64,000 nucleotides of DNA. Source: Gammaproteobacteria bacterium. GTDB taxonomy: Bacteria > Pseudomonadota > Gammaproteobacteria > SURF-13. Within the stretch, counting starts at the first letter, position 1; the number at the start of each line of letters is the position of its first letter. Both the position numbers and the translations under genes were made by a program. This document shows positions 1-64,000 of the stretch, piece after piece. The stretch covers positions 3,907 to 67,906 of the forward strand of contig JAURVQ010000083.1 in the NCBI GenBank assembly GCA_030655395.1, in the 5' to 3' direction. The notes below the pieces were generated by a model. The model was not told the DNA's origin. It saw only the letters and a program-made list of their open reading frames with translations, and did no database searches.

Positions 1-1474
1 GCGTTCCAATGCTGGGGGTGTAGTCGGAATCAGCAATGGCCGTGCCGTCGCTGGTGGAGTAGTCCACTGAAATCGCGCCTTCGCTGCCGCCGGTGCGGGT
101 TACGGTGATGGTGGCGCTGGCGCCGCTTTCGTCTACGCTGTAATTCGCCGCGCTGAATTGCAATGCGCCGGCGATGCCGGAGTTATAACGCGCGAGCGCG
201 AAGTCGCGGCTGAAGCTGCTGTTTGAGGAGTATCCGGCCGCGACAATCCTGCCGTCGCTTTGCAGGGCAACAGCACGCGCTTCGTCGGAACTGAAAAAGT
301 TGGTCATGACTTTCCCGTTTACGCCGAAGTCGATGTCGAGACTACCGTCAGCGAGATAACGCGCAAGCCCAAAATCCGCCCTGGCAATACTATCGCGGGC
401 AAGTCCGGCGGTTATAATCTTGTAATCAGACTGTATCTTGACGCTGTATGCGGCGTCGGGGCTGCCAAAGAAATCCGTGGTGAGCATGCCGTCGGCGTCG
501 AAGCTGATATCCAGACTGCCATCGGTGTTGTAGCGAGCAAGCGCAAAGTCGCTTGCGCCAGAGGGGCCGGCAAGCCCGGCAGCGACGAGCCTGCCGTCCT
601 GCTGCAGAGCCAAGGCATAGGCTTCGTCTGCACCACCGACGTCGGTAACCACCTTGCCGTCATTATCAAAAGTAAGGTCCAGGCTGCCGTTCTCATTGTA
701 GCGCGCCAGGGCAAAATCAGTATCCAATCCATTCGATGCTATGCCTGCCACAACAATCTTATTGTCGGCCTGAATCACCAGCCCACGCGCTTCATCCAAA
801 CCTCCGGAGAAATCGGTGGTCACCTTGCCTGCGGTACCAAACAAGGTATCTAAACTGCCATTGGTGGTGTAACGGGCAAGGGCGAAGTCACCTATTGTGC
901 CGATGCCCGCTGTGCCTGCAACGACAATTTTCCCGTCGGGTTGCAAGGCTATTGCGTAAACCCCGTCTCGACCACTGAAGAAATTCGTGGTGACCTTGCC
1001 GCTTGAGCCGAAAGTTGTGTCCAGGCTGCCGTTGGGGAGATAGCGTGCAAGGCCAAAATCTATGCTGCCACTGCTACCTATGACAAACCCTGCAACCAAG
1101 ATGTTGCCGTCCGGTTGCACAACGATAGCGCGCGCCTCATCGGCGCCGCTAAAGAAGTTGGTGGTAAGTTTACCGTCCCCGCTGAAGCTGGTGTCCAGGC
1201 CCCCGGTGCTTAGATAACGGGCAAGCCCGAAATCAGTGTCTCCCGTGGCAGTTCGGCTCAATCCAGCAGCGAGAATTTTCCCGTCGGCCTGCACTGCAAC
1301 AGCATTGGCCTCATCCACAAAGCCGGCAAAGTCGGTAGTCACCTTACCGTCAACATCGAAAGCTGTATCGAGCGTGCCCCCCGCTGCATAGGAATAGGAA
1401 GCAGGCATGGCGAGCAATAAACACGCTGCCATCCCAGCCATTGCTACCCTGTATCGCTGTGCTTGTTTTGTCAT
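1..1474 (-). CDS. Secreted delta-60-repeat (TIGR02608-like) protein, ~57-aa units 'DFALARY..DGSLD.SFG..GKV.TDF' x>=8; signal peptide MTKQAQRYRVAMAGMAACLLLAMPASYSYA; C-terminus runs past window start (partial)
   Basis: Own translation of minus strand: ATG at 1474, ~171-bp DNA periodicity visible as repeated blocks; not in ORF track because no stop inside window. Confidence 0.6.
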   Translation of the reverse strand, partial: MTKQAQRYRVAMAGMAACLLLAMPASYSYAAGGTLDTAFDVDGKVTTDFAGFVDEANAVAVQADGKILAAGLSRTATGDTDFGLARYLSTGGLDTSFSGDGKLTTNFFSGADEARAIVVQPDGNILVAGFVIGSSGSIDFGLARYLPNGSLDTTFGSSGKVTTNFFSGRDGVYAIALQPDGKIVVAGTAGIGTIGDFALARYTTNGSLDTLFGTAGKVTTDFSGGLDEARGLVIQADNKIVVAGIASNGLDTDFALARYNENGSLDLTFDNDGKVVTDVGGADEAYALALQQDGRLVAAGLAGPSGASDFALARYNTDGSLDISFDADGMLTTDFFGSPDAAYSVKIQSDYKIITAGLARDSIARADFGLARYLADGSLDIDFGVNGKVMTNFFSSDEARAVALQSDGRIVAAGYSSNSSFSRDFALARYNSGIAGALQFSAANYSVDESGASATITVTRTGGSEGAISVDYSTSDGTAIADSDYTPSIGT

Positions 1475-1586
1475 TTATGTGGACTCCAGCTAGGTTGTCA
1501 AAATTATAGCATTTTCTCTTTTGGCGGGAAGCAAAACACACAAGCATCGGGCCAGCAGACAGCGGTTACCCTATAAGTAATTGATT

Positions 1587-4500
1587 TTACGGCCTTTCAG
1601 AGGTATACAAAAATTGCACCTCACGTACGTACTCCGGGTTCTTGTTCCTGGATGTGGCGAAGTCCCCCGTTCCGGTGGCGCCGTCGCCGGCGACAGTTCC
1701 CTGACCCACGAGGGGGCTGTCGTCAAGCGCCGAAGTGACATTGAGCGTACTCCATTTAGGAGTCTCTGAAACATTGTAGCGCTCCAGGATAAACTGGGGG
1801 ATATCTATGGCGGCGTTGACTGTGGCATCAAGATCGGGGTTAGGGGAGATGCCATTGGCGAAGGTGACGGATGCATTGTAGGAGGTAAAGGTAGGGGGGG
1901 AGAGGCCGATGCTTAGATTTGGATTCTGCAAGCCCCAGTAACGGTTTGCACTGGCGGTAGCATCAAGATTAGTGGAGGCTCCGATCTGAGGGTGATCGAA
2001 TTTAATGGCATAGGCTCTTAAGCTTCCGGCGACACTGATTGAGTCAAAGGTCACGACCAAGGGGGCATATACAGGGTTGGCTGTCGTACCAAGGTCGCCC
2101 ACTTCGAACGTGCGGCTGATATCCGAACCCGCTGGGAAAAATTTTGTAAGGCCCCCCCCCACGTGACCGCTGGCGCGCGTCACGTTGCCGGTACTTGAAA
2201 TAATCACACCCGGCGTGGTAGCAGTCGGATCCATGCTGAGGATTCCGCTCACCAAATCAAGCAGCTTAGTAACAATGACATCGAAATCGAACATGCTAAC
2301 CCCTGAGGGTGTCGTCGCATCCGTATTATTTATCGTGAGATTGTAAAAACTCGTCGAACTCGCGGGAAGAAAGGTCTGCAGCGCGGTACCGTTGAAGACG
2401 ATGGTGCTATCGCCCGCAGTGAAGGTGCCGTCCTTGGTGAAGTCGCCACTGATGTTATGGATCAATGAGGCTGAACCGGCATTGAATGTGGACGAAAGAT
2501 TGATGATAAAAGTACCGATAGTCAGTGCCGTATTTGCTGTAACGCCGGATGCGTGGGTGTTGGCGATGGTGAGTGAGGTAAACGTCGTGGCGTTGCCGGA
2601 GATTGTCTGTCCTGCGGCGGTGCCGTTGAAGGTGAACACTCCCGTGCCGGAGTTGAAGGTACCGCTATTGGAAAAGTTGCCGGCCAGATTCACGGTCGGA
2701 TTGTTCGTGGCCGCGCGTGTCGTACCGGTTCCGAGTGTGAAATTGCCCGCGATGGTGGTCGTTCCGGCAGCCATGGTTTTGGTGCTGCCACCATCGAGAA
2801 TGAGATGGCCGTAGGTCAGCCCGGAGGCAATCGTCTGATTTCCACCCTGAAAGTTCACGGTGCTGGTGGCGCCGAAGGTGCGTGTGGTGAAGCCGGTCGG
2901 GATGTTGGTAGTGCCGGTCAGGTTAAAGCGGGCACCATTGGCGACCTCGAAGGTTGTTGCGGGACCCACATGCACGAATCCGCCGTTGTTCAGGATGCCG
3001 CTTTGCACGCGCAGGTTGCCGAGGACTCTGGCCGCCGAGATCGCGGCACTCAAAGTGGCGCCGCTCGCGCTGGTGTTGTTCACATGCAGATTGCGGTAAT
3101 TGATGCTGCTTACGCCGATTGGAATGGTCTGCGCTACTGCTCCATTGTAGTTAAATATGCTCGTCGTACCCGGCGTCAATGTGCCCACTGTGGCCGTAAA
3201 CGCGCCGGCGAGATTGATGGTTCCCGCGCCGGTTATAGTGAGCAGATTGCTGGCGACGTTGCCGGTAATAAACACCAGGTTGCCGGCGATGTTGAGCGTG
3301 CCGGTCGAGAGGGTGATGCTGGCGATGAAAGTGGCGGTCGTGCCGGTTCCGCCCAGTGTTACGTTGCCTCCGGCGGTCACCGTGTTGGCACCGATAGCCA
3401 GGACATTGGTAGCGGCGGCGTTGGGTCTGTTCACCGTGACGCTCCCTGATGTCGTGAGGGAGGCTCCTGTTCCGGTCAATGTCAGGCTGCTGGGACCGGT
3501 GACTGGGGTCGCATTGCCAATGGTGACGGACGCAGCGCTGGCGGCGTAGCTGGCCGGGATGGTGACTGTGCGCCCGGTGGCGGTCTCACCGATAAACACG
3601 GCGCTGCCGCCATCGGGTATGCCTCCCGCCCCGGCGCAGGTCCCGGCCACGCCGCCGGAGGTCGAGGCCCACGTCGTGGCGACGTTCCAGTCAGCAGTCA
3701 ATGGATTCACGGCGTAGCAATTGGCGGCGGGCGTGAACGGTGAGCCGGTCGGCACCACGCCCGGGGTGGAGAAGTTGCCGTTGCTGTCTCTGGTAAATAT
3801 CCGGTAGTGGTAAGCGGTGCCGTTGGTAAGGCCAGTGTCGGTACACGTCGTGGCCGGGGGCAAGCCCGTGACGACGCACCGCACCTCGCTTGTGCCAACG
3901 GTATTGCCGACAATGTACGTGGTTCCTTCAACGGGCGTGTCGGCGACAGGGCCCGCCGTGCTCCTCAATACCACGATGCTATAAGCTACGGTCTCCACAG
4001 GACTTACGGGATTGGCCCAAGTAAACACGACTTGCGCATTCCCCGCCGTTCCCGACGCGGCGGTGACATCCCCCGGAGACAGGTTGTCTATCGTCACCGT
4101 GGTGCCGGCGGTGTCGGTTCCCTCATTTGGATTCGTACCGGTCCATGAGTTTATTTTTGCGGTGACCAAATAGGTGGATCCGGGCGGCACCTGCATGGCC
4201 GCATGACTTTTCGGCGTGATGCGGATTTTGTACTGGGTTAAGGTCGTGGTGGCCGTGAGCGTATTGGTGGACAGCGTGATCGTCGGTGTATCGCTGGCGG
4301 GATTGGCGACCGAACCGTAAACCGTGGTGCCGGCATCGTTGGTGATTTCCACCAGACTCAACCCGCCGGAGGAGCCCACCGAGAGCCCGACCACGGCCGC
4401 CGTGATCACATCCGTGCCGGTGCCGGTCTGGAAGGTAAACGCATCTGCCATGGTCGCTGCGCCGCCGGGCGCGAGGGGGGCTGCGGGCGGTGCCGGGTCG

Positions 4501-5297
4501 GCGCCGTTACCGAGGCGAGTGCCAAAGGGCTTCAGTGCCAAAGAGATTGCACCTTTAAACGAGGTGTTCGCTAGCGTCACGGTTGTGTTGGCGTATGCTG
4601 ATGCGCTTGCTTTAACACCCGTTGCCATACAATGCCCGCCCCCAAGACCGGCGGTATTGGTGTTGTCTGTCCGTTCTGTCAAGCTTGTCAGGTCGGCATT
4701 TGCTCCAAAGGAGCATTGGGCAGTGCTAGTGCCGTTGAAGCTTGTAGAGGTTATGAGGGCAACCAGGGTTTCGGCTACTGTCGTTGTTGATCCGGGGATG
4801 GCGCCCGTCGTATCGTTAGCAGCGCCATCGTTACCGCCTGCGCCGGTATCCCAAGGATTGCCAGAAGTTGTGACGTCCAAGAAACAATGAATCTGGCCTG
4901 TTGTGTGGTCTCCTGAGTCTGCGACGAGTGGCGCCGTATCGCCGCCCACTGTGCGCTTCCAGAATAACGCTAACCGGGAAGCCGGGTTTGTAGCAGCTGT
5001 GCCAGCGAACTGTGGGGACCATGTGGGTACTTCAGCAAAACCATTCGCCGTCGTTAGTGAGATCGCCTGGTTCTCCGACTCCACAGCGAGCAGGCAAACA
5101 TCGTTGGCCGCCATACTTGCCGGATAGGGTGGCGTGATAGTTCCTACTCCAGCCGTAAAAGTACCCGAGGCTCGATATGCCGGCGCGGCTTGTACTTCGT
5201 TCACCTCGGCCAAGGCAAACACCAGCATCCCCAGCAACAAAAAGGACCAGAAACGCGGTCTTTTTAAGGCTGGCATCGCTGACAGTTTGGCGGGCAT
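1587..5297 (-). CDS. mshQ: MshQ-like large pilus-associated adhesin (1236 aa from ATG at 5297; signal peptide MPAKLSAMPALKRPRFWSFLLLGMLVFALA; FN3-like segment and long Gly/Thr/Asn beta-helix-like repeats)
   Basis: ORF 1587..5552; internal ATG with hydrophobic signal; size and last position in msh operon match MshQ. Confidence 0.5.
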   Translation of the reverse strand: MPAKLSAMPALKRPRFWSFLLLGMLVFALAEVNEVQAAPAYRASGTFTAGVGTITPPYPASMAANDVCLLAVESENQAISLTTANGFAEVPTWSPQFAGTAATNPASRLALFWKRTVGGDTAPLVADSGDHTTGQIHCFLDVTTSGNPWDTGAGGNDGAANDTTGAIPGSTTTVAETLVALITSTSFNGTSTAQCSFGANADLTSLTERTDNTNTAGLGGGHCMATGVKASASAYANTTVTLANTSFKGAISLALKPFGTRLGNGADPAPPAAPLAPGGAATMADAFTFQTGTGTDVITAAVVGLSVGSSGGLSLVEITNDAGTTVYGSVANPASDTPTITLSTNTLTATTTLTQYKIRITPKSHAAMQVPPGSTYLVTAKINSWTGTNPNEGTDTAGTTVTIDNLSPGDVTAASGTAGNAQVVFTWANPVSPVETVAYSIVVLRSTAGPVADTPVEGTTYIVGNTVGTSEVRCVVTGLPPATTCTDTGLTNGTAYHYRIFTRDSNGNFSTPGVVPTGSPFTPAANCYAVNPLTADWNVATTWASTSGGVAGTCAGAGGIPDGGSAVFIGETATGRTVTIPASYAASAASVTIGNATPVTGPSSLTLTGTGASLTTSGSVTVNRPNAAATNVLAIGANTVTAGGNVTLGGTGTTATFIASITLSTGTLNIAGNLVFITGNVASNLLTITGAGTINLAGAFTATVGTLTPGTTSIFNYNGAVAQTIPIGVSSINYRNLHVNNTSASGATLSAAISAARVLGNLRVQSGILNNGGFVHVGPATTFEVANGARFNLTGTTNIPTGFTTRTFGATSTVNFQGGNQTIASGLTYGHLILDGGSTKTMAAGTTTIAGNFTLGTGTTRAATNNPTVNLAGNFSNSGTFNSGTGVFTFNGTAAGQTISGNATTFTSLTIANTHASGVTANTALTIGTFIINLSSTFNAGSASLIHNISGDFTKDGTFTAGDSTIVFNGTALQTFLPASSTSFYNLTINNTDATTPSGVSMFDFDVIVTKLLDLVSGILSMDPTATTPGVIISSTGNVTRASGHVGGGLTKFFPAGSDISRTFEVGDLGTTANPVYAPLVVTFDSISVAGSLRAYAIKFDHPQIGASTNLDATASANRYWGLQNPNLSIGLSPPTFTSYNASVTFANGISPNPDLDATVNAAIDIPQFILERYNVSETPKWSTLNVTSALDDSPLVGQGTVAGDGATGTGDFATSRNKNPEYVREVQFLYTSERP

Positions 5298-5298
5298 G

Positions 5299-5763
5299 TT
5301 ATTCCGGCGGTCCATAACGGTTGGAGACGGTGGCTTCGAGGCGGCGGCTGGCATAGTCCGGGTTGCCGAAGGCGCCGTATTCGGCGGTGCTGGTGAGGAC
5401 AAGAACGTTAAAGATATTGTTCCCGCCGCCAGGGGTGCCGCCTTCTCTGTGGCGGCTGTAGCTGCAGGTAATCGTAATGTTGATGTCAGGCAAAGAGGCA
5501 TCGGTGAACGTGGACGTGGAATTCGTGCATGGAGACAGCAGCGGTACAGCACTGCCGGCGGGGGTATTCACCGCGCGATTTATGGCCCATTCCAGCCCGC
5601 TTTTGGCGGCATAATAGGTGCGCGCGGCAATGACGGCATGGCTCGTGGTTGCTTGCTGCACGCCGCTGATGGTGACCATGTAAACGCCCAATGCGGCCAG
5701 CACCACGAGCAGAAAAATGGCGCTTATCAGGGTAAAGCCGGAGCAGCAGCGGGCAGCACTCAC
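5299..5763 (-). CDS. MshP-like pilus biogenesis protein (N-terminal hydrophobic prepilin-like segment GFTLISAIFLLVVLAAL)
   Basis: ORF 5299..5763; position between mshO-like and mshQ-like. Confidence 0.5.
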   Translation of the reverse strand: MSAARCCSGFTLISAIFLLVVLAALGVYMVTISGVQQATTSHAVIAARTYYAAKSGLEWAINRAVNTPAGSAVPLLSPCTNSTSTFTDASLPDINITITCSYSRHREGGTPGGGNNIFNVLVLTSTAEYGAFGNPDYASRRLEATVSNRYGPPE

Positions 5764-6773
5764 CGGCTGTTCTCCACCAATACCTGATGCAAGAGCCGCA
5801 CCGTGCCGCCGGTCGTGTCGGAGAGGGTTAAATCGAGTGTTACAAGGCCGTATCTACGCACCGAATTGAAATCGCTGTTAATCGTGCAGGCGCTGACCTG
5901 GGCAGAGACGGGTGCTTTGATCACCCCGGGCAGCGCATCCAGCGTGGCTGCCGTGGTGGGTTGGGCACTCTGAATCGGGTAGTTGGCATAGCGGGTGAGC
6001 GTGCCCAGGGAAGGAGTGGTGCTGTTGGGCACGCACAGGTAAGTGACGGGTGTCTCGATGACGTACAGTCTTTGGTTGGGGCTCGCGCCGGCTGCGCTGG
6101 TGCTAAATCGGTGGAAGACCGCAGTACCTACAGAATTTCTAAAACTAATATGTGTTGCGCCCACGCTTCCAGGGATCGGGGCGGCTACATCGGTACCTGT
6201 CGCGGTGGTCGAATAATTAATCACGAAATTGGTTAAAGGAGTAATCACCCCTGTAGTTGGTGCTGCGCCACCCGCAGGTTCATAGGCGGAATTGCCCGTT
6301 GTCCCACGGTTGTTGATCACCATTCTGTGGGTCGCACTGCTGGTGCCAAGGGGGGGAAGGGGGACAATATGCTGGAAGAGTCTGTGAATATCAAACTGAT
6401 CATCGCCGGCGGCGCCGAATGAAAGGGCTTGAGCGGCGCCTGTGTTGTCGTTATTTATGCCGCCGCCGGTCGTGTCGCGGTACATCGCCCCGTCAATCAC
6501 CGGCAGCATCTCGAGGGCAAAGCCGCTGACAGTATTGATGCGCACGCTTTTGGGCAGCGCGTTGCGCATCTCGCGCGCCATCTGGCGCAGCGCGCTTTCG
6601 GCGTTGTTCACCAGCAGGGCGCGACGGGTGAGGTCTTGATAGCCCTCGATGGGGCGGGTGATAAACACGGCGGCGAGCGCCAGCATGATGCCGGAAATAA
6701 CAAGGGTGAAGACCATCTCCACCAGCGTGAAGCCAGAGGGGCGCGGTGATGCTGGGTGTGTTATGCGTGTCAT
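5760..6773 (-). CDS. MshO-like prepilin-type protein (GFTLVEMVFTLVISGIML)
   Basis: ORF 5760..6773; class III signal motif G|FTLVE. Confidence 0.55.
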   Translation of the reverse strand: MTRITHPASPRPSGFTLVEMVFTLVISGIMLALAAVFITRPIEGYQDLTRRALLVNNAESALRQMAREMRNALPKSVRINTVSGFALEMLPVIDGAMYRDTTGGGINNDNTGAAQALSFGAAGDDQFDIHRLFQHIVPLPPLGTSSATHRMVINNRGTTGNSAYEPAGGAAPTTGVITPLTNFVINYSTTATGTDVAAPIPGSVGATHISFRNSVGTAVFHRFSTSAAGASPNQRLYVIETPVTYLCVPNSTTPSLGTLTRYANYPIQSAQPTTAATLDALPGVIKAPVSAQVSACTINSDFNSVRRYGLVTLDLTLSDTTGGTVRLLHQVLVENSR

Positions 6774-7474
6774 GATGCTGGGCAGGTCTCGCCCAGTTTT
6801 CCTCCGACACCGCCGACACCGCAGAGATAGTTGGTGCGGTAGGCGGTGAGCGGTATGTCGATATCGGAAAAATCATCGTGCGTGACGCGCACCGTGATGC
6901 GCAGCACGCGTATGCGTACCGGCGGCCCCACCGTGTTGGCGACGAGGTTGGCGGTAGGGCCCAGCGTCACGCCGCTGCTCACCACGGCGGCGAAGACGTT
7001 ATAGCGTTCCAGCCCGGCGATGGTATTTCCCTGCCGGTCGCAGACGCCACCGGTAGGAGTATTGCAGCCGTTAGTGGCTACGCTGCCGCTGGTACTGTCG
7101 AGGTTTGCATAATCGCAGACGTTGTTATAAGCGGAGCGCCCGGCCACTTCCCGGGGAGGGCAAGCGGTGGGATTTAAAAACTTCTGCGCCAGGATTTCCT
7201 CCATATACGACTCGGCAATCAGCAGCGCCTGTTGGCGCAGCATGGGGTCGGCGCTGTGGCTGCTGGTCATGCTCATCACCAGCAATATGCCCGACACGGC
7301 GATGGCGACGATGACGATAGAGACAATCAGCTCGATGAAAGTCACGCCGCGAGCGTTGGCGTAACGCTGCCCGCCCCCATTCCTGCCGTCCCTCTTGCGG
7401 GGGCGGGGGGTGAGGTTGTTTTGAGTCATAAAAAACTTGTTCATGGCGCGGCTACGAATCCAGTCGCCCCCCAA
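6770..7474 (-). CDS. MshD-like minor pilin (GVTFIELIVSIVIVAIA prepilin motif)
   Basis: ORF 6770..7474. Confidence 0.55.
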   Translation of the reverse strand: MGGDWIRSRAMNKFFMTQNNLTPRPRKRDGRNGGGQRYANARGVTFIELIVSIVIVAIAVSGILLVMSMTSSHSADPMLRQQALLIAESYMEEILAQKFLNPTACPPREVAGRSAYNNVCDYANLDSTSGSVATNGCNTPTGGVCDRQGNTIAGLERYNVFAAVVSSGVTLGPTANLVANTVGPPVRIRVLRITVRVTHDDFSDIDIPLTAYRTNYLCGVGGVGGKLGETCPAS

Positions 7475-7893
7475 ATGGCGAACGATCTGCTGCCTACGGT
7501 GACCGTCGCCGAGCTGTTGGAAATGGTCGGCACGGTGCCGTAGGCGTCAAACACAATGGTGGTGGGATTCATGTTGAGTGTGATTCCGTCCGGCGCGTTG
7601 CCGATGAAGTTTGCGAATGTGCCGGGGTTGCGCACTGGCGCGGTGCCGTTGCTTTGCGTGAGCGCGAAACTGGTGTTGGTGACGACGGCAAACCGGACGG
7701 GGAGGCCGCTGGTGACGGCGTATTTCTGGGCGAAACGCGCCGCGGCGGTGACTTGATCGTAAAAACCGCGTTCATCAATATCGCCTTTGTTGAAAAAGCG
7801 CGGCCCGGCCACTGCGGCAAGGATGGCGCTCAGGATAAGCACCAGCACCAGTTCGACCAGTGTGAATCCGCTTGTTGTTTTATGATCGATCAT
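7441..7893 (-). CDS. MshC-like minor pilin (GFTLVELVLVLILSAILAA)
   Basis: ORF 7441..7893; prepilin N-methylation motif. Confidence 0.55.
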   Translation of the reverse strand: MIDHKTTSGFTLVELVLVLILSAILAAVAGPRFFNKGDIDERGFYDQVTAAARFAQKYAVTSGLPVRFAVVTNTSFALTQSNGTAPVRNPGTFANFIGNAPDGITLNMNPTTIVFDAYGTVPTISNSSATVTVGSRSFAIWGATGFVAAP

Positions 7894-8079
7894 GGGTAGG
7901 TAGCCAATAAAACATTTCGCTGCCGCTCGACCCCCTTTGCAACCAAATCCCCCTCGCTGCCGCTCGACCCTCCTTTGGAAAGGGGGTGGCCGCAGGCCGG
8001 GGGATTTTGGGCCGCGCCGCTGCTAGTGTTGTCGCTTCGCTTCGCTGAGATTAAAGCTCATTAATTCCGAAGCCATATG

Positions 8080-10113
8080 CTAGTTTAGACTCACGCCGGA
8101 TTTTGCGGCAGGCCCGGATATTTGCGGGGCGGTGGCGGCAGGTACTACCACGCGCCTCATGTTAAATCTTTCGAGAATGCCCTCGACGCGTGTTTCGATC
8201 CGGCGGGCCTGCGCCGTTTCGCCCGCCTGCTGGCGCGCCCGGCGCGTGAGTTCATAGTACTGCAATATGTCCGGTGTTCCAAAATACCAGTAGCGCATGC
8301 CGTCTTCCAGCAGTTGTTTGGCCTCGGGTGTCTTGCCGCGACTGAGCAGGAGTTGCGCGTAGGCCGCGCGCGCCTTGTAAAAGCGCGGGTCGAGCGTGAG
8401 CGCCGTTTGATATTCCGTACTCGCGAGATCAAACCAGCGTTCTCCCGCGAGACCGGGGTTTTGGTGATAGAGCTGGCCGCGGGTGAGGAAAATCTGCGCG
8501 CGCAGCGCGTTGAGCCGTTGCGCCTTGGCGAGCAGTTCGAGGCTGGCGGCGTAGAGCAGCTTCCTGTCTTCGCGCGCGGCCTCGGGCAGTGCCGCGAGCA
8601 GGTGGCGGAACAGGTCGGCGTAGGTGTTCAATACATTGTCGGCCAGCGGCGAGAGGCGGGCGGCGCGACTCAGCGCGTCTCCCACGGCTTCCAGTTTCCC
8701 TTCCGTGGATAGGCGCAGGGCCCGTTGGTAGTAGTAATCCGATGCGGCCTGCGTGGCAAAATAGCTCAATGGAAACAGCGCGAGCAGTACCACCAGCGTA
8801 GAATACGCCCGCTTTCCAACCCAGGTGGCGGGGTGCAGGCGAAGCTGGCCTGCCCCCAGCACTCCTGCGGCGAGCTGATGAAAGCGCCCCAGCACCACGC
8901 CCGCGAGAATCAGCGTGGGCAGCACATAGAAATTGAAATTGAAAAAACTGTGCGCGGCGATGGCAAACAGGCCGGCCAACAGCCCGGTGATTTCGACGCG
9001 CGTTTCCGATGTCGTCCGCGCATTTTTAATCACGCGCACAAACAGCCACAGCGCCGTGCCCAGTACGGCAAGCAAGAGCAATATCCCGGGCAACCCGGTC
9101 TCAATCCAGAGTTGCAGATAGTCGTTGTGTACGTAATAGCCGCCGCTCTCGTCGGCGGGATCGCGCCACGGCGGCCACGCGAGCCAGAATGTGCCGATAC
9201 CGGTGCCGAGCCAGGAGGCGCTTTTCAGCATCTCCCACGCCTGCTGCCAGATGATGTAGCGATCCGCCCCTGCGCTCGCCGGGTTGAATAATACGGCTTG
9301 CAGCCGTCCTCCTCCTCCTTCCTCTCCCCATGTCACGTTAGCCAGCAGGTAGGCGCCTGCTACGAGCATGAGCAGCGCCCAGATATTTCGTCTCGGCGCA
9401 TGTCCCCATGCCATCCAGACCAGCAGGCCTAGCCCCAACGCAAAGCTCAGCAAGGCTCCGCGGCCTTTGGTGAGCGCAAGGGCGAACAACAGTAAAAACA
9501 GCAGCGCGCCCATGATTTTGGCGCTGCGTACACTCGGGCGTTGCAGTAAAAAATAAGCGGCGGCGGGCAACACGATGAGATTCAGAAACGCGGCGTGCGA
9601 ATTAATGTCCAGAAATACCGAGCGCGCTATGTCGTGCTGCACGAACACCCGATAAAGTGCCCACACCGCAAGCACCACGCCGGTGAGCAGTGCCGCGCGG
9701 GAGAGGAAGTGCCAGAGCCGGTTCTGGTCTTGCGAGAGCGTGTAAATCCAGAACACGAGCGGTAGGCTGCCCACGATCCAGAAATAATTGATGCCGATCA
9801 GTGGCGCCGGATGCCAGACGAGCGAAAGCCCAAGCCAGAGCCAGAACAGGGTGAGGCTTAACGTCAGGCCGGTCTTAGGGAAATGGAGCCCGTGGGTGTA
9901 GCTCTGCCAGAGGACGCAGGCAAGCCAGAGATTCAGCAGTGCGAGGCTGGCAGTGAAGCACTCCACCCGGATGCCGTTGAAGAAAAGGGAAAAAATAAGC
10001 GCAGCAAGAAAAAGGGCCGCGCAGAGCAGCGCCCCATGGGCAAAGGATATCCGCTGCGTGTGTGTTCCCACTGAGGCTGATGTGTTTGCAGCCGTACAGA
10101 ACAAGGGGCGCAA
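8080..10113 (-). CDS. O-antigen ligase (Wzy_C)-family polytopic membrane protein with C-terminal TPR repeats; candidate pilin O-oligosaccharyltransferase (TfpO/PglL-like). Start uncertain: no ATG in first ~190 codons, likely GTG/TTG start near 10071-10113
   Basis: ORF 8080..10113; many TM helices then TPR-like C-terminus (YQRALRL..., AYAQLLLSRG...); embedded between mshA and mshC-like. Confidence 0.6.
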   Translation of the reverse strand: MRPLFCTAANTSASVGTHTQRISFAHGALLCAALFLAALIFSLFFNGIRVECFTASLALLNLWLACVLWQSYTHGLHFPKTGLTLSLTLFWLWLGLSLVWHPAPLIGINYFWIVGSLPLVFWIYTLSQDQNRLWHFLSRAALLTGVVLAVWALYRVFVQHDIARSVFLDINSHAAFLNLIVLPAAAYFLLQRPSVRSAKIMGALLFLLLFALALTKGRGALLSFALGLGLLVWMAWGHAPRRNIWALLMLVAGAYLLANVTWGEEGGGGRLQAVLFNPASAGADRYIIWQQAWEMLKSASWLGTGIGTFWLAWPPWRDPADESGGYYVHNDYLQLWIETGLPGILLLLAVLGTALWLFVRVIKNARTTSETRVEITGLLAGLFAIAAHSFFNFNFYVLPTLILAGVVLGRFHQLAAGVLGAGQLRLHPATWVGKRAYSTLVVLLALFPLSYFATQAASDYYYQRALRLSTEGKLEAVGDALSRAARLSPLADNVLNTYADLFRHLLAALPEAAREDRKLLYAASLELLAKAQRLNALRAQIFLTRGQLYHQNPGLAGERWFDLASTEYQTALTLDPRFYKARAAYAQLLLSRGKTPEAKQLLEDGMRYWYFGTPDILQYYELTRRARQQAGETAQARRIETRVEGILERFNMRRVVVPAATAPQISGPAAKSGVSLN

Positions 10114-10131
10114 AACTGCCCCTCGTTCTGT
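10096..10131 (-). terminator. Strong 14-bp-stem hairpin (acagaacaaggggc/gcccctcgttctgt) immediately downstream of major pilin gene; no clear U-tract
   Basis: Direct reading of inverted repeat. Confidence 0.4.
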
Positions 10132-10156
10132 ATGTCTTAATTTCCCGGGAGCGAGT

Positions 10157-10603
10157 CTAGCAGCCGGTTGTTACAGAACTGATGGACGGTGCAGTGCCGC
10201 CGATTACTTGTTGGTCATACGTGGCGGCGCAATTACTAGGAGTGGTTGCACCGTTCTTCGTGAAGAACAGAGTGCCACCGCTGGATGCAACGGTGAAGCC
10301 TGAGGTATCGGCCAGCGCATTGGTAATTCCGCCAGTCGCGGCATCGGTGGGGTAGAAGCTAGCCATGGCGACGCTCGCTCCCTCCATACTGATGGATTCA
10401 TTGGCGGCCTTGCTCTGGACTATGGCCGTCGCCTTCGCCAACGCGGCCGCGCTGCGTATGCTGCCTTCCAGTCCCCTTACGGTGGACACGCGGGCATCGA
10501 CGGTGATGTCGGCAAAGCGTGGCACGGCGAACGACGCCAGAATGCCGAGGATCACAATCACCATCACCAATTCAATCAACGTAAAGCCTTGTTGTCTCTG
10601 CAT
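10157..10603 (-). CDS. mshA: MSHA-type major pilin (MQRQQG|FTLIELVMVIVILGILASFAVPRF..., C-terminal Cys-Cys D-loop); SD AGGAGAC upstream of ATG at 10603
   Basis: ORF 10157..10681 trimmed to ATG with RBS; class III signal peptide. Confidence 0.8.
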   Translation of the reverse strand: MQRQQGFTLIELVMVIVILGILASFAVPRFADITVDARVSTVRGLEGSIRSAAALAKATAIVQSKAANESISMEGASVAMASFYPTDAATGGITNALADTSGFTVASSGGTLFFTKNGATTPSNCAATYDQQVIGGTAPSISSVTTGC

Positions 10604-10778
10604 TAAAAAAGTCTCCTGAATATTGTAAAGTACAAGACAAGGGGCCGCAGCCCCTTGGGTTAAGTTACCTGACCCGTCCAAGCCACGCCGCAGCGTGACT
10701 TGGAAATAGCCTTAAAGCAGGCCAAGTATCTGCTGAAGTCACACGTCTTCTGCATGACGAATCAATGCACCCAGTTAA

Positions 10779-11234
10779 CTAGCAACCAGCTGTGTGTACC
10801 GAGATGGTGGGTGAGACGGCGGCGCTTTGCGCTGCTTGATATGCGGCATAGCAGTTCCCGGTTGTTGCACCAGTCTTCGTAAAGAGGAGGGTGTCGGTTG
10901 TGATGCTTTGGGTGATGGTGAACCCGCTGACGTCAGCCAGGGCAGCGACGATGCCCTCTGTAGTGCTGCCGGAGGAGGTCGGGTAGAAGTTGGTCATGGT
11001 TACCGTGGTGCCATCCATGCTGATAGAGGCGCCTGCCGCCTTCGACTGGGCGAGGGAGGTGGCGTGCGCCAAGGCCGCCGCGCTGCGCAGGCTGCCGCCG
11101 AGGGCGTTCACCGTGGCTGTGCGTGCATCCGTGGTGATATCGGCGAAGCGCGGCACGGCAAAGGCGGCGAGGATGCCGAGGATGACGATGACCATGACGA
11201 GTTCGATGAGGGTGAAGCCTTTTTGCTTGTTCAT
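10779..11234 (-). CDS. mshB: Second MSHA-type pilin, paralogous to mshA (MNKQKG|FTLIELVMVIVILGILAAFAVPRF...; N-terminal 30 aa nearly identical); SD AAGGAGG before ATG 11234
   Basis: ORF 10779..11345 trimmed to ATG. Confidence 0.75.
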   Translation of the reverse strand: MNKQKGFTLIELVMVIVILGILAAFAVPRFADITTDARTATVNALGGSLRSAAALAHATSLAQSKAAGASISMDGTTVTMTNFYPTSSGSTTEGIVAALADVSGFTITQSITTDTLLFTKTGATTGNCYAAYQAAQSAAVSPTISVHTAGC

Positions 11235-11466
11235 TGTAAGCCTCCTTGGACTTTTAGGGTCCGGAGCCGCAGCCCCGTGTATGTGCATCCAACTGTGCCC
11301 ACTGGTCAGGCCGCAGCGCAACCACGGTGGGCATGCCTTCTTCAAAGTGACGTGTGAGACCCTCTCCTGTTGCCGGGCTTCATCTGTGTTCCAGCGCGGA
11401 AATCACCGGAACACTAGTTTCATCATAATCTTAGGATGTTGACAATTGCAAATTTAATGTGGGGGG

Positions 11467-12084
11467 CTAAAATCGCGCCAGTCCGAAGCTGGTGAGTACA
11501 TACAGGCCGCCCAGGATGAAAACCGCAGCGGTGATGCGCGGGTGGCGTACCATGACCTCGTCCGGGGCGTAGCGCATGACGTCGAGGGGCTTGAGCGCCC
11601 TATCCGTGTGGTACCAGCGGTTGGCCCGGATTTCGAAGTCGCGCAGCAGGCTGGGGCGGATGATCAGCACGAGCGCGATGGGCAGCGCGAGCACACTCCC
11701 CGCCACCAGCAGGAATGCGCCGGCGTCCAGCAGCCAGCCGACCAGGTTGTGGTTGAGGCCGCGCCCCAGGGCGTTGAGGGCGGCCTGCGGGTCATAGCGA
11801 AACTTGAGTATGTAGAGGGTGTAGAGCGCGCCCGCGAGCAGGGCCGCGCCAACCTCGCGGTGATGACGGTAGACCGCGCGCTCGATGTGGCGCGGGGCGT
11901 CCAGCGGGTCGGTGAGCTTGCTCGTGGCAAACCATGTGTTGAGGTAGCGGTTGAGGCCCCATACGCGCTGCGGCGCAAGCAGCAGGTAGACGCCTATTAC
12001 CACGGCGACGATGGAGCCGCCGATCATCAACGCATGCAGGACATACCATGCGGCTTCACTCAGAATTTGCCATTGTGCGCTCAT
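11467..12084 (-). CDS. Hypothetical 4-TM membrane protein inserted between mshF-like and pilin genes (no recognisable domain)
   Basis: ORF 11467..12135, start at MSAQW; clear hydrophobic helices. Confidence 0.5.
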   Translation of the reverse strand: MSAQWQILSEAAWYVLHALMIGGSIVAVVIGVYLLLAPQRVWGLNRYLNTWFATSKLTDPLDAPRHIERAVYRHHREVGAALLAGALYTLYILKFRYDPQAALNALGRGLNHNLVGWLLDAGAFLLVAGSVLALPIALVLIIRPSLLRDFEIRANRWYHTDRALKPLDVMRYAPDEVMVRHPRITAAVFILGGLYVLTSFGLARF

Positions 12085-12115
12085 CGAACCTCCTCGACTT
12101 TTGCTTGTAGATAGT

Positions 12116-12272
12116 TCTGTCACGTAGCTGCGCAACGTGACCTACGGGCTGCACGGTATTCTAAATCAATTCAGTGCGTATGCAGGTGCAAATTAAACAG
12201 GCGCTGATTTATTCAGCCAACGTCGTTCCCGCGCAAGCAATCGCAGGTCACGTTGCGCAGCTACGTGACAGA
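12116..12272. repeat. Perfect 28-bp inverted repeat (tctgtcacgtagctgcgcaacgtgacct) at 12116..12143 and 12245..12272 flanking 101-bp spacer
   Basis: Exact reverse-complement match read directly. Confidence 0.85.
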
Positions 12273-12317
12273 GTTACTGACCTACAATACTTCCCCATCA
12301 AGGGGGAAGGTGACGCC

Positions 12318-12869
12318 CTAGCGGTTGATCCAGGAATACGCCTCAAGTGCTTCGAGCCGTACGCCGCGGATGGCGTCCACGCCGTTGTCGAAGCGGCCGT
12401 TGTCGTTCATGTCGTCGTAATCGAGCCTGACGGCAAAGCGCGCGCGCGCGGGACCCGTGAGAGACGTCTTGAAGTATTCCACGTTGCTGACACGATACAC
12501 GAGCGTGCGGTCGTGCAGGTCGAAATACCACTGGCCGCCCTCGACCGCGGCCGGGTCGGGAGCGTCCAGTTCGCCCACGTAGTTGTTGGGGGTTTCGCTC
12601 AGGCGGCGCATCGGGTTGGTGTCGACGAGCGCGGTGAGCGCCGGAATCTTCCCTTTGGCGACATGCGCGGCGACCTCGATGCTGAGCGCGCTCTTGAGCG
12701 CGCCGAGTACGTTTTCCATAGCGGTGCGTTCGGCGTCGATGCGCAGCGGCAGCAGCTTGTTCACCGCGATGACGAGCAGCAGCACGATGATGCCGATCAC
12801 CAGCACCAGTTCGAGCAGCGAGAAGCCGCCCGAAAGGTTGCGTGCGTTGCGCAGCGTCTTAACCACCAC
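12318..12869 (-). CDS. MshF-like protein with prepilin-type N-terminus (G|FSLLELVLVIGIIVLLL)
   Basis: ORF 12318..12869; position between mshG and pilins. Confidence 0.5.
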   Translation of the reverse strand: MVVKTLRNARNLSGGFSLLELVLVIGIIVLLLVIAVNKLLPLRIDAERTAMENVLGALKSALSIEVAAHVAKGKIPALTALVDTNPMRRLSETPNNYVGELDAPDPAAVEGGQWYFDLHDRTLVYRVSNVEYFKTSLTGPARARFAVRLDYDDMNDNGRFDNGVDAIRGVRLEALEAYSWINR

Positions 12870-14094
12870 CGCGCGCCGCCTTGGCGAGGTCCCACATCGG
12901 CAGGAACACGCCGAGCGCCAGGATCAGCACCATGATGCCGATGGCGACGATCAGTATCGGCTCGATGGCGGTGGCCAGGTTTTTGAGGTCGTAGTCCACC
13001 TCGCGCTCATAAAACTCCGCCACTTCGGTGAGCAGGGTATCGACCTGCCCGGTCTCCTCGCCTACCGCGAGCATCTGCAGCACCAGCGGGGTGAACAGGC
13101 CGCTCGCCACCGCGGTGCGCGTGAGGCTCTCGCCGCGCTCGATGCCGGTGCGCATGGCGAGGATGCGTTCCGCGATGTAGGCATTGTCCACCGCGCGCGC
13201 CACCACGCCGAGCGCCTGCACCAAGGGCACGCCGCTGCGCACCGCCATGGAAAACGAGCGCGCGTAGCGCGCCAGCGTGGCGCGGGTGATGATGCTGCCG
13301 ATGAGCGGCAGGCGCAGCCGCAGACGATCCCAGGTATATCGCCCCACGTCGGTCTTGACGTAGTTACGCAGGCCGAGCACCAGCAGCACCAGCCCCACCA
13401 GCATGTAGGGCCAGTAGGCGACAAAAAAATCCGAGGTGCCAATCAATACCCGCGTGGCCCACGGCAGCTCCACGCGGAAGGATTTGAACAGCTTGGCGAA
13501 CACCGGGATGACGAACACGTTGATGATGACGAGCGCGATGCCGATGGCGCCCATCACGAACATCGGGTAGCGCGTCGCGGACTTGATGCGGTCGCGCGTG
13601 TCTTTTTCCTGCTCCAGATATCTGGAAATCTGCGCGAACACCTCGTCCAGCCGTCCGGTATTTTCACCCACCTGCACCAGGCTGATGATGAGGCTGGGGA
13701 AGATGTGCGCGTGGCGCGAGAGCGCCACGGAAAGCTCGCGCCCCGATTCAAGCTGCTCCGAGATATCGGCGAATACGCGCGCCAGGGTCGGATTGCGCGT
13801 GGACTGCACCAGGCCCGCCAGCGCCTGGATCATGGGTACACCCGCCTTGGTAAGGGTGTACATCTGGTGGCTGAACAGAATCAGGTCGGAAAGCTGTACC
13901 TTGTGCTTGCCGCCCCTCAGGCGCAGGCCGCCGGGCGTGGCAGCCTCGGGTGCGCGCGCCTCGCGGATGTCGATGGGCGTGATGCCGCCGCTGAACAACT
14001 GGCCGGCGACGGCGTCGGCGGAGCCGCCTTCGATGCTACCGTCGACTAATTCACCGCGCGGATTGCGCCCCTGATAGCGGTAGACCGGCATCAC
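12859..14094 (-). CDS. mshG: Type IV pilus platform protein (GspF/PilC family), MshG
   Basis: ORF 411 aa, two GspF-domain repeats, 3 TM. Confidence 0.85.
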   Translation of the reverse strand: MMPVYRYQGRNPRGELVDGSIEGGSADAVAGQLFSGGITPIDIREARAPEAATPGGLRLRGGKHKVQLSDLILFSHQMYTLTKAGVPMIQALAGLVQSTRNPTLARVFADISEQLESGRELSVALSRHAHIFPSLIISLVQVGENTGRLDEVFAQISRYLEQEKDTRDRIKSATRYPMFVMGAIGIALVIINVFVIPVFAKLFKSFRVELPWATRVLIGTSDFFVAYWPYMLVGLVLLVLGLRNYVKTDVGRYTWDRLRLRLPLIGSIITRATLARYARSFSMAVRSGVPLVQALGVVARAVDNAYIAERILAMRTGIERGESLTRTAVASGLFTPLVLQMLAVGEETGQVDTLLTEVAEFYEREVDYDLKNLATAIEPILIVAIGIMVLILALGVFLPMWDLAKAARGGG

Positions 14095-14101
14095 TCACCC
14101 T

Positions 14102-15862
14102 TCATGCCGCGGGTTGATCCGGTGCAGGCTTCGCCGTCAGGTCGTCGCTCCTCTCTTCGAGGCCGCCCACAACGCGCATGGCCTCCTCCAGTGTGGTGAT
14201 ACCCTTGAGCGCATAGTCCATGGTGCATTGGCCCAGCATGTGGACGCCCATCTGCGCGCGCGCGCGGCGGCCGAACTCGCCGGTGTCACTTTTGCGCAAG
14301 GCCTCGGAGAGCACCTCGTCGATTTCCAGCAGTTCGTACACGCCGATACGGCCACGGTAGCCCGTGTTGTTGCAATGGGAGCAGCCGCTGCCGCGCTTGA
14401 AGCGCGCCGTGTCCGCCTGCGCCCCCAGCAGGGTGCGCAGCCAGGCCTGTTGGTGCGGGTCGGGCGTGTACGGCTCGGCGCAGGATTCGCAGGTGCGCCG
14501 CACCAAGCGCTGCGCTATCACCGCCTGCAGCGCCGCCGCCACCATGTAACCCTCGGCGCCCATGTCGAGCAGCCGGTTGGCGCAGCCGATGGCGTCGTTG
14601 GTGTGCAGGGTGGACAGCACCAGGTGTCCGGTCATGGCGGCGCGCAGGCCGATCTCGACCGTTTCCTGGTCGCGCATCTCGCCCACCAGCACGATGTCCG
14701 GGTCCTGGCGCAGGGCGGAGCGCAGCACGCGCGCGAAGGTGAGCCCGATCTTGAAGTTGACCTGCACCTGGTTGATGCGGTGCAGGCGGTATTCCACCGG
14801 GTCTTCCACCGTGATGATCTTGCTCTCCGGGCTGTTGATCTCGGACAGCGCGGCGTAGAGCGTGGTAGTCTTGCCGGAGCCGGTGGGGCCGGTGACCAGC
14901 ACCATGCCGTACGGGCTTTGAATCAGCAGGCGAAAACGGTGCAGCATGTCCGCCGGCATGCCGAGTTGCTCCAGATTGAGCAGCCCGCTGGACTGGTCGA
15001 GCAGGCGCATCACCACCGACTCGCCGTAGTACACCGGCATGGTGGACAGGCGCACGTCGATCACCTTGTCCTTGATCTTGATGTTGAAGCGCCCGTCCTG
15101 CGGCAGGCGCTTTTCCGAGATGTCGAGGCCGCCCATCAGCTTGAGCCGCGACACCAGCGCGGACGCAATGCGCTTTTCCTTCATCACCTGCTCGTGCAGC
15201 ACGCCGTCCACACGCTGGCGGATGCGCAGCAGGTTTTCGTCGGGCTCGATGTGGATGTCGGAGGCGCCGACCTGGATCGCGTCCTCGAACATGGATTGCA
15301 GCATCTTCACCACCGGCGCATCGGCGACCTCGACCGATTCGACCAGCCGCATGAGGTCGAACTCGGCGCCCATTTCCTCGCCCAGTTGTTCGGCGAAGCC
15401 GCTGATCTCCTCAGTGCGGCGGTAGACGGTGTCGAAGGTGCGCAGCAGCTCGGACTCGCGCACCACGGCCAGCTGGATCGGGCGCTTGAGCATGCGCGCG
15501 AGCTCGTCGTAGGCGAAGATGTCGGTGGGATCGGCCATGCCGACCGCAAAGCCGCCGCGCGCGTCGTCCAGCACGATGGCACGGAAGCGGCGCGCGTGGG
15601 TTTCCGGCAACAGGCGCACAATCTCCGGCTTGAACTTGTAACGCTTGAGGTCGATGAACGGAAGCTGCAACTGGCGCGAGAGAAAATCGAGCAGCTTGTC
15701 TTCGTCGATCACGCCGCTGTCGATCAGCATGCGCCCCAGCTTGTGCCCGGTTTTCTTCTGGGATGCGAGCGCGGCGGCAAGCTGCGCGGGCGTGATCACC
15801 TGGTGCTCGACCAGGAGATCGCCGAGGCGGATTTTCTTGCGTGGGGTTACTAAAGAGTTCAT
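14102..15862 (-). CDS. mshE: Type IV pilus assembly ATPase MshE (N-terminal MshEN c-di-GMP-binding-type domain, Walker A GPTGSGKTT, tetracysteine motif)
   Basis: ORF 586 aa. Confidence 0.9.
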   Translation of the reverse strand: MNSLVTPRKKIRLGDLLVEHQVITPAQLAAALASQKKTGHKLGRMLIDSGVIDEDKLLDFLSRQLQLPFIDLKRYKFKPEIVRLLPETHARRFRAIVLDDARGGFAVGMADPTDIFAYDELARMLKRPIQLAVVRESELLRTFDTVYRRTEEISGFAEQLGEEMGAEFDLMRLVESVEVADAPVVKMLQSMFEDAIQVGASDIHIEPDENLLRIRQRVDGVLHEQVMKEKRIASALVSRLKLMGGLDISEKRLPQDGRFNIKIKDKVIDVRLSTMPVYYGESVVMRLLDQSSGLLNLEQLGMPADMLHRFRLLIQSPYGMVLVTGPTGSGKTTTLYAALSEINSPESKIITVEDPVEYRLHRINQVQVNFKIGLTFARVLRSALRQDPDIVLVGEMRDQETVEIGLRAAMTGHLVLSTLHTNDAIGCANRLLDMGAEGYMVAAALQAVIAQRLVRRTCESCAEPYTPDPHQQAWLRTLLGAQADTARFKRGSGCSHCNNTGYRGRIGVYELLEIDEVLSEALRKSDTGEFGRRARAQMGVHMLGQCTMDYALKGITTLEEAMRVVGGLEERSDDLTAKPAPDQPAA

Positions 15863-15880
15863 TAGTAAAATGACATCTCC

Positions 15881-15997
15881 GTTACGTCCCCGCCCCCTGT
15901 TGAGGGGGCGGGACAGGGTGGGGGTAGAGTAAAGATTGGAATTTTACCAAGAAGAAACAAAGTAAGCGGATATCGCTTACTTTGTTTCTTCTTGGTG
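15881..15997. repeat. Bipartite double-hairpin intergenic repeat (CCCGCCCCCTgttgAGGGGGCGGG + ACCAAGAAGAAAcaaagtaagcg..cgcttactttgTTTCTTCTTGGT); inverted second copy at 42399..42510
   Basis: Direct alignment of the two loci by eye (~85-90% identity). Confidence 0.75.
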
Positions 15998-16006
15998 CCT
16001 GGGTGT

Positions 16007-17455
16007 TCATCCGCTCACCTGTGCTTTCAAAGTGGAGATGCGGCCCTTGACGAAATCAAACACGGCCGGGCTGAGACTGCCCGTGGCCTGCGCGTGGCGA
16101 TAGGCCTCCAGCGCCTCGGCGGGCTGTTGTGTCGCTTCGAGCGATATCCCCAGCCCCATCCACCATACGCCCTGCTGCGGCTGGCTGGCAAGCGCCTTGC
16201 GGTAGGCGCTGATCGCATCGTTGTGGCGTTCCATGCGCTGGTAGAGTGCGGCGAGAAAGGCCTGATACTCGATATCCTGTGTGGCGCTTGCGGCCTTGCC
16301 TTCCAGCACGGCGAGCGCCGCCGGGGTGTCGCCCTGATCCACCAGTACGCGTGCATACAGTTTGGTGAATAACAGGTAATCCGGTTTGAGCCTGATGCCC
16401 TCGGTGAGCACCGCCTCCGCTTCCTGCGCGCGCGCTTGCTTGAGCAGCGCATCGACCAGCGCTTCGCGCGCCTTGAGGTGCTGGGCATCCAGCACCAGCG
16501 CCTGGCGCAGGCGCGGTTCCGCGGCCTCCGGTTTGCCCTGCTGCAATAGCTGCGCCCCGTCCTGCCATGCTTGTTCGGCCTGTTCCGCGGCGGATAGAGC
16601 GCGCGCCTTCTTGAGGCTGCGGGCAGCGGTGCTGGCGGCGGGGCGCGAGGGTGCTGTAGGCGCTGTGGCGCTGCCGCTGCCCTGGACGGCGAGATCACTG
16701 TCGCCCTTTACCCCCTCCGGATAGAGGTCGATGACGAGGCGGTGGCCATAGTCCTGATCCGGCCCCAGCACCAGGCTCTTGGCCTGCGCCGCCGCCTTGA
16801 GGGTGAGCGTCAGCCGGAGATTCTGCTCGCCCTGGGGCTCGGCCTGCACCTGCTTGAGCAGGCTGTTGCTCAGATCAAACACGGGCAGCGGCTGGTCGAG
16901 CGCGGCGTGCTCCAGGTCGATCACCACGTACTCGGATTGTACGCTGAGCCGGTGCGTGATGGGCGCGCTCGCATCCAGCACCAGACGGGTGTGGTCGGGC
17001 AACACGCTGAGGCGCAGGGCCTGAATCTGCGTGACCGGGGGGGAGGGTGGGGAGGCCGGCGGCGGATCCGGCGCAACAGCGGCTGCCGGGGTCTCCGTGC
17101 CGGGTGTCGCAGTGACGGGCGCAGATGTGTCGGCGGCGGTGGCCTCAACCGGCGCGCTCACGGCCGGCGGTGCGGCCGCAGGCGCCTGCACCTGCGCCAC
17201 GGGTTGTGCAGCCGGATGTGGGGCGAGAATACGCCACGCGCCCCAGATGATGACGGCGGCGAGTACCGAGGTGCCGGCCAGCGCGGCCAAGCGCAGGGCA
17301 GGCGAGCGGGAGATCTGTTCCAGAAGACTGGAGGCGCGTGCAGAGGCCGTCTGGCCTCCCGGCCAGATCAGGTCGTTCAGCGCCGCGCCATCCGACGGCG
17401 CGGACTTGGTGCGGCGCGACTCGAGGTCTTGCAGCATCTGGTTGATGAGGCTCAT
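16007..17455 (-). CDS. mshN: MshN-like TPR protein (N-terminal TM, Ala/Pro-rich linker, C-terminal TPRs)
   Basis: ORF 16007..17467; start MSLINQ overlapping mshM stop (ATGA). Confidence 0.6.
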   Translation of the reverse strand: MSLINQMLQDLESRRTKSAPSDGAALNDLIWPGGQTASARASSLLEQISRSPALRLAALAGTSVLAAVIIWGAWRILAPHPAAQPVAQVQAPAAAPPAVSAPVEATAADTSAPVTATPGTETPAAAVAPDPPPASPPSPPVTQIQALRLSVLPDHTRLVLDASAPITHRLSVQSEYVVIDLEHAALDQPLPVFDLSNSLLKQVQAEPQGEQNLRLTLTLKAAAQAKSLVLGPDQDYGHRLVIDLYPEGVKGDSDLAVQGSGSATAPTAPSRPAASTAARSLKKARALSAAEQAEQAWQDGAQLLQQGKPEAAEPRLRQALVLDAQHLKAREALVDALLKQARAQEAEAVLTEGIRLKPDYLLFTKLYARVLVDQGDTPAALAVLEGKAASATQDIEYQAFLAALYQRMERHNDAISAYRKALASQPQQGVWWMGLGISLEATQQPAEALEAYRHAQATGSLSPAVFDFVKGRISTLKAQVSG

Positions 17456-18378
17456 GGCAGCGGCCACCTGCCGTAGTAGTAATAATATGCACCGAGGCCG
17501 AGCGCCGTCAGCGTGGCCAGGGCGAGAGCAGTGTAAGCGAACTTAATCCAGGCTGATTTTTTCTCCTCGTGCACGTCGATGGTGTCCTGGATGGCGAGGC
17601 GCATGTGTTCGTGACCGATGGCGCGCGCACCCTGACCGAAGGCCGCAATCAGCGCCTTATGGCTGAGGATGTTGATCAGGCGGGGGATGCCGCGGCTGGC
17701 ATGGAAAAGCTCATTCAGCACCGCATGCGGAAACAGACGCTTGCCGTGATAACCCGCCACCAGCAGGCGATGGGCGATGTAGCCTTCCATGCCCTCCCGG
17801 TCCAGCGGCGATAGATGATAGGAAAAACCGATGCGCTGTTTGAGCTGGCGCACCGAGGGCAGGTCCAGCACCATGTCGAGTTCCGGCTGACCGAACAGCA
17901 CCACCTGCAACAGCTTGCGTTTCTCGGTCTCCAGATTGGTGAGCAGGCGCAGCGTCTCCAGCGTCTGCTCCGGCATCGCCTGCACCTCGTCGAGGCACAG
18001 CACCACGCGTTTGCCTGCGGCGTAAAAATCAATCAGCGCCTTGGTGAGCAGTTTCAGCAACTGGTGCTGGTTGATGTTTTCCGGATATTTGATGCGCAGC
18101 TCATCCGCTATCGCGAGCAGCAGTGTCATCGGTTCGAGGTAGGGGTTGTGGATGTAGGCGGTGACGAATTCGCTGCGCAGTGTGTTGAGAAACTTGCGGC
18201 ACAGCAGTGTCTTGCCGGTGCCGACCTCGCCCACCACCTTGATGAAGCCCTCGCCGCTGCGCACCGCGACCAGCAACGTGTTGAGCGCCTCGACATGCGA
18301 GCCGTAGGCGTAAAAAAAACTGGTGTCGGGCGTGATGGTGAACGGAATCTCGCGCAGACCGAAGTGTTCGAGATACAT
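17452..18378 (-). CDS. mshM: MshM, ExeA-like AAA+ ATPase (GEVGTGKT Walker A)
   Basis: ORF 17452..18456 trimmed to ATG MYLEHFGL at 18378. Confidence 0.8.
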   Translation of the reverse strand: MYLEHFGLREIPFTITPDTSFFYAYGSHVEALNTLLVAVRSGEGFIKVVGEVGTGKTLLCRKFLNTLRSEFVTAYIHNPYLEPMTLLLAIADELRIKYPENINQHQLLKLLTKALIDFYAAGKRVVLCLDEVQAMPEQTLETLRLLTNLETEKRKLLQVVLFGQPELDMVLDLPSVRQLKQRIGFSYHLSPLDREGMEGYIAHRLLVAGYHGKRLFPHAVLNELFHASRGIPRLINILSHKALIAAFGQGARAIGHEHMRLAIQDTIDVHEEKKSAWIKFAYTALALATLTALGLGAYYYYYGRWPLP

Positions 18379-18379
18379 G

Positions 18380-20044
18380 CTACTTGGCGGCGGGCCGCAG
18401 CGACTTGAGCGATTCCGCGGTCTTGCGCAGCGTCTGGGTCCATTGCTGCTGGTCATCGACCACGATCGGGCGCAGCAGAATCACGAGCTCGCTCTTGCGC
18501 GCCGAGTTGCGCCGGTTGTCCAGCAGGCCGCCAATGCCGGGCAAGCCGGAACGGTCCTTGCGCGTGGTGTCCTGCATCAAGCCACCGATCACGATCAGCT
18601 GGCCGTCGGCGGCGCGCACGATGCTGTCGGATTCACGCACGCTGGAGAGCGCAAGCGGGAATGTTTGCGACACACCGCCCACGCTTATCGTCTTGGTCTG
18701 GTCGCGCACCTCACTCACCGTCGGGTGGATGTGCAGAATCACGTCACCGTCTTCGCTGATCTGTGGCGTGACATCGAGCGCGATGCCGGAAAAGAACGGT
18801 GTGAGTGTGAGGCTCGGGGTGGTCGTGGTGGTGCCCGTCGTAGTCGTGGTCGTGGCGGAGGCGCTGGTCACGAAAAATTCGTCCGAGCCCACCTTGATGA
18901 TGGCCTTCTGATTGTTCACGGTGGACACGCGTGGACTGGAGAGCACCTGCACCTCACCCTGGCTTTTCAGCAATTCGATGAAGGCGTTGAAGTCGGACAG
19001 CGCGAGCGCGAGTGAAAACACGCCGGTGGCGACGGAGAAGGGGCTGGCGCCGGCGACACCCGTGGCACTGAACACGCTGCCGCCGATCTGGCCGGCGGTG
19101 ACGGTCTTGCCGTCACCGGGTTTGCCAAGCAGCGACCAGTTGATGCCGGATTGAAAACCGTCCTTGAGCTCCACCTCGATGATCTTGGCTTCCAGTATGA
19201 CCTGGCGCTCGATGGAGCCCTGTGTCGCCTTGAGAAATTCATCAATACTGCGCAGTTCGCCCGGCAGTGCGCGCGCTACCACCACGCCGGATTGCGGATT
19301 AACCACCACGCTGCGCCCGCCTTCGGTGCCGATCAGTATTTTTAATGCGTCTTCCAGCTCGGTCCAAAAATCGGAGTGTGACTGGGTGCTGATCTGGCTG
19401 GTACCACTACTGCCGCCCGTGCCCGTGGTACCAGTGCCTGTAGTGCCTGTAGTGCCTGTAGTGCCCGTGGTGCCACCGCCGCCGCCCGTTAATTGCCCGG
19501 CACTGACACTGATGCGGGAGTTGCCGGTGCGGTTGATGGTGAGGTAGTTGACCTTGAAGATGCGCGACTGCAGCGCCGCAGGCAAGACCTGGTAGCCGGA
19601 GGCGGAGCGCTGGAAGTCATAACCGTAGACATCGCGCACGGCGTCCATCACTTCGGGGATGGTGACGTTCTTGAGAGTAAGCGAGATGTCGCCCGTGACC
19701 TGCGGGTGCACCACCATGTTGTAGGGCGTGCCCTCGACCAGGCCCATGAAAAATTCCTGCGCGGGCGCCTTGCTGACGGCAACGTCAAAGCGCGGCTCGC
19801 TGGGTGTGCCGCCGGATGTGGAGGAGATGCCGATGGAGGGCAGCAGTGCCGCAGAGATTTCGGCGGGTGGCGCGGCGGGTGCGGGCGCCGCTGTGCCGGA
19901 GGCCCCGAGTGCGGCGTCGATACGATCCATCGTGGTCGGGCCTTGCGCGGGCGGTGCCGCGCAGGCGGACAGCAGCAGGCATAGTACGACGAGAGAGGCT
20001 GATCGGGGGTGCGGCGCGGACGGTTTTGCTGGATAACGGTTCAT
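18380..20044 (-). CDS. mshL: MshL secretin (lipoprotein signal LLSAC; Gly/Thr-rich linker; secretin C-domain)
   Basis: ORF 554 aa. Confidence 0.85.
   Translation of the reverse strand: MNRYPAKPSAPHPRSASLVVLCLLLSACAAPPAQGPTTMDRIDAALGASGTAAPAPAAPPAEISAALLPSIGISSTSGGTPSEPRFDVAVSKAPAQEFFMGLVEGTPYNMVVHPQVTGDISLTLKNVTIPEVMDAVRDVYGYDFQRSASGYQVLPAALQSRIFKVNYLTINRTGNSRISVSAGQLTGGGGGTTGTTGTTGTTGTGTTGTGGSSGTSQISTQSHSDFWTELEDALKILIGTEGGRSVVVNPQSGVVVARALPGELRSIDEFLKATQGSIERQVILEAKIIEVELKDGFQSGINWSLLGKPGDGKTVTAGQIGGSVFSATGVAGASPFSVATGVFSLALALSDFNAFIELLKSQGEVQVLSSPRVSTVNNQKAIIKVGSDEFFVTSASATTTTTTGTTTTTPSLTLTPFFSGIALDVTPQISEDGDVILHIHPTVSEVRDQTKTISVGGVSQTFPLALSSVRESDSIVRAADGQLIVIGGLMQDTTRKDRSGLPGIGGLLDNRRNSARKSELVILLRPIVVDDQQQWTQTLRKTAESLKSLRPAAK
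19427..19465. repeat. 9-bp tandem repeat (agtgcctgt)x3-4 encoding (TG/TT)n linker in secretin
   Basis: Direct reading. Confidence 0.7.
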
Positions 20045-20439
20045 GGCTGTGGCGTCGTAGTCCTCCCGCTCGGGGTTTTCACCGCTGCGGGCTGCATGGT
20101 AACAGAAAATTCTCCCTGGGTATCACGCAACCGCACGGTCGCGGGCGCCACCTCGACCACGGTTGCACCCTCGAGGGTGTCGCCGGGTTTGACCGCGCGG
20201 CCATTCACTACCGCAATGCGCCGTTGGGGCGAGATCAGTGTGGAGGTCAGCAGCCAGCGCTGGATCGGCGTAGCACTGCCGACATCGGGTTGCGCCCCGC
20301 CCACCGGTACGGCTTGGTAGTTGGGCGGCGGTTCGGTGGGATCTGACAAACCCTTCTCCGCCAGCGGCAATTCGGCTTGCACGGTGGATAGAGAAAAGAG
20401 CAAAGAGGCAAGAGAAAAGAGGAAGACACCCGCTCCCAT
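20041..20439 (-). CDS. MshK-like small periplasmic/lipoprotein (PilP-like position)
   Basis: ORF 20041..20484, start at MGAGVFLFSLASLLFSLS signal. Confidence 0.45.
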   Translation of the reverse strand: MGAGVFLFSLASLLFSLSTVQAELPLAEKGLSDPTEPPPNYQAVPVGGAQPDVGSATPIQRWLLTSTLISPQRRIAVVNGRAVKPGDTLEGATVVEVAPATVRLRDTQGEFSVTMQPAAVKTPSGRTTTPQP

Positions 20440-20478
20440 TCCTTTTCTCTTTGCTCTTGCCTCTTTGCTCTGTCTTTC
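20388..20478. repeat. Palindromic 'gagaaaag/aggcaagag' repeat; related copy at 23575..23670; here overlaps the signal-peptide codons of mshK-like gene
   Basis: Direct reading of both loci. Confidence 0.7.
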
Positions 20479-21151
20479 AGCCACCGATCCAGCCCTCCTT
20501 GAGGCTCAGGGTATGCACGGTGATGGTGATGCGGGCCTGCGGAAATGTCTGCACCCGCAAATCCACGCCGTCCCAGAACAGCCGCCACGGCAGCGCCTCC
20601 AGCGCCTTGAGGTAGCGCAGTGTGGCGAGATAGCTGCCCTCGAATTCAATCACTAGGCCGTGTTTGTAGAGCACGGGCGATGACGGCGTGGCGGGGGCGG
20701 TTGCGCTGCCGGGCGTCAGCGGCGCCGCGCCCAGATTTTTTGCGCGCACCAGTTTAAGGCCGGGTTCGCGCGTCAGCGCCTCCTCCAGCATCTGCGCCAT
20801 CTGCGCGGGCTCGATCAGGCCCTCCATCATGCGCGTGATTTTTTTGTCGAGTTCGTCGCTCTCTGTCTTGAGCGCCGCGAGCTGTGCGCGGGTTTCCTCG
20901 TTCGGGTCGAGGCCTTGCCGGGTTGCCTGGATCGCCTGAATCTGCTGTCCGAGCGCCGCGATCTGTTGCTGCACGGCGCTGATGTCGTTATTTAACCGTT
21001 TGCGCTCCGCGCCGAACGGCTGGTACACAAAGGTATTGCCCAAGGCGATGATCACGCCGAACACGATGGCGCCGAGCAGCGCGCGTTCACGCACGGCGAG
21101 TGCATTGATGCGTGAGGTGAGTTGCTGCAATGAGGCCTTGAGCGCGTCCAT
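20477..21151 (-). CDS. MshJ-like (PilO/GspM-like) inner-membrane pilus assembly protein
   Basis: ORF 224 aa, single TM then coiled-coil. Confidence 0.6.
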   Translation of the reverse strand: MDALKASLQQLTSRINALAVRERALLGAIVFGVIIALGNTFVYQPFGAERKRLNNDISAVQQQIAALGQQIQAIQATRQGLDPNEETRAQLAALKTESDELDKKITRMMEGLIEPAQMAQMLEEALTREPGLKLVRAKNLGAAPLTPGSATAPATPSSPVLYKHGLVIEFEGSYLATLRYLKALEALPWRLFWDGVDLRVQTFPQARITITVHTLSLKEGWIGG

Positions 21152-21154
21152 GGG

Positions 21155-21787
21155 TTACGGTGCGGGCGAGGCGGCGGGCGCCGCCGCCGGAGGCTCGCTG
21201 CCGGTGCGCAGTGTGAAGTCGAGGCGCCCGGCGTCCGCCTCCGGACGCTGTATGAGCAAGGTGCGGAATTGGACACCGGCAAATACCTTTTCATCCGCGA
21301 GACGCTGGATATACGCGGGCACCAGCCCTGGGGTCAGGGTGCTGCCCGTGAGTTCGATGCTGGCGCCGCCGGCACCGAGCGCCATGCCGGTTAGCCACAA
21401 GCCTTGCGGACGCTGGCGCGCGAGTCCCTCCATATAAGGTGAAAGGCCATTGATATTGCCTGTGACATCGGTGGACGATGCCTGTACTACGCTGCGTTTT
21501 GGCTCCAGCGCGGCTCGCAGGCGCACGAGCTCCGCTTCCAGTTGCACATCCTTGGTCTTGGGCGGGAACTGCCTGGTGAGCTCTTCCATGTTGCGGGTGG
21601 TATCCGCCTGTTGCTGTTGCAAGCGCGCAAGCTCTTCACGTAACGGTACGGTTTGCCAGCGCATAAAACCGTACACCAGCAGGAGCAGGATCAGCCCTGC
21701 CGCGCCGCCCAACGGCAACAAGGTGGCGAAGGTCCAGCGCTGGGGCCGGAACGCCGCCTGATAGAGATTGATCTGCTGGGTCGCCAC
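21155..21787 (-). CDS. MshI2-like (PilN-like fimbrial assembly) protein
   Basis: ORF 210 aa, TM + coiled coil. Confidence 0.6.
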   Translation of the reverse strand: MATQQINLYQAAFRPQRWTFATLLPLGGAAGLILLLLVYGFMRWQTVPLREELARLQQQQADTTRNMEELTRQFPPKTKDVQLEAELVRLRAALEPKRSVVQASSTDVTGNINGLSPYMEGLARQRPQGLWLTGMALGAGGASIELTGSTLTPGLVPAYIQRLADEKVFAGVQFRTLLIQRPEADAGRLDFTLRTGSEPPAAAPAASPAP

Positions 21788-21790
21788 GTT

Positions 21791-22834
21791 CTAGGCCGAC
21801 CCGTTGCCTGTCCGCAGCGCCGCGCCGATGGCGAGCAGGCAGCGCGCCTGCAAAGACCGGCTCAGCGGGGCGGCGCACTGTATGACCTGGTTGAGATCGA
21901 GTTCGTGCGTGGGGATGCCGATGTTGGCCGCGATATAGTTCACGGCGCCGGGCACCTCCGGCTCCATGGGTGTAATCACCAGTTGCGTAATCGGTGGCTG
22001 CGCATAGTGGCTTTCGTAGTAGTCGAGCGAGCGCTGGATTTCAAGGATGATACCGTCCAGCGCCTGCTTCAGTTCGGGAGTCGGTTCATCGAATCCGTCA
22101 TTGCGGCCTTGCGCCGCAGGCGGCAGGTAGCTCATGAGTCTCGCGGTACCGGCCTCGATGCTGCGTGTGAGAAACAGCATGGACTGGCGCGTGAGGATGA
22201 TGTGTCCGCCGTGCTGGGCAAGGTGCAGCAGGGCGAGACCGCGGCTGTCTTCCGGCAGCAGGGCGGCGATATTGCGCAGCGCAAGCTCCGGGATGTCGAT
22301 CACGGAGAGCTTCAGGCCCGCCCCGCGCAGCTGCGCGGCGTAGCCCTGCACCGTGGCTGCGCGCGCGGCCACGGCATAGATGGTGCGGGGCCGCCCCGGC
22401 GGCTGAGCGGGCAGGTCGAACACGTCGATCACGGCCTGATCCGGCGGAAAATCGATGAGGTCCTTGATGCGCCAGCGGGCTGCGGCCTGAAGCTCGGCCG
22501 CCGGCACCGCCGGCGCCTCAATCAGCAGCAGGCTGTAGGACTGCGCCTCCATCACCGCGCTGCACGGCGCGTTGCCGAGCCGGTACTCGCGCGCGAGGCT
22601 CGCCAGGGCCTTGTCCGGATCAACCTCGGCCAGCGGGCGGAACACGCACGACTCAAGCTCCGGGCGCGCGCCCTCGCGGCGCCGCACGCGCGCCACGCTG
22701 AAGCCCGCAGGCGTGACGCTGATGCCGTTCAGCGTCTTGAGCCGCGCCGTTTGACCGAGCAGTGCAAGCAAATGAGCGCTCCCAATATGTGATGAGACGT
22801 GGCAAAAAAGTGAGATTCTGCTGCAAGTTAGCAC
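21791..22834 (-). CDS. MshI1-like (PilM-like actin-fold) protein; start uncertain (GTG/TTG, AT-rich 5' region)
   Basis: ORF 347 aa. Confidence 0.55.
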   Translation of the reverse strand: MLTCSRISLFCHVSSHIGSAHLLALLGQTARLKTLNGISVTPAGFSVARVRRREGARPELESCVFRPLAEVDPDKALASLAREYRLGNAPCSAVMEAQSYSLLLIEAPAVPAAELQAAARWRIKDLIDFPPDQAVIDVFDLPAQPPGRPRTIYAVAARAATVQGYAAQLRGAGLKLSVIDIPELALRNIAALLPEDSRGLALLHLAQHGGHIILTRQSMLFLTRSIEAGTARLMSYLPPAAQGRNDGFDEPTPELKQALDGIILEIQRSLDYYESHYAQPPITQLVITPMEPEVPGAVNYIAANIGIPTHELDLNQVIQCAAPLSRSLQARCLLAIGAALRTGNGSA

Positions 22835-22902
22835 AGCAACTTATTGTTGTAAATGATATTAGGGGGTGGGCGCGCAGACGCACTGTGTACGCGCCCGTGC
22901 TT

Positions 22903-23568
22903 TTAATGCACGAGAAACACCAGATCCCATACCTCGCGGCCTTCGCGTGTGGCACGCCGCTCAAACTTGGAAAGCGGCCGCGCGCCGCGCGTGGCGTAGC
23001 GGTCTGCGGGACAGGCGTTGGTAAACTCAGGTGCGGCGTCGAGCACCTCCAGCATCTGCGTGGCGTAATCCTCCCAGTCGGTGCAGAGATGAAAACGTCC
23101 GCCGCGTTTGAGTTTGTTGGCCACCAGCGCAACGAAAGGCGGCTGCACGATGCGCCGTTTGTGATGGCGGCGTTTGGGCCACGGGTCGGGGAAGAACAGA
23201 TGTACGGCGTCAAGAGCCGCGTCGGGAAGGTAGCGGCCCAATACTTCCACCGCGTCGGCGCAAATCACACGCACGTTGCTGACCTGCTGCTCCGCCAGCA
23301 GGCGCAACAGATTGCCGACGCCGGGACGGTGCACCTCAATGCCGAGAAAATCCTGCTCCGGATGTGCGCGCGCCATCTCCGCCAGCGCGTCGCCCATGCC
23401 GAAACCGATCTCCAGCACGCGCGGGGCGGTGCGCCCGAACAGCGCGCTGAGATCGAGCGGTGCCGTAGCGAGATCGACGCCGTAGTCGCGCCATAGATTG
23501 TCCAGCGCCGCACGCTGGGCACCGGTCATGCGCCCCTGTCGCAATACAAAACTGCGGATGGGTTTCAC
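22903..23568 (-). CDS. trmB: tRNA (guanine46-N7)-methyltransferase
   Basis: ORF 221 aa, SAM-binding EIGFGMG motif. Confidence 0.85.
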   Translation of the reverse strand: MKPIRSFVLRQGRMTGAQRAALDNLWRDYGVDLATAPLDLSALFGRTAPRVLEIGFGMGDALAEMARAHPEQDFLGIEVHRPGVGNLLRLLAEQQVSNVRVICADAVEVLGRYLPDAALDAVHLFFPDPWPKRRHHKRRIVQPPFVALVANKLKRGGRFHLCTDWEDYATQMLEVLDAAPEFTNACPADRYATRGARPLSKFERRATREGREVWDLVFLVH

Positions 23569-23574
23569 TTAACG

Positions 23575-23670
23575 ACAGAGAAAAGAGGCAAGAGGCAAGA
23601 GAAAAGTAAAAAACAGTAACGATTTTTTAAAATGTCTCCTTTTCTCTTTTCTCTTGCCTCTTTTCTCTGG
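23575..23670. repeat. Palindromic 'cagagaaaagaggcaagaggcaagagaaaag ... cttttctcttttctcttgcctcttttctctg' hairpin, intergenic trmB/thiG
   Basis: Direct reading. Confidence 0.7.
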
Positions 23671-23674
23671 GTTA

Positions 23675-24487
23675 TCAGAAGAATGTGCCCTCCAAGGGCG
23701 AAGAAGCGTTGCCGTATAATTTACGCGGCATCCGTCCGGCTAAATACGCCTCGCGTCCGGCTTGTACCGCCTTGTTCATCGCGCTCGCCATGAGCACGGG
23801 GTTTTTCGCTGCCGCGATGGCGGTGTTCATGAGCACGCCGTCGCAGCCCAGTTCCATCGCAATCGCCGCGTCCGACGCAGTACCCACGCCGGCGTCCACC
23901 AGTATCGGCACCTTGGCGTTTTCGATGATGAGACGGATGTTGTACGGGTTGCGGATGCCGAGTCCGGAGCCGATGGGCGCCGCCAGCGGCATCACCGCGA
24001 CACAACCCAGCTCTTCCAGCCGCTTGGCGATGATGGGGTCGTCGGTGGTGTACACCATCACCTGGAAGCCTTCCTTGATGAGAGTCGCGGCGGCCTCAAG
24101 CGTGGCGGTGATGTCGGGAAACAGCGTCTTCTCGTCGCCCAGCACTTCGAGTTTCACCAGTGTGCGACCGTCGAGCAGTTCGCGCGCGAGGCGGCAGGTG
24201 CGTATGGCGTCGGCGGCGGTGTAGCAGCCTGCGGTGTTCGGCAAAATTGTGTAGCGGTCCGGCGGCAGCACGTCGAGCAGGCTCGGTTCGTTCGGATGCT
24301 GACCGATGTTGGTGCGGCGCAAGGCGACGGTGACGATCTCGGCGCCGCTCGCTTCCGTCGCACGCCGCGTTTCTTCGAGGTCGCGGTATTTGCCGCTGCC
24401 GACCAGCAGGCGCGAACGGTATGCTACACCCGCGATGATGAGCGGATCGTGGTGGGCAGTGGATGCGGTATCCGGTAGCGCGCTCAT
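23675..24487 (-). CDS. thiG: Thiazole synthase
   Basis: ORF 270 aa, typical ThiG sequence. Confidence 0.9.
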
Positions 24488-24513
24488 GGTTGTTTATGTC
24501 TCAATGAAAATAA

Positions 24514-24906
24514 TTACAACGCGTTCAGCACGCGCTCAAGCCGCTGGCGTACATCGCGCGCGACCTCGTGCACGGCGGGCTTATCTACCATTTCGAGCAC
24601 GGCGTTGGGGTCCATGATCTCGACCTGCACCTTGCCCGCTGCGTCCTCACGCACCACTACGTTGCACGGCAGCAGCAGGCCGATGGACGGCTCCGCCTCA
24701 AGCGCGCGGTGCGCAAGCGGCGGGTTACAGGCGCCGAGGATGCGATAGGGCGGCATGTCCTGGTTCAGTTTCTTTTTCAGCGTGGCGGCAACATCGATGT
24801 CGGTGAGTATGCCGAAGCCTTCCTTTTGCAGTTCTTCGGTGGTGCGCGCCAGCGCAACGTCGAAGGTCATGCTGACCGTTTTCCCAAACCCATATTTGCA
24901 TTGCAT
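24514..24906 (-). CDS. DUF302-family protein
   Basis: ORF 24514..24963 trimmed to MQCKYG; ILGACNP...LLPCNV motif. Confidence 0.7.
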   Translation of the reverse strand: MQCKYGFGKTVSMTFDVALARTTEELQKEGFGILTDIDVAATLKKKLNQDMPPYRILGACNPPLAHRALEAEPSIGLLLPCNVVVREDAAGKVQVEIMDPNAVLEMVDKPAVHEVARDVRQRLERVLNAL

Positions 24907-24922
24907 GTTGCTGCTCTCCTGC

Positions 24923-25123
24923 TTAGCCGCCGCCGATGGCGTGCACGATCTCCACACGGTCACCGGGATTTAAATGCTGTGCCACATACGCGCTGCGCGG
25001 CACGATCTCGCGGTTGACCTCCAGCGCAAGACGCTTGTCTAACAGGTCGAGCTCCTCAAGCAGCTGATATACGCTGTAGCCGATGGGAATTGCGCGCGGT
25101 GTGCTATTGACGAAAATTTCCAT
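24923..25123 (-). CDS. thiS: Sulfur carrier protein ThiS (ends GG)
   Basis: 66 aa MEIFVN...AIGGG. Confidence 0.75.
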   Translation of the reverse strand: MEIFVNSTPRAIPIGYSVYQLLEELDLLDKRLALEVNREIVPRSAYVAQHLNPGDRVEIVHAIGGG

Positions 25124-25281
25124 ACTCTCTTTGGCGGCTCGTGGAATAGGCCGGGAAACAGCGGCGGGGGTGACAATGCTTATTTTGAAGGGTTCACGCG
25201 CGGGGTGCAATGGGTATGTCCCATACCGCGGTATAGTTGTGCTAAGCTTTTAGACGAATGCTGCTCTCCGGTTTTCACGCT

Positions 25282-25355
25282 GCGGGTGTAGTTCAATGGT
25301 AGAACTTCAGCTTCCCAAGCTGATAGCGTGGGTTCGATTCCCATCACCCGCTCCA
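25282..25355 (+). tRNA. tRNA-Gly (anticodon CCC), with encoded CCA
   Basis: Manual cloverleaf: acceptor GCGGGTG/CACCCGC, anticodon loop TTCCCAA, T-loop TTCGATT. Confidence 0.85.
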
Positions 25356-25380
25356 AATTACGACAGTAGCGAGTAGCAAG

Positions 25381-26190
25381 ATGGAAATCTTGGTTCGTTT
25401 CGGCAGCTTTATCGCACTGTTTATTCTCATGGCGCTGTGGGAGATGCAGCGTCCGCGCAGACCGTTGACGCAACCCAAGGTTAATCACTGGCGCACCAAC
25501 CTCGCCTTGTTGCTCACGGATGTGTTGCTGTTGCGCTTCACGCTTGGCGCGGCGGCGCTGGCTACCGCAGGATACGCACAACAGCACGGCTGGGGCCTGC
25601 TGAACATCACGGCGTGGCCCGCATGGCTGGAATTGCTGCTCGCCTGGCTGCTGCTCGATCTCGCGCTCTATCTGCAACATGTGCTGTCGCACGCGCTGCC
25701 CGTGTTCTGGCGTCTGCACCGCGTGCACCACAGCGATCTGGATTTCGACCTGACCACCGGCGTGCGGTTTCATCCGCTGGAGATACTCCTCTCCATGCTC
25801 TACAAGATGGCCGCGGTGGCGGCGCTCGGCGCGCCGCCCTTGGCGGTGCTGATATTTGAGGTGGCGCTGAACGGTGCCTCCGTGTTCAATCACGGCAACG
25901 TGTATATCCCGGAGAAAATAGACCGCTGGCTGAGATTTTTGATTGTCACGCCGGACATGCACCGCGTGCATCACTCAAGCGTGGTCAACGAAACCAATTC
26001 CAACTTCGGATTTTCGATCTCGCTGTGGGACCGGCTGTGCGGCACGTACCGCGCACAACCCGCGCTGGGGCAGTTGGAATTCGAGATCGGCCTGAAAGAG
26101 TACCGTGAACGTCTTGGCTGGGGCGCGCTGCTGTTATTGCCGTTTCGCCGCAGACTGGGCCGCTACAGCCTGCGCAGGGATGCGGACTGA
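25381..26190 (+). CDS. Fatty acid hydroxylase/sterol desaturase family membrane protein (HRVHH, HRVHHS histidine boxes)
   Basis: ORF 269 aa. Confidence 0.7.
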   Translation: MEILVRFGSFIALFILMALWEMQRPRRPLTQPKVNHWRTNLALLLTDVLLLRFTLGAAALATAGYAQQHGWGLLNITAWPAWLELLLAWLLLDLALYLQHVLSHALPVFWRLHRVHHSDLDFDLTTGVRFHPLEILLSMLYKMAAVAALGAPPLAVLIFEVALNGASVFNHGNVYIPEKIDRWLRFLIVTPDMHRVHHSSVVNETNSNFGFSISLWDRLCGTYRAQPALGQLEFEIGLKEYRERLGWGALLLLPFRRRLGRYSLRRDAD

Positions 26191-26192
26191 GC

Positions 26193-26693
26193 ATGAAGCT
26201 GATTCTGATGCGTCACGCCGAAGCCGAGCCGGGCGATGCATTGCATTATCCCGATGATGCGTTGCGCCCGCTCACGGCGGAGGGCGCCAAGACACAGAAG
26301 AAAGTGGCGCAGGCGTTGCAGCGCATGGGTGTCATGCCGCAGCGTATCTTCACCAGCCCGCGTCTGCGCGCGCGGCAAACCGCCGAGATCACCGCGCAGG
26401 TGCTGGGGTTGAATAATGCGCTGGAGGAGAGCGACGCGCTGGGGGATGACTGTTCACCGGATAGTGTGCTGGCGTTGCTGCGCGATTACGCTGACAAGGA
26501 AATTATTCTCTGCGTGGGGCACGAACCGGATTTAAGCGAATTAGCGGGCGCGCTTTTGTGCTCCACGTATGCGCTGCGCATCAAGTTCGTAAAGAGCGGA
26601 GTGCTGGGCATCAGGTTTGAGGGCGAGGCCGGTAGCGGACGCGGCATCTTGTGCTATTTTTACCGTCCGCGCGATTTGTGTGCACTGCTGTAA
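26193..26693 (+). CDS. sixA: SixA-type phosphohistidine phosphatase (RHG motif MRHAEA)
   Basis: ORF 166 aa. Confidence 0.7.
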   Translation: MKLILMRHAEAEPGDALHYPDDALRPLTAEGAKTQKKVAQALQRMGVMPQRIFTSPRLRARQTAEITAQVLGLNNALEESDALGDDCSPDSVLALLRDYADKEIILCVGHEPDLSELAGALLCSTYALRIKFVKSGVLGIRFEGEAGSGRGILCYFYRPRDLCALL

Positions 26694-26748
26694 TAAAAAA
26701 GCGGACACCCGTTAAGGTGTCCGCTGCAAGCCAAGGCAACGTGAAGAC

Positions 26749-27801
26749 TCAGAAGTCGTGGTTGATGCCGATGGAGAAGGTGGAGGGGTCTAGCCCGGCC
26801 GTGGGCACCACTGCACCGCTCGAACCGCCCGTGCCCAGGCCGTAACGCGCGCCGGTGTCGTTATCGGTGGTGGCATACAGGGCGTAGAGGGCTGTGCGTT
26901 TGGAGAGTGCGTGATCAAGGCCCACCACATACCAGTTGGCACCCGTGTTGCTTGCGACGTCATTGTCGCCGGCCCGCGCGTAGGCAATCTTGACGGTGTT
27001 GCTGGCCATCTTGTGTGAAAGCGCCAGATACCATGCATTGCGGTCGATCACGCTCGCAACATTGTCTTCCGACAACGATTCGTATATCAGGCCCAGCTTG
27101 GTCTTGTCCTCGTTGAAGGTGTAACCCAAACCGAATGTCAGGCCTTTAGTGTCATTGCCGCTCGCGCCGCTCACGTTATCAAGATTATGTTTTTCGTAGG
27201 CAACGCTGCCGTAGAACGGGCCGTTTTCATAAAGGGCGTTCAGGCTGTATCTGTCCCGGTTCACGCCGCCGGTTTCATCGGGGCGGTAAGCCGCCATAAA
27301 CTGGAGGCCATTCATCTTCGGGCTCCAGTAATTGATGCTGTTGGGCTCGCGCTCGTTGAACGGCGTGGTCGCTCCGCTGACATTGCCGATGATGGTGTTG
27401 AAGTCGCCCATGCTGTCGCTCCAGATGTCGAGCCTGCTGGTGGCGAGCTTGTAGGGGTTGTCGGTATTGCCTAATACCGCCGTGCCGAAACCGCCTGCAA
27501 TACCGACATAGGTGTTGCGGCCCGTGCTGAACAGGGTGGTGCTAGCATCGTCCATGTTCACCAGAGTTTCCATCTGGAACAGGGCCTTCAACCCGTTGCC
27601 GATGTCTTCCGCGCCCTTGAAGCCGAGACGGGAAGAGTTGCTGGAAACGCGGGTAACGGTATTGCTGCCGTCATCCGTCGAATCCACCGACATGCGCGCC
27701 TTGCCGTAGAGGGTGTAGCTATCCTCCGCGTGCGCCGCTGTGGCGGTGACTGCCGCGGCCAATGCGATGAAAAGAATTTTTTTGTGCGTACTCCGTTTCA
27801 T
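26749..27801 (-). CDS. Outer-membrane porin, betaproteobacterial Gram-negative porin family; ends in Phe
   Basis: ORF 26749..27843 trimmed to MKRSTHKKILFIALAAAVTATAAHA signal. Confidence 0.75.
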   Translation of the reverse strand: MKRSTHKKILFIALAAAVTATAAHAEDSYTLYGKARMSVDSTDDGSNTVTRVSSNSSRLGFKGAEDIGNGLKALFQMETLVNMDDASTTLFSTGRNTYVGIAGGFGTAVLGNTDNPYKLATSRLDIWSDSMGDFNTIIGNVSGATTPFNEREPNSINYWSPKMNGLQFMAAYRPDETGGVNRDRYSLNALYENGPFYGSVAYEKHNLDNVSGASGNDTKGLTFGLGYTFNEDKTKLGLIYESLSEDNVASVIDRNAWYLALSHKMASNTVKIAYARAGDNDVASNTGANWYVVGLDHALSKRTALYALYATTDNDTGARYGLGTGGSSGAVVPTAGLDPSTFSIGINHDF

Positions 27802-28027
27802 TCCGCTGTCTCCCATCTTAGTTTTGCCGTTTGCCAGAATCATTGTAAGTAAAATTCAGGATCATCACCAACCCCCGCTTGATTGCCTGCGCAGGCTACG
27901 GGAGATTTATTACACTGCGATGAAGGATGCATTAAGGATTGCGTCACATATAACGGTATGGCGCCGGTAAACTTTACGGTTTCCCATCCGATACATTGCC
28001 TGTGGGCACTCCATCAGGGAAGCGTGT

Positions 28028-28351
28028 ATGAAAAATCATCGACTGTATCCGCGTCACACCACGCCTGCGGGCGCGGTGGTGCGGGTGGGTGACAGATATA
28101 TCAATGCCCAGGGCATCGAACTCAAGGTGGCGCGGATATTTTCGTTACCCGCCGACGCTGACGTGTGGGTGGAGTTTCAGCCGCGGGAGACCGTTTTCGC
28201 CGGCAAGTGCTGGCAGGGCGAGCTGGTGATGCACTGTGCCGATGCGGACACGCGCATCCGCTCGGGCGAGGGCAGTGCCCGGCCGTGTGTGTATATCGAA
28301 GACCTGGATCACATACGCCGTGCCGATGAGCTGATCGTCGCGGCGGCCTGA
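28028..28351 (+). CDS. Hypothetical protein, 107 aa
   Basis: ORF only. Confidence 0.35.
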   Translation: MKNHRLYPRHTTPAGAVVRVGDRYINAQGIELKVARIFSLPADADVWVEFQPRETVFAGKCWQGELVMHCADADTRIRSGEGSARPCVYIEDLDHIRRADELIVAAA

Positions 28352-28453
28352 CGGCGCGCGCGGGTTGCGCGCGGCCGGTACCCCTGTGGTATGCTTTAAG
28401 CGCCTGTCTTTGTACGCACAGGCCTTTGGGTGGATGGGGGGTGTTGGCAGCAC

Positions 28454-30232
28454 ATGCGCGACGAACAGGCCCTGCATGACATTCTGGCGCACAACCAGCT
28501 CGTCCCCCTTTTTCAACCCATCCTTTCGTTTGCTGAAAATCGTATCTACGGTTACGAGGCATTGATCCGCGGCCCGGCGCAGAGCCCCCTGCATACGCCG
28601 GCCATGCTGTTCGATGACGCTGCGCGCGGTGCGCGGCTCGCGGAAGTGGATCTGCGCTGCCGCCGGGTGTGTCTCGAGGCCTGGCAGCGCCTGCATCTCT
28701 CAGGCAAGCTGTTCCTCAACATCAGTCCGGCGAGCATGGTGCAGCCCGGTTTCCGGAGCGGCGAGATGCTGGAAATGATGAACGCCGCCGGGGTGGCGCC
28801 GGGGCAGGTGGTGATGGAGCTCACCGAACACGCGCCGACCAGTGATTACGCCATGCTGCGCGAGGCGGCGGCGCTCTACAAATCCATGGGTTTCGAGATT
28901 GCCATTGATGATCTGGGGGCGGGCTATTCCAGCCTGCGCCTGTGGTCCGAACTGCGCCCGGATTATGTGAAGATCGACATGCACTTCGTGCAGGGCATTC
29001 ATCAAGACCGCAACAAACGCCAGTTCGTGCAATCAATCATGGAGATCGCCTACGGCCTCAACTGCAAGGTCATCGCCGAGGGCGTGGAGCGCAAGGAGGA
29101 ATATCAGGTCCTGCATGGCATGGGCATCACGCTGGCGCAGGGGTACTATTTTGCCAGGCCCGAAGCCCTGCCGCCCGCCACACTCTCCACGCACAGTTTC
29201 TCCCCCGGAGCTTACACGGGCAGCGGCTATATGGCGGGATTGAACCGCTCCGCGACCGCCGCCGCGCTCATCAGCACGCGGCCCACCGTGGGTCCCGATA
29301 CGGCCGTGGAGGAGGCCGGTGAGCTGTTTCATAACACGCCGAATCTCACCGCGCTGCCCGTGGTCAAGGACGACGTGCCGCTCGGACTGGTGCGGCGCAC
29401 CCAACTGATGAATGTGCTCGCCAGCCGTTATGGCCGCGACCTGCACGGCAAGAAGCCTGTGTCACAGTTCATGGAGCGCAGGCCGCTCATCGTCGATAAA
29501 AACCTGCCGCTGGAGAAGCTGAGCAAACTCGTCACCAGCGAGGATGATCTTTATCTCAGCGATGAATTCATCATCACCGCCAAGGGGCGTTACCTCGGCA
29601 TGGGCACCATCGTGCAGTTACTGCGCAAGATCACCGATCTGCAGGTACGCAACGCGCGCTACTCCAACCCGCTCACGCTGCTGCCCGGCAGCGTGCCGAT
29701 CAACGAGCGTCTCGACGGCCTGATCGCCAAACGCTGGGGCTTTGTCATGTGCTACTGCGATCTCGACAACTTCAAGCCGTTCAATGACACCTACGGCTAC
29801 AGCCGCGGTGACGAGGCCATCAAGTTGCTCGCCCGCATCCTGATCGACTCGGCACATAAACGCCACGACTTTGTCGGCCATGTGGGCGGCGACGATTTTA
29901 TCATCGTCTTTCTGAGCCAGAACTGGCAGCAGCGTTGCCAGGGTATTCTGGATCGCTTCGCGCGCGAGGTGCTGGAGCTGTACCCGGAGGAGCACCGCGC
30001 CTCCGCCGGCATCTGGGCCAAGGATCGGCGCGGTAATGAGACGTTTTACCCGATCATGAGCGTGTCGCTCGCCGCGGTGGAGGCGCCGCAGGGGCGCTTC
30101 GCCTCGCATCACGAGATCGCGGCGCGGGTGAGTGAGGTCAAGGAACAGGCGAAAAGCATCGCAGGCAACAGCCTGTTCATCGACCGCCGCCACGCCGACA
30201 GCGATGCCGGACAATTGTCGTTGATTGATTAG
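28454..30232 (+). CDS. EAL - CBS pair - GGDEF signalling protein; EAL motifs intact (EAL, DDLGAGYSSL, KIDMHF, EGVE); GGDEF motif is GGDDF (probably degenerate)
   Basis: ORF 28430(GTG)..30232; ATG at 28454. Confidence 0.85.
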   Translation: MRDEQALHDILAHNQLVPLFQPILSFAENRIYGYEALIRGPAQSPLHTPAMLFDDAARGARLAEVDLRCRRVCLEAWQRLHLSGKLFLNISPASMVQPGFRSGEMLEMMNAAGVAPGQVVMELTEHAPTSDYAMLREAAALYKSMGFEIAIDDLGAGYSSLRLWSELRPDYVKIDMHFVQGIHQDRNKRQFVQSIMEIAYGLNCKVIAEGVERKEEYQVLHGMGITLAQGYYFARPEALPPATLSTHSFSPGAYTGSGYMAGLNRSATAAALISTRPTVGPDTAVEEAGELFHNTPNLTALPVVKDDVPLGLVRRTQLMNVLASRYGRDLHGKKPVSQFMERRPLIVDKNLPLEKLSKLVTSEDDLYLSDEFIITAKGRYLGMGTIVQLLRKITDLQVRNARYSNPLTLLPGSVPINERLDGLIAKRWGFVMCYCDLDNFKPFNDTYGYSRGDEAIKLLARILIDSAHKRHDFVGHVGGDDFIIVFLSQNWQQRCQGILDRFAREVLELYPEEHRASAGIWAKDRRGNETFYPIMSVSLAAVEAPQGRFASHHEIAARVSEVKEQAKSIAGNSLFIDRRHADSDAGQLSLID

Positions 30233-30301
30233 CACGCTGTAACACAACCGTCATCATTCCGCAGTGTAATGGCGCGTGCTTAAAGCCGGAGTAAATATGG
30301 A

Positions 30302-31006
30302 ATGACCAACCGCATACTGGTAGTGGAAGACGAAGCCGCGATCAGCGAGATGGTCGGGCTTGCGCTCGCGCGCGCGGGTTATGAGTACGACATTGCGCAC
30401 GACGCCGAACAGGCGCTCGCCCTGATTGCGCAGCAGCCGCCGTTGCTGATTGTGCTCGACTGGATGTTGCCGGGGTTGAGCGGCATAGACCTCGCGCGCC
30501 GCGTGAAGCGGGAAGAGCGTACGCGCGCAATACCGATCATCATGCTGACTGCGCGCGGTGAGGAGGCAGACAAGGTGAGGGGTCTTGAGGTCGGCGCCGA
30601 CGATTATCTCACCAAGCCGTTTTCACTGAGCGAACTGCTGGCGCGCATCAAGGCCGTGCTGCGCCGCACTGCGCCCCAGGCGACCGATGATGTGATCGAG
30701 GTGGAGGGGCTGCGCCTCGACCCGGTGAGTCATGTGGTGACCGGCCATGGTCGTGCGCTCGCGATGGGCCCCACCGAGTTCCGCCTGCTGCACTTTTTCA
30801 TGAGCCACGCCGGGCGCGTCTACAGCCGCAATCAATTGCTCGATCTGGTGTGGGGCAGCAACGTGTATGTCGGTGAGCGCACGGTGGATGTGCATATCCG
30901 GCGCCTGCGCAAGGTGCTGGAGCAGCACGGACATGACACGCTGATCCAGACCGTACGCGGCTCGGGTTATCGCTTCGCGCAGCCGCTGAAGGCTGTGGCG
31001 GGGTAA
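30302..31006 (+). CDS. OmpR/PhoB-family response regulator (orphan, no adjacent histidine kinase)
   Basis: ORF 234 aa; receiver D53-equivalent, winged-helix C-term. Confidence 0.8.
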
Positions 31007-31009
31007 CGC

Positions 31010-32830
31010 TTAGCCCGCCGCCGAGCGCGAGGTCTTCTTGCGTTCGTGTTCCAGCAGTTGGCGCTTGCGCAGACGGATGTAGTGCGGCGTGACCTCCACC
31101 AGTTCATCGTCGTCGATAAATTCCATCGCCTGCTCCAGCGACATGCGCACCGGCGGCACCAAGATCACGTTTTCATCCGAGCCCGAGGCGCGCATGTTGG
31201 TGAGCTGCTTGCCCTTCAGCGGGTTGACCACGAGATCGTTGTCGCGCGAGTGCAGCCCGATCACCATGCCTTCATACAACTCTTCGCCGGGGCCGATGAA
31301 CATGCGTCCGCGCTCTTGCAGGCTGAACAGCGCGAACGCCACGCTCTTGCCCGCGCCGTTGCAGATCAGCACGCCGTTGGTGCGGTTGCCGATGGTGCCT
31401 TTTTTCACCGGCGCATGATGGTCGTACACGCTGTACAGCAGGCCGGTGCCGGAGGTGAGGGTGAGGAAGTGGGTGCGGAAGCCGATCAATCCGCGTGTCG
31501 GGATCATGTATTCCAGGCGCACGCGCCCCTTGCCGTCGGGCTGCATGTTGGTGAGGTCGCCCTTGCGCAGGCCCATCTGTTCCATGATGCTGCCTTGATG
31601 CTTGTCTTCGACATCCAGCACCACGGCTTCGTAGGGTTCGCACAGCTCGCCGTTAATGACGCGGGTGATGACCTGCGGCCGGCCCAGCGCCAGCTCGTAG
31701 CCTTCACGGCGCATATTCTCGACCAGGATGCCGAGGTGCAACTCGCCGCGCCCGGAGACGCGGAATTTGTCCGGGTCAGGGGTGTCTTCCACCCGTAACG
31801 CCACGTTGTGGATCAGTTCGCGTTGCAGGCGCTCGCGAATCTGGCGGCTGGTGACGTACTTGCCGTCCTGGCCCGCCAGCGGTGAGGTGTTGACCTGAAA
31901 CATCATGCTCACCGTAGGCTCGTCGACCACGAGCGCGGGCAGGGCCTCCACCGCGGTGGGGTCGCACAGCGTATCGGAAATGCCCAGACCATCAATGCCG
32001 GTAAAGGCGATGATATCGCCGGCCTCGGCCTCCGGTATCTCGATGCGTTCCAGACCGAGCATGTTGAACAACTGCAAGATGCGCGCGTTGCGCTTCACGC
32101 CCTGCGGATTCACCACCACCACCGCCGAGTTGGCCTTGACGCGTCCGCGCGCAATGCGCCCGATGCCGATGACGCCGACGTAACTGGAATAGTCGAGCGA
32201 GCTTACCTGCATCTGGAACGGGCCGTCCGGGTTTACCTGCGGCGGCTTCACCTCATTTACTATGGTCTCGAACAACGGCGTCATGTCGCCGGAGCGCGCC
32301 TCGGCATCGAGGCTGGCATAGCCGTTCAGCGCCGAGGTGTACACCACGGGAAAGTCGAGCTGCTCCTCGGTCGCGCCGAGGCGGTCGAACAGGTCAAAGG
32401 TTTGGTCCAGCACCCAGTGTGCGCGCGCGCCGGGACGGTCGATCTTGTTGATGACGACGATGGGTTTCAGCCCCAGCGCAAAGGCCTTCTGCGCCACGAA
32501 GCGCGTCTGCGGCATGGGCCCGTCAACGGCGTCCACCAGCAGCAGCACGGCGTCCACCATGGAGAGCACGCGCTCCACCTCGCCGCCGAAATCGGCGTGG
32601 CCCGGTGTATCGACGATGTTGATGCGATAGTCGCGCCAGCGCAGCGCGGTGTTTTTGGCGAGGATGGTGATACCGCGCTCGCGCTCGATATCATTGGAGT
32701 CCATCACGCGCTCGGTGGTTGCCGCACGCGCGGCAAAGGTGCCGGACTGCTGCAAAAGCTTGTCGACCAGCGTGGTCTTGCCATGGTCAACGTGGGCGAT
32801 GATGGCGATGTTGCGTAATTTCTCTAGCAT
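31010..32830 (-). CDS. typA: Translational GTPase TypA/BipA
   Basis: ORF 606 aa AHVDHGKTT. Confidence 0.9.
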
Positions 32831-32914
32831 GATTTCTTTGGCACGATTAAAGGCCCGCGGGCAAATGACAACCGCCTATTCTACAACAAAACAGGGATTT
32901 CAGGCATAAAAAAT

Positions 32915-33090
32915 CGTGAAACGCGAGGGATGCCCGCCGGGGCGGGTTTTTAAGGGCGCGCGGCCCAAGGATGGGCCGCCATTTTCCAAACACGCCGTAT
33001 GTGTTTGGAAAATGTAGCAAAGCAAAAATCACACTTTTTGCTTTGCGGGTTGAAAAAGCCCATGGAGGGGCTTTTTCAACAACCTATCAA
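32915..33090. repeat. AT-rich multi-hairpin repeat arm A (ggcccaaggatgggcc, ccaaacac..gtgtttgg, caaagcaaaaa..tttttgctttg, gaaaaagccc..gggctttttc); inverted partner at 35188..35350
   Basis: Reverse complement of arm B aligns over ~130 bp at ~85% identity. Confidence 0.8.
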
Positions 33091-34031
33091 GTTGCGGCAG
33101 CGCTGGAGAGCGTGCAGCTTTGGCGCCGCAGCAGGTCGAAATCGTCTTGTTCCAGTATCTGGTCCAGGTGGTCGAGGTTGAGGCGGATGGCCTCGCCGTA
33201 GAGGTCCAGCCCATCGAAGTGCGCCTGGGCGAATTTCTCCACGCCGTGAAATTCCCTGTGCAGGCGATGCTGCGCCACCTTTTCATGGAATACCGGCGTT
33301 TTGCTGAGCAGGTCTTCGGGTGAGCTGTAGTTGACGTGTTCGCTGCCGTCGTCATGGCGTACGCGCGCGACGCCGCCCAGCACAAACTCGGGGTAGAGGT
33401 AATCGCGGCATTTTTCGAGGTACAGGCGATCCGACATCTGGCCCAGCAGGTCCGCGCTGCCCAGCATGAAGCCCAGCAGGCGGTCTTTCGGGTCGTCGAG
33501 CTGGATACGGCTGAGCGCGATTTCAAAGCCGGTGAAGTGCACGATCTGTCCGGCCACCGTCACGCTGTCCGGCGGGAGGCCGAGGCCCGGCAGATACTGT
33601 TCCATGAATTGCGCGCTACGCGAGACATGAGTCAGCGTGAACTCGGCGCCGTTTTTGTGCCCCGTGTCGCTCTTTTTGCGGATATAGCCGGCATCATGCA
33701 ACAGCGCCACAATGAGGCCGAGCAGCGCGCGCTCTTCTCCCAGCCTCTCGCTCTCGATGTGGTTGCGCTCGTAGCCGTCGATCAGGCGCGCCATGGCGAG
33801 GGTGACGTCCAGCGTGTGGCGCATGTCGTGGAAGCGCGTGTCGCAGGCGAGGTAACCGGGAAATTTGCCGCCGAACAGGCGCTTGAAGTCGGCGAATACC
33901 TGGTCCAGCAGGTTAATCGAGGCCGTCGGGTAGAGGCCGAGGTAGATGCGACACACGGCGGCGTTGACCGCGTCCACCGATTCTACATTGATCTTGTTGC
34001 TGACGTCGTTCTGGGTGAGACGGTAACGCAT
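33087..34031 (-). CDS. HD-domain metal-dependent phosphohydrolase-like protein
   Basis: ORF 33087..34106 trimmed to MRYRL; HD..LLHDAGY motif. Confidence 0.55.
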   Translation of the reverse strand: MRYRLTQNDVSNKINVESVDAVNAAVCRIYLGLYPTASINLLDQVFADFKRLFGGKFPGYLACDTRFHDMRHTLDVTLAMARLIDGYERNHIESERLGEERALLGLIVALLHDAGYIRKKSDTGHKNGAEFTLTHVSRSAQFMEQYLPGLGLPPDSVTVAGQIVHFTGFEIALSRIQLDDPKDRLLGFMLGSADLLGQMSDRLYLEKCRDYLYPEFVLGGVARVRHDDGSEHVNYSSPEDLLSKTPVFHEKVAQHRLHREFHGVEKFAQAHFDGLDLYGEAIRLNLDHLDQILEQDDFDLLRRQSCTLSSAAAT

Positions 34032-34134
34032 GCGGCACCTCGATATCCCGGCGGCTTGGGACAGTGTAATGCCCGCGCCGGGGGTGGGCAAGGCGTCCGG
34101 GGTCACCGAAGATAAGCTGCTGATTTTGCTCGCA

Positions 34135-35169
34135 TCAGGCCAGACCCACCCCCAGCAACGTGCCGATCAGATAGGCCATCACGCCCGCCCCGCCGCCGAT
34201 CAGCGCCAGGCGCAGGCCGCCCCACAGCGCCTGCTTGCCGGTGAACAGGCTGAGCACCGCGCCGACCAAAAACAGACACACGACTGCGGCCCCGGCGCTG
34301 ATATAGACGGCATTCGGCCCCGCAAACCACAGTGGCACCAGCGGCACCAGCGCACCCAGCGCGAAGGCAAGAAACGACCAGGTGGCCGCGCCCCACGGCG
34401 AGCCGAGTTCGTCCGGGTTGAGGCCCAGCTCCTCGCGCGCCAGTGCATCGAGCGCGTGCTCGGGGTTCTGCAACAAACTCTGCGCGGTGGCGCGCGCCTG
34501 CGCCAGCGGCACGCCGCGCGCCTGGTAGATAAGGGCGAGCTCCTCGGCCTCCTCTTCCGGGTACTCGTCCAGTTCCTCGCGTTCCAGCCCGATCTGGTAT
34601 TGGTACATCTCGCGCTGCGAGCGCATGGAGACGTACTCGCCCGCCGCCATGGAGAGTGCGCCGGCCAGCAGCCCCGCCGCGCCCGTGAGCAGCAGCACCT
34701 TGAGGTCGGCCACGGCGCCCGCCATGCCCATGATGAGGCTGGTGTTGGAGACCAGGCCGTCGCTGACGCCGAACACCGCCGCGCGCAGATTGCCGCCGCT
34801 CGTCGCGCCCCGGTGCCGTTGCCCGAAATCCTGCACCGAGGCGGGCATGGCATGGCCGCCGCGCGCGGACGCGCTGTAGACGGAGAGGCCGCGCACCTTG
34901 ATCGCGGCGAGCACCGGACGCAGCGCGCGCGGGCCGAAAGTGCGGATGAGCCGCGCCACCAGGCGTGCGCGCAACGGCGGGTGAAACGCGGCCGGCACGG
35001 CAGCGCCTTGTGCGCGCGCCTGCTGCACCCAGATGCCGGCCTGGGACTCTGCGGCCTCGCCCAAGCGCAGGAACAGCGTGCCCTTGACGGGATCGGACTC
35101 TACCTCCGCCAGCACGCGGTAGAGATACGCCGACTGCATCTCTTCGGCCCAGTTTTCAGTCGCTGACAT
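34135..35169 (-). CDS. MbfA-like protein: N-terminal rubrerythrin/ferritin-like domain fused to VIT1/CCC1 iron-transporter membrane domain
   Basis: ORF 34135..35235 trimmed to MSATENWAEEMQSAYLYR. Confidence 0.65.
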   Translation of the reverse strand: MSATENWAEEMQSAYLYRVLAEVESDPVKGTLFLRLGEAAESQAGIWVQQARAQGAAVPAAFHPPLRARLVARLIRTFGPRALRPVLAAIKVRGLSVYSASARGGHAMPASVQDFGQRHRGATSGGNLRAAVFGVSDGLVSNTSLIMGMAGAVADLKVLLLTGAAGLLAGALSMAAGEYVSMRSQREMYQYQIGLEREELDEYPEEEAEELALIYQARGVPLAQARATAQSLLQNPEHALDALAREELGLNPDELGSPWGAATWSFLAFALGALVPLVPLWFAGPNAVYISAGAAVVCLFLVGAVLSLFTGKQALWGGLRLALIGGGAGVMAYLIGTLLGVGLA

Positions 35170-35187
35170 GATCGTCTCCCGCTGTGC

Positions 35188-35350
35188 CCAATAGGTTGTT
35201 GAAAAATCCCATCCATGGGCTTTTTTAACAAGCAAAGCGAAAAGTGTGATTTTCGCTTTGCTTCATTTTTCAAACACATACACCGTGTTTGAAAAATGGC
35301 GGCACATCCTTGTGCCGCACGCAGTTTGTTTTTCAACAAACTGCTAATTT
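35188..35350. repeat. AT-rich multi-hairpin repeat arm B (inverted copy of 32915..33090)
   Basis: Direct comparison. Confidence 0.8.
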
Positions 35351-35389
35351 GCCGCTTATGCAGCCGCTAGGCTAACATGTCTCCAGTTT

Positions 35390-35641
35390 TTGCAGGATGC
35401 CGTCATGCCCAAAAAACCCTCGCTCGATTTTGAACGCACGCTCACTGAGCTGGAAGCGCTGGTCGAGCGCATGGAAAAAGGCGAGATCACGCTCGAGGCC
35501 TCGCTCAGTGATTTTGAGCGCGGCATACAGCTCATACGCCTGTGCCAGAAATCGCTCGCCGAGGCGGAGCAGAAGGTGCAGATATTGATGGAGAAGGACG
35601 GCGCGGCCCAAGCGGAACCGTTCGAGAGCGATGACGAATAG
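35390..35641 (+). CDS. xseB: Exodeoxyribonuclease VII small subunit
   Basis: ORF 83 aa. Confidence 0.85.
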   Translation: MQDAVMPKKPSLDFERTLTELEALVERMEKGEITLEASLSDFERGIQLIRLCQKSLAEAEQKVQILMEKDGAAQAEPFESDDE

Positions 35642-35649
35642 CGGTTGCC

Positions 35650-36540
35650 GTGCCGGTGCCTGAGTGGATGGAGCATTACCGCGCGTGCGCCGACGCTGCA
35701 CTCGATCGCTGTCTCCCGCCCGCCACCGCGCTGCCGGTGCAACTGCATCAGGCCATGCGTTATGCCGTGCTCAGCGGCGGCAAACGCATCCGTCCGGTGC
35801 TGGTGTACGCCACCGGCGCGGCGCTCGGCACGCCGCCGGCGCAACTCGACGCTCCGGCGTGCGCGGTGGAGCTGATCCACGCCTATTCGCTGGTGCATGA
35901 CGACCTGCCCGCGATGGACAACGACGACCTGCGCCGCGGCCAGCCCACCTGTCACAAGGCCTGCGGCGAGGCCACGGCGATCCTCGCGGGCGACGCCCTG
36001 CAGGCGCTGGCGTTTCAGTTGCTGACGCAGGATGCCGCGCTCGACGTCACGCCGGTGCTGCGTCTGCGCATGATTGAAATCCTGGCCGAGGCGAGCGGCT
36101 CGCGCGGCATGGCGGGTGGGCAGGCGCTGGACCTCGCCGCCGTCGGGTCGCAGCTTACGCTGGCGGAGCTCGAATACATGCACATCCACAAGACCGGCGC
36201 GCTGATCCGTGCCGCCGTCAGGCTGGGCGCGTTGGGTGCGGTGCAGGAGAGCGATCCGCTGTTCGCACAACTCGACCGTTACGCCAAGTGTATTGGCCTC
36301 GCGTTCCAGATTCACGATGACGTGCTCGACGAGGAAGGCAGCACCGCCACGCTGGGCAAGGTGCAGGGCGCGGATCGCAGGCGCCACAAGCCCACCTATC
36401 CCGCGCTGCTCGGCTTGAGCCAGTCCAGGCAGATGGCGCGCGATTTGTGCGACGAGGCGGTGACGAGCTTGAACAGTCTCGATAGCCGCGCCGAGCCGCT
36501 GCGCAATCTGGCGCGCTACATCGTGGAGCGGTCTAATTAG
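35650..36540 (+). CDS. ispA: Farnesyl-diphosphate synthase (DDLPAMDNDDLRRG, second DD motif)
   Basis: ORF 296 aa. Confidence 0.9.
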   Translation: MPVPEWMEHYRACADAALDRCLPPATALPVQLHQAMRYAVLSGGKRIRPVLVYATGAALGTPPAQLDAPACAVELIHAYSLVHDDLPAMDNDDLRRGQPTCHKACGEATAILAGDALQALAFQLLTQDAALDVTPVLRLRMIEILAEASGSRGMAGGQALDLAAVGSQLTLAELEYMHIHKTGALIRAAVRLGALGAVQESDPLFAQLDRYAKCIGLAFQIHDDVLDEEGSTATLGKVQGADRRRHKPTYPALLGLSQSRQMARDLCDEAVTSLNSLDSRAEPLRNLARYIVERSN

Positions 36541-36623
36541 GTTTGAGTTGATCCTCATTAAACTTGCAACGCACACTATCCGCCGTCATCATTAGCACAT
36601 ACCGCTACACCCACGCTGGCCTT

Positions 36624-38507
36624 ATGTCTTATCCCCTACTTGATCGCATCCACAACCCCGAGCAGTTGCGTACGCTCGACGAAGCCGAGCTTGCGCCGCT
36701 CGCCGCGGAGCTGCGCGCGTTCCTGATCGAATCCGTCGGGCGCACCGGCGGGCATCTCGCCGCCGGGCTCGGCACGGTCGAGCTGTCGATTGCGCTGCAT
36801 TACGTATTCAACACACCCGACGACCGTCTGGTGTGGGACACCGGGCACCAGAGCTACCCGCACAAAATTCTCACCGGCCGGCGCGAGGCCATGCGCAGCT
36901 TGCGGAAAAAAGGTGGCCTCGCCGGTTTCCCCAAGCGCGACGAAAGTCCCTACGACACCTTCGGCGTCGGCCACGCCGGCACCGCGGTGAGCGCCGCGCT
37001 CGGCATGGCGCTCGCTGCCAGTGCGCGCGGCGATGCGCGCAAGACCGTGGCGGTGCTCGGCGACGGCGCACTCACCGCGGGCATGGCGTTCGAGGCGCTG
37101 AATCATGCGGGCGATCTCGACGCCGATCTGCTGGTGATTCTGAACGACAACGACATGTCGATCTCGCCCAACGTGGGCGGCATGTCGAATTACCTCGCGC
37201 GCGTGTTGTCCGGCAAGGTGTATTCCACCATGCGCGAGCGCAGTAAAAAGATACTGGGTGTGATGCCGCCGGTGTGGGAACTCGCGCGCCGCACGGAAGA
37301 GCACATGAAAGGCATGGTGATCCCCGGCGGCACGCTGTTTGAAGAGCTGGGCTTCAACTACATCGGCCCCATCGACGGCCACGACCTGCCCACGCTGCTC
37401 AAGACGCTGCGCAATCTGCGTGCGCTCAAGGGGCCGCAGTTTCTGCACGTGGTCACGCAAAAAGGCAAAGGCTACACGCCTGCGGAGAACGATCCCTGCG
37501 GTTATCACGGCGTGGCGGCGTTTGACCCCGAAAGCGGTGAGCCGCTTGCCAAAGGCGGTGGCACGCCGAGTTACACGCACATCTTCGGCGACTGGCTGTG
37601 CGAGATGGCGGCGCGCGACGAGCGCCTCGTCGCCATCACCCCGGCGATGCGCGAAGGGTCGGGTCTTACGAAATTTTCCGAACGCTATCCCGCACGCTAT
37701 TTCGATGTCGGCATCGCGGAGCAGCACGCCGTTACCCTCGCCGCGGGCCTCGCGTGCGAAGGCTTGAAGCCGGTGGTGGCGATCTACTCCACGTTTTTAC
37801 AGCGCGCGTACGACCAGCTCATCCACGATGTCGCGCTGCAAAATCTGCCGGTGCTGTTCGCCGTTGATCGCGCCGGTATCGTCGGCCCCGACGGCCCCAC
37901 GCATGCGGGCAGTTTCGATTTGAGCTTTATGCGTTGCATCCCGAACATGGTCATCATGGCGCCGACGGACGAAAACGAATGCCGCGACATGCTGACCACC
38001 GGCTTTTTGCACCACGGCCCCGCGGCGGTGCGTTACCCGCGCGGCGGCGGTCCGGGTGTCGCGCTGCAAACCAGCTTCACTGCGCTGCCCCTCGGCAAGG
38101 CGAAGCTGTGCCGCCCCGGCAAGCAAACCGCGCTGCTGGTCTTCGGCGCATTGCTGGAGCCCGCACTGGCGGCGGCACACGAAATCAACGCCACAGTGGT
38201 CAACATGCGCTTCATCAAGCCGCTCGATGAAGCCATGGTGCGACAGCTCGCCGCTCAGCATGAACTGCTGATCACGCTCGAGGACAATGCCGTGCAGGGT
38301 GGCGCGGGCAGTGCGGTGAACGAATGCCTCGCCGCGCAGGGGTTGGCCGCACCCATCATCAATCTGGGACTGCCGGACGAATTTCTCGATCAGGGTACGC
38401 GCGCCGAACTGCTCGCCGCATGCGGGCTCGACGCCGCAGGCATTCTGCGCGCCGTGCGTGGCCACTTTGAAACACAGCGCCAAGTGGTACCGATTAAAGT
38501 AAAATAG
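36624..38507 (+). CDS. dxs: 1-deoxy-D-xylulose-5-phosphate synthase
   Basis: ORF 36564..38507 trimmed to [13 protein letters not shown]. Confidence 0.9.
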
Positions 38508-38511
38508 CGCT

Positions 38512-38895
38512 GTGACCGCTCAATACACCCTCAAGATACTCACCGACTTCGCCTCGGCGCACACCCTGCGCGACTACCCCGGTGACTGCCGCCGCATGCA
38601 CGGCCACAACTGGAAGCTGGAAGTGGAGGTGGTGACTGATCGTCTGGACGATACCGGCATGGGCGTGGATTTCCGCGTCATCAAAAACGCCGCACGCGAC
38701 CTCGCCAAAACCCTCGATCATTATTATCTCAACGACATCCCACCGTTCGACAAGGTGAACCCGACGGCAGAAAACATCGCCGCCTATTTTTTTCGCGGGT
38801 TATCGCAAACCCTGAACCAGCCGCATCTGCGCGTCAGCGCAGTTACACTGTGGGAAACCGACCGCGCCTGTGTGAGATATACCGAGCAGGTATAG
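38512..38895 (+). CDS. queD: 6-carboxy-5,6,7,8-tetrahydropterin synthase (GTG start)
   Basis: ORF 127 aa, CxxxHGH motif. Confidence 0.7.
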   Translation: MTAQYTLKILTDFASAHTLRDYPGDCRRMHGHNWKLEVEVVTDRLDDTGMGVDFRVIKNAARDLAKTLDHYYLNDIPPFDKVNPTAENIAAYFFRGLSQTLNQPHLRVSAVTLWETDRACVRYTEQV

Positions 38896-38899
38896 CGGG

Positions 38900-39556
38900 C
38901 TAATTCTTCCGCTTCAGTAGCATCGTCTGCCCGCTGTGTTGCATTTCGAGACGGCCGAGGAACGACATGCCGAGCAACACCTCGGGCGGCGAGAGGCCCT
39001 CGATCACCATGCCGTCTATCTCGCGTAGCTCAATGTCGCCTACCTTGACCTTGGTGAGCTTGACCACGTAGGCCGGTGCGATGCCGGAGGCGGTGGAGGC
39101 GGTGGTGGGCTGGCCGTTGAGCCGGTAGTTGATGCCGAGCCGTTTGGCCTCGGCGGAGTTCATCGCCACCAGCGTGGCGCCGGTGTCCACCAGAAAATTC
39201 ACGGTGAGGCCGTTGATGGTGCCCACCGTGGCAAACATCCCCTGCGGGTTGCGGATGATCGTCGCACTCGCTTGCTTGGGTGGATCCAGGTGGGTATTTA
39301 CCTGGCTGCCGAGTACATAGGTTTTCTGTTTGCCGTCGATCTCCAGCACCGCCTCGTTGCTGGTGGCGCTCACCAGCTTGACGCCTTCCGGGCTGGTTTG
39401 GCCCACGCTGAGCGCCTGCTGTTTCCCGTCGATGACAACAATGGCCTTGTGCTGGAACAGGCCGAGCACGACTACGGTGTTGACGGCCAATAGCGCGGGG
39501 CTGGCGAGCAGTAGGCCCAGACTGACAGCACAGATACGGATGGCGCGGCAGGACAT
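38900..39556 (-). CDS. Retropepsin-like (clan AA, TIGR02281-type) aspartic protease with N-terminal TM anchor (DTGAT active site)
   Basis: ORF 38900..40297 trimmed to ATG MSCRAIR. Confidence 0.65.
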   Translation of the reverse strand: MSCRAIRICAVSLGLLLASPALLAVNTVVVLGLFQHKAIVVIDGKQQALSVGQTSPEGVKLVSATSNEAVLEIDGKQKTYVLGSQVNTHLDPPKQASATIIRNPQGMFATVGTINGLTVNFLVDTGATLVAMNSAEAKRLGINYRLNGQPTTASTASGIAPAYVVKLTKVKVGDIELREIDGMVIEGLSPPEVLLGMSFLGRLEMQHSGQTMLLKRKN

Positions 39557-39568
39557 GATGCACTTATT

Positions 39569-40273
39569 ATGCTCCGTATGAAGCCGGTGCGCATCTTCCG
39601 CCATGTCGCCAATGAAGGGCCGGGTTATTTCGCCGCGGTGCTGGAGCGGCGCGGTATTGCCTATCAACTGATACACATCGACCAAGGCGAGGCGGTGCCG
39701 CCGGAGGTGGAGGATGTCTCCGGCCTGGTGTTCATGGGCGGGCCGATGAGTGTGAACGACAACCTGCCGTGGATTGCCGAGGAGCTTGCGCTGATTCGCC
39801 GCGCGGCGGAGGCCGGTGTGCCGGTGCTGGGCCATTGTCTCGGCGGCCAGCTCATCAGCAAGGCCCTGGGCGGCGTGGTGAGCGCCAATGCCGTGAAGGA
39901 GGTCGGCTGGCACAGCGTGCAGCGCGTGGACAATCAGCTTGCGCGTGACTGGCTGGATACGTTGCCGCAGGAGTTCGAGGTGTTTCACTGGCATGGCGAG
40001 ACCTTCAGCCTGCCGCGGGATGCAACGCTGCTGCTCACCAGCCCCGCGTGTACGCATCAGGCGTTCGTGTGGCGCAACATGCTTGCGTTGCAGTGTCATG
40101 TGGAGATGACGGCGGCGATGGTGCGCGACTGGGCCGCGCACGAGTGGGCGGCCCCCGGCGCGACGGTGCAGGGCGCACAGAAAATGCAGCAGAACCTGCA
40201 CGCAAAAGTGAGCGCACTCCACTGCGTGGCCGATGTGCTTTATGCGCGCTGGCTGCACCATGTGCAGACGTAA
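39569..40273 (+). CDS. Class I glutamine amidotransferase-like protein
   Basis: ORF 234 aa; GHCLGGQ. Confidence 0.7.
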   Translation: MLRMKPVRIFRHVANEGPGYFAAVLERRGIAYQLIHIDQGEAVPPEVEDVSGLVFMGGPMSVNDNLPWIAEELALIRRAAEAGVPVLGHCLGGQLISKALGGVVSANAVKEVGWHSVQRVDNQLARDWLDTLPQEFEVFHWHGETFSLPRDATLLLTSPACTHQAFVWRNMLALQCHVEMTAAMVRDWAAHEWAAPGATVQGAQKMQQNLHAKVSALHCVADVLYARWLHHVQT

Positions 40274-40457
40274 CCGCAGGACGTGTGAGCTATACATAGC
40301 GCCCTAAATCTACTGCGCGTCTTTGATGCGGGTGCGTGCGGTGCTCGGAATCCTCATGTACTGGTATGTACACTCCGGTTCCTGCGCTCCACCGCCCCCG
40401 CCTGAAAGCCGCTCGCTACGATTTATGTCGCTATGTATAAAAACACCGGGCGCGCTA

Positions 40458-40486
40458 TTGACACGGTAACGAGATGCTCAAATAAT
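40458..40486 (+). promoter_or_regulatory. Candidate sigma70 promoter TTGACA-N17-AATAAT for cspA (~96-nt 5'UTR typical of cold-shock mRNAs)
   Basis: Consensus hexamers read directly. Confidence 0.4.
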
Positions 40487-40588
40487 CAGGGTCGTTATTA
40501 GTGATATGCCTGTTTGCTTCGGCGGGGTTTTCAATCTGAGGCACACTGGCGATGGACAGTGCAGTTATAACTTCAAGGGGTTGCCTGT

Positions 40589-40792
40589 ATGAGTCTTGGT
40601 ACAGTGAAGTGGTTCAACGACAGTAAAGGTTTTGGCTTTATTACCCCCAGCGACGGCACCGAGGACGTATTCGTGCACTACTCCGCCATCGAGTCGGAGG
40701 GGTTCAAGTCATTGGCAGAAGGCCAGACGGTCGAGTTCGAGACGACCAAAGGCCCCAAGGGCCTGCAGGCGGCGCACGTCAAGCCTGCCTGA
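40589..40792 (+). CDS. cspA: Cold-shock protein CspA family
   Basis: ORF 67 aa [18 protein letters not shown]. Confidence 0.9.
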
Positions 40793-40964
40793 GGTGCTGC
40801 ATCCGCTGCGGTGGGCGGATGCGTGAAGTCGGCAGAGACACCCTTCTGCGCTTATCTTGATCTCCTGCCGGTGCGACAGGAGGGTCGTCTTGCGCGGCCT
40901 TTTCTGATACGCTTTTCGCAACTACACAACCCTGCTCCGCACTGAACAGCCGCAAGGAAATCAC

Positions 40965-41108
40965 ATGACGATGCGTAAAATCGAGGCGCTGCTGCTTGCG
41001 GCCATACTGTTAGGTGTGGCAGGCCTGCTCGGCGGCTGCGGGCAGAAGGGCGATCTGTATCTGCCGGATCGTGCACAGACCCAGCCCGACCAGAGCAAGC
41101 CGGGTTAG
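40965..41108 (+). CDS. Small lipoprotein (LptM/YifL-like) preceding lysA, 47 aa, lipobox LLGGC
   Basis: Own translation (below 60-aa ORF cutoff). Confidence 0.5.
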   Translation: MTMRKIEALLLAAILLGVAGLLGGCGQKGDLYLPDRAQTQPDQSKPG

Positions 41109-41146
41109 TAAAACGGCCCGCCCGGTCGTCCCTGCGTCACTACTCC

Positions 41147-42397
41147 ATGGATTCCTTCCAATACCGCAACGGGCGGCTGTTCGCCGAAGCAGCCGATCTC
41201 GCCGCCATTGCCGCGACGCACGGCACGCCGTGTTACGTGTATTCGCGCGCCGCACTCGAAGCGGGTTTCCGCGCGTTTGATGACGCCTTCGCGGCTTATT
41301 CCCATCCGCACCTCGTCTGTTACGCAGTCAAGGCCAACGCCAATCTCGCCGTGCTCAACTGCCTGGCGCGCCTGGGCGCGGGCTTCGATGTGGTCTCTGG
41401 TGGTGAACTCGCACGCGTGCTTGCCGCAGAGGGCGACGCGCGCAAGGTAGTGTTTTCCGGCGTCGGCAAGCGCGCCGACGAGATGCGTCAGGCACTCACG
41501 GCCGGTATCCGCTGCTTTAATGTCGAATCCGCGCCCGAGCTGGAGCGGCTCAACGAGGTGGCGGGTGCGCTCGGCATGCGCGCGCCGGTGGCGCTGCGCG
41601 TCAACCCCGACGTGGACGCGCGCACCCATCCCTATATCGCCACCGGTCTCGCCTGCAGCAAGTTTGGCATCCCCATCGCCATGGCGCCCGCAGTGTATGC
41701 GCGCGCGGCGGCGCTGCCCCATATCGAGATCGTGGGCGTGGACTGCCACATCGGTTCGCAATTGACCGACACCGCACCGTTCGTCGCGGCGGTGGCGCGC
41801 GTGCTCGCGCTGGTGGATGCGCTCGCAGGGCAGGGCATCCACATCCACGAACTGGATCTGGGCGGCGGGCTCGGCATTCCGTATCAGGACGAAACACCGC
41901 CCGCGCCGCAGGAGTATGTCGCGGAGTTGCTGCACGCCGTGGGTGATCGTGCCTGCACCCTGCTCATTGAACCGGGGCGCGCCATCATCGGCAACGCGGG
42001 CGTGTTGCTGACGCGCGTGGAATATCTCAAGCTCAACGGCGCGAAAAATTTCGCCGTGGTCGACGCCGCCATGAATGACCTCATGCGCCCGGCGCTGTAT
42101 GACGCTTGGCACGCGATTGAGCCGGTGCAGCCGCGCAACACGCCCACGCGCGTGTATGACGTGGTCGGCCCGGTGTGCGAGAGCGGCGACTTTCTCGGCA
42201 AGGAACGCGCGCTCGCGCTGGAGCAGGGTGATCTGCTCGTCATCCGCTCTGCAGGCGCCTACGGCATGAGCATGAGCTCCAATTACAATACGCGCCCGCG
42301 CGCCGCGGAGGTGATGGTCGATGGGGCGCAGGTGCATCTGGTGCGTGCGCGCGAAACAGTGGCCGAGTTGTTTGCCGCCGAGCGGCTGCTGCCTTGA
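41147..42397 (+). CDS. lysA: Diaminopimelate decarboxylase
   Basis: ORF 416 aa. Confidence 0.9.
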   Translation: MDSFQYRNGRLFAEAADLAAIAATHGTPCYVYSRAALEAGFRAFDDAFAAYSHPHLVCYAVKANANLAVLNCLARLGAGFDVVSGGELARVLAAEGDARKVVFSGVGKRADEMRQALTAGIRCFNVESAPELERLNEVAGALGMRAPVALRVNPDVDARTHPYIATGLACSKFGIPIAMAPAVYARAAALPHIEIVGVDCHIGSQLTDTAPFVAAVARVLALVDALAGQGIHIHELDLGGGLGIPYQDETPPAPQEYVAELLHAVGDRACTLLIEPGRAIIGNAGVLLTRVEYLKLNGAKNFAVVDAAMNDLMRPALYDAWHAIEPVQPRNTPTRVYDVVGPVCESGDFLGKERALALEQGDLLVIRSAGAYGMSMSSNYNTRPRAAEVMVDGAQVHLVRARETVAELFAAERLLP

Positions 42398-42398
42398 G

Positions 42399-42510
42399 GT
42401 ACCAAGAAGAAAAGACAAGCAATATTGCTTGTCTTTTCTTCTTGGTACCAAATCCTGTTTTACTTACCCCCACCCTGCCCCGCCCCCTAAACAGGGGGCG
42501 GGAACGTAAG
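42399..42510. repeat. Inverted copy of bipartite double-hairpin repeat seen at 15881..15997
   Basis: Direct comparison. Confidence 0.75.
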
Positions 42511-42586
42511 CTGAAATGTCGTCTTACGTGTGAATTACTTAGTACAATACAGTTCCAGCGTGAAGCATTAACCCGGGAATTCAACA

Positions 42587-43132
42587 GTGGAACAATTGCA
42601 CGGAACCACGATTTTATCGGTGCGCCGTAACGGCAGCGTGGTGGTCGGCGGCGACGGCCAGGTGTCGATGGGCAACACCGTGATGAAGAGCAACGCGCGC
42701 AAGGTGCGCCGTCTGTATCACGATCAGGTCATCGCCGGATTCGCCGGCGGCACCGCCGACGCCTTTACCCTGTTCGAGCGCTTCGAAGGCAAACTGGAAA
42801 AGCATCAGGGCAATCTCACGCGTGCCGCGGTCGAGCTCGCCAAGGACTGGCGGACGGATCGCATGCTGCGCCGTCTGGAGGCGCTGCTCGTGGTCGCCGA
42901 CAAGAGCGCCTCGCTCATCATCTCCGGCAACGGCGACGTCATCGAGCCGGAAAACGGCCTCATGGCCATCGGCTCGGGCGGCCCGTATGCGCAGGCGGCG
43001 GCGCGCGCCTTGCTGGAAAATACCGAACTCGACGCGCGCAGCATCGTCGAGCGCGGCCTCGCGATTGCCGCCGACATTTGCGTATTCACCAATCGCACCA
43101 TCACGCTGGAAGAACTTCCGGCAGCCGTCTGA
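42587..43132 (+). CDS. hslV: ATP-dependent protease subunit HslV (N-terminal Thr after Met...TTILSV)
   Basis: ORF 181 aa; high-GC codon usage of upstream genome. Confidence 0.9.
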
Positions 43133-43140
43133 GCCGCATC

Positions 43141-44484
43141 ATGTCCCTCACACCGCAGCAAATCGTCCAGGAACTGGACAAGCACATCATCGGGCAGGCC
43201 GCCGCCAAGCGCGCCGTGGCGATTGCCTTGCGCAACCGCTGGCGCCGCGGTCAGGTGGATGAATCGCTGCGCAACGAAATCACGCCGAAAAATATCCTGA
43301 TGATCGGGCCGACCGGTGTCGGCAAGACCGAAATCGCGCGCCGTCTCGCCAAGCTCGCGCATGCGCCGTTCCTCAAGATCGAGGCCACCAAGTTTACCGA
43401 GGTGGGTTACGTCGGGCGCGACGTCGAGTCCATCATCCGCGATCTGGTGGACACGGCCATCAAGATGACGCGCGAGGAGGAAATCAAAAAGGTGCGACCG
43501 CGCGCGGAGGAAAGCGCCGAGGAGCGCATCCTCGACATTCTGCTGCGGCCGGCGCGTGAAAGCACGCGTGCGGATGCGACGGTGGTGCAGGACGAACCCG
43601 CCACGCGCCAGGTGTTCCGCAAGAAACTGCGCGAGGGCGTGCTCGATGAGCGTGAGATCGAGGTCGATCTGAGCGTCGCGCCGGTGGGGGTCGAGATCAT
43701 GGCGCCGCCGGGCATGGAAGAAATGAGCAGCCAGTTGCAGAGCATGTTCCAGAATCTCGCGGGTGGCCGCACGCGCACCCGCAAGCTGCGCGTGAAGGAG
43801 GCGTTCAAGCTGCTCACCGATGAAGCCGCCGCCAAGCTCATCGACGAAGAGGCGCTGAAGGCGCGTGCACTGCAAAGCGTCGAGCAAAACGGCATCGTGT
43901 TTATCGACGAGATCGACAAGGTGGCCAAGCGCGGTAATTCCGGCGGCGTCGATGTCTCCCGCGAAGGCGTGCAGCGCGACCTGCTGCCGCTGATCGAAGG
44001 CTGCACCGTCAACACCAAGCTGGGCATGGTCAAGACCGACCACATCCTGTTTATCGCTTCCGGTGCGTTCCACCTGAGCAAGCCAAGCGACCTGGTGCCG
44101 GAGCTGCAAGGCCGTCTGCCGATTCGCGTTGAGCTGAAAGCGCTGACGCCGGGCGACTTCGAACGCATTCTCAGCGAGCCCCATGCGTCGCTGACCGAGC
44201 AATACCGCGAACTGCTTAAAACCGAAGGCTTGGGCATTGAGTTCCTGCCGGACGGAATCAAGCGTTTGGCCGAGATCGCCTGGCAGGTCAACGAGAAGAC
44301 CGAGAACATCGGTGCCCGTCGTCTGCACACCCTGCTTGAGCGCCTGCTGGAGGAAGTGTCCTTCAGTGCCGGCGACATGGCGGGCGCGCAGAATGGCGAG
44401 GCAATCAAGATCGACGCCGACTACGTCAACAGCCACTTGGGCGAATTGGCGCAGAACGAAGATCTGTCTCGTTATATCCTGTAA
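43141..44484 (+). CDS. hslU: ATP-dependent protease ATPase subunit HslU; 5' part has upstream-genome codon usage, 3' part Pseudomonas-like
   Basis: ORF 43078..44484 trimmed to [12 protein letters not shown]. Confidence 0.9.
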
Positions 44485-44513
44485 GGCTTACGCAGGAACC
44501 GCTCTGCTTTAAT

Positions 44514-44600
44514 GTGGGAGCGGGCTTGCTCGCGAATGCGGTGGGTCAGTTTATGCAACGGTGACTGACCCACCGCATTCGCGAGCAAGCCCGCTCCCAC
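44514..44600. repeat. Inverted pair of P. fluorescens-group REP elements (GTGGGAGCGGGCTTGCTCGCGAA...)
   Basis: Recognised REP consensus, palindromic doublet. Confidence 0.85.
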
Positions 44601-44646
44601 AGTTTAAAGCCGGTTCCTTCAGGATCATCTCTGAGCGGTTCCCCAA

Positions 44647-45024
44647 ATGACCAAACTGCCTACCGCCATCAACCTGCACAAAGCCTCCAAGACCCTGGGC
44701 CTTACCTACGGTCCTGACGAGGTGTATCAACTGCCCGCCGAATTCCTTCGCGTGCACTCCCCCTCCGCCGAGGTCCAGGGCCACGGCAAACCGATCCTGC
44801 AATTCGGCAAGCTCAATGTCGGTTTGACCAAGATCGAACCCGCCGGCCAATATGCACTGAAATTGACCTTCGACGATGGCCATGACAGCGGATTGTTCAC
44901 CTGGGACTACCTCTATCAACTTGCCGTGCGTCAGGACGCGCTGTGGGCTGACTATCTTGCCGAGCTGAAAGCCGCCGGAAAAACCCGCGACCCGAGCCAG
45001 TCGGTCGTGCGGCTGATGCTCTAG
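44647..45024 (+). CDS. DUF971 protein conserved upstream of phaC1 in Pseudomonas
   Basis: ORF 125 aa; synteny. Confidence 0.8.
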   Translation: MTKLPTAINLHKASKTLGLTYGPDEVYQLPAEFLRVHSPSAEVQGHGKPILQFGKLNVGLTKIEPAGQYALKLTFDDGHDSGLFTWDYLYQLAVRQDALWADYLAELKAAGKTRDPSQSVVRLML

Positions 45025-45273
45025 CTCAGGCCTCTTGCTCATTAGTGGGCATTTTCTAATTCCATCTGCTTGAATGCCCCTCTGTCGTGGCCAACGATTG
45101 GCCCGCTTGCGAAAAAAATTAAACTCGGGTAACCAATGGAACTGGCAAGTTCCCTGCATTTGACGATGCGGTATTAACGGTCACCCGAGCAGTAGTACCA
45201 GGCTGTGCTGTGTGGCAAGTAGTGGTACACAGCGGTACCCGGTACTCGTCTGTCGGACAATGGAGCGTCGTAG

Positions 45274-46953
45274 ATGAGTAACAAGAACAACGATGACTTG
45301 AAACGCCAAGCCTCGGAAAACACCCTGGGGCTGAACCCGATCATCGCGTTACGGAAAAAGGATTTACTGGCATCCGCTCGGATGGTGCTGACCCAGGCCA
45401 TCAAACAACCGTTGCACAGCGTCAAGCACGTCGCCCATTTTGGCGTCGAATTGAAGAACGTGGTGTTCGGCAAATCACAGCTGACACCCGAGGCCGACGA
45501 CCGCCGCTTCAACGACCCGGCGTGGACCCAGAACCCGCTCTACAAACGTTACCTGCAAACCTACCTGGCGTGGCGCAAGGAGCTGCACGACTGGATCGGT
45601 GACAGCAACCTGTCGGAGCACGACATCAGCCGCGGCCACTTCGTCATCAACCTGATGACCGAAGCCATGGCGCCCACCAATAGCGCGGCCAACCCGGCGG
45701 CAGTCAAACGCTTCTTCGAAACCGGCGGCAAGAGCCTGCTGGATGGCCTGTCCCACCTGGCCAAGGACATGGTGCACAACGGCGGCATGCCAAGCCAGGT
45801 CAACATGGGCGCCTTTGAAGTGGGCAAGAGCCTGGGCACCACCGAAGGCGCCGTGGTGTTTCGCAACGATGTGCTGGAGCTGATCCAGTACCGGCCGATC
45901 ACCGAGCAGGTGCACGAACGCCCACTGCTGGTGGTGCCGCCGCAGATCAACAAGTTCTATGTATTCGACCTGAGCCCGGACAAGAGCCTGGCGCGGTTCT
46001 GCCTGCGCAATAACCAGCAGACGTTTATCATCAGCTGGCGCAACCCGACCAAGGCCCAGCGCGAGTGGGGCCTGTCGACCTACATCGAGGCGCTGAAAGA
46101 AGCGGTGGATGTGGTGAGCGCGATCACCGGCAGCAAAGACATCAACATGCTTGGCGCCTGTTCCGGCGGCATCACCTGCACCGCCCTGCTGGGCCACTAC
46201 GCGGCGCTGGGCGAGAAGAAGGTCAACGCCCTGACCCTGCTGGTGAGCGTGCTGGACACCACCCTGGACACCCAGGTGGCGCTGTTCGTCGACGAGCAGA
46301 CCCTGGAAGCAGCCAAGCGCCACTCCTACCAGGCCGGTGTGCTCGAAGGCCGCGACATGGCCAAAGTATTTGCCTGGATGCGCCCCAATGACCTGATCTG
46401 GAATTACTGGGTCAACAACTACCTGCTGGGCAACGAGCCGCCGGTATTCGACATCCTGTTCTGGAACAACGACACCACCCGCTTGCCGGCCGCGTTCCAC
46501 GGCGACCTGATTGAGCTGTTCAAGAACAACCCGTTGGTTCGCGCCAATGCCCTCGAAGTGTGCGGCACGCCGATCGACCTGAAGCAGGTCACCGCCGATA
46601 TCTATTCGTTGGCCGGCACCAACGACCACATCACGCCGTGGCAGTCCTGCTACAAGTCGGCGCAGCTGTTTGGCGGCAAGGTTGAGTTTGTGTTGTCCAG
46701 CAGCGGGCATATCCAGAGCATCCTGAACCCGCCGGGCAACCCCAAGTCGCGTTACCAGACCAGCGACACGATGCCGGGCAAGGCCCTCGACTGGCAGGAG
46801 AACGCCACCAAGCACACCGATTCGTGGTGGCTGCACTGGCAAGCGTGGCAGGCGGAGCGGTCGGGCAAGTTGAAGAAGGCGCCGACGGCGTTGGGTAATA
46901 AAGCGTACGCAGCGGCTGAAGCGGCGCCGGGCACTTACGTACATGAACGATAA
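45274..46953 (+). CDS. phaC1: Class II poly(3-hydroxyalkanoate) synthase 1
   Basis: ORF 559 aa, lipase box GACSGG. Confidence 0.95.
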   Translation: MSNKNNDDLKRQASENTLGLNPIIALRKKDLLASARMVLTQAIKQPLHSVKHVAHFGVELKNVVFGKSQLTPEADDRRFNDPAWTQNPLYKRYLQTYLAWRKELHDWIGDSNLSEHDISRGHFVINLMTEAMAPTNSAANPAAVKRFFETGGKSLLDGLSHLAKDMVHNGGMPSQVNMGAFEVGKSLGTTEGAVVFRNDVLELIQYRPITEQVHERPLLVVPPQINKFYVFDLSPDKSLARFCLRNNQQTFIISWRNPTKAQREWGLSTYIEALKEAVDVVSAITGSKDINMLGACSGGITCTALLGHYAALGEKKVNALTLLVSVLDTTLDTQVALFVDEQTLEAAKRHSYQAGVLEGRDMAKVFAWMRPNDLIWNYWVNNYLLGNEPPVFDILFWNNDTTRLPAAFHGDLIELFKNNPLVRANALEVCGTPIDLKQVTADIYSLAGTNDHITPWQSCYKSAQLFGGKVEFVLSSSGHIQSILNPPGNPKSRYQTSDTMPGKALDWQENATKHTDSWWLHWQAWQAERSGKLKKAPTALGNKAYAAAEAAPGTYVHER

Positions 46954-46989
46954 AGCACACACAATTTTGTGACTGGAACGGGATCAACT

Positions 46990-47093
46990 GTGGGAGCGGG
47001 CTTGCTCGCGAAGGCGGTGTGTCAGTTGATACATCTGGAGATTGATTCACCGCCTTCGCGAGCAAGTCGAATCGTCGCACCGCCGCTCCCACA
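46990..47093. repeat. REP inverted pair (one arm interrupted)
   Basis: REP consensus. Confidence 0.8.
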
Positions 47094-47142
47094 CTGACCG
47101 AGTTCCGACAGGGAATAGCGCGCCATTTTGCAGGGTAAGCCC

Positions 47143-47988
47143 ATGCCGCAACCGTTTATCTTCCGTACCATCGACCTGGATGGCCAAGCCATCCGCACGG
47201 CGGTACGCCCGGGCAAGCCTCACTTGACGCCGCTGCTGATTTTCAACGGCATCGGCGCCAACCTTGAGCTCGTGTTTCCGTTCGTCCAGGCCCTGGACCC
47301 GGACCTGGAAGTGATTGCCTTTGATGTGCCAGGCGTCGGCGGCTCGTCGACTCCCAGTCGGCCTTATCGCTTTCCCGGCCTGGCCAAACTCACCGCGCGC
47401 ATGCTCGATTACCTGGACTATGGCCAGGTCAACGCGGTGGGCGTTTCCTGGGGCGGCGCGCTGGCGCAGCAGTTCGCCTATGACTACCCGGAGCGCTGCA
47501 AGAAGCTGATTCTCGCCGCCACCGCTGCCGGCGCCTTTATGGTGCCGGGCAAACCGAAAGTCCTGTGGTTGATGGCCAGTCCCCGGCGTTATATCCAACC
47601 GTCCCATGTGGTGCGCATTGCCCCGATGATCTACGGCGGCTCCTTCCGTCGGGATTCCAAGCTGGCCGCCGAACACGCCAGCAAAGTGCGTTCGGCGGGC
47701 AAGCTGGGCTACTACTGGCAACTGTTCGCCGGGCTTGGCTGGACCAGCATCCACTGGCTGCACAAGATCAAGCAACCAACCCTGGTGCTGGCCGGCGATG
47801 ACGACCCGCTGATCCCGCTGATCAACATGCGCATGCTGGCCTGGCGCATACCCAACGCTCAACTGCACATCATCGACGACGGTCATCTGTTTCTGATTAC
47901 CCGGGCCGAGGCCGTGGCGCCGATCATCATGAAATTTCTCCAGGAGGAACGCCTGAGGGCGGTGATTCACCCGCAACCCGCCCTATGA
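47143..47988 (+). CDS. phaZ: Intracellular PHA depolymerase (alpha/beta hydrolase, GVSWGG)
   Basis: ORF 47128(TTG)..47988; ATG MPQPF at 47143. Confidence 0.9.
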   Translation: MPQPFIFRTIDLDGQAIRTAVRPGKPHLTPLLIFNGIGANLELVFPFVQALDPDLEVIAFDVPGVGGSSTPSRPYRFPGLAKLTARMLDYLDYGQVNAVGVSWGGALAQQFAYDYPERCKKLILAATAAGAFMVPGKPKVLWLMASPRRYIQPSHVVRIAPMIYGGSFRRDSKLAAEHASKVRSAGKLGYYWQLFAGLGWTSIHWLHKIKQPTLVLAGDDDPLIPLINMRMLAWRIPNAQLHIIDDGHLFLITRAEAVAPIIMKFLQEERLRAVIHPQPAL

Positions 47989-47997
47989 GCAAGCCCT

Positions 47998-48113
47998 CCG
48001 TAGCAGCTGTCGAGCGCCAGCGAGGCTGCGTCAGCCGCGACTCGGTCCTGCGCCAGGCTCATCATCGGCGGCGCGCTCAACGCAGCCTCGCTGGCGCTCG
48101 ACAGCTGCTACGG
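47998..48113. repeat. Perfect 34-bp inverted repeat (ccgtagcagctgtcgagcgccagcgaggctgcgt) with 48-bp spacer, distinct from the GTGGGAGCGGG REP family
   Basis: Exact reverse complement read directly. Confidence 0.85.
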
Positions 48114-48235
48114 AATTACGAATCACGGAGGTTACAGGGAAGAAATTTTGGTCGCGCATAGGGTCACTTGGCCAGAACCGACTATGGTTCTGAATTGGCG
48201 TGCTTGTTGATGGCTTGACGAAGGAGTGTTGGCGC

Positions 48236-49918
48236 ATGCGAGAAAGACCCGTATCGAACCCGGTGCCCACACCCGCCGCGTTCATCAATGCACAAAGCGC
48301 GATCACCGGCCTGCGCGGCCGGGATTTGCTCTCGACCCTGCGCAGCGTCGCCGCACACGGCCTGCGCAACCCGGTACATACCGCCCGCCACGCCCTGAAA
48401 TTGGGTGGGCAATTGGGCCGTGTGCTGCTCGGGGAAACGGTGCACGAGCCGAACCCGGCCGACAGCCGTTTCGCCGACCCGACCTGGCAGCTCAACCCGT
48501 TTTATCGGCGCAGCCTGCAAGCCTATTTGAGCTGGCAAAAACAAACCCGGCACTGGATCGACGACAGCAACCTGAGCGCCGACGACCGGGCCCGGGCGCA
48601 ATTTGCCTTTTCCCTGCTCAACGATGCGGTTTCGCCCTCCAATACGTTGCTCAACCCGCTGGCCATCAAGGAGTTGCTCAACTCCGGCGGCAATAGCGTG
48701 GTGCGTGGTGTCAGCAATCTGTTCGATGATCTGCTGCACAACAACGGCTTGCCGCGGCAGGTCACCAGGCAGGCCTTTGAAGTCGGCAAGACGGTGGCTA
48801 CCACGCCCGGCTCGGTGGTGTTTCGCAACGAACTGCTGGAGCTGATCCAGTACAAGCCCATGAGCGAAAAACAGTACGCCAAGCCGCTGCTGGTAGTGCC
48901 GCCGCAAATCAACAAGTACTACATCTTCGACCTGAGCCCGAACAACAGCTTCGTCCAGTTCGCCCTGAAAAACGGCCTGCAAGTATTCATGGTCAGCTGG
49001 CGCAACCCGGATGTACGGCATCGCGAATGGGGCCTTTCCACCTACGTAGCAGCTTTGGAAGAAGCGCTGAACGTGTGCCGCGCAATCACCGGCGCCCGCG
49101 AGGTCAACTTGATGGGCGCCTGCGCCGGTGGCCTGACCATCGCTGCGCTGCAAGGCCACCTGCAGGCCAAGCGCCAGCTGCGTCGCATCTCCAGTGCCAG
49201 TTATCTGGTGTGCCTGCTGGACAGCCAGATCGACAGCCCGGCCACCCTGTTCGCCGACGAACAAACCCTGGAAGCCGCCAAGCGCCGCTCCTATCAACAA
49301 GGTGTGCTCGATGGACGCGACATGGCCAAGGTGTTCGCCTGGATGCGTCCCAACGACCTGATCTGGAATTACTGGATCAACAACTACCTGCTGGGCAAGG
49401 AACCGCCGGCCTTCGACATCCTGTACTGGAACAACGACAACACCCGCCTGCCCGCCGCACTGCATGGCGACTTGCTGGACTTCTTCAAGCACAACCCGCT
49501 GAGTCATCCCGGTGGCCTGGAAGTTTGCGGCACGCCCATCGACTTGCAGAAGGTCACGGTGGACAGCTTCAGCGTGGGCGGGATCAACGACCACATCACG
49601 CCGTGGGACGCGGTGTACCGCTCCACCCAACTGCTGGGCGGCGACAAGCGCTTCATTCTGTCCAACAGCGGGCATATCCAGAGCATCCTCAACCCGCCAG
49701 GCAATCCCAAGGCGAACTACGTCGAGAACCTCAAGCTGAGCAGCGACCCGCGTGCCTGGTACTACGACGCAGCTCATGTCGAGGGCAGTTGGTGGCCCAA
49801 TTGGCTGGCGTGGATCCAGCAGCGCTCCGGTGTGCAGCGCGAAACCCTGACCGCCCTGGGCAACCAGAATTACCCACCGATGGAAGCGGCGCCGGGCACC
49901 TATGTGCGGGTCCGCTGA
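48236..49918 (+). CDS. phaC2: Class II PHA synthase 2
   Basis: ORF 48200..49918 trimmed to ATG MRERP; GACAGG lipase box. Confidence 0.9.
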   Translation: MRERPVSNPVPTPAAFINAQSAITGLRGRDLLSTLRSVAAHGLRNPVHTARHALKLGGQLGRVLLGETVHEPNPADSRFADPTWQLNPFYRRSLQAYLSWQKQTRHWIDDSNLSADDRARAQFAFSLLNDAVSPSNTLLNPLAIKELLNSGGNSVVRGVSNLFDDLLHNNGLPRQVTRQAFEVGKTVATTPGSVVFRNELLELIQYKPMSEKQYAKPLLVVPPQINKYYIFDLSPNNSFVQFALKNGLQVFMVSWRNPDVRHREWGLSTYVAALEEALNVCRAITGAREVNLMGACAGGLTIAALQGHLQAKRQLRRISSASYLVCLLDSQIDSPATLFADEQTLEAAKRRSYQQGVLDGRDMAKVFAWMRPNDLIWNYWINNYLLGKEPPAFDILYWNNDNTRLPAALHGDLLDFFKHNPLSHPGGLEVCGTPIDLQKVTVDSFSVGGINDHITPWDAVYRSTQLLGGDKRFILSNSGHIQSILNPPGNPKANYVENLKLSSDPRAWYYDAAHVEGSWWPNWLAWIQQRSGVQRETLTALGNQNYPPMEAAPGTYVRVR

Positions 49919-49945
49919 GCCCAACGAAGACCTTAAGAAGACTGG

Positions 49946-50566
49946 ATGAAGACCCGCGACCGTATCCTTGAATGTGCCTTGCAGTTGTTCAACCACAAGG
50001 GCGAGCCGAACGTGTCGACCATGGAGGTGGCGAATGAAATGGGGATCAGTCCCGGCAATCTCTATTACCACTTCCATGGCAAGGAGCCGCTGGTGCTCGG
50101 GCTGTTCGAGCGCTTCCAGGCCGAATTGGCGCCATTGCTCGACCCGCCTGACGACGCCCAACTGGCGGCCGAGGATTACTGGCTATTCCTGCACCTGATC
50201 GTGGAGCGTATGGCCCACTACCGGTTTCTGTTCCAGGACTTGTCGAACTTGGCGGGGCGCCTGCCGAAACTGGCCAAGGGCATTCGCAACCTGCTGACGG
50301 CGCTCAAGCGCACGCTGGCCTCGTTGCTGGCCAGGCTCAAGACGGATGGGCAATTGGTCAGTGACACCCAGGCGCTGGGACAGTTGGTGGAACAGATCAC
50401 CATGACCCTGCTGTTTTCCCTGGACTACCAACGGATTCTCGACCGTGAGGGTGAGGTGCGGGTGGTGGTGTACCAGATCATGATGCTGGTGGCGCCGCAT
50501 CTTTTGATGCCGGCGAGGATGGCGACGGAGCGGTTGGCGCTCAGGTACCTGGACGACGCGGACTAA
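49946..50566 (+). CDS. phaD: TetR-family regulator of pha genes
   Basis: ORF 206 aa, synteny. Confidence 0.85.
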   Translation: MKTRDRILECALQLFNHKGEPNVSTMEVANEMGISPGNLYYHFHGKEPLVLGLFERFQAELAPLLDPPDDAQLAAEDYWLFLHLIVERMAHYRFLFQDLSNLAGRLPKLAKGIRNLLTALKRTLASLLARLKTDGQLVSDTQALGQLVEQITMTLLFSLDYQRILDREGEVRVVVYQIMMLVAPHLLMPARMATERLALRYLDDAD

Positions 50567-50568
50567 AA

Positions 50569-50656
50569 TGGGGGATCGGGCTTGCTCCCGAAAGCGAAGT
50601 GTCAGTCAACGCATGTGTAACTGATCCACCGCTTTCGCGAGCAAGCCCGCTCCCAC
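50569..50656. repeat. REP inverted pair
   Basis: REP consensus. Confidence 0.8.
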
Positions 50657-50685
50657 ATTGGATTTGTGTTGTTCTGTAGATTCCA

Positions 50686-50722
50686 TAAAAAACGCCCGAC
50701 CTTCGCAGGCCGGGCGTTTTTA
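50686..50722. terminator. Bidirectional rho-independent terminator (aaaaaacgcccgaccttcgcaggccgggcgttttt) shared by phaD and phaF
   Basis: GC stem with A/T tracts on both sides. Confidence 0.75.
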
Positions 50723-50737
50723 TGTGTCCTGTAAAAA

Positions 50738-51721
50738 TCAGGACTGACTGGTAGGCGTCGGGGTTGCCGGCGTTGCAGTCGGGGTAGCAGCAGCCTGGGT
50801 CGGTGGGGTCACCGAGTTGGTCGCTGGCGCCGGGGTTGCAGGCTTGGCCGCTACCGCAGGCTTTGGCGCTGCTGGCTTTTTGGCTACGGCCGGCTTCTTC
50901 GCCGCAGCCGGTTTGGCAGCCGGCTTGGACGCTGCAGGTTTAGCGGCGGGTTTGGCAGCGGCCGGCTTGGCTGCAGGTTTCGCAGCGGCTGGTTTGGCAG
51001 CAGGTTTAGCGGCAGCGGTTTTAGCCGCGGGCTTGGCTGCGGCTTTTGCTGCCGGCTTGGCGGCTGGTTTTGCCGCAGGTTTTGCAGCTGCTTTAGCGGC
51101 CACTGGTTTAGCGGCAGGCTTGGCGGCCGGTTTAGCCGCTGCGGTTTTAGTCGCAGGCTTGGCAGCCGGTTTTGCAGCAGCTTTGGCCGGCGCTTTAGCG
51201 GCTGGCTTGGCGGCAGCCTTGACCAGCGGTTTAGCGGCGGTTTTTGCAGCAGGCTTGGCCGCTGCAGTTTTCGCGGCAGGCTTGGCAGCTGGTTTAGCCG
51301 CTGCGGTTTTGGCCGCAACTGGCGCAGCTTTAAGGCCAGTGAGTTTTTCGATTTGCTTGGTCAGAGTATCGACCTTGCTGTGCAGCGCTTTCACTTCAGT
51401 ACGGCTAGGTACGCCGAGTCGCGAAATGGCACTGTTCAGGCGCTTGTCAAAAGCCCCTTCCAGTTCGCCCCACTTATCGCTGATACGTGATTTGGCAGAA
51501 CCGGCGGAAGCCTTTGCCGCATCGACTTGTTTACCCACTGTGCTCTTGGTCAACTTCTCGGCCTTCTCGCCGTCTTTAACCAAAGTCTCGAAGTATTTAC
51601 CGCCGTCACTGCTCACCTTCGAGTACACGCCTAAACCGGCCAGCCAGATCTTGCGGGAGTATTTTTCAACTTCCCCGATCCACGAGCTGCCTTCTTTATC
51701 AGTAGTCTTTTTACCAGCCAT
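50738..51721 (-). CDS. phaF: Phasin PhaF with C-terminal histone-H1-like AAKPA repeat tail
   Basis: ORF 327 aa. Confidence 0.9.
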   Translation of the reverse strand: MAGKKTTDKEGSSWIGEVEKYSRKIWLAGLGVYSKVSSDGGKYFETLVKDGEKAEKLTKSTVGKQVDAAKASAGSAKSRISDKWGELEGAFDKRLNSAISRLGVPSRTEVKALHSKVDTLTKQIEKLTGLKAAPVAAKTAAAKPAAKPAAKTAAAKPAAKTAAKPLVKAAAKPAAKAPAKAAAKPAAKPATKTAAAKPAAKPAAKPVAAKAAAKPAAKPAAKPAAKAAAKPAAKTAAAKPAAKPAAAKPAAKPAAAKPAAKPAASKPAAKPAAAKKPAVAKKPAAPKPAVAAKPATPAPATNSVTPPTQAAATPTATPATPTPTSQS

Positions 51722-51733
51722 CCCGTTGTCTCC

Positions 51734-52156
51734 TTAGTGTTTACGCGCGACACGTTCGAGCAATGCCGTCAGCTCATCGAGCTTAGCAGAGAGTGTCTCC
51801 ACGTCATGTTTAGACGGAATGCCGATCCGATTCAAGGCACTTCCAACACGACTATCAAAAGCGCGTTCAACTTTATCCAGTTGCACTTCGACTCGACCTT
51901 TGACGCCGAAGACTTCGCTCTTGACTTGATCAATCTGACTGTTGGCAGCATCAAGTTGTTCAATCACAACTTTTTTGCCTTTACTTTCAACATGTTGACC
52001 AGTCTTAACGAGCTCTTTGAAGTACTCGGCGCCCTCGCTTCCAACCTTGGCATAAGCCCCCAAACCGGCCAACCAGATCTTGCGGGCATAGGATTTAACG
52101 TCAGTCAGGGCGTTAGTTCCGGTAGCAATTTTTTTCTTCAAAATAACTTTGGCCAT
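51734..52156 (-). CDS. phaI: Phasin PhaI
   Basis: ORF 51734..52168 trimmed to MAKVILKKK. Confidence 0.85.
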   Translation of the reverse strand: MAKVILKKKIATGTNALTDVKSYARKIWLAGLGAYAKVGSEGAEYFKELVKTGQHVESKGKKVVIEQLDAANSQIDQVKSEVFGVKGRVEVQLDKVERAFDSRVGSALNRIGIPSKHDVETLSAKLDELTALLERVARKH

Positions 52157-52261
52157 GGTGCACCTCACGCATAAAGGGGGGAGGAACTGCCCACAGAAGT
52201 TGAGGGCTTGGGCACAAAGTAGGCAGAAAAATTAGAATCGGCACCCTAAGAAGGACGAAAA

Positions 52262-52537
52262 TCAGGCCAGGGCTTTATCCAGCGCCTTCTCGATTTCGGA
52301 CTTGATGGTGCCACTCATGGCCGACATCAACAGCCCCAATTCGACTTCGATGCGCAGAGAATCTTCAGCCACTTTCACGGTGCCTTTAACGCCCGAACGT
52401 TTGAGGTTCAGTGTGTCGCCGGCCCACGAAGACTCCAGGCCATATTGATCCTTGAGTTTGCTCGCCAACTTGTCGGCTTTTTCTCGGGCAGCGTCTTTGC
52501 CCAGTGTGTGAGCACGTTCAACCTGTATACGGGCCAT
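52262..52537 (-). CDS. PHA granule-associated small protein (TIGR02610-like)
   Basis: ORF 91 aa, synteny. Confidence 0.65.
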   Translation of the reverse strand: MARIQVERAHTLGKDAAREKADKLASKLKDQYGLESSWAGDTLNLKRSGVKGTVKVAEDSLRIEVELGLLMSAMSGTIKSEIEKALDKALA

Positions 52538-52680
52538 TTGAATGACTCCTCGTTATAGAGACTTGTCGACCCGCCATGCGGCAAAAGGTCTCGGTGACCA
52601 CCTATCTTACCTTCAGCCTTGCCAAGACAAAGCATGCCTTGGGGATTAGAATGCCCCCATTCTCTTTTGGTGACAGCGAT

Positions 52681-53451
52681 ATGACTGATCAGCGCAAAGG
52701 CAGCGATGCCGAACCCACCACTCACTTCGGCTTCAAAAACGTCCCGGAAAGCCAGAAAGCGGAAAAAGTCGCCGAGGTGTTCCACTCGGTAGCCGCCAAG
52801 TACGACTTGATGAACGACGTACTGTCCGGCGGCATGCACCGCCTGTGGAAGCGCTTCACCATCGAGTTGTCGGGTGTACGCACCGGCAACCGCGTGCTGG
52901 ATATCGCCGGCGGCACAGGCGACCTGGCCGCCAAGTTCTCCAAGCTGGTGGGCCCCACTGGCCAAGTAGTCCTGGCCGACATCAACGGCTCGATGCTCAA
53001 GGTCGGTCGCGACCGCCTGTTGGATAAAGGCGTGGCGGGCAATATCGAATTCGTCCAGGCCGACGCTGAAAAGCTGCCGTTCCCGGACAACCATTTCGAC
53101 TGCGTCACCATCGCCTTCGGCCTGCGTAACGTAACCCACAAGGAAGACGCGCTGCGCTCCATGCTGCGGGTGCTCAAGCCCGGCGGTCGCCTGCTGGTGC
53201 TGGAGTTCTCCAAGCCGACCAACGCATTGATGTCCAAGGTCTACGACACCTACTCGTTCGCCTTCATGCCGTTGATGGGCAAGCTGATCACCAATGACGC
53301 CGAAAGCTACCGCTACCTGGCCGAATCGATCCGCATGCACCCGAACCAGGAAACCCTGAAGTCGATGATGGTAGAAGCCGGTTTCGACCGCGTGACCTAC
53401 CACAACATGACCTCGGGCATCGTCGCCCTGCACCGCGGCATCAAGCCCTGA
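52681..53451 (+). CDS. ubiE: Ubiquinone/menaquinone C-methyltransferase
   Basis: ORF trimmed to ATG MTDQRKG; SAM motif LDIAGGTGD. Confidence 0.9.
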
Positions 53452-54074
53452 TGTTGTTCGCAGGCCTTCTCGCCAGCGTCGAACACGGCCTCAACCGTGT
53501 ACTGCGCCTGGACAGCACCGCCCTGGCACGGCTGGCGCACCTGAACGGCAAGATCATCGCCGTCGACTGCACCAGCCCCGCCTTGCAGCTGTTTATCCTG
53601 CCCAGCGATGAAGGCCTGTTGCTGGCGTCCCACTGGGCCGCCGATGCCGACTGCACCCTGCGTGCTTCCGGCTCAAGCCTGCTGCGCCTGGCCCTGAGCC
53701 GGGACAAGACAGCGATCCTCCACGGCCCGGACGTGGAACTTGAAGGCGACAGCGCGGTGCTGATGGACCTGGCCGCCGTGCTGCAAGACCTGGAACTGGA
53801 CTGGGAGTACGAGCTGTCACGCTGGCTCGGCCCGGTTGCCACCCAATTGATCAGCGGTCACCTGCGCAGCCGCACGCGCTGGTACCAGCAGGGTTTCGCC
53901 AGCCTGAACCAGAACCTCGCCGAATACCTGAGCGAAGAATCGCGCACCCTGGTCGGACAACGGGAAGCGGAAGCGCGCTTTCGTGAACTCGACCAGGCCA
54001 AACTCGACCTGGAACGACTTGAGGCGCGCTTCGAGCGCCTGAGCCGCTCCCTTGATTCAAGCGATAACGCATGA
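53451..54074 (+). CDS. ubiJ: SCP2-domain ubiquinone biosynthesis accessory protein UbiJ (YigP-like)
   Basis: ORF 207 aa, position between ubiE and ubiB. Confidence 0.7.
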
Positions 54075-55675
54075 AGCTGCTCGCCGTCCGCCGTTTGTTT
54101 CGTATCCAGCGCGTCGTAATCCGCTACCGCCTCGATGACCTGCTGTTCGCCCTGCCGCTGCCGTGGTTCCTGCTGGCGGTGCGCTATGTGTTGCCGTGGC
54201 GCTGGTTCCCGCGCAAAACCCTCGAGCTGAGCCGTGGCGCGCGCCTGCGCCTGGCGCTGCAGGACCTGGGGCCGATCTTCATCAAATTCGGACAGATCCT
54301 CTCCACCCGCCGCGACCTGTTGCCCGAAGATATCGCCGACGAGCTGATGCTGTTGCAGGACCGCGTGCCGCCGTTCGACTCGCAACTGGCAGTCACGCTG
54401 ATTGAAGAGCAACTGGGCAAGAAGATCAGCGAAGTCTTCAGCCGCTTCGACATCGCGCCATTGGCTTCAGCCTCGGTGGCCCAGGTGCATGCCGCGCAAC
54501 TGAAAAGCGGCGAAGAAGTGGTGGTGAAGGTGATCCGCCCGGGCCTCAAGCCGATCATCGGCCAGGACCTGGCGTGGCTGTTCATCCTCGCCCGCGCCGC
54601 CGAGCGCTTCTCTGCCGATGCGCGCCTGCTGCACCCGGTGGACGTGGTGCTGGATTACGAGAAAACCATCTACGACGAACTCGACCTGCTGCGCGAAGCC
54701 GCCAACGCCAGCCAGCTCAAGCGCAACTTCGAGGGCTCGCAGCTGCTGTACGTGCCGCAAGTCTATTGGGACTGGTGCCGCCCGAAAGTGCTGGTGATGG
54801 AGCGCATCTACGGCGTGCAGGTCACCGACCTCGCGACCCTGGCCGACCAGCGCACCGACATGAAAATGCTTGCCGAGCGCGGCGTGGAGATTTTCTTCAC
54901 CCAGGTGTTCCGCGACAGCTTCTTCCATGCCGACATGCACCCCGGCAACATCTTCGTCAGCACCGTGAACCCGTGGAGCCCGCAGTACATTGCGATCGAC
55001 TGCGGCATCGTCGGCAGCCTGACCCCGGAAGACCAGGACTACCTGGCGCGCAACCTGTTTGCCTTCTTCAAGCGTGACTACCGTCGCGTGGCGCAATTGC
55101 ACATCGATTCGGGCTGGGTGCCGGCTGAGACCAAGCTCAACGAATTCGAAGCGGCGATCCGCACTGTGTGCGAGCCGATCTTTGAAAAACCGTTAAAAGA
55201 TATTTCCTTCGGCCAGGTGCTGATGCGCCTGTTCCAGACGGCGCGGCGCTTCAATATGGAAGTGCAGCCGCAGCTGGTGCTGTTGCAAAAGACCCTGCTG
55301 AACATCGAAGGCCTGGGCCGCCAGCTGTACCCGGACCTGGACCTGTGGAACACCGCCCAGCCGTTCCTCGAGCGCTGGATGCGTGAACGCGTCAGCCCGA
55401 AAACCCTGCTGGGCAACCTGCAAAGCCAGGTCGAACAACTGCCGCACCTGGCCAATATGACGCGCGACCTGCTGGAGCGTATGTCCCAGCCCCACGCCCA
55501 TGACCCGGCACCGCCGTGGCACAAGCGTAAAGACGACTGGTTCCTGCGCCTGTTGGGCGCCGCGCACCTGGTGGGCGGCACCATACTGGCCGCCGGCGGT
55601 CCACTGAACGAACTGGGCCACTGGCCGGCTGGCATCATGGTCGCCGTGGGCGTGTATCTGATCGTGCGTCGATAG
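54071..55675 (+). CDS. ubiB: Ubiquinone biosynthesis protein kinase-like UbiB
   Basis: ORF 534 aa. Confidence 0.9.
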
Positions 55676-55716
55676 CCAATCCGGTTATACACTGTCGCAA
55701 ATTGCCGGAGCCGAAA

Positions 55717-56109
55717 ATGAAAGACTGGCTGGACGAGATCAAGTGGGACAGTGACGGCCTGGTGCCAGCCATTGCCCAGGACTACAAGACCGGGCGCGTG
55801 CTGATGATGGCCTGGATGAACCGCGAGGCCCTGAGCCTGACCGCCGCCGAGAACCGTGCCATTTACTGGTCACGTTCCCGTGGCAAACTGTGGCGCAAGG
55901 GCGAAGAGTCCGGGCACGTGCAAACCCTGCATGAGATGCGCATCGACTGCGATGCCGATGTGGTGATCCTCAAGGTCGAACAGATCGGCGATATCGCCTG
56001 TCATACCGGCCGTCACAGCTGCTTCTACCGCGTGTTCGAGAACGGCGAGTGGAAGACCGTCGAGCCCGTGCTCAAAGACCCGCACGCTATTTACTCGGCA
56101 GGACACTGA
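55717..56109 (+). CDS. hisI: Phosphoribosyl-AMP cyclohydrolase
   Basis: ORF trimmed to MKDWLDEI. Confidence 0.85.
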
Positions 56110-56111
56110 AC

Positions 56112-56444
56112 ATGACCGATACCCTGAACCGCCTGGCCCAGGTGCTGGAAGACCGCAAGGGCGCGGCCGCCGACAGCTCTTATGTCGCCAGCCTGTACCA
56201 CAAGGGTCTGAACAAGATTCTGGAGAAACTCGGCGAAGAATCCGTCGAGACGATTATTGCTGCCAAGGACGCGCAAATCAGCGGCGACTGCAGCGACGTG
56301 ATCTACGAAACTGCCGACTTGTGGTTCCACAGCCTGGTCATGCTCGCCCAACTGGGGCAGCATCCACAGGCAGTGCTTGATGAACTGGACCGTCGCTTCG
56401 GCTTGTCCGGGCATGCCGAAAAGGCCTCGCGCCCGTCCGCCTGA
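56112..56444 (+). CDS. hisE: Phosphoribosyl-ATP pyrophosphatase
   Basis: ATG verified at 56112. Confidence 0.85.
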
Positions 56445-56469
56445 CCAACTTTTACAGAGGAATTGCAGC

Positions 56470-56748
56470 ATGGGCATTTTTGACTGGAAACACTGGATCG
56501 TCATTCTGGTAGTGGTTGTTCTGGTATTCGGCACCAAGAAGCTGAAAAACCTCGGCACTGACGTCGGTGAATCGATCAAGGGCTTTCGCAAGGCCATGAA
56601 CGACGACGAGAAACCTGCCGACCCGGTCGTCAACCCGGTGCCACCGGCTCAGCCTGTGCACCCGCAGGCCACTCAGCCGATCACTGAACGTCGCACCTTC
56701 GACGTGCAGGCCGAGCACGTCAAAGAGCAGAACCAAAAAGACTCGTGA
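56470..56748 (+). CDS. tatA: Twin-arginine translocase TatA
   Basis: [25 protein letters not shown]. Confidence 0.9.
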
Positions 56749-56758
56749 GTACTGAATA

Positions 56759-57202
56759 ATGTTTGGTATCAGCTTCTCTGAACTGCTGCTCGTCGGCCTC
56801 GTGGCCCTGCTGGTACTGGGGCCGGAACGCCTGCCCGGTGCCGCGCGCACGGCCGGCCTGTGGATCGGGCGCCTGAAACGCAGTTTCAACGCCATCAAAC
56901 AGGAAGTTGAACGGGAAATAGGCGCCGACGAGATTCGCCGGCAACTGCACAACGAGCACATTCTGTCGTTGGAGCAGGAGGCACGGAAGATTCTCTCGCC
57001 TGTGCAGGAAACGCCCAAGCCGGTTGAACCTGTGGCCGAGCAATCGATTGCACCGCCCGCCGCACCTGCACCTGCACCTGCACCTGCACCGGTCGCTGAC
57101 CCCGTGCATGCCGCCGCGCCAGCAACCCCGACCGAACCCGCGCCGACGCCTGCCGTGTCGCCCGCGCCCCACGACCCTACATTGCCGCCGCGAGCCCCAT
57201 GA
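56759..57202 (+). CDS. tatB: Twin-arginine translocase TatB (contains (PA)n SSR cacctg x4)
   Basis: ORF 147 aa. Confidence 0.85.
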
Positions 57203-57990
57203 GCGCTGATAAACCGGAAACCGACCAGCACATGCCGCTGGTCTCGCACCTCACCGAGTTGCGTACCCGCCTGCTGCGCTGTGTCGCGGCGATCTTCATC
57301 ATCTTTGCCGGGCTGTTTGCCTTCACCCAGCAGATCTACACCTTCGTCTCCACGCCGCTGCGCGACTACTTGCCGGCTGGCGCGACGATGATCGCCACCG
57401 ACGTGTCGTCACCGTTCCTCACGCCGTTGAAGCTGACGATGATGGTTTCGCTGTTTCTGGCGATCCCGGTGATCCTGCATCAGATCTGGGGCTTTATCGC
57501 GCCGGGCCTGTACAAGCATGAAAAACGCATCGCCGTGCCGCTGCTGGTGTCGAGCATCCTGCTGTTCTACACCGGGATGGCCTTCGCCTACTTCCTGGTG
57601 TTCCCGCTGATCTTCAAGTTCTTCGCCGCTGCTACCCCGGCCGGTGTGGAAATGATGACCGACATCACCAGCTACCTCGACTTCGTGATGACGCTGTTCT
57701 TCGCCTTCGGCGTGGCCTTCGAAATCCCGGTGGCCGTGGTGCTGCTGGTGTGGATCGGCGTGGTCGACGTCAAATACCTGAAGAAAATCCGCCCGTACGT
57801 GATCATCGGCTGCTTCGTGGTCGGCATGATCCTGACCCCGCCGGACATCTTCTCCCAGACCCTGCTGGCCGTACCCATGTGGATGCTGTTCGAGATCGGC
57901 ATTCTGTTCGGCAGCCTGGTGAGCAAGCGTGGCGATCACCCGGATGACCAACCCGCCGACGACGACCAGCCGCCAGCGACCCAGCCGTGA
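57199..57990 (+). CDS. tatC: Twin-arginine translocase TatC
   Basis: ORF 263 aa, 6 TM. Confidence 0.9.
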
Positions 57991-58694
57991 ACCTGCTGCT
58001 GCTTGAGGAGGCCGACTTTATCGCGGCCGACCGGGTGGTGCTGCGTGATCGGCGCCTGGTGCATATGCAGGAAGTCCACCGTGCCGCCGTAGGCGACAGC
58101 CTGCGGGTCGGGCGCATTGGCGGGTTGATGGGCAATGCGCAATTGCTGCACCTGGAAGCCCGGGAAGCCGAGCTGGAAGTCACCTTCGACCAGCCGCCGC
58201 CGGCCAAACTGCCCCTGACCCTGCTGCTGGCCCTGCCCCGTCCGAAAATGCTCCGCCGGGTGCTGCAAACCGTTGCGTCCATGGGCGTGCCACGGGTGGT
58301 GCTGGTGAACAGCTATCGGGTGGAAAAGAGCTTCTGGCAAACGCCGTTCCTGGAGCCGGAGGCGATTCGCGAGCAACTGATCCTCGGCCTGGAACAGTCC
58401 CGAGACACGGTGCTGCCCGAGATTGTTATCGAAAAGCGCTTCAAACCATTCGTCGAAGACCGCCTGCCCGCCCTGGCGCACGGCACCCTCGGCCTGATTG
58501 GCCACCCGGGTGACTATCCGCCCTGCCCTCGTGGCCTGGATGAACCGGTCACCCTGGCCATCGGGCCGGAAGGCGGCTGGATTCCCTACGAGGTGGATCT
58601 GCTGGCCAAGGCCGGGTTGCAGCCGGTGCAACTGGGGGCTCGGATCCTGAGGGTCGAAACCGCCGTCACCGCATTGCTCGCCCGCCTTTTCTAA
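57987..58694 (+). CDS. rsmE: 16S rRNA methyltransferase RsmE-family protein (GTG start)
   Basis: ORF 235 aa; family assignment from motif recall only. Confidence 0.55.
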
Positions 58695-58707
58695 CACCGC
58701 CCTCTCC

Positions 58708-58807
58708 TGTAGGAGCGAGCTTGCTCGCGAAAAACTCAAGGACACCGCGTTCATTCAGAATGCCCGCGTTATCGTTGACGACCTTCGCGAGCGAGCTCGC
58801 TCCTACA
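58708..58807. repeat. REP inverted pair (TGTAGGAGCGAGCTTGCTCGCGAA variant)
   Basis: REP consensus. Confidence 0.8.
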
Positions 58808-58872
58808 GAAACATCCGAATCTGCCGATACGCTCTGAATAAGTCCAAGCCTTGTTCCAGGGGAGTTCGCAGC

Positions 58873-60789
58873 ATGTATCGTTGGTTAGCCGAGAAACTGG
58901 GGAATGTCAGCGTCAACCGCAAGCTGAGCATAGGCTTCGGCCTGGTATTGGTCCTGACCCTATTGATCACCTTCACCGGCTGGACCGGCCTCAGCGGCGT
59001 GATCAGCCGTGGCGACAAGCTGGGCTATATTTCCAGCCTCAACGGGCTGTCCAAAGACCTGCGCCTGGCGCGCCTGGACTTCGAAATGCGTCGCGGCGAA
59101 CAAGGTACAGGCGCGGTCACCGACTTGATCGCACAGCTGGACAGCGGCCTGAAAACCGCCGCAGAGCTGATCGAGCAACCCGCCGACAAGCTTGTAGTGG
59201 AACAACAACAGGAAGCCTTGGGCCAATACAAAAAAGCCTTCGGCGCCATGGTGCAGGCCGGCCTCAAGCGCGAAGGTGCCCGCAGCAAACTGGGTGATAC
59301 CGCCGACAACGCCGTAGCAAAAACCAACGAAGTGGAAAAATCCCTGCTGCAAGGCGACAGCGTCACCCTGTTCAACAGCGTGGTCGACCTGAGCAAACTG
59401 ATCCAGCAAGCGCGCTTCCAGGTGCGCGGCTACACCTACAGCGGCAAGGTCGAAGCCGAACAGCCGGCTCTGGATGCCATCGACAACGCCCTGAAAAAAA
59501 TCACCGACCTCAGCGACCAGTTGCCCGAGCAATATCGGGCCAACCTGCAAGAAGCCAGCGTCTCGCTGCAGGCCTACCGCGCCGCCGTCAGCCAGTACCG
59601 CGATTCCCAGGTGGCCACCGCTGCCGCGACGAAAATCATGGCCGAGCAAGGCGACATCCTGCTCGACCGCAGCGACAAACTCACCACCTCGCAAACCGTG
59701 GTGCGCGATACCGACACTGCCCACGCCAAGAACCTGTTGCTGTTGGCCACCGCCCTCGCGCTGGCCTTCGGCATCCTCGCCGCCTGGGCCATCACCCGCC
59801 AGATTGTTATCCCGCTGAGCCAAACCCTTAAAGTCGCCGAGCGCGTAGCGGCTGGCGACCTCAGCCACAACCTGATCTCCGAACGCCGCGATGAGCTGGG
59901 GCAACTGCAACGCTCCATGCAGAGCATGACCGTGGGCCTGCGGGAGCTGATCGGCGGTATCAGCGACGGCGTCACCCAGATTGCCAGCGCCGCCGAGCAA
60001 CTGTCGTCCGTTACCGAGCAGACCAGCGCCGGGGTCAACAGCCAGAAGGTCGAGACCGACCAGGTCGCCACCGCCATGAACGAAATGGCCGCTACCGTGC
60101 AGGAAGTCGCACGTAACGCCGAGGAAGCTTCCGAGGCCGCCGTCGCCGCCGACCAGCAGGCCCGTGAGGGTGACAAGGTGGTCGGTGAGGCCATCGCCCA
60201 GATCGAGCGCCTGGCCAGCGAGGTGGGCAACTCCACCGAAGCCATGGGCCATCTCAAGCGTGAAAGCGACAAGATTGGCAGTGTGCTGGACGTCATCAAG
60301 TCGGTAGCCCAGCAAACCAACCTGCTGGCCCTTAACGCAGCGATTGAAGCGGCGCGCGCTGGCGAAGCCGGACGCGGTTTTGCGGTGGTTGCCGATGAAG
60401 TGCGCAGCCTGGCCCAACGGACGCAGAAATCCACCGAGGAGATCGAAGAGTTGATCGTCGGCCTGCAAAGCGGCACCCAGCAGGTGGCAACCATCATGGA
60501 CAACAGTCGCGGCCTGACTGACAGCAGCGTCGAGCTGACCCGCCGGGCCGGCAATGCCCTGGAAAACATCACCCGTACCGTTTCCGCGATCCAGGCGATG
60601 AACCAGCAGATCGCCACCGCCGCCGAGCAACAAAGCGCCGTGGCCGAAGAGATCAACCGCAGCGTACTCAATGTGCGGGACGTCTCCGAACAAACCTCGG
60701 CAGCCAGCGAAGAAACCGCTGCTTCCAGTGCCGAGCTGGCGCGCCTGGGGGTTTACCTGCAAAGCCTGGTAGGTCGCTTCAAGGTCTGA
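58873..60789 (+). CDS. Methyl-accepting chemotaxis protein, large periplasmic helical sensor (HBM/4HB-like), HAMP, MA domain
   Basis: ORF 638 aa. Confidence 0.85.
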
Positions 60790-60961
60790 CCCGCTTGCGG
60801 CGGCCATCAGGGCCGCCCTCCTGACAACTTGTGAAATTTCCTACGCGTTTTTCAGGTCGTGGATCACACACCTGGCGCCGAATAAAAGTAGCGTTTCAAC
60901 TCCCCTGACCGTTGTCGGCCGGACGCTTGAGACGCTCCTTTTGATTCGTTGGAGGTTCACC

Positions 60962-62869
60962 ATGTTTCGTCCACTGACCCGCCTGCTTGGAAACATCAGC
61001 ATCAGCCTCAAACTTGCCCTGGGCTTTGGCCTGGTGCTCAGCCTTAGCCTGATCATCGCGTCTACCGGCTGGCAAGCCTTGAGCGCATCCCTCGAGCGCT
61101 CACAAAAACTCACCACCCTCTCGCAATTGGCCGTCGTCGGCGAAGAGCTGCGGGCTGATCGCATCGTCTATCGCACCCTTAACGACCCCGCGAGCCTGTC
61201 CAAAATAGAGCTGCACATGGACAAGATCGACCAGTTCCTGGTGGATCTTTCCCCACGATTCACCGACCTGGTCAACCAACAACAGCTGCAGGAAAGCCGA
61301 CGCTTTGTCACCAGTTTCAAAACCGCCCTCAGTGGCCTGGAGGGGCTGATCAAACAACGCGAGGACGCCCGCGAACAGCTCAAGCGCAGTTCAATCCAGA
61401 GCAGCGACAGCCTCTCGGAACTGTCCAGCAACCTGCCCAATCAAGACGATGAAAAGGCCCTCGACGCCGTAGAACAATTGCGCCAGGCCATGGAACAAGC
61501 CGAAGACCGCGCCCAAAGCCCCGCGTGGGCCACTGCGTCATTGGACGCCTATACCAACGGCGTGAGTGAAGCGCTACTGGCCCTGGACGGCGCCCAAGCG
61601 GCGGTAGGCGCACTGCCGGTTGATGCCAGCGCCCTGAAAAAAGCCCTGCTCGACTTTCGGACTCATCTGACACGCCTCAAGGATGCCCAACTCAGCACCG
61701 AAACCACCCAGAACCAGCTTGAGCAGTGGCTGGATAAGTTGCTCACGGAAAGCGACCTGCTGAGCCAGGACCAGACCGCCAAGCGCGACAAGGAAGCCAG
61801 CCTCGCCCGCACCCTGCTGCTCAACGTCACTGCGGCGGCGTTATTGCTCGGCGTCGTGGCCGCCTGGTTGATCGCCGTCCAGATCGTCGCGCCGCTGCGC
61901 CAGGCACTGCACGTGGCCAACCGGATTGCCGAAGGTGACCTGAGCCACGACATCCCGACCTCGCGCCAGGATGAACTGGGGCAGTTGCAGCGCAGCATCG
62001 GGCAAATGACCCTCAACCTGCGGGGCTTGATCAGCGGCATCGGCGACAGCGCCCAACAGATCGCCAGCGCCGCCGAACAACTGTCTGCCGTCACCGAACA
62101 GACCCGCGCCGGCGTCGACGGCCAGAAACAGGAAACCGAACAGGTGGCCACTGCCATGAATGAGATGCTCGCTACCTCCCAGGAAGTAGCGCGCCATGCC
62201 GAGCAAGCTTCACTCGCCGCTACCGAGGCCGATCAGCAGGCGAGCCAGGGCGATCAGGTGGTGGCTGAGGCTATCACCCACATCGAGCACCTGGCTCAGG
62301 AGATGGCGCGTTCAAGCCAGGCCATGCAAGGCTTGCAACAGGAAAGCCGGAAGATCGGCAGCGTGCTGGAGGTGATCAAATCGGTGTCGGAGCAGACCAA
62401 TTTGCTGGCCCTCAACGCCGCCATCGAAGCGGCCCGCGCCGGCGAGGCTGGCAGAGGCTTTGCCGTGGTCGCCGATGAAGTGCGCAGCCTGGCGCAGCGT
62501 ACCCAGCAGTCGGCCGAGGAAATCGAGGAGCTGATCAGCGGCCTGCATCGGGGCACGCAGCAGGTCGCGGACATTATGGACAACAGTCGCAGCCTCACCG
62601 ACAACAGCGTGCAACTGACCCGCCGTGCAGGAGAAGCGCTGGCGGGTATCACCCGTACCGTGTCAGTGATTCAGGAGATGAACCCGCAAATTGCCGCTGC
62701 CGCCGAGGAACAAACCGCGGTCGCCGAGGAGATCAACCGCAGCGTGTTGAAGGTCAAGGATGTATCGGAACAGACCTGGACCGCGAGTCAGGACACTGCG
62801 GCGGCCAGTGTCGAACTGGCGCGCCTGGGGGCGGATTTGCAGGTGTGGGTGGGCAAGTTCAAGGTCTGA
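60962..62869 (+). CDS. Methyl-accepting chemotaxis protein, tandem paralog of previous
   Basis: ORF 60941..62869; signalling domain almost identical to upstream MCP. Confidence 0.85.
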   Translation: MFRPLTRLLGNISISLKLALGFGLVLSLSLIIASTGWQALSASLERSQKLTTLSQLAVVGEELRADRIVYRTLNDPASLSKIELHMDKIDQFLVDLSPRFTDLVNQQQLQESRRFVTSFKTALSGLEGLIKQREDAREQLKRSSIQSSDSLSELSSNLPNQDDEKALDAVEQLRQAMEQAEDRAQSPAWATASLDAYTNGVSEALLALDGAQAAVGALPVDASALKKALLDFRTHLTRLKDAQLSTETTQNQLEQWLDKLLTESDLLSQDQTAKRDKEASLARTLLLNVTAAALLLGVVAAWLIAVQIVAPLRQALHVANRIAEGDLSHDIPTSRQDELGQLQRSIGQMTLNLRGLISGIGDSAQQIASAAEQLSAVTEQTRAGVDGQKQETEQVATAMNEMLATSQEVARHAEQASLAATEADQQASQGDQVVAEAITHIEHLAQEMARSSQAMQGLQQESRKIGSVLEVIKSVSEQTNLLALNAAIEAARAGEAGRGFAVVADEVRSLAQRTQQSAEEIEELISGLHRGTQQVADIMDNSRSLTDNSVQLTRRAGEALAGITRTVSVIQEMNPQIAAAAEEQTAVAEEINRSVLKVKDVSEQTWTASQDTAAASVELARLGADLQVWVGKFKV

Positions 62870-62893
62870 AAAAAACCACGACCAACGCTATTC

Positions 62894-63006
62894 TGTGGCG
62901 AGGGCGCTTGCTGTGGCGAGGGTGCTTGCTCCCGCTGGAGTGCGCAGCGCTCCCGTTCTTTTAGGGCCGCTACGCAGCCCAGCGGGGCAAGCTCCCTCGC
63001 CACAAA
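62894..63006. repeat. REP-like palindrome of the TGTGGCGAGGG(A/T)GCTTGCTCCCGCTGG family, with partial tandem duplication
   Basis: Direct reading. Confidence 0.75.
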
Positions 63007-63023
63007 AAGCATTCTCAACGCAT

Positions 63024-63779
63024 TTATAGAACTTGGCGCAGGAAGGCTTGGGCGCGGGGGTCCTTCGGCGCATCGAAGAATTGCGCCGGGGCGGCGTCCT
63101 CCAACAATTTGCCGTGATCGAAGAACAGCACTCGATCGGCCACTTCCCGGGCAAAACCCATTTCATGGGTGACGCAAACCATGGTCATGCCTTCCAGAGC
63201 CAGGGTCTTCATCACGTCCAGCACCTCGCCAACCATTTCCGGGTCCAGGGCCGAGGTGGGTTCGTCAAACAGCATCACCTTGGGCTCCATCGCCAGGGCG
63301 CGGGCAATCGCCACACGTTGTTGCTGGCCGCCAGAAAGCCGCGACGGGAACTCGTTGGCTTTCTGAGCAATGCCGACTTTTTCCAGGAGGGCCAGGGCCT
63401 TGGCCTCACGCTCTTTCTTGCCGCGCTTGCGCACGACTTTTTGCGCCAGGCAGAGGTTTTCCAGCACGGTCATGTGGGGGAACAGGTTGAAGTGCTGGAA
63501 CACCATGCCGACTTCGCGGCGGTAGGCGTTCACGTCGGTCTTCGGGTCTGCCAGTTGCAGGCCGTCGATGCTTACCGAGCCGGAATCGAATTCCTCCAGG
63601 CCGTTAAGGCACCGCAGGAACGTCGACTTGCCGGAACCGGACGGGCCGATCACCACCAGTACTTCACCCTTGGCCACTTGGGTGGTCACGTTGTCCACCG
63701 CGCGCACGACGTGGCCACGGGTGTCGAAGACTTTTACCAGATCGCGGACTTCAATCACTTTGCGCGAGCCTCCGCTCAA
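63024..63779 (-). CDS. Polar amino-acid ABC transporter ATP-binding protein
   Basis: ORF 251 aa, Walker [18 protein letters not shown]. Confidence 0.8.
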
Positions 63780-64000
63780 GCCGGCTGGCGATTTTCGACA
63801 GCGGCAGGTTGATCAGCAGGTACAGGCCTGCGACGCAGAACAGGATTTCAAACGGTGAGAACGAGGTGGTAATGACCTCGCGGCCGCTTTTAAGCAGTTC
63901 GGTAATCGCAATCACCGACACCAGGGACGTGTCCTTCACCAGGCTGATAAATTGCCCGGCCAGAGGCGGCAGCACGCGTTTGAAGGCTTGCGGCAACACC
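63751..64000 (-). CDS. Amino-acid ABC transporter permease, C-terminal part only (gene continues beyond window end)
   Basis: ORF 63751..63999 fragment. Confidence 0.55.

Follow-up and report, generated by a model that had tools for sequence, protein, structure and literature searches.

A probable MSHA-type type IV pilus locus with Wzy_C-TPR and four-helix membrane protein genes in an uncultured gammaproteobacterium

Work on MSHA pili has been confined almost entirely to Vibrio, Shewanella and Aeromonas. A preliminary description of a 64,000-nucleotide (nt) stretch of DNA (the window), taken from a metagenome-assembled genome that is named 'Gammaproteobacteria bacterium' at NCBI, pointed to a complete MSHA-type locus in the order of the Vibrio msh operon with four departures from the classical layout: a split mshI, a gene for a protein with four membrane helices (4-TM) between mshF and the pilins, a Wzy_C+TPR gene between the major and minor pilins, and a secreted delta-60-repeat protein after mshQ. 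The locus raises the question of whether it encodes an MSHA-type pilus and whether the additional genes belong to it. We found 20 co-oriented genes on the minus strand (window positions 1-22,834), all at the place and in the order described: I-J-K-L-M-N-E-G-F, then B-A-C-D-O-P-Q, the deviations being the split I and two extra genes. Every profile (HMM) and synteny test agreed with an MSHA-type type IV pilus locus, and all four departures are present. About 20 genome loci share this gene order, among them that of the cultured Thiohalophilus thiocyanatoxydans (L026), and it is also seen in metagenome loci. Exact-sequence queries with the MshE protein and with the Wzy protein from a guessed start matched nothing; homologue searches with the 4-TM and Wzy proteins identified the source genome. 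Its closest relatives are Sulfuricaulis and Acidiferrobacteraceae; the host is an uncultured, sulfur-cycle-type gammaproteobacterium, and the Rhodocyclales and Nitrosomonadales proposed earlier for comparison were the wrong taxa, the relatives being Acidiferrobacterales-like Gammaproteobacteria. The departures from the layout are real but mostly lineage features, not one-off insertions. In particular, the 4-TM and Wzy_C+TPR genes, initially regarded as non-canonical insertions, are instead conserved genes that recur in an MSHA-like type of locus from environmental bacteria. Collectively, the gene families and their order support a genuine MSHA-type cluster, as complete as the Vibrio msh locus. 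With a probability of about 0.8, we read the region as a chromosomal MSHA-type type IV pilus locus whose host is an uncultured Acidiferrobacterales-like gammaproteobacterium, with the Wzy_C, 4-TM and tip-protein readings graded below. The type of system is already known; the variant is new.

The assembly machinery is encoded at the high-coordinate end of the locus (all genes are on the minus strand unless stated otherwise). The mshI1-like gene (21791..22834 as the longest open reading frame, the true start probably lying further in) encodes a PilM-type cytoplasmic actin-like protein (PF11104 PilM_2, 30.7 bits against a cut-off of 27; TIGR01175 pilM, E value of 3.8e-9), and the mshI2-like gene (21155..21787) a PilN-type bitopic membrane protein (PF05137 PilN, 30.0 bits, cut-off 22.8) with a weak GspL C-terminal match. 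The PilM-like/PilN-like split is thus real but not novel, since it is the rule in the relatives (a separate mshI1-like gene is present in L001, L002 and L115) and already known from Aeromonas, whose gene list holds two mshI-type genes, mshI and mshI1. A literature search for the name 'mshI2' returned only unrelated papers. There follow an mshJ-like gene of the T2SSM/PilO type (20477..21151; PF04612 T2SSM, 33.5 bits, cut-off 27.8) and an mshK-like gene for a small lipoprotein or secreted protein (20041..20484), which was assigned by position and shows weak T2SSB (20.6 bits) and GspC matches. The mshL secretin (18380..20044) matches Secretin and Secretin_N_2 and exceeds the cut-off of the TIGR02519 pilus_MshL equivalog (257.4 against 250.2 bits); the GspD, PilQ and type IVB secretin models all stay below their own cut-offs. 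The mshM gene (17452..18378) encodes an ExeA-like AAA ATPase (AAA_22, 97.6 bits; TIGR03015, 228.9 bits, below cut-off). A gap of 2 nt separates its likely start, MYLEHFGL at 18378, from the mshL stop; the longest reading frame extends to 18456, and the homologue in L002 has 307 amino acids (aa). MshN (16007..17467) combines an AMIN domain (PF11741, 32.8 bits) with several TPR families. The platform protein MshG (12859..14094) has two T2SSF domains (196.2 bits), its GspF and PilC equivalogs lying below cut-off, and the mshF-like gene (12318..12869), conserved in position among the relatives, encodes a pseudopilin-like N terminus (GG/FSLLE) with a weak N_methyl score (16.1 bits) and a GspG N-terminal match.

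The extension ATPase MshE (14102..15862; T2SSE, 447.8 bits) carries the N-terminal c-di-GMP-binding-type domain that had been noticed earlier: MshEN (PF05157) scored 57.6 bits, and NF053729, the MshE-related c-di-GMP motif, 74.8 bits against a cut-off of 38 over residues 12-64, both above cut-off. The motif, RLGDLLVEHQVITPAQLAAALASQ-KKTGH-KLGRMLIDSGVIDEDKLLDFLSRQ, is visible in the sequence as a tandem of 24-residue units separated by 5 residues, and motif I has Gln in place of the consensus Gly. An EAL-CBS-GGDEF protein, correctly placed about 13 kb away at the outset, is encoded on the plus strand (28430-30232), mshE lying 12.6 kb and mshI1 5.6 kb away. Near the locus, an Rfam search detected neither a riboswitch nor a c-di-GMP element. 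Promoter and terminator scans yielded numbers near the shuffle expectation and no firm operon boundaries; one promoter-like site lies 5′ of the mshB-like gene (11451-11422, minus strand). Homology thus directly identifies an inner-membrane and cytoplasmic assembly machine of MshI1 (PilM), MshI2 (PilN), MshJ and the MshG platform, an MshE ATPase in which the MshEN module makes extension depend on c-di-GMP, and the outer-membrane secretin MshL with MshM (ExeA-like) and MshN (AMIN-TPR) as helpers. The prepilin peptidase and any retraction ATPase are encoded elsewhere, as in Vibrio.

Pilin-type signal peptides are present as well, with five proteins scoring above the Pfam cut-off for the prepilin-type N-terminal cleavage/methylation motif. 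The mshB-like pilin (10779..11234; leader MNKQKG/FTLIE; N_methyl 38.2 and TIGR02532 34.9 bits) has a C-terminal disulfide loop ending in GC, and the mshA-like pilin (10157..10603; leader MQRQQG/FTLIE; 35.4 and 34.5 bits), which also ends in GC, is its paralogue by alignment; the two C termini read TGC and AGC. Downstream of the Wzy_C+TPR gene are four minor pilins. The mshC-like protein is GspH/ComGD-like (7441..7893; N_methyl 25.4 and GspH 20.2 bits; ComGD, E value of 8.8e-9). The mshD-like gene (6770..7444; TIGR02523 PilV, E value of 2.9e-7; N_methyl 23.2 bits), of the GspI/PilV type, probably starts with an ATG at 7444 that overlaps the stop of the mshC-like gene; the longest reading frame extends to 7474. 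The mshO-like protein in the GspJ/PilW position (5760..6773; 337 aa; N_methyl 26.4 bits) was assigned by position and size, and the mshP-like protein occupies the GspK/PilX position (5299..5763) with a weak PilX_N match (18.4 bits). The mature N terminus of the latter, FTLIS, lacks Glu at +5, a hallmark of PilK/MshP, and the roles given to the mshD-like and mshO-like pilins follow the same source (PMC13533445). By homology, the locus encodes two paralogous major-type pilins and a tip/priming set of MshC, MshD (GspI-like), MshO (GspJ-like) and MshP (GspK-like, no Glu5).

An assignment of these genes to a Tad/Flp or type II secretion system (T2SS) would have spoken against an MSHA-type pilus. 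No model of either kind reached its own cut-off: the T2SS equivalogs scored 557.6 against 630 bits for GspE, 324.8 against 424 for GspF, 153.7 against 351 for GspD, at most 31 against 88.9 for GspG and 21 against 65 for GspL, while TadA (TIGR03819) scored 63.6 bits against 373, and no Flp or Tad family matched in the locus. In the search of each reading frame, the families found fit the MSHA assignment, with the MshL equivalog cut-off passed.

The gene that starts 1 nt after the mshP-like stop (1587..5297) encodes a secreted protein of 1,236 aa in the MshQ position. It consists of a signal peptide, a jelly-roll domain A (residues ~37-257), a domain B (~257-525), a T/G/N-rich beta-helix-like body and a tail that ends in EVQFLYTSERP. 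No Pfam family matched at an E value of ≤0.01, and LamG and DUF6701 are absent; true MshQ-type relatives score 197-360 bits with DUF6701. Domain A nonetheless shares 82% identity with its counterpart in a DUF6701 MshQ, encoded after mshO/P in L115. When the Q-like and MshQ families were aligned with hhalign, only the last 10 columns matched (E value of 4.5e-4). Apart from the N-terminal modules and this 10-residue tail, no part of the Q-like protein shows homology to MshQ. The tail occurs in seven proteins with a pilus context and is absent from three domain-A/B proteins outside one; FLYTSERP itself departs from the consensus FIYTRELYY. The original 'Q-like' call thus stands for the position, the N-terminal modules and the tail, but the protein is not an MshQ of the DUF6701/LamG kind. 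These features indicate that it is probably an MshQ/PilY1-type tip protein. Its FIYxRE-type extreme C-terminal tail would insert as a beta-strand into MshP, as in the beta-strand-addition model of MshQ and MshP (PMC13533445), and the beta-helix-like body would take the place of LamG and DUF6701, which suggests that the adhesive part has been exchanged. The shared tail on otherwise unrelated proteins in the MshQ position would provide independent sequence support for that model, and the motif offers a simple means to find tip proteins. Domain A was also considered as a pilus-specific docking module and rejected, as A+B proteins are also encoded at sites that have cytochrome, FN3 and radical-SAM genes but lack pilus genes.

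The last of the 20 genes, cut by the window start (1..1474), encodes the secreted delta-60-repeat (DUF5122 beta-propeller) and Calx-beta protein noted after mshQ (TIGR02608, 380.2 bits, eight repeats; DUF5122, 211.5 bits; Calx-beta, 37.2 bits). In one close relative, L117, the Q-like gene is likewise followed by this gene (85% identity, 652 aa), which was found in none of 83 other loci, several of which end before that point. Its tie to the pilus system is adjacency only, kept in that one relative. This neighbour bears on a different view of the whole machine, namely that it is mainly a T2SS-like secretion pseudopilus exporting the delta-60/Calx-beta protein rather than a long adhesive pilus. 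MSH systems are closely related to T2SS, with GspE, GspF and GspD as the next-best models here, and the Q-like gene is followed by a secreted repeat protein in this locus and L117 and by an RTX protein in L118. However, the latter has a type I secretion system of its own, the delta-60 gene is missing from more distant msh loci, and a large tip-type protein is present, which T2SS do not have. Moreover, all Gsp equivalogs fall below cut-off and those of GspC and GspL/M are absent, whereas that of MshL is reached. We consider a secretion pseudopilus very improbable and retain the MSHA-type pilus.

The Wzy_C+TPR gene (8080..10113; 628 aa from the NCBI start at 9966) encodes a WaaL/PglL-type membrane enzyme (PF04932, 73 bits against a cut-off of 31.7) with a C-terminal TPR domain (TPR_19) that is predicted to be periplasmic. 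The enzyme core matches WaaL (7TPG) and Wzy_C, not ArnT; WaaL is the only solved relative of the family profile (E value of 3.6e-13). Across 25 homologues, R236 and H280 are invariant and R169 nearly so, and the Arg/Arg/His spacing (67 and 44 residues) resembles that of R215/R288/H338 in WaaL and R224/R298/H349 in PglL. The gene between the major and minor pilins is real and WaaL-like with the catalytic Arg/Arg/His, but it is not an insertion specific to this genome: of 22 loci with homologues of at least 35% identity, 15 show linkage to msh genes, and three with complete flanks do not. The association with msh or pilin genes survives rearrangement, the gene lying upstream of mshE, after mshP or convergent, and pairing with pilin and assembly-ATPase genes extends to some loci of Nitrospirae (L069, L081) and Verrucomicrobiota (L060).

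Wzy_C enzymes also include O-antigen ligases and polymerases. All four known classes of pilin O-oligosaccharyltransferase (O-OTase) carry Wzy_C and are often encoded next to a pilin, and TfpO and TfpM are recognised by a length of 420-470 aa and a cognate pilin whose disulfide loop is followed by a terminal Ser/Thr (PMC9829042). Here the protein has 628-677 aa and both pilins end in Cys, and no PglL_A or Wzy_C_2 (PglL_B) domain matched in Pfam at an E value of ≤0.01. Judged by sequence, the Wzy_C+TPR protein fits none of the four classes. We slightly favor the reading that it moves undecaprenyl-pyrophosphate-linked glycan onto an internal Ser/Thr of the pilin in the periplasm, where the TPR domain may recognise the pilin or the glycan. 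Less probably, it is an ordinary O-antigen ligase or polysaccharide polymerase/ligase that travels with the pilus genes, the pilin being unglycosylated. NCBI and JGI name the family 'O-antigen ligase', its sole solved relative is WaaL, and some homologues have no msh neighbours (L007, L016 and L017, and many at <28% identity). Furthermore, no sequon was found in the pilins, and no sequon or C-terminal Ser/Thr feature distinguishes the pilins of loci with and without the Wzy gene. On the other hand, WaaL genes usually belong to LPS core clusters and encode no TPR domain, whereas this gene sits inside a structural operon, between major and minor pilins, and its linkage persists through rearrangements and across distant taxa. 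No glycan-synthesis genes lie near it and no LPS genes in the window. Should this enzyme indeed glycosylate the pilin, it would represent a new enzyme class and the first O-OTase devoted to an MSHA pilus, possibly useful in glycoengineering, since each new class has broadened the substrate scope.

The second extra gene, TM4 (11467..12084), lies between the mshF-like and mshB-like genes and encodes an uncharacterised protein of 205 aa with four membrane helices. A TM-loop-TM unit is duplicated within it, and the two conserved basic loops, 1 and 3, with 7 and 9 Lys+Arg as counted by eye, are predicted to be cytoplasmic. Profile searches found no known family or domain and a fold search no informative match, in line with the initial view of the protein as unannotatable. 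Nevertheless, it is a recurrent feature of the lineage, not a peculiarity of this genome. It belongs to a family of uncharacterised proteins of about 200 aa (865 cluster representatives), and a metagenome scan with a narrow 4-TM alignment placed a member in the mshF-pilin gap of 20 of 29 loci, with or without the Wzy gene. That the slot is kept at 23-47% identity across many genera argues for a function in the pilus system, and the presence of TM4 in loci without any Wzy gene (L087-L091, L097 and L098) argues against a glycan-specific role. We tentatively propose, at somewhat less than even odds, that TM4 is an inner-membrane accessory of the assembly platform, whose cytoplasmic loops may contact MshE, MshG or MshI1. 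It is less probable, given the conserved slot and the Wzy-less loci, that TM4 is an unrelated small membrane protein in the gap between two msh operons or handles lipid-linked glycan; such readings draw on the lack of a known domain, on weak matches to the flippase region of LPG_synthase_TM in 11 of 31 members (best E value of 1.3e-4), and on a subgroup at ~28% identity outside msh loci, including a paralogue (L110) amid unrelated transporter and metabolic genes. As an inner-membrane candidate, the family is a well-defined unknown with a cultured carrier, T. thiocyanatoxydans DSM 16326.

Together with about 40 related loci, this one reveals a variant with two extra conserved genes in many uncultured Gammaproteobacteria of the sulfur cycle and of groundwater. 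More speculatively, and rather unlikely in its entirety, environmental MSHA-type pili might form a distinct subtype that unites a fifth class of pilin O-OTase (Wzy_C with periplasmic TPR, internal pilin site), a duplicated 4-TM assembly component and a modular tip protein, in which a conserved jelly-roll and FIYxRE-type tail bracket exchangeable adhesin bodies.

Among known systems, the MSHA locus of Vibrio cholerae (mshIJKLMNEGF/mshBACDOPQ) shares the gene order, the MshL-type secretin, an MshE with MshEN, the pair of ExeA-like MshM and TPR protein MshN, two pilins, and a large secreted protein encoded after four minor pilins; there, too, the prepilin peptidase and PilT are encoded elsewhere. 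In contrast to V. cholerae, mshI is split into PilM-like and PilN-like genes, a 4-TM gene follows mshF, MshN has an AMIN domain, and the MshQ-position protein lacks LamG and DUF6701. The Wzy_C+TPR gene stands between the pilins and minor pilins, whereas the O-OTase gene pglL of V. cholerae (VC0393) lies upstream, outside the operon, and there is no adjacent mshH/CsrD-like gene here, the EAL-CBS-GGDEF gene being 5.6 kb off. The Aeromonas MSHA/Bfp locus (mshI, mshI1, J-Q) has the same overall order and likewise two mshI-type genes, but its published gene list contains neither a 4-TM nor a Wzy_C gene. As with the tip adhesins MshQ, PilY1 and PilC, a large Sec-secreted protein is encoded after a GspK-like minor pilin, and the N-terminal modules and extreme C-terminal tail are held in common with DUF6701 MshQs. 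The T/G/N-rich, beta-helix-like body differs, however, both from MshQ, having no LamG or DUF6701, and from PilY1, having no beta-propeller.

With TfpO/PilO, TfpM, PglL and PglS, the Wzy_C+TPR protein shares a Wzy_C domain with conserved catalytic His and Arg and a gene that directly follows, in the same orientation, one for a type IV pilin. It differs from these O-OTase classes (420-600 aa, no TPR) in its greater length and ~220-aa C-terminal TPR domain, and in its attachment to an MSHA-type rather than a PilA- or ComP-type system; unlike with TfpO and TfpM, the C-terminal Ser/Thr site is absent, as the pilins end in a disulfide-bonded Cys. Finally, TfpW of Pseudomonas aeruginosa, the group IV pilin arabinosyltransferase, is likewise a polytopic protein (~646 aa) encoded after the pilin, with a large periplasmic C-terminal TPR region, but TfpW is modelled on ArnT (GT-C, DDX motif), whereas the protein described here is Wzy_C/WaaL-like.

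The window carries, on the minus strand at 1-22,834, a continuous run of co-oriented genes, mostly overlapping or close together, which we assigned to families by HMM scans with NCBIfam and Pfam models, comparing each bit score with the curated cut-off. MshI1 matched PilM_2 (30.7 bits versus a cut-off of 27), MshI2 matched PilN (30.0 versus 22.8) and MshJ matched T2SSM (33.5 versus 27.8), and MshK was placed by position, its match to T2SSB being weak. MshL scored above the TIGR02519 equivalog cut-off (257.4 versus 250.2 bits), MshM is an ExeA-like AAA_22 protein, MshN combines AMIN and TPR domains, MshE contains T2SSE and MshEN domains together with the c-di-GMP motif NF053729 (74.8 versus 38 bits), and MshG belongs to T2SSF. 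These are followed by an MshF-like protein with a weak prepilin-like N-terminus, a 205-amino-acid (aa) membrane protein without a family match (the 4-TM protein), two paralogous pilins with textbook leaders (MNKQKG/FTLIE and MQRQQG/FTLIE), a protein with Wzy_C (73 bits) and TPR domains, and the minor pilins, which are mshC-like (GspH/ComGD-like), mshD-like (PilV-like), mshO-like (337 aa, N_methyl) and mshP-like (154 aa, weak PilX_N match). At the MshQ position lies a secreted protein of 1,236 aa without a family match, here called Q-like, and the last gene, which crosses the window edge, encodes a delta-60-repeat and Calx-beta protein (TIGR02608, 380 bits).

The T2SS and Tad models, which would have pointed to a Tad/Flp or T2SS identity instead of MSHA, all remained well under their curated cut-offs in the scans of the locus proteins. 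Because the HMM assignments fit and these models fell below their cut-offs, the central observation of the preliminary description, MSHA-type pilus genes in msh order on the minus strand, is confirmed, as are its pilin-type signal peptides and the c-di-GMP-binding-type domain of MshE; the locus is a real and complete MSHA-type pilus locus. Neither a prepilin peptidase nor a PilT-type gene was found within the 64-kb window. To our knowledge, the Vibrio msh locus likewise contains neither.

Four departures from the classical layout had been described as non-canonical insertions: an mshI split into PilM-like and PilN-like genes, an unannotatable 4-TM protein between mshF and the pilins, a Wzy_C+TPR gene between the major and minor pilins, and a delta-60-repeat gene after mshQ. 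All four proved to be present; the 4-TM and Wzy_C+TPR genes are, however, not insertions but conserved features of an environmental MSHA subtype. The split mshI is an already known, common state. Separate PilM-like and PilN-like genes were also called in three relatives (loci L001, L002 and L115), and the Aeromonas MSHA gene list includes mshI and mshI1. Locus L001 (GCA_040960095.1) is MSHA-like and rearranged, with two 4-TM copies (10016-10576, before the mshI1-like gene, and 17494-18066, after the mshN-like gene), a protein with TPRs alone, encoded on the other strand, at the place of the Wzy_C+TPR gene, and minor pilins followed by a 1,240-aa Big_1/Invasin_D3 protein. The 4-TM, Wzy and large proteins each have a 100% identical counterpart in an NCBI 'Gammaproteobacteria bacterium' MAG (tags Q7U07_06420 and Q7U07_06380), whose annotation calls them hypothetical or 'O-antigen ligase family'. 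Rhodocyclales and Nitrosomonadales had been proposed for comparison; by the Wzy protein, the closest genomes are instead Sulfuricaulis, Sulfurifustaceae and Acidiferrobacteraceae MAGs (41-53% identity), with Thiohalophilus and Thioalkalispiraceae more distant.

The predicted EAL-CBS-GGDEF gene was found at 28430-30232 (+). It encodes a protein of 600 aa, and the gene immediately downstream encodes an OmpR-type response regulator (Response_reg and Trans_reg_C; the pair spans 28430-31006, +). This pair and the c-di-GMP-binding MshE, linked by proximity only, could constitute a local c-di-GMP input. Between the two pilin genes, a GC-rich stem-loop with an 8-bp stem (CAAGGGGCTGCGGCCCCTTG) at 10638-10657 (-) precedes a T-rich stretch and might determine how much of each pilin transcript is made relative to the other. 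Elsewhere, the window carries a tRNA-Gly(CCC) at 25282-25355 (+), a borderline Rfam match to the Xanthomonas sRNA sX9 at 40356-40430 (+; 44.3 bits versus a gathering score of 44), two tandem chemoreceptors of identical HBM-HAMP-MCPsignal architecture at 58873-62869 (+), and, at 38900-40297 (-), a 465-aa protein that ends in an aspartyl protease domain of the retropepsin-like type (gag-asp_proteas, 88 bits) and whose N-terminal ~350 residues match no family. Between and around the PHA synthase gene phaC (45274-46953, +) and a phasin gene (50738-51721, -) lie long ORFs without a Pfam match (41105-42451, 42805-44436 and 48182-50161), which may be wrong-strand artefacts of the 60% GC DNA.

When the window was compared with its close relative L117, the machinery proteins were 86-94% identical (87% for the C-terminal part of MshE, 89% for MshG, 94% for the 4-TM protein), whereas the pilins (65-72%), the MshF-like protein (59%) and the Q-like protein (60%) were far more diverged, as expected for surface-exposed parts.

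The uncharacterised family of the 4-TM protein is one of the three most interesting leads. A word-indexed search returned only 10 relatives. When 1.84 billion cluster representatives were searched in full with an HMM, 865 passed E<=1e-3 and 628 passed E<=1e-10; almost all are full-length proteins of ~200 aa, and they are nearly always labelled 'hypothetical protein' in the source databases. When the window proteins were compared with the fetched loci by tblastn, a 4-TM homologue (23-47% identity) occupied the slot between the mshF-like and the first pilin gene in 11 genome loci and in 20 of the 29 metagenome loci. Because several of the 4-TM loci (L087-L091, L097 and L098) carry no Wzy gene, the protein appears tied to the pilus machine and not to that gene. 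A subgroup at ~28% identity is located elsewhere, with one member (L110) among transporter genes. The alignment revealed an internal duplication, with the repeat units TM-P..N..LN.W.STR...PL..PR..E..YRHHR..G-TM and TM-RPSLLK..E..N.W.STR...LD....D....HPR..G-TM. Loops 1 and 3 contain 7 and 9 Lys+Arg residues (counted by eye) and are, by the positive-inside rule, predicted to be cytoplasmic. The most economical guess is that the protein would act as an inner-membrane accessory contacting cytoplasmic parts of the platform.

The Q-like gene starts 1 nt past the mshP-like stop codon and encodes a modular protein with a signal peptide. Domain A (~37-257) recurs with 70-86% identity at the N-terminus of numerous large proteins, among them the DUF6701-type MshQs P0217 and P0218, and in L115 such a domain-A MshQ is positioned after mshO/P-like genes. 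Tandem copies of domain B (~257-525) are found in giant FN3 and multihaem-cytochrome proteins without pilus neighbours. Both domains, for which there is no Pfam model, recur at 50-85% identity in highly dissimilar giant secreted proteins (e.g., P0128, P0168, P0222 and P0225) with FN3 arrays, multihaem cytochromes or PQQ-type propellers; these giants span several phyla, including Acidobacteria, Patescibacteria and Dehalococcoidia, at strikingly high cross-phylum identity. The rest of the protein, ~700 residues, is T/G/N-rich, and its conservation is confined to full-length homologues.

A 2026 PNAS paper equates MshD, MshO and MshP with GspI, GspJ and GspK, respectively, and predicts MshQ, like PilY1/PilC, to give its extreme C-terminal strand to the Glu5-less minor pilin MshP (PMC13533445). 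The mature N-terminus of the MshP-like protein is FTLIS and thus without Glu5. The Q-like protein ends in ...EVQFLYTSERP (family consensus ...EFIYTRELYY), and DUF6701 MshQs end in ...FIFFRENY, ...SIYLRERY or ...YIYLRERY. When the last 420 residues of both types were aligned by hhalign, the final 10 columns alone aligned (E 4.5e-4, probability 33%). Judged by sequence, the two bodies are unrelated at hhalign sensitivity and the tail motif is common to both, albeit at this low probability. In a small sample, the tail was present in seven proteins encoded after minor-pilin genes (window, L002, L026, L078, L115, L117 and L118), and three domain-A/B proteins encoded away from pilus genes lacked it. 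We read the Q-like protein as a putative tip protein that belongs functionally with MshQ but has had its body exchanged, and the shared tail, another of the three leads, supports the beta-strand-addition model.

The delta-60-repeat gene starts 112 bp beyond the Q-like gene. The same arrangement occurs in L117 (85% identity), and the gene was found in no other fetched locus, several of which end before that point. In L118 (10896-18631), a 1,352-aa RTX (HemolysinCabind) protein, another secreted repeat protein, takes this position after the Q-like gene and has its own type I secretion genes. Adjacency by itself does not make the delta-60 gene part of the pilus system.

The ~650-aa Wzy_C+TPR architecture is common to more than 100 homologue clusters (35-82% identity). 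In a profile of 25 homologues, the membrane core matched the structure 7TPG of the O-antigen ligase WaaL (E 3.6e-13) and the C-terminal part matched TPR proteins, including OGT. R236, H280 and D282 are conserved throughout and R169 almost throughout, and the spacing of R169/R236/H280 fits that of the essential residues R215/R288/H338 of WaaL and R224/R298/H349 of PglL (PMC3643930). By an approximate hydropathy count, the catalytic loop comprises residues 214-294 and is followed by four hydrophobic segments, so the 223-aa TPR domain is predicted to be periplasmic, on the same side as the loop. Of the 80 genome loci retrieved for this family, 37 contain genes for msh proteins or pilins; at identities of at least 35%, 15 of 22 were msh-linked and only 3 unlinked loci had full flanks. 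The linkage persists though the position changes: the gene lies between the pilin and mshC-like genes (L002, L004, L009, L013, L024-L026, L031, L035, L038, L052, L062-L064, L067, L071, L078 and L096), upstream of mshE (L005, L006, L008, L010 and L015), after the mshP-like gene (L019 and L020) or convergent (L018 and L027). Pilin genes accompany it also in Nitrospirae (L069 and L081) and Verrucomicrobiota (L060). One MAG (contig JAJFJU010000026.1; L017 and L018) carries two paralogues that share 37-38% identity with the protein in the window; an msh locus lies convergent to one of them, and the other has no msh genes inside 10 kb.

The V. cholerae O-OTase gene pglL (VC0393) is located just upstream of the msh operon, and glycosylation of MSHA has so far been a matter of speculation. 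Our literature search found no msh cluster described as containing a gene of the O-antigen-ligase type, and the pilin comparison revealed no sequon setting apart the pilins of Wzy-carrying loci. The remaining lead, drawn like the other two from sequence and context, is that the Wzy_C+TPR protein possibly represents a new class of pilin O-OTase. The four characterised classes all have Wzy_C and are typically encoded next to a pilin (PMC9829042); the Wzy_C+TPR protein fits none of them. It comprises 628-677 aa including the TPR domain, compared with 420-600 aa in the known classes, and matches neither PglL_A nor Wzy_C_2 in the Pfam scan. TfpO and TfpM use a C-terminal Ser/Thr acceptor, which is missing here because the window pilins end in a disulfide-bonded Cys. 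The architecture resembles that of TfpW, a polytopic enzyme which is encoded after pilA and likewise has a TPR domain in the periplasm; however, the core of TfpW is ArnT-like, whereas that of the Wzy_C+TPR protein is WaaL-like.

Follow-up and report, generated by a model that had tools for sequence, protein, structure and literature searches.

A Wzy_C–TPR membrane protein encoded in an MSHA-type pilus cluster: a probable pilin-glycosylating enzyme of an apparently undescribed class

TfpW, the arabinosyl-/oligosaccharyltransferase of the group IV pilin in P. aeruginosa Pa5196/PA7, is a pilin glycosyltransferase whose gene lies right after pilA and whose C-terminus is a periplasmic TPR domain (bioRxiv 10.1101/2020.04.19.049825). 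Its catalytic part is an ArnT/Emb-like GT-C with a DDX motif and 11 predicted TM helices, and it contains no Wzy_C domain. TfpO/PilO and TfpM, by comparison, are Wzy_C enzymes of 420–470 aa with a conserved catalytic His and no C-terminal domain; they are encoded directly downstream of their cognate pilins and modify a Ser or Thr at the pilin C-terminus (PMC9829042). PglS, the ComP-specific O-oligosaccharyltransferase (O-OTase) of Acinetobacter, belongs to the competence pilin system of Moraxellaceae. It is a Wzy_C protein of 520–550 aa with 13 TM helices, a catalytic His (H324) flanked by arginines, and a periplasmic C-terminal domain (residues 438–548, about 110 aa) that is not described as TPR (PMC12800693). 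Its gene adjoins that of its pilin-like acceptor, and its target in ComP is a Cys-flanked loop of 19–23 small residues (PMC12800693, PMC8457361). PglL of Neisseria and V. cholerae (VC0393), a general Wzy_C O-OTase of 550–600 aa without TPR, transfers Und-PP glycans to internal Ser/Thr in low-complexity regions (PMC6901666, PMC3643930). The WaaL ligase of Cupriavidus metallidurans (CmWaaL; 7TPG/7TPJ), with about 400 aa, 12 TM helices and no TPR, uses lipid A-core as its acceptor.

The gene studied here lies in a 64,000-nt stretch of gammaproteobacterial DNA, called the window below. It encodes a Wzy_C–TPR membrane protein and is embedded in a complete MSHA-type pilus cluster, with MshA/B-like pilin genes on one side and MshC/D/O/P/Q-like genes on the other (Table 1). 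The cluster has an MshL secretin, an MshE ATPase with an MshEN/c-di-GMP domain, and the mshI–Q gene order. The first-pass annotation had described a Wzy_C and TPR protein between pilin and minor-pilin genes, and both the Pfam match and the identities of the flanking genes bear this out. We read the gene as encoding an O-oligosaccharyltransferase that is dedicated to the pilus, represents a new variant in architecture and acts on an MSHA-type pilin, and put the probability of this reading at roughly 0.6.

Table 1. Positions of the enzyme gene, its parts and the surrounding MSHA-type cluster in the window
Feature	Coordinates	Strand	Remarks
MshQ-like, 1236-aa tip protein	1587–5297	-	
MshP-like	5299–5763	-	
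MshO-like	5760–6773	-	
MshD-like	6770–7474	-	
MshC-like minor pilin	7441–7893	-	immediately downstream of enzyme gene
Downstream minor-pilin/adhesin block	1587–7893	-	prepilin motifs; GspH, PilV, PilX_N matches; syntenic in related loci
Wzy_C–TPR gene, most likely CDS	8080–10071	-	663 aa; GTG 10071–10069, stop 8082–8080
C-terminal TPR domain after TM13	8083–8742	-	residues 444–663; predicted periplasmic
Wzy_C (PF04932) domain	9070–9504	-	residues 190–334 of 663 aa; TM8, TM9, 81-aa periplasmic loop
His315 codon, HNDYLQ motif	9127–9129	-	putative catalytic base; aligns with His of CmWaaL
R271 codon	9259–9261	-	putative pyrophosphate-binding Arg; aligns with CmWaaL Arg
R204 codon	9460–9462	-	putative pyrophosphate-binding Arg; aligns with CmWaaL Arg
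5′ extension of mechanical ORF (TTG 10113)	10072–10113	-	probably untranslated; overlaps hairpin
GC-rich stem-loop in pilin-to-enzyme spacer	10095–10132	-	15-bp stem, without U-tract
MshA-like prepilin, 148 aa, leader MQRQQG/FTLIEL	10157–10603	-	immediately upstream of enzyme; N_methyl, TIGR02532
MshB-like prepilin, 151 aa, leader MNKQKG/FTLIEL	10779–11234	-	N_methyl, TIGR02532
Upstream half of MSHA-type cluster	11467–22834	-	T2SSF, Secretin, PilN, PilM matches
Membrane ORF	11467–12135	-	
mshF	12318–12869	-	
mshG	12859–14094	-	
mshE	14102–15862	-	MshEN domain (PF05157); MshE-related c-di-GMP domain NF053729, 75 bits (cut-off 38)
mshN	16007–17467	-	
mshM	17452–18456	-	
mshL	18380–20044	-	MshL equivalog TIGR02519, 257 bits (cut-off 250)
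Unnamed ORF	20041–20484	-	weak T2SSB match below cut-off
mshK	20477–21151	-	
mshJ	21155–21787	-	
mshI	21791–22834	-	

The extent of the coding sequence was considered first, as the mechanical ORF (8080–10113, 677 aa) is counted from a TTG at 10113 and, in agreement with the initial remark that it has no ATG for about 190 codons, has its first in-frame ATG at codon 201 of 677. Judging from sequence comparison, the start is most likely the GTG given in Table 1, because TM1 (LxxLLFxxALxxALFFNG) is kept by homologues and P0004 (locus L082) has been called from the equivalent GTG. In the alignment of homologues, the N-terminal extension is carried by P0002 only, and the other aligned sequences open at or after the residue matching V15. 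Two other starts were rejected. Conservation of TM1 speaks against translation from the TTG, inside or before the hairpin, and also against V50, the start that PGAP gives to the identical protein (P0001, 628 aa), which would remove this conserved helix.

The spacer of 85 nt between the pilin stop at 10157 and the GTG contains the stem-loop. Evaluated in a 106-nt context, it folds at −42 kcal/mol (z = −3.7), and none of 200 shuffled sequences folds as well. The first-pass annotation reported a strong hairpin overlapping the 5′ end of the ORF; the hairpin is real, and the overlap is with the mechanical TTG ORF only, not with the likely coding sequence. With the GTG as start, 23 nt separate the hairpin from the coding sequence; the structure is intergenic and, contrary to the earlier idea of a translationally coupled or regulated start, no sign of unusual translation. 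A hairpin of unlike sequence occupies the equivalent place in locus L080, and in 25 other loci a hairpin lies no more than about 100 nt from the pilin stop, many with U-tracts. The structure likely serves the pilin gene that precedes it, as an intergenic terminator or attenuator or by stabilising the mRNA. A terminator-like hairpin (10638–10657) also comes after the MshB-like prepilin gene, and the 186-nt spacer downstream of the enzyme gene showed no significant structure (fold z = −1.3) and has a repeat with two copies only.

The protein itself matches Wzy_C (PF04932) at 73 bits (cut-off 31.7) over residues 204–348 of the 677-aa ORF. The same domain was found in 23 of 23 homologues, and PF13425, the second Pfam family proposed at the outset, gave no match at E ≤ 1. 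Topology prediction yielded 13 TM helices and a periplasmic C-terminal domain. The AF2 model (pLDDT 93.4, pTM 0.92) has a WaaL-like fold with a conserved Arg, Arg, His triad; a WaaL ligase is the closest solved structure in the PDB fold comparison, and the PDB searches returned no O-OTase structure. A family profile built on the TM part reaches WaaL 7TPG (E = 1e-13), with both arginines, PWxGxGxGxF and HND matched. CmWaaL aligns only to profile positions 111–388, and phmmer searches of PDB sequences with the single sequence, or with its TM part alone, found no ligase. R271 and H315 are invariant (102/102 sequences), and R204 is kept in 90% or more of these sequences and is invariant in a 12-sequence set. 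Their equivalents are R215/R288/H338 in WaaL and R224/R298/H349 in PglL (PMC3643930), and this Arg/Arg/His catalytic motif is common to WaaL and protein O-OTases. Two of the positions listed as PglL-specific by Schulz et al. (2013) were also compared: P-x2-G-x-G is present in CmWaaL as well, and in the Wzy_C–TPR family the H-x3-E position is occupied by N, D or T. Because of its location close to the cytoplasmic end of TM11, the invariant E360 was not equated with PglL E404 or PglS E379.

We then asked where homologues are encoded, using a set of 114 full-length proteins; over 150 clusters (50% identity) exceed 410 bits. Cultured carriers include Thiohalophilus thiocyanatoxydans DSM 16326 (locus L060) and Alkalilimnicola sp. 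S0819 (P0107). Genes of the msh type lie within 6 kb of the homologue in 64 of 79 species-level genome loci, and near it in 42 of the 47 loci whose flanks both reach 3 kb or more; of the 15 loci without an msh gene, 8 have a flank shorter than 3 kb on one side or both. The msh-linked homologues are arranged in no fewer than four gene orders. The enzyme gene follows a pilin gene, with or without downstream minor pilins, in 25 loci, and precedes minor pilins in 3; it stands ahead of mshE-G-F-pilin in 18, follows minor pilins (mshD, mshO or mshP) in 9, and is convergent with mshP in 3. Linkage to msh genes therefore outlasts rearrangement, and the varied placement (by mshE in 18 loci, after mshP in 9) indicates that the tie is with the cluster and not with the major pilin in particular. 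Distant homologues (L077–L079, 25–28% identity) likewise directly follow a prepilin ORF. As the enzyme gene is found within an MSHA-type operon both in this window and in some 60 further species, its product most likely attaches sugar to the pilus protein.

A different view is that the enzyme makes a glycolipid or polysaccharide, either as a WaaL-type O-antigen ligase acting on lipid A-core or as a Wzy-type polymerase for a pilus-linked surface polysaccharide. The structural match to WaaL fits this view, as does the public name, 'O-antigen ligase family protein', and WaaL and O-OTases are inseparable by sequence alone (PMC3643930). We nevertheless consider it improbable. Canonical WaaL, encoded with LPS core or O-antigen genes, stops after TM12, whereas the present family continues with TM13 and a TPR domain of 220 aa and has its linkage to genes of the pilus instead of LPS. 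No NCBIfam model matched the enzyme, including the curated models for WaaL, PglL, ligase, polymerase and exosortase-associated O-ligase. The first-pass annotation would have yielded to a classification as generic WaaL without pilin-associated homologues, and neither the model search nor the msh linkage gave that result. When the neighbours of four msh-less loci were scanned, only housekeeping genes and no LPS or glycan genes were seen; likewise, the remainder of the 64-kb window holds housekeeping genes only, with no glycan-assembly genes, and none were seen in the msh clusters carrying homologues.

To our knowledge, no such gene lies between mshA and mshC in the V. cholerae msh locus, and the initial statement that Vibrio msh operons lack one is true for that position only. 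The V. cholerae O-OTase gene pglL sits just upstream of the msh operon, and its product is a broad-spectrum OTase (PMC6901666), a precedent for regarding the present protein as a general PglL-like enzyme for many periplasmic and surface proteins, with the pilus cluster merely its genomic address. TPR domains are able to bind many partners, and the variable place within the cluster singles out no major pilin, both of which fit such an enzyme. Set against this, Pfam PglL_A (PF15864) matched 0 of 23 family members at E ≤ 1, which rules out identity with PglL, and Wzy_C_2 matched one of the 23 weakly (E = 0.01). Furthermore, in 16 loci the enzyme gene is co-oriented and tightly spaced within the pilin/minor-pilin operon, and MAGs with two msh clusters (L019/L022, L069/L074) carry one copy per cluster, suggesting cognate pairing rather than one general enzyme. 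On balance a general OTase seems unlikely, if somewhat less so than a glycolipid enzyme.

A pilus-dedicated O-OTase needs an acceptor, for which the MshA-like prepilin is our candidate and the MshB-like prepilin a second one. Each has a C-terminal C-x22-C loop rich in Ser, Thr and Ala, and their ends (APSISSVTTGC and SPTISVHTAGC, respectively) are exactly as first quoted. Among 62 associated major-type pilins, 43 end in Cys or Cys+1; 39 of these 43 have a terminal Cys-flanked loop of 16–24 residues, and 40 have a Ser or Thr 2–3 residues ahead of the terminal Cys. Ser and Thr make up 32% of the terminal loop vs 21% of the rest of the protein. Since the other 19 pilins end differently (…ITYDxxTGxxTVDDVI, without the terminal Cys), no single conserved sequon is evident. 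The comparison with TfpO/PilO made at the outset stands as to a pilin-adjacent gene and fails as to mechanism: because both local pilins end in Cys, not Ser/Thr, a TfpO/TfpM-type site is lacking, an internal site would be needed as for PglL and PglS, and the protein does not match TfpO or TfpM, from which its size and TPR domain also set it apart.

The target might also be a minor pilin or the MshQ-like tip protein, or the protein might serve mainly in scaffolding or assembly through its TPR part, its catalytic domain being a relic. The loci in which the enzyme gene follows minor-pilin genes or is convergent with mshP lend themselves to these explanations. We think them as improbable as a glycolipid enzyme: conservation of Arg/Arg/His over 102 sequences argues for an active enzyme, and the 25 loci with the gene directly after a major-type pilin gene argue against another target. 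The original suggestion of a pilin O-glycosyltransferase is thus supported, as a candidate, by msh linkage, the invariant motif and the TPR domain, which counts towards it because it is predicted to lie in the periplasm, where a membrane-anchored pilin is accessible.

Among described enzymes, and compared by its description, TfpW is the closest architectural analogue, sharing the same domain logic on another catalytic scaffold. Its gene too is immediately downstream of the major pilin gene, its size is similar (646 vs 663 aa) and its TPR domain is also C-terminal, but its ArnT-like fold, as opposed to the WaaL-like Wzy_C core here, rules out identity. PglS, likewise compared by description, shares Wzy_C, 13 TM helices, a His flanked by arginines, a periplasmic C-terminal domain starting near residue 440 and a neighbouring pilin-like gene whose product has a Cys-flanked loop of similar length. 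This is an architectural resemblance only; PglS differs in its smaller C-terminal domain and its ComP acceptor, as against an MSHA cluster with MshA-like pilins. A bolder proposal, which we hold tentatively and at somewhat less than even odds, is a fifth, MSHA-pilus-specific family of bacterial O-oligosaccharyltransferases, in which a WaaL-like core is joined to a periplasmic TPR domain that would recognise folded pilin and direct transfer to internal Ser/Thr of the C-terminal disulfide loop, with a new type of sequon, [ST]-x-G-C, at its end. The fusion would have arisen apart from TfpW, converging on 'GT-C + TPR next to pilin'.

A pilus-dedicated enzyme could work as follows. Its gene would be co-transcribed with the pilin genes, at a lower level owing to the stem-loop after the major pilin gene. 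The protein would reside in the inner membrane with its 13 helices, its WaaL/PglS-like core presenting R204, R271 and H315 on the periplasmic face, where they would engage the pyrophosphate of a glycan carried on undecaprenyl-PP; genes at other places in the genome would synthesise and flip that glycan. The predicted periplasmic TPR domain may bind the acceptor, most likely the globular head of an MshA/MshB-type pilin whose N-terminal helix is still in the inner membrane. The glycan would then be transferred en bloc to the hydroxyl of a Ser or Thr, for which the Ser/Thr-rich disulfide loop at the pilin C-terminus, some 22 residues long, is a plausible place, and the glycosylated pilin would be built into the MSHA-type pilus.

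In the literature searched we found no description of a Wzy_C/TPR gene in msh clusters and no demonstration of MSHA pilin glycosylation, which in V. cholerae has been a matter of speculation only, from the closeness of pglL to the msh operon (PMC6901666). Bioconjugate vaccines create a demand for further O-OTase classes that bring new sequons and differ in the glycans they tolerate, the grounds on which the discovery of TfpM was reported (PMC9829042). The TPR fusion provides a way into the question of how Wzy_C enzymes pick protein over lipid acceptors, and if many sulfur-oxidising and related Proteobacteria have a dedicated enzyme in their msh clusters, MSHA pilin glycosylation becomes directly testable.

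The ORF for the Wzy_C- and TPR-containing protein, here called the enzyme, lies within a complete MSHA-type type IV pilus cluster in which all genes are on the minus strand. Its position between the major and the minor pilins, noted in the first-pass annotation, is borne out by the gene order in the table.

Genes of the MSHA-type pilus cluster, listed in gene order
Feature	Position	Strand	Assignment or remark
mshI	21791-22834	-	cluster gene order
mshJ	21155-21787	-	cluster gene order
mshK	20477-21151	-	cluster gene order
unnamed small ORF	20041-20484	-	weak T2SSB match below cut-off only
MshL secretin	18380-20044	-	NCBIfam MshL equivalog TIGR02519, 257 bits (cut-off 250)
mshM, mshN	after mshL	-	
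MshE ATPase	14102-15862	-	MshEN domain; MshE-related c-di-GMP-binding domain, 75 bits (cut-off 38)
mshG, mshF	after mshE	-	
222-aa membrane ORF	11467-12135	-	multi-pass; between mshF and first pilin gene
two prepilins	10779-11234, 10157-10603	-	after membrane ORF
Wzy_C-TPR enzyme ORF	8080-10113	-	after both prepilins
MshC-, D-, O-, P- and Q-like genes	1587-7893	-	after enzyme ORF

The 222-aa membrane ORF has no significant Pfam match (sub-threshold DUF6199 only) and no NCBIfam family; it occupies the same position in other loci with enzyme homologues (L001-L003, L042-L044, L055, L058-L060, L062, L080 and L082) and appears to be an uncharacterised component of the msh clusters that have it. The MshM-like ATPase (17452-18456, minus strand) has its top NCBIfam match in the XrtA/PEP-CTERM-associated ATPase TIGR03015 (229 bits, short of the cut-off of 324), and the MshN-like TPR/AMIN protein weakly resembles PrsT, which hints at kinship of msh accessory proteins with the exosortase system. 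GC3 is 0.68-0.76 in the pilin, enzyme and minor-pilin genes (5299-11345), lower than the 0.85-0.89 of mshE, mshG and mshF (12318-15862). Elsewhere in the window, and unrelated to the enzyme, two PhaC-type PHA synthase genes (45274-46953 and 48200-49918) flank an alpha/beta-hydrolase gene, and two HBM-domain chemoreceptor genes stand in tandem (58873-62869).

Genomic context in other genomes is the decisive evidence on the enzyme. A GTDB scan with one genome per species gave 79 loci with homologues (25-54% identity), each searched by tblastn with all msh proteins of the window. At least one msh gene lies within 6 kb of the homologue in 64 of the 79 loci, and in 42 of the 47 whose flanks both reach 3 kb or more. 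The window order, pilin, enzyme, minor pilins, recurs in 16 loci; the enzyme follows a pilin, with the downstream side cut or other, in nine, precedes minor pilins in three, precedes mshE-G-F-pilin in 18 (Sulfuricaulis, Sulfurifustaceae and Ca. Muproteobacteria), follows minor pilins in nine and is convergent with mshP in three; six loci have msh genes not adjacent to it and 15 have no msh match. Because linkage persists through so many gene orders, the enzyme is very probably tied functionally to the MSHA-type pilus. Carriers include Gammaproteobacteria, Betaproteobacteria and some MAGs with the label Syntrophales or Desulfobulbaceae. Synteny is identical in two close relatives (L080, L082), and a prepilin ORF directly precedes the most distant homologues too (L077-L079). 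In MAGs with two msh clusters (L019/L022, L069/L074) each cluster has an enzyme copy of its own, suggesting that enzyme and pilus form cognate pairs.

Two family copies per MAG were seen in L019/L022, L069/L074 and L011/L049, each at its own cluster where msh clusters are visible. At 5288-11905 of L049, from a Sulfurifustis MAG, a prepilin ORF has three ORFs of about 645-673 aa in tandem behind it, the third being the family homologue; scans of the first two showed TPR repeats at the C-terminus and no Wzy_C at E<=0.001, and other msh genes were not detected nearby. When 1.84 billion representative proteins were searched exhaustively with the profile, 1,668 matched at E<=1e-30; among the 150 matches listed, most are near full length (about 600-700 aa) and some are fragments. 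In a word-index search the family is set off by a sharp drop in score, from 297 to 85 bits; judged by these searches, it is sizeable and well delimited.

The enzyme ORF has 677 codons and opens with TTG; as the first-pass annotation observed, its start lacks ATG, the first in-frame one being codon 201. Homologues share a first TM helix (LxxLLFxxALxxALFFNG, with G47 invariant) beginning near residue 28 of the long ORF, so that the PGAP start at V50 in an identical 628-aa database protein (P0001) is too short and removes this helix. Since the gene call of a homologous protein in L082 (P0004) begins at the equivalent GTG, the start is most likely GTG 10071, giving 663 aa. With this start the hairpin at 10095-10132 (GC-rich 15-bp stem; z = -3.7 vs shuffles), which the first-pass annotation described as overlapping the 5' end of the ORF, is intergenic, downstream of the pilin stop (10157) and upstream of the start codon. 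L080 has a hairpin at the equivalent site, unrelated in sequence, and in 25 other loci ordered pilin then enzyme a strong hairpin lies no more than about 100 nt from the pilin stop, many of them with a U-tract that gives them the look of a canonical intrinsic terminator. The window hairpin is therefore likely to be the usual post-pilin terminator or attenuator, and does not point to unusual translation. A second GC-rich, terminator-like hairpin (10638-10657, minus strand) separates the MshB-like pilin stop from the MshA-like pilin start, so each pilin gene has its own downstream stem-loop. The 186-nt spacer from the enzyme stop to mshC (7894-8079) contains two nested inverted repeats and a 22-nt direct repeat (7917-7938 and 7954-7975) with no further copy in the window; its overall fold is not significant (z = -1.3).

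Of the domains named at first pass, Wzy_C (PF04932) was found, scoring 73 bits (gathering score 31.7), and PF13425 was not found. TPR_19 fell marginally short on the single sequence (24.1, threshold 25) and matched 22 of 23 homologues; the family profile matched many TPR proteins in the PDB, and an AlphaFold2 model (102 homologues; pLDDT 93.4, pTM 0.92) predicts a C-terminal domain of helical repeats. At the family level, support for the predicted TPR domain is good. The enzyme is covered by no NCBIfam model.

Foldseek agreed with WaaL as the closest solved structure, and the profile of the membrane part alone matches WaaL 7TPG (E = 1e-13), pairing R204, R271, the PWxGxGxGxF segment (286-295) and the His of HNDYLQ, H315, with their WaaL equivalents in the alignment. 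R204, R271 and H315 are counterparts of the E. coli WaaL triad R215, R288 and H338, shown to be necessary, which Neisseria PglL keeps as R224, R298 and H349 (PMC3643930); TfpM and PglS likewise have an essential His at this place (PMC9829042, PMC12800693). All 102 aligned sequences keep R271 and H315; R204 is present in at least 90% of them and in every member of a 12-sequence set. Hydropathy and the positive-inside rule predict 13 TM helices with the N-terminus inside, an 81-residue catalytic loop outside (249-329) and a 13th helix (422-443) that puts the TPR domain (444-663) in the periplasm, whereas WaaL stops after TM12. Likeness to WaaL could also be read as a glycolipid ligase or polymerase. 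Pfam-scanned neighbours in four sampled msh-less loci are housekeeping or non-glycan only (GpsA, dihydroorotate dehydrogenase, an NtrC-type regulator, ComF-like and SdrD_B-domain proteins), with no LPS/O-antigen genes among them, and we regard this reading as very unlikely.

Both window pilins have short leaders (MQRQQG/F and MNKQKG/F) and a C-terminal C-x22-C loop that closes the protein with its second Cys (…NCAATYDQQVIGGTAPSISSVTTGC and …NCYAAYQAAQSAAVSPTISVHTAGC). The related loci have 62 major-type pilin ORFs, of which 43 end in Cys or Cys+1; in 39 of these 43 the terminus forms a Cys-flanked loop of 16-24 residues, with 32% Ser+Thr vs 21% in the remaining protein, and in 40 of the 43 a Ser or Thr stands two to three positions ahead of the terminal Cys. 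The other 19 end differently (…ITYDxxTGxxTVDDVI), so no universal sequon is apparent. TfpO and TfpM use a C-terminal Ser or Thr of the pilin (PMC9829042); this mechanism is excluded because the C-terminus here is Cys, and the enzyme also misfits that family in size and its extra domain. The loop resembles the PglS acceptor in ComP, a 19-23-aa Cys-flanked loop of small residues (PMC8457361), and PglS, as published, shares the enzyme's architecture, with 13 TM helices and, from residue 438 on, a C-terminal domain in the periplasm (PMC12800693). By architectural analogy TfpW is nearest: it has 646 aa, is encoded right after pilA and has a periplasmic C-terminal TPR domain, but its core is ArnT/Emb-like with a DDX motif (bioRxiv 10.1101/2020.04.19.049825), unlike the Wzy_C core of the enzyme. 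By these comparisons the enzyme unites a TfpO/PglS/PglL-type catalytic scaffold with a TfpW-type TPR add-on.

PglL_A, the HMM defining the PglL family, matched 0 of 23 members, which by this HMM do not belong to that family. In V. cholerae, whose MSHA glycosylation is speculation only, pglL (VC0393), the gene of the general OTase, sits directly upstream of the msh operon (PMC6901666); that the enzyme is itself a general PglL-like OTase seems unlikely. Action on the minor pilins or MshQ, or a scaffold role, is in our judgement quite improbable; the MshQ-like protein (1587-5297, minus strand; 1236 aa) is rich in Thr, Ser, Gly and Ala and has no Pfam or NCBIfam match at E<=0.001. We favour, with a probability of roughly 0.6, a pilus-dedicated O-oligosaccharyltransferase, and infer its activity, donor, acceptor and site. 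The enzyme would take an Und-PP-linked glycan produced elsewhere in the genome, since the 64-kb window has no glycan-assembly genes, and its TPR domain would select the acceptor, an MshA/B-type pilin or another pilus protein. Our literature search found no report of a dedicated glycosyltransferase for the MSHA pilus class, in which the enzyme joins a Wzy_C catalytic scaffold to a TPR domain.

Follow-up and report, generated by a model that had tools for sequence, protein, structure and literature searches.

Two resident genes between typA and xseB are flanked by separate insertions of a MITE-like repeat with conserved GGA loops

Two AT-rich repeats in inverted orientation lie on either side of a pair of genes, one for an HD-family protein and one for a VIT1-family protein, between typA and xseB in the 64-kb stretch of DNA analysed here (the window). 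Did the repeats carry the two genes into this interval, or did they arrive there on their own? A repeat search gave one inverted pair, 32956-33087 with 35191-35322 (132 nt, 89% complementary), which is the longest inverted repeat of the window. This confirmed the arms of the preliminary description, which had put their identity at about 85%. The limits given there (32915-33090 for arm A and 35188-35350 for arm B) were wider than the mutual match: in a MAFFT alignment similarity ended at the limits of the pair, and 32915-32955 and 35323-35350 did not match each other. All four hairpins quoted earlier were found in both arms, and three of them carried compensatory changes between arm A and arm B in the same alignment. 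The 21-nt core of hairpin 2 occurred exactly twice in the window, with 0 occurrences expected from shuffles. Both arms are AT-rich, as had been claimed (48% GC in arm A, 39% in arm B), though the window as a whole has 61.4% GC and not the ~67% assumed for the genome. Ordinary intrinsic terminators of typA and xseB without mutual similarity, which had been named as the case against a mobile cassette, were ruled out: over 132 nt arm A and arm B share 89% identity, and they belong to a family of 65 members at unrelated loci.

We compared the interval with related contigs. The order xseB<->VIT1->HD->typA was kept in four of them (L010, L043, L044 and L045). No arms were present in L043, L044 and L045 (in L044 the spacers are 101 and 81 nt), and L010 carried arm A alone, arm B being absent from all four. 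The L010 arm A is an orthologous copy in which the hairpins are kept with compensatory changes. Because relatives hold the gene order without arms or with arm A alone, the two genes are resident and were not brought in by the repeats, and the arms are separate, later and independent insertions. The window, L043 and L010 form a trichotomy (90.7, 90.2 and 89.7% identity; informative sites 14/7/12), so the history of arm A may be a single gain, or a gain with later loss in L043. Of the two copies, arm B is the recent, full-length one, and arm A is older and has no 5' TIR. The left boundary of arm A was placed by inference, its 5' TIR being unrecognisable.

The preliminary description had proposed that the arms jointly form the ends of a mobile element, composite or foldback, or are left over from an integrative one, and that this element delivered an iron module (HD plus VIT1) between typA and xseB. 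Homologous inverted arms do bracket exactly two genes here, as the repeats of a composite transposon or foldback cassette would, but the relatives have the same genes at the same site without the repeats or with one of them, and the same two genes without repeats in this interval were what the preliminary description itself had named as counting against its claim. The arms differ in age, one lacks its outer end, the outer flanks of the pair are not duplicated, and the arms are no more similar to each other (89%) than to unrelated copies (up to 92% with copies in other species). The GC content of the enclosed genes (61.6% and 70.4%, against 63-65% for the flanking genes) was judged ordinary and within the flanking range, and linkage of the HD gene to typA extends even to a Burkholderiales contig (L073). 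We consider delivery of the genes by the arms extremely unlikely.

Of the earlier gene labels, typA, VIT1, xseB and also ispA were confirmed. The HD label stood only as a weak match to the Npun_R2479 family (NCBIfam, 1.7e-10, below cut-off), with Pfam HD at E=0.13; homologues of this protein carry the precomputed PF28239, and an exact look-up found no identical record for the window protein. In "MbfA-like ferritin-VIT1" the VIT1 part was correct, but no ferritin-like domain was detected in the N-terminus by Pfam even at E<=1. A sigma70 scan of 32700-35500 gave no promoter-like site. The features of the interval are listed in Table 1.

Table 1. Positions in the window of the two arms, their hairpins and the neighbouring genes
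Feature	Position	Strand	Remarks
typA/bipA	31010..32830	-	
Arm A, older copy without the 5' TIR/hairpin-5 module	32953..33087	+ (GGA strand)	CM match 32939-33090, 160 bits; nhmmer match, model positions 26-158
Arm A flanks	32951-32952; 33088-33089		TA; former TA, now CA
Arm A hairpin 1, GCGGCCCAAGGATGGGCCGC	32960..32979	+	loop GGA at 32969-32971
Arm A hairpin 2, perfect AU-rich stem of 14 bp	32980..33014	+	
Arm A hairpin 3	33017..33046	+	terminator-like if read on the minus strand
Arm A hairpin 4, GTTGAAAAAGCCC-ATGGAG-GGGCTTTTTCAAC	33049..33080	+	loop GGA at 33064-33066
Stop codon TGA of the HD-family gene	33087..33089	-	last base of arm A plus former TA target; TAA in L010; L043 empty site ...GTCTT-TA-AGGCG
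Npun_R2479-family HD-domain protein, 314 aa	33087..34031	-	resident gene
VIT1/CCC1-family protein, 344 aa	34135..35169	-	resident gene; leader now holds arm B
Arm B, full-length copy, 151 bp	35194..35344	-	between TA flanks (35192-35193, 35345-35346); CM match 35188-35347, 180.9 bits, model positions 1-160
Arm B hairpin 4, terminator-like	35198..35229	-	GGA at 35212-35214; end 28 nt upstream of the VIT1 ATG
Arm B hairpin 3	35230..35263	-	
Arm B hairpin 2	35264..35298	-	
Arm B hairpin 1, GCGGCACAAGGAUGUGCCGC	35299..35318	-	GGA at 35307-35309
Arm B hairpin 5 / 5' TIR, GCAGTTTGTTGAAAAACAAACTGC	35321..35344	-	
Conserved block upstream of xseB, TTTGCCGCTYATGCAGC..CTAGGCTAACATGT	35348-35385		outside arm B
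xseB	35405..35641	+	

We searched for further copies with BLAST, nhmmer and a CM in related Gammaproteobacteria MAGs and metagenomes. The copy search proposed in the preliminary description was rewarded with many dispersed matches: 74 on the forward strand, 65 of them distinct, in 62 loci (46-193 bits), with reverse-strand matches at <=41 bits. An exact-pattern scan of one genome per species found 42 loci, ~35 of them in Gammaproteobacteria MAGs, with up to 5 contigs of a single MAG matched and many matches at contig ends; a metagenome scan added 27 further loci. Two copies lie within the 64-kb window, at least 7 on 4 contigs of MAG JAMCTV01, copies on at least 5 contigs of CAYJBG01, and three within 6.5 kb in L004. 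The hosts are annotated as Acidiferrobacterales, 'Muproteobacteria', Tenderia and similar uncultured Gammaproteobacteria. The element is ~155 bp long and AT-rich, with five covarying hairpins; standard copies measure 151-160 bp and variants reach 262 bp. In the alignment 97.7% of cells were paired and 34/51 pairs showed double changes; 0/500 shuffles reached the observed values, and slid controls were 39-51% paired.

Arms searched against Rfam at the gathering threshold and at E<=10 matched no family, giving just a faint match to RsmV (12.4 bits, E 1.5). Arm B had no blastn match in plasmid and phage collections, the exact hairpin-2 pattern was absent from a viral contig collection, and a literature search on Acidiferrobacterales and repeats returned nothing relevant. 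The repeat is a new MITE family. The suggestion that the arms are MITE-like was borne out by a dispersed family of ~155 bp with TIRs and TA flanks.

Most copies have TIRs of ~16-18 bp, GCAGGYTGTTGAAAAA ... TTTTTCAACARCCTGC, with TA on both sides, and in a second subfamily both ends carry TAAGRAAMCTCTGA; the two subfamilies have a common core and differing termini. When copies were aligned together with their flanks, similarity stopped at (Y)TA/GCAGG...CCTGC/TA(R) and the sequences beyond were unrelated, with flanks mostly of the form YTA/.../TAR. Two comparisons of filled and empty sites were available. The site at the ispA stop is unoccupied in the window (TCTAAT-TA-GGTTTG), and L004 has a copy there (AGC-TA-[element]-TA-GGATAC). 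For the HD stop, the unoccupied sequence is that of L043 (GTCTT-TA-AGGCG), and a copy is in place both in L010 (TTTT-TA-[element]-TA-AGCTG) and in the window. The empty sites for arm B are not clean, as L010 and L043 carry extra small indels beside the junction. The two filled/empty comparisons suggest that the element inserts at TA with duplication of the TA, as IS630/Tc1-mariner elements do. In 589 kb of loci there was no autonomous IS with the same TIRs and no orphan TIR pair at IS-like spacing, so the transposase family is assigned provisionally, from TA flanks and TIRs. The same TIR search of 589 kb recovered a TIR-only mini-element of 29 bp in L054. Taken with the comparison of relatives, these observations make it very likely that one non-autonomous, MITE-like element of ~155 bp, dispersed in a clade of uncultured Gammaproteobacteria, inserted on two separate occasions to give the arms, and that the pair is not a mobile unit.

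Gene context was counted with a codon log-odds caller trained on the window genes, which reproduced the annotated L044 genes. None of the 65 copies lay inside a called gene, and at 31 of the 63 gene 3' ends facing a copy the stop codon fell within the terminal TA(G/A) of the element. Since the end of the element reads TA/G, insertion into a TAA or TAG stop codon would restore a stop, and the A-tract/T-tract hairpins could substitute for a terminator in either direction; with the stop restored and the terminator replaced, insertions would be tolerated and would build up at gene 3' ends. Hairpin 4 of arm A has an A-tract in one arm and a T-tract in the other and so resembles a terminator for both directions; part of its 3' arm is shared with the 3' TIR.

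Applied to this interval, the transposition model gives the following history. The order xseB<->VIT1->HD->typA is ancestral. An ancestor common to the window and L010 received arm A at the TAA stop of the HD gene, and the 5' TIR module of this copy was lost afterwards. Insertion of arm B followed later, in the window lineage alone, 22 nt upstream of the VIT1 start codon and in sense orientation, so that it is seated between VIT1 and a conserved, presumptive divergent promoter block. The GGA strand of arm B is the minus strand, which is also that of the VIT1 gene. The predicted RNA of arm B folds with z = -9.0, and its hairpin 4 stem has 2 mismatches relative to the family consensus. Judged from its sequence, arm B adds five stable hairpins, one of them terminator-like, to the VIT1 leader, and probably lowers or re-wires VIT1 expression. 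The opposite orientation of arms A and B is a coincidence.

Several known families are similar in part. Correia/NEMIS elements of Neisseria, with the properties tabulated by Delihas 2007 (PMC2229807), are likewise ~100-160 bp long, with long TIRs, TA termini with target duplication and many intergenic copies; they also form very stable transcript stem-loops that affect neighbouring mRNAs and have size variants arising from internal modules. They have, however, no sequence similarity to the element described here, another host clade and another TIR sequence, and they form one long foldback in place of five separate local hairpins with conserved CANGGANG loops. The present element, unlike them, holds the stop codon of half of the facing gene 3' ends in its terminus. 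RUP of S. pneumoniae and the IS630/Tc1-mariner MITEs share the non-autonomous character, the ~100-bp scale, TIRs and TA insertion with TA duplication. Flanks here are often YTAR/CTAG, the target preference of IS630-type elements. RUP has a known cognate IS630-family IS, whereas the 589 kb of loci yielded no autonomous partner here, and RUP and its kin have no counterpart to the internal structure or the GGA loops. ERIC/IRU, BOX and comparable structured repeats are also intergenic, modular and conserved across species, with stable hairpins in the transcript, but differ in sequence and hosts; they are not known to carry CsrA-type loops.

On one strand of the element, the loops of hairpins 1 and 4 have conserved C-A-N-G-G-A-N-G, which is the CsrA/RsmA motif. 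The GGA was nearly invariant in hairpin 1 (62/62, 63/63 and 64/65 copies) and in hairpin 4 (54/54, 51/53 and 53/53). Hairpin 1 of arm B agrees at 11/12 positions with the CsrA SELEX consensus RUACARGGAUGU (PMC4347634). Long variants have up to six extra GGA; L036 has up to 8 GGA against 0 TCC, with 7/8 unpaired in the MFE fold. Mismatches on the GGA strand were G.U rather than A.C in a ratio of 59:28. A plain selfish MITE would not be expected to keep a loop motif so strictly on one strand.

Could the hairpins be REP/BIME-type or other palindromes recognised as ssDNA and moved by an HUH enzyme (RAYT or IS200-IS605-like) and not by a DDE one, the loops serving as ssDNA signals? Stems held by compensatory changes even between orthologous copies agree with this, and strand-specific loop conservation and the excess of G.T over A.C would fit selection on ssDNA as well. 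REPs, though, consist of a single palindrome (20-40 nt), have a conserved tetranucleotide on the 5' side and lack both TIR and TSD; the unit here measures ~155 bp, forms five hairpins, has TIRs and is flanked by duplicated TA. There is also no replication-strand bias, because the window arms lie in opposite orientation 2 kb apart, and an unsystematic look at the loci revealed no RAYT gene. Movement by an HUH enzyme is very unlikely, and transposition as a MITE remains our preferred reading.

A different question is whether the repeats are primarily multi-copy Rsm/Csr-type sRNA genes or cis CsrA-binding modules, the TIRs being closing helices of the RNA and not transposase sites. The invariant motif in two loops of one strand, the GGA-rich and TCC-free long variants, the mismatch ratio, the terminator-like hairpin 4 and the existence of two subfamilies with a common core and different termini all speak for this, as does L036, which matched Rfam RsmY (RF00195, clan CL00106) over the full model with 28.8 bits (E 2e-5). 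In the alignment of L036 to the whole RsmY model, GUGCAGGAUGCAC is matched with GCGCAGGAAGCGC, CAGGGAUG with CAAGGAUG, and the terminator is covered too; a promoter-like site on its GGA strand ends just before the RsmY-like part. However, this score is well under the gathering score of 57, and the window had no Rfam match at gathering level. The TA flanks and the two filled/empty pairs point to transposition. Flank alignment showed no common upstream promoter, and copy orientation relative to neighbouring genes was random, without bias. A sigma70-like site was found on the GGA strand in 10/65 copies (on the other strand in 4) and in neither window arm; an internal promoter for the whole family was rejected, as it fits those 10 copies only. 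RsmY, RsmZ and CsrB are similar in having several A(N)GGA in short hairpin loops or linkers of one strand followed by a rho-independent terminator, but standard copies here have only two such loops. The former are one to a few regulated genes; the element occurs in dozens of copies that resemble transposons in their TIRs and flanking TA, and it has no GacA/UvrY-type upstream box or common promoter. Repeats that are RNA genes first, with TIRs unrelated to transposition, are thus improbable.

A combination of the two is easier to entertain, though we offer it tentatively and think it rather more likely to be wrong than right. The MITE may be a mobile carrier of an Rsm/Csr-type module, with putative CsrA/RsmA-binding hairpins (CANGGANG loops) and a terminator, so that a CsrA decoy, or else a leader or 3' UTR that responds to CsrA, would come with every insertion. 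The long variants have 5-8 GGA and a promoter-like site inside; they would be RsmY-like sRNA genes carried by a transposon, and arm B might have put the VIT1 iron/manganese exporter under CsrA control. A tblastn search with E. coli CsrA had no match in the window or the 589 kb of loci, a sample of ~0.2 genome equivalents, and a literature search joining MITE and CsrA/GGA returned nothing relevant.

Nothing was delivered between typA and xseB, and the iron-transport pair is to be read as resident genes. With many of its copies at the ends of contigs, the family itself interrupts assemblies in a clade that is widespread in groundwater and sediment, and a sizeable share of genes obtain their stop codons, and probably their terminators, from it. 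Its compensatory evolution is visible even when orthologous copies are compared, and one of its strands retains the exact motif to which the global regulator CsrA binds. Should CsrA really bind, the family would exemplify the spread of a regulatory RNA module through transposition, which would offer a route for rewiring a post-transcriptional regulon and could supply CsrA antagonists to lineages without known ones.

The inverted repeat described at this locus was confirmed. Positions 32956-33087 pair with 35191-35322 (132 nt, 89% complementary) as the sole long inverted repeat of the window, and on alignment the similarity of the two arms stops at these limits. As the preliminary description stated, both arms are made up of consecutive short hairpins. 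The arms have GC contents of 48% and 39%, and the background, previously put at ~67%, was measured at 61.4% for the window. A Pfam search of the VIT1-family protein encoded between the arms did not detect a ferritin-like N-domain.

Features of the window with their positions
Feature	Position	Strand	Remark
typA	31010-32830	minus
Arm A	32953-33087	plus
HD gene	33087-34031	minus	Npun_R2479-family HD protein, 314 aa; weak family match only
VIT1 gene (mbfA)	34135-35169	minus	VIT1-family protein
Arm B	35194-35344	minus
xseB	35405-35641	plus	followed by ispA and dxs
Second dispersed repeat, TTACGTCCCCGCCCCCTGTTGAGGGGGCGGGACAGGGTGGGGGTA	15882-15926; 42465-42509		45 nt, 93% alike
AG-rich repeats, GAGAAAAGAGCAAAGAGGCAAGAG	20374-20494; 23568-23615		copies direct and inverted, separated by 3 kb
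sX9 (Rfam, Xanthomonas sRNA)	40356-40430	plus	44.3 bits, gathering score 44
Palindromic repeats, TGTGGGAGCGGGCTTGCTCGCGAA...TTCGCGAGCAAGCCCGCTCCCACA	44511-44604; 46983-47033; 50567-50663		resemble Pseudomonas-type REP
Direct repeat pair, 300 nt	46240-46539; 49205-49504		82% identity; likely tandem paralogous genes
Direct repeat pair, 300 nt	60262-60561; 62342-62641		79% identity; likely tandem paralogous genes
GC-rich tandem-repeat run, GCNGCNGGYTTNGC...	50892-51330		long, 12/15-nt periodicity; the opposite strand probably codes for a repetitive Ala/Lys-rich protein

The arms had been taken for the possible ends of a mobile cassette that brought in the two genes as an iron module. The gene order xseB<->VIT1->HD->typA is retained in three short contigs of close relatives, located via HD-protein homologues (L043, L044 and L045), and in L010, another syntenic contig. 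Both arms are absent from L043, L044 (spacers of 101 and 81 nt) and L045, whose mbfA genes are 91%, 77% and 85% identical to that of the window at the DNA level. These relatives have both genes in the interval without the repeats, the outcome that the preliminary description had itself named as refuting, and the cassette is thereby refuted. L010 (mbfA identity 90%) has arm A but not arm B, with 14 nt in place of window positions 35191-35347. The GC content of the HD and VIT1 genes, compared with the flanks, is ordinary, again arguing against a cassette. As matched cassette ends the arms also fail: their mutual similarity does not exceed that to copies from other species, and arm A lacks the outer terminal inverted repeat (TIR). 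A further point against the cassette is a homologue of the HD gene found 4 kb from typA even on a Burkholderiales contig.

In the phylogeny, the window, L043 and L010 meet in a trichotomy whose branching order is not separated, so either arm A was gained in an ancestor of the window and L010, or L043 has lost it. Arm B is confined to the lineage of the window, consistent with its intact ends. The HD-family gene of L010, the closest syntenic genome, is probably a pseudogene, having a ~514-bp internal deletion (L010:7319-7326 against window 33352-33865). In Burkholderiales-level relatives (L073:6001-12703, L074 and L076) the HD gene of the Npun_R2479 family comes after a gene with an AIRS domain (selD/thiL-like), ~4 kb from typA, and has no VIT1 neighbour, so the HD-typA linkage is older than the VIT1 association.

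An alignment including flanks placed the ends of the element at (Y)TA/GCAGGYTGTTGAAAAA ... TTTTTCAACARCCTGC/TA(R), with TIRs of ~16-18 bp, TA outside them and unrelated sequence further out. Five interior hairpins follow in the order 5, 1, 2, 3, 4. Hairpin 5 is the 5' TIR folded on itself; the 3' arm of hairpin 4 overlaps the 3' TIR, and its A-tract/T-tract arms resemble a bidirectional terminator. Among 65 distinct copies, standard pairs occupied 97.7% of cells and both-sided changes were found at 34/51 pairs (223 cells), values reached by none of 500 shuffles; sliding the partners by 1-3 columns reduced pairing to 39-51%. In a second subfamily the core is the same, but the termini differ and complement each other (TAAGGAACCTCTGA ... 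TCAGAGTTTTCTTA). Long variants (190-262 nt) have additional modules within hairpin 3 or following it, with a module of ~50 nt (GCCGUGCAGGAUGCAC..GCCGCGAGCGCAGGGAUGCGCGGGAGCGGC) present once or twice (L036:6839-7100, L051:3619-3842, L052, L057, L002, L015, L016, L028, L059, L064, L066, L068). At the other extreme, a 29-bp mini-element (TTAGCAGGCTGTTGAAAAACAGCCTACTAA, L054:1891-1919) has nothing but the two TIR halves, flanked by TA; it arose either by internal deletion or as a product of excision or repair.

Scanning one genome per species gave 42 loci with the exact hairpin-2 core, ~35 of them in Gammaproteobacteria MAGs (Acidiferrobacterales, 'Muproteobacteria', Tenderia and unclassified), on several contigs per MAG and often at contig ends; a metagenome scan added 27 loci. 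By BLAST, family loci have the whole arm in common, beyond the hairpin alone, at 80-92% identity; arm B is a full-length copy (~155 nt), whereas ~25 nt are missing from the start of arm A. With a covariance model of 26 copies, there were 74 forward matches (65 distinct, 46-193 bits) and no reverse-strand match above 41 bits, indicating that the repeat unit has a defined polarity. Neither blastn against plasmid and phage collections nor a scan of a viral contig collection for the exact hairpin-2 pattern gave a match. Copy identity was 0.80 within a MAG vs 0.79 between MAGs, so the family is old and not a recent burst.

Filled and empty sites were compared at two stops. At the ispA stop the window is empty (TCTAAT-TA-GGTTTG) and L004, a related locus, is filled (AGC-TA-[element]-TA-GGATAC); at the HD stop L043 is empty (GTCTT-TA-AGGCG) and L010 filled (TTTT-TA-[element]-TA-AGCTG). 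Both comparisons agree with a target duplication of 2 bp (TA). The window's HD stop has since undergone a change of the right-hand TA to CA, which turned TAA into TGA. Genes were called by codon log-odds, with a caller that recovers the annotated gene set of L044, and no gene so called contains any of the 65 distinct copies. More gene 3' than 5' ends face the element, and in 31/63 facing 3' ends the stop codon lies within the element's terminal TA(G/A). One copy in L004 is the whole spacer of two convergent genes and supplies both stops. In a GC-rich genome TA would be concentrated in stop codons; whichever way the element lies, a TA/G terminus would restore a stop, and the element's hairpins could replace a displaced terminator, so that insertions at stops would survive.

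The loops of hairpins 1 and 4, which were outside the search pattern, carry C-A-N-G-G-A-N-G on one strand, with both N positions free and covarying stems. The three GGA bases were found in 62/62, 63/63 and 64/65 distinct copies for hairpin 1 and 54/54, 51/53 and 53/53 for hairpin 4. The CsrA SELEX consensus is RUACARGGAUGU with GGA in a hairpin loop (PMC4347634); hairpin 1 of arm B (GCACAAGGAUGU) agrees with it at 11/12 positions, and judged by sequence the loop motif is the CsrA/RsmA recognition motif. That the repeats act at the RNA level through CsrA/RsmA-binding hairpins is possible but doubtful, and we treat CsrA binding as a tentative, open reading rather than as the finding. The long variants are in its favour, having two to six additional GGA in predicted loops or linkers (5-8 GGA, 0 TCC). 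L036 has 8 GGA and 0 TCC, with 7/8 GGA unpaired in the predicted fold, and its 3' half aligns to the full-length Rfam RsmY model at 28.8 bits (E 2e-5, significant for a small search, the score being far below the gathering score of 57). A sigma70-like site (TTGAAA-16-AATGAT/AATCAT) stops directly before this RsmY-like part, but it occurs on the GGA strand of only 10/65 copies and in neither window arm, and no promoter is common to the flanks. Orientation to neighbouring genes is also random (25 sense/28 antisense after gene ends, 17/21 before gene starts), and tblastn with E. coli CsrA revealed no csrA in the window or the 589 kb of loci (~0.2 genome equivalents). Also in favour of the CsrA reading are the age of the family, the stem mismatches on the GGA strand (G.U 59 vs A.C 28, events that are not independent in an alignment fitted to the model), and the two subfamilies, in which the core is kept while TIRs change and so behaves like cargo. 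The orthologous arms A of the window and L010 point in this direction too: between them, hairpin 2 shows a compensatory C:G to U:A change and hairpin 4 a paired one-base deletion.

Arm A lies exactly at the HD stop, convergent with the HD gene, and typA starts 125 nt downstream of it. Read on the minus strand, hairpins 3 and 4 of arm A resemble terminators, and the VIT1-HD transcript probably now stops there. Arm B sits between divergent gene starts, the rarest context (5/48 copies with both neighbours called), in sense orientation 22 nt upstream of the VIT1 ATG. It is downstream of a block (TTTGCCGCTYATGCAGC..CTAGGCTAACATGT) that the empty alleles conserve and in which the divergent promoters presumably lie, so the VIT1 leader would contain all five hairpins (fold z = -9.0). 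In the terminator-like hairpin 4 of arm B two stem positions are mismatched, which is uncommon among the copies and could be a relaxation permitting read-through.

The second dispersed repeat of the window also occurs at a contig end beside the xseB-side spacer of L045 (L045:1-60). The palindromic repeats resembling Pseudomonas-type REP were unexpected beside synteny of the Acidiferrobacterales kind; either the assembly of the window may be mixed, or this REP type may be present in the organism as well.

TA targeting, YTAR/CTAG-like flanks and TIRs are together the hallmark of IS630/Tc1-mariner elements and of the MITEs derived from them. No autonomous partner with the same TIRs was found in the 589 kb of loci. 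The element agrees with general MITE properties as tabulated in PMC2229807, and on its testable features it behaves as a TA-duplicating bacterial MITE; the earlier likening of the arms to MITEs was right. Correia/NEMIS and RUP are the closest analogues but have no sequence relation to it. Rsm/Csr sRNAs are alike in motif architecture, but the element falls below their model thresholds and is therefore not classed with them. The family is new: Rfam has no family for it, and searches of the literature on MITEs with CsrA/GGA motifs and on Acidiferrobacterales repeats gave no record of it. The locus is ordinary; the repeat family merits follow-up for its stop-codon targeting, in-situ compensatory change, strand-specific CsrA-type loops and RsmY-like variants.

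Follow-up and report, generated by a model that had tools for sequence, protein, structure and literature searches.

Two bacterial genomes very probably joined by an assembler inside hslU of a metagenome-derived contig

The window, by which we mean the whole 64,000-nt stretch of DNA analysed, changes its nearest relative abruptly inside the gene hslU, and judging by its sequence we consider it, with a probability of about 0.9, to be an in-silico assembly chimera, in which two organisms of the same sample were fused by the assembler in one contig of a metagenome-assembled genome (MAG). Positions 1–43888 very probably derive from a rare uncultured gammaproteobacterium and positions 43921–64000 from a Pseudomonas yamanorum-like strain. 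As an assembler very probably made the window out of two bacteria, the join matters for data quality and not for biology, and very probably should be handled as a question of database quality control. This reading builds on what has been demonstrated: where the breakpoint lies, which organisms the two parents are, that each side occurs un-joined in nature, that both parents occur in one read set and that the record is from a MAG.

To locate the breakpoint, the window was compared at informative sites with a contig of the left lineage (L092) and with a Pseudomonas locus (L002). Left-type and Pseudomonas-type sites number 296 and 19 before position 43889, and 0 and 39 after it (Fisher p = 6.6e-38), a change of nearest relative at a single point that is far above chance. 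It falls within 43889–43920 (+ strand, ACGGCATCGTGTTTATCGACGAGATCGACAAG), 32 nt which encode the Walker B motif of HslU and are identical to Pseudomonas L002, and the final left-diagnostic bases are 43887–43888. Nucleotide identity over 42750–43888 is 94% to L092 and 69% to L002, and over 43921–44083 it is 99.4% to L002 (162/163) vs. 76% to L092 (124/163). Against the Pseudomonas loci (L002, L104 and others) identity is ~71% over 42587–43888, rises to 98.3–99.0% over 43889–44484 (L002, L104, L107, L108 and L109), is 98.5–99.4% on the right side near the join and 99.2% over 43889–46950. No exact match of the left side to the Pseudomonas loci is longer than this 32-nt interval, the runner-up being 26 nt in hslV; L092, the closest proxy of the left parent, mismatches it at one base, 43896, leaving exact runs of 24 nt and 7 nt. 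The first-pass annotation had described an identity switch inside hslU, from ~71% to ~99% to Pseudomonas as we now find, and a chimera of two unrelated genomes seamed in this conserved gene, and in both it was right. Its placement of the switch in the last ~300–450 bp of hslU was not; the alignment of hslU to Pseudomonas and to left-lineage relatives puts the crossover at 43889–43920, 565–596 nt before the end of the stop codon and ~150–300 nt further upstream. Sliding identity against the relatives of each parent can pin joins of this kind to a few tens of bases.

Three other features change where identity does: the repeat families, the tetranucleotide signature and the codon preference. Tetranucleotide correlation is 0.95–0.97 within either side and 0.85–0.88 across them, flipping at 42–46 kb. 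The per-gene codon log-likelihood ratio is positive for all left genes and the 5′ part of hslU, and negative for the 3′ part and all right-side genes except phaD (+0.008); the sign flip bears out a reported change to Pseudomonas-like codons, but the statement that threonine is encoded only by ACC was too strong, as ACC makes up 76% of the threonine codons right of the join and 50% of those left of it. A very high GC3 had likewise been named as a mark of the left side, but GC (~0.62 left vs. ~0.61 right) and GC3 (0.72–0.88 vs. 0.70–0.87) are alike on both sides and were rejected as markers of the join. The intergenic repeats sort as expected from the earlier description. Hairpins of the CCCGCCCCCT..AGGGGGCGGG family (15889 and 42479) occur only on the left, one in an element at 15882–15926 and the other in the lysA–hslV gap (42398–42509), which holds a perfect 26+26 palindrome (42398–42449) followed by the hairpin element (42465–42509); none lies right of the junction, and GAGAAAAG-type palindromes are similarly confined to the left side. 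Pseudomonas REP elements, on the other hand, begin just after hslU, the first core match being 36 nt past the stop codon, and all 7 of the 7 core matches lie at or beyond 44520 (0.8 expected by chance). The first REP pair is inverted (44511–44604, a ...GGGAGCGGGCTTGCTCGCGAA... element with cores at 44520 and 44578), its 38-nt arms are 100% complementary and it is 100% identical to L002; other copies lie at 46989, 50569, 50634, 58707 and 58784.

The right side is a Pseudomonas chromosome segment (43921–64000). NCBIfam matches identify a DUF971 gene (44647–45024), phaC1 (45274–46953), phaZ (47128–47988), phaC2 (48200–49918), phaD (49946–50566) and, on the minus strand, phaF (50738–51721), phaI (51734–52168) and a PHA-granule gene (52262–52537), the whole DUF971 and pha cluster spanning 44647–52537; it is followed by ubiE, an SCP2 gene, ubiB, hisI, hisE, tatABC and rsmE, with two HBM-type chemoreceptor genes and an ABC ATPase also present. 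The gene order DUF971-phaC1-phaZ-phaC2-phaD-phaF-phaI-ubiE-ubiB-hisIE-tatABC is as the first-pass annotation had read it. The segment is collinear with, and 95–99% identical to, L096–L099, L102–L107 and L002 as far as 64000, and the exact DUF971 and PhaC1 proteins are present in many Pseudomonas genomes, RefSeq naming the PhaC1 Pseudomonas yamanorum. The right part is therefore from a genome of the P. fluorescens group, as had been proposed. From 43921 onwards the window is the Pseudomonas hslVU-DUF971-phaC1ZC2DFI-ubiE-ubiB-hisIE-tatABC locus at 95–99% identity, REP elements included. Natively, however, that locus has a Pseudomonas hslV and hslU 5′ part with priA-argS and a SPOR-domain gene upstream, and the Pseudomonas genomes and metagenome contigs which share the DUF971 and PhaC1 proteins carry priA-argS-SPOR-hslV, not lysA, before hslU; in place of these the window has the lysA, hslV and hslU 5′ part of another organism.

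That other organism accounts for positions 1–43888, which contain an MSHA/type IV pilus cluster, trmB, thiG, a porin gene, an EAL-GGDEF protein gene, phoB, typA, VIT1, xseB, ispA, dxs, queD, cspA, lysA, hslV and the 5′ part of hslU. The core genes that had been listed for this side (trmB, thiG, the porin, typA, ispA, dxs, lysA and hslV) were all found, but their attribution to a betaproteobacterium is not supported. The relatives of its HslU and TypA are uncultured MAGs named 'Gammaproteobacteria bacterium', followed by members of Competibacteraceae, Steroidobacteraceae, Woeseiaceae, Chromatiales and similar groups; neither Burkholderiales nor any betaproteobacterial name occurs among the best 80 GTDB-representative loci for the N-terminal part of HslU or the best 120 TypA matches, and the MAG itself is labelled Gammaproteobacteria. 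L092, an independent metagenome contig from an uncultured gammaproteobacterium, matches the left side at 94% identity; past the breakpoint it extends another 163 nt as a non-Pseudomonas hslU of its own, where its identity to the window is 76%. A related MAG (L100/L101, GCA_027624315.1 and ENA contig ERZ23495043) is syntenic with window positions 25378–43630 at 82–94% identity, mostly 87–94%, a comparison that ends 258 nt before the breakpoint; it encodes its own 443-aa HslU and its contig runs 34 kb past hslU. The left-lineage hslV (42587–43132, + strand, NCBIfam HslV 309 bits) differs from that of L100 in 2 of 181 residues and is 70–80% identical to Pseudomonas at the nucleotide level; the CspA, QueD and HslV of the window are none of them identical to their L100 counterparts, and exact protein look-up returned no record of the HslV. 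Megablast to the Pseudomonas loci gave no match starting upstream of hslU (43141). Searching for the genuine HslU C-terminus of the left lineage with the 79-aa continuation from L092 returned only fragments of ≤89% identity and no same-species match, and scans of JGI metagenomes for left-lineage hslU with an exact 33-mer and a wobble-degenerate I-domain pattern, both upstream of the junction, gave no match.

The open-reading frame across the join (43141–44484, + strand) is in frame, full length and encodes 447 aa, against 443 aa for the natural HslU of the left-lineage relative and 445 aa for that of Pseudomonas. It scores 685 bits against TIGR00390 (cut-off 362) over profile positions 1–441 of 441, and by this match is a bona fide HslU (ClpY AAA+ ATPase) in form, but one that combines two alleles. 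Its 5′ part (43141–43888, + strand) encodes the N-terminal and I domains, residues 1–249, with 99% amino acid identity to P0001 on L092; its 3′ part (43921–44484, + strand) is the Pseudomonas allele by nucleotide identity to the Pseudomonas loci. The exact hybrid protein has no record among the gene positions searched, and a search for HslU homologues returned only left-type (P0001) or ordinary ones, with no second hybrid within the collections searched.

The source record is a metagenome (mixed-sample) assembly deposited as a MAG. Exact LysA (MDO9372240), TypA (MDO9372229) and PhaC1 (MDO9372244) are in GenBank, titled 'MAG ... Gammaproteobacteria bacterium' and encoded on a contig of 75,202 bp, and the spacing of these accessions agrees with the gene order in the window; by the same order the hybrid HslU is probably MDO9372242.1. 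The Logan assembly of SRR13727533 contains a contig of 100% identity to each side, L011 for the left (window 40412–42427) and, separately, L095 for the right (50646–51756), which carries a strain-specific PhaF allele found only in JGI 3300009092, ERR15945929 and SRR13727533. This run is probably the MAG's own source. Each side is therefore found un-joined and collinear with its own lineage, the left in L092 and L100/L101 and the right in the Pseudomonas loci.

An assembly mis-join would account for these observations as follows. The two hslU genes, ~70% identical overall, would share an exact run of 24–32 nt over the Walker B codons (43889–43920), its shortness being a consequence of the wide divergence of the parents. 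In a de Bruijn graph with k no greater than the shared run, both genomes would traverse one common node, and at low coverage the assembler may enter along the path of one genome and exit along that of the other. Because the join falls at homologous, in-frame positions, the product would be a full-length 447-aa hybrid HslU that annotation pipelines would accept. We infer both the graph traversal and the k value. It is documented that metagenome assemblers produce chimeric contigs from genomes sharing identical stretches, and contigs mixing Salmonella and E. coli were obtained from a mock community (PMC8172020). The window is like these inter-genome chimeras in that the parents come from one sample, the switch is abrupt and falls in a conserved gene, at a stretch that both parents probably share exactly, either side keeps the gene order of its own lineage and the contig was deposited in a MAG. 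It is unlike them in that its parents are very distant lineages (~70% hslU identity) and not close relatives, and in that its join lies 43.9 kb into the contig, away from its ends, and is known here from sequence and not from reads. A metagenome contig, L108, breaks and mis-joins ≤30 nt from the same site.

The first-pass annotation had left the choice between an assembly or binning chimera and a splice or recombination. An assembly chimera is by far the best supported of these; a binning error is unsupported, because the join sits within one contig, and so is a deliberate splice. An artefact of another kind, a chimeric fragment or read from library preparation or amplification, or an overlap-based merging or scaffolding of contigs at hslU, is very improbable but leads to the same practical conclusion, that the join is not biological. 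Should the left parent share the T of L092 at 43896, the exact run to the left of this base would shrink to 7 nt. A k-mer join could not arise from so short a run, and an artefact such as a chimeric read or the merging of contigs would then be indicated. Contigs from several assemblies stop near the site (L092, L108), and L108 has a 132-nt foreign end fused to the same Pseudomonas hslU region which fits the first 141-mer of a k141 contig, the pattern expected from a single chimeric read. Against this, the join lies exactly in the longest shared exact run, as a k-mer graph predicts, and sequence does not tell the sub-types of artefact apart. Practically negligible is an engineered splice, or a genuine Pseudomonas genome with a foreign island: the sharpness of the junction is all that recommends it, no vector, scar, restriction-site or marker sequence was found there, the left 43.9 kb are the housekeeping region of another lineage, 90–94% identical to its MAG and not an island, Pseudomonas genomes have the priA-argS-SPOR-hslV arrangement described above, and the record is a metagenome bin.

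A natural inter-species recombinant, in which 20 kb or more of Pseudomonas chromosome passed to the uncultured gammaproteobacterium, or DNA passed the other way, by a crossover in the 32-nt stretch of hslU, is very improbable. The join is in frame and at homologous positions, the hybrid scores as a complete HslU, both organisms occur in the same sample and hence had the opportunity, and as 32 nt of identity is about the minimum for RecA-mediated recombination, the junction taken alone is compatible with a natural event. Flanks only ~70% identical are strongly unfavourable for homologous recombination, however, and the Pseudomonas part is collinear at 95–99% for its whole 20 kb, with REPs and the core genes ubiE, ubiB, hisIE and tatABC, with no second crossover, second boundary or return to the left lineage in the window up to 64000. 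Within the window no integration feature such as an att site, an integrase or a tRNA was found at the join (the only tRNA is at 25282), the hybrid protein and the junction are absent from every other record searched, with no independent genome or sample sharing the junction within the collections searched, a related MAG (L100) retains its own hslU, and the sequence is a short-read-type MAG and not an isolate. Natural mosaics such as the pbp genes of Streptococcus and Neisseria arise by homologous recombination between close relatives, typically of <25% divergence, consist of a short tract with a crossover at either end, and turn up repeatedly in isolates. The window is like them in its in-frame hybrid open-reading frame and its crossover in a conserved block, but beyond its one crossover the foreign core chromosome runs on for at least 20 kb, and its hybrid is found in one MAG only. 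Were the junction real, which is just as improbable, a soil or rhizosphere gammaproteobacterium would carry at least 20 kb of Pseudomonas core genes through a single Walker B crossover and make a functional inter-order hybrid HslU.

With an assembly chimera as the preferred reading, 20 kb or more of Pseudomonas chromosome lie on a 75-kb contig of a public MAG named 'Gammaproteobacteria bacterium', together with a complete-looking hybrid HslU. Such records inflate apparent gene content: the uncultured lineage would here be credited with genes that may be absent from it, namely those of a class II PHA pathway and the ubi, his and tat genes. They can also mimic horizontal transfer and place artificial mosaic proteins in databases. 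On this reading, some 30 nt of the conserved AAA+ Walker B block suffice to bridge two genomes that otherwise diverge by ~30%. Chimeric contigs and mis-joins are addressed by tools such as GUNC, metaMIC and DeepMAsED.

Some further observations concern the left side. The exact TypA and a 465-aa open-reading frame at 38900–40297 had no match in an exact look-up of gene positions; the latter is over-extended and was rejected, the real genes there being one for a ~218-aa Asp-protease and an opposite-strand GATase gene. The first 6 kb (1–6 kb) have lower GC and an atypical tetranucleotide profile, which may point to another chimeric join; no independent contig covering them was found, and they are contiguous with the minor-pilin/pilus gene cluster. 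Upstream of cspA lies a match to the Rfam family sX9 (Xanthomonas).

Within the ORF map of the region, lysA (41147-42397) is followed by hslV (42587-43132), hslU (43141-44484), a DUF971 gene (44647-45024) and phaC1 (45274-46953), and the window changes parent inside hslU, as the first-pass annotation had proposed. When aligned base by base to Pseudomonas loci in 60-nt blocks, identity was 45-83% for 42580-43899, and nearly all blocks from 43900 on were 93-100% identical; taken over longer stretches, identity was ~71% over 42587-43888, 98.3-99.0% over 43889-44484 and 99.2% over 43889-46950. A 1,333-bp ENA metagenome contig (L092), our proxy for the left lineage, aligns with window 42750-44083 and so spans the breakpoint, sharing 94.2% identity with the window over 42750-43888 and 76.1% over 43921-44083, a stretch in which the Pseudomonas locus L002 is 99.4% identical. 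Positions where L092 and L002 disagree were taken as informative: before 43889 the window reads as L092 at 296 of these and as L002 at 19, after it as L092 at 0 and as L002 at 39 (Fisher p = 6.6e-38). Left-diagnostic bases end at 43887-43888, and the right side is first marked unambiguously at 43921. This confines the crossover to 43889-43920, ACGGCATCGTGTTTATCGACGAGATCGACAAG, in the Walker B block codons of HslU, and refines the breakpoint of the abrupt switch. No other exact match that the left 43.9 kb shares with the Pseudomonas loci is as long as this 32-nt run, the runner-up having 26 nt (in hslV) and the remainder at most 18 nt; the exact match at the crossover is 27 nt with L104-type Pseudomonas and 24 nt with L092 as left proxy.

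GC is flat along the window, at ~0.61-0.63 left and right of 43.9 kb, and long-ORF GC3 is 0.72-0.88 on the left vs. 0.70-0.87 on the right, so the very high left-side GC3 once offered as a distinguishing mark does not separate the two. Tetranucleotide profiles do, correlating at 0.95-0.97 inside each side and 0.85-0.88 across sides, and sliding windows turn from left-like into right-like between 42 and 46 kb. The difference in synonymous codon preference is modest (ACG 31% vs. 14%, CTC 32% vs. 15%, GCG 45% vs. 26%, left vs. right), and the per-gene codon log-likelihood ratio is above 0 in all left genes and the 5' part of hslU and below 0 in its 3' part and all right-side genes but phaD (+0.008). 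The Pseudomonas REP core is matched seven times (0.8 expected by chance), in no case before 44520, which agrees with the REP elements first noticed right of the join; left-type hairpins and palindromes are confined to the window below 42.6 kb. Purine-rich palindromes (GAGAAAAGAGGCAAGAG...) occur on the left side only, immediately 3' of genes, at 20374-20494, 23568-23669 and 42398-42449, and are probably terminators or the REP-like repeats of the left lineage.

The right-hand parent is close to Pseudomonas yamanorum. Exact DUF971, PhaC1 and TatC proteins have only Pseudomonas among their source names, the exact PhaC1 being WP_421525246.1 with P. yamanorum named, and the identical DUF971 protein is found by exact look-up in many NCBI genomes, with priA-argS-SPOR-hslV-hslU upstream and phaC1-phaZ-phaC2-phaD-phaF-phaI-ubiE-SCP2-ubiB downstream. 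Collinearity with Pseudomonas chromosomes (95-99% identity) extends to the window's last base.

On the left, HslU residues 1-249 retrieved a single near-identical protein (99%), encoded on L092, with other matches at or below 80%, and TypA gave a match at 99% identity, encoded on an ENA contig of 51 kb that is the same as GCA_027624315.1. This locus is syntenic with window 25378-43630 at 82-94% identity (mostly 87-94%), a comparison that ends 258 nt before the breakpoint, and its contig carries its own 443-aa HslU followed by 34 kb of further sequence. The best GTDB-representative matches of the HslU N-terminal part are 67-75% identical, and the best TypA matches beyond its own species 76-85%; these relatives are uncultured Gammaproteobacteria, Competibacteraceae/Contendobacter, Steroidobacteraceae, Woeseiaceae, Chromatiales and Acidiferrobacterales, and betaproteobacterial names are absent from both sets of best matches. 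Judged by these similarity searches, the left side would be gammaproteobacterial, and the initial description as betaproteobacterium-like is not supported. Adjacency of hslVU and DUF971 is widespread among its relatives, so a DUF971 gene of its own probably follows hslU in the left organism too. A match to Rfam sX9, a Xanthomonas sRNA (40356-40430, +; 44.3 bits vs. a gathering score of 44), sits immediately upstream of a cspA-like gene (40589-40792) and is probably a conserved cold-shock-gene leader, consistent with a gammaproteobacterial left side.

The chimera exists in the deposited metagenome-assembled genome: exact-sequence look-up places the window's LysA (MDO9372240.1), TypA (MDO9372229.1) and PhaC1 (MDO9372244.1) on one 75,202-bp contig, each labelled "[Gammaproteobacteria bacterium]" and the first two also prefixed "MAG:", and the accession spacing agrees with the ten genes between typA and lysA and the three (hslV, hslU, DUF971) between lysA and phaC1. 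Both parents also occur in one read set, SRR13727533, whose independent assembly holds them on separate short contigs. One Logan contig of this run carries the exact LysA and is 100% identical to window 40412-42427, another is 100% identical to 50646-51756, neither crosses the junction, and the run's assembly has no called gene for the hybrid HslU. Only three data sets record the window's strain-specific, repeat-rich PhaF allele of 327 aa: JGI 3300009092, Logan ERR15945929 and Logan SRR13727533. The LysA-bearing contig terminates within the palindrome at 42398-42449.

We consider an assembly artefact by far the likeliest cause of the chimera (probability roughly 0.9). The original reading of a chimera seamed in hslU was right, and of the causes it named assembly is the best supported and binning falls, the join being within one contig. 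In a de Bruijn graph at k = 21-31 the two genomes would meet in one node at the shared run of 24-32 nt, and a wrong traversal there, in a low-coverage region, could survive the multi-k rounds, since multi-k metagenome assemblers pass low-k contigs on to later ones. Chimeric contigs between genomes with identical shared stretches are documented (PMC8172020). A chimeric read, or contigs merged by overlap, is a very unlikely route to the same artefact, one that would gain likelihood if the left parent carries T at 43896, as L092 does.

That the two organisms, which do co-occur, recombined naturally is very unlikely: RecA-type recombination needs roughly 32 nt of identity as a minimum, which the site offers, but the flanks are ~30% divergent, past the sole crossover seen the sequence stays collinear with Pseudomonas core chromosome, REPs included, for at least 20 kb, the related MAG keeps its own hslU, and the hybrid is absent from all other records searched, with no called gene encoding the exact hybrid HslU by exact look-up. 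We found no support for the deliberate splice also suggested earlier, or for a true Pseudomonas genome that carries a foreign island. The hslU join is not a biological feature, and it is of use for quality control of databases. Lying at homologous in-frame codons, it yields a hybrid HslU that is full-length by the NCBIfam equivalog model (685 bits), which explains why annotation raised no flag.

Another metagenome contig, k141_163939 of ENA ERZ27268032 (L108), carries the Pseudomonas hslU 3' part, DUF971 and exact PhaC1 as in the window; its first ~132 nt (L108:1-160 region) are an unrelated gene, antisense of an MDR/quinone-oxidoreductase-like GxGxxG motif, and give way to Pseudomonas hslU under 30 nt away from the junction in the window (equivalent to window ~43862-43890). 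L108 represents either another mis-join or a contig break at the Walker B block, consistent with assembly graphs tangling at this conserved stretch.

Window 1-5552 is the lowest-GC part (0.53-0.56 at 500-2500), and its tetranucleotide profile is typical of neither side (r = 0.82 and 0.81). It has periodic repeats of 171-174 nt at 234-1293 and a 1321-aa ORF (1587-5552, -) without Pfam match that adjoins minor pilin genes, and may encode a pilus-associated adhesin or have been acquired. Beyond it lies a large MSHA-type/type IV pilus cluster (5760-22840, -) with a Wzy_C O-antigen-ligase-like protein with TPR (8080-10113, -), several prepilin-type genes, GspF/PilC-like, TPR, MshL secretin and PilM-like proteins, and a GspE/MshE-like ATPase with a c-di-GMP-binding MshE N-domain. 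A 600-aa EAL-GGDEF protein (28430-30232) is replaced in the GCA_027624315.1 locus (L100:12687-13347) by short ORFs, a 75-aa EAL fragment and a 107-aa ORF, and the alignment is interrupted at 28628-30235, reflecting either a strain-level indel or decay of a c-di-GMP signalling gene. A 132-nt intergenic element of four consecutive hairpins forms an inverted pair (32956-33087 and 35191-35322, 89% identical) flanking an ORF (33087-34106) and a VIT1 gene; the same relative has one copy (96% identical), and the element is perhaps one of the left organism's repeats, small and mobile or REP-like.
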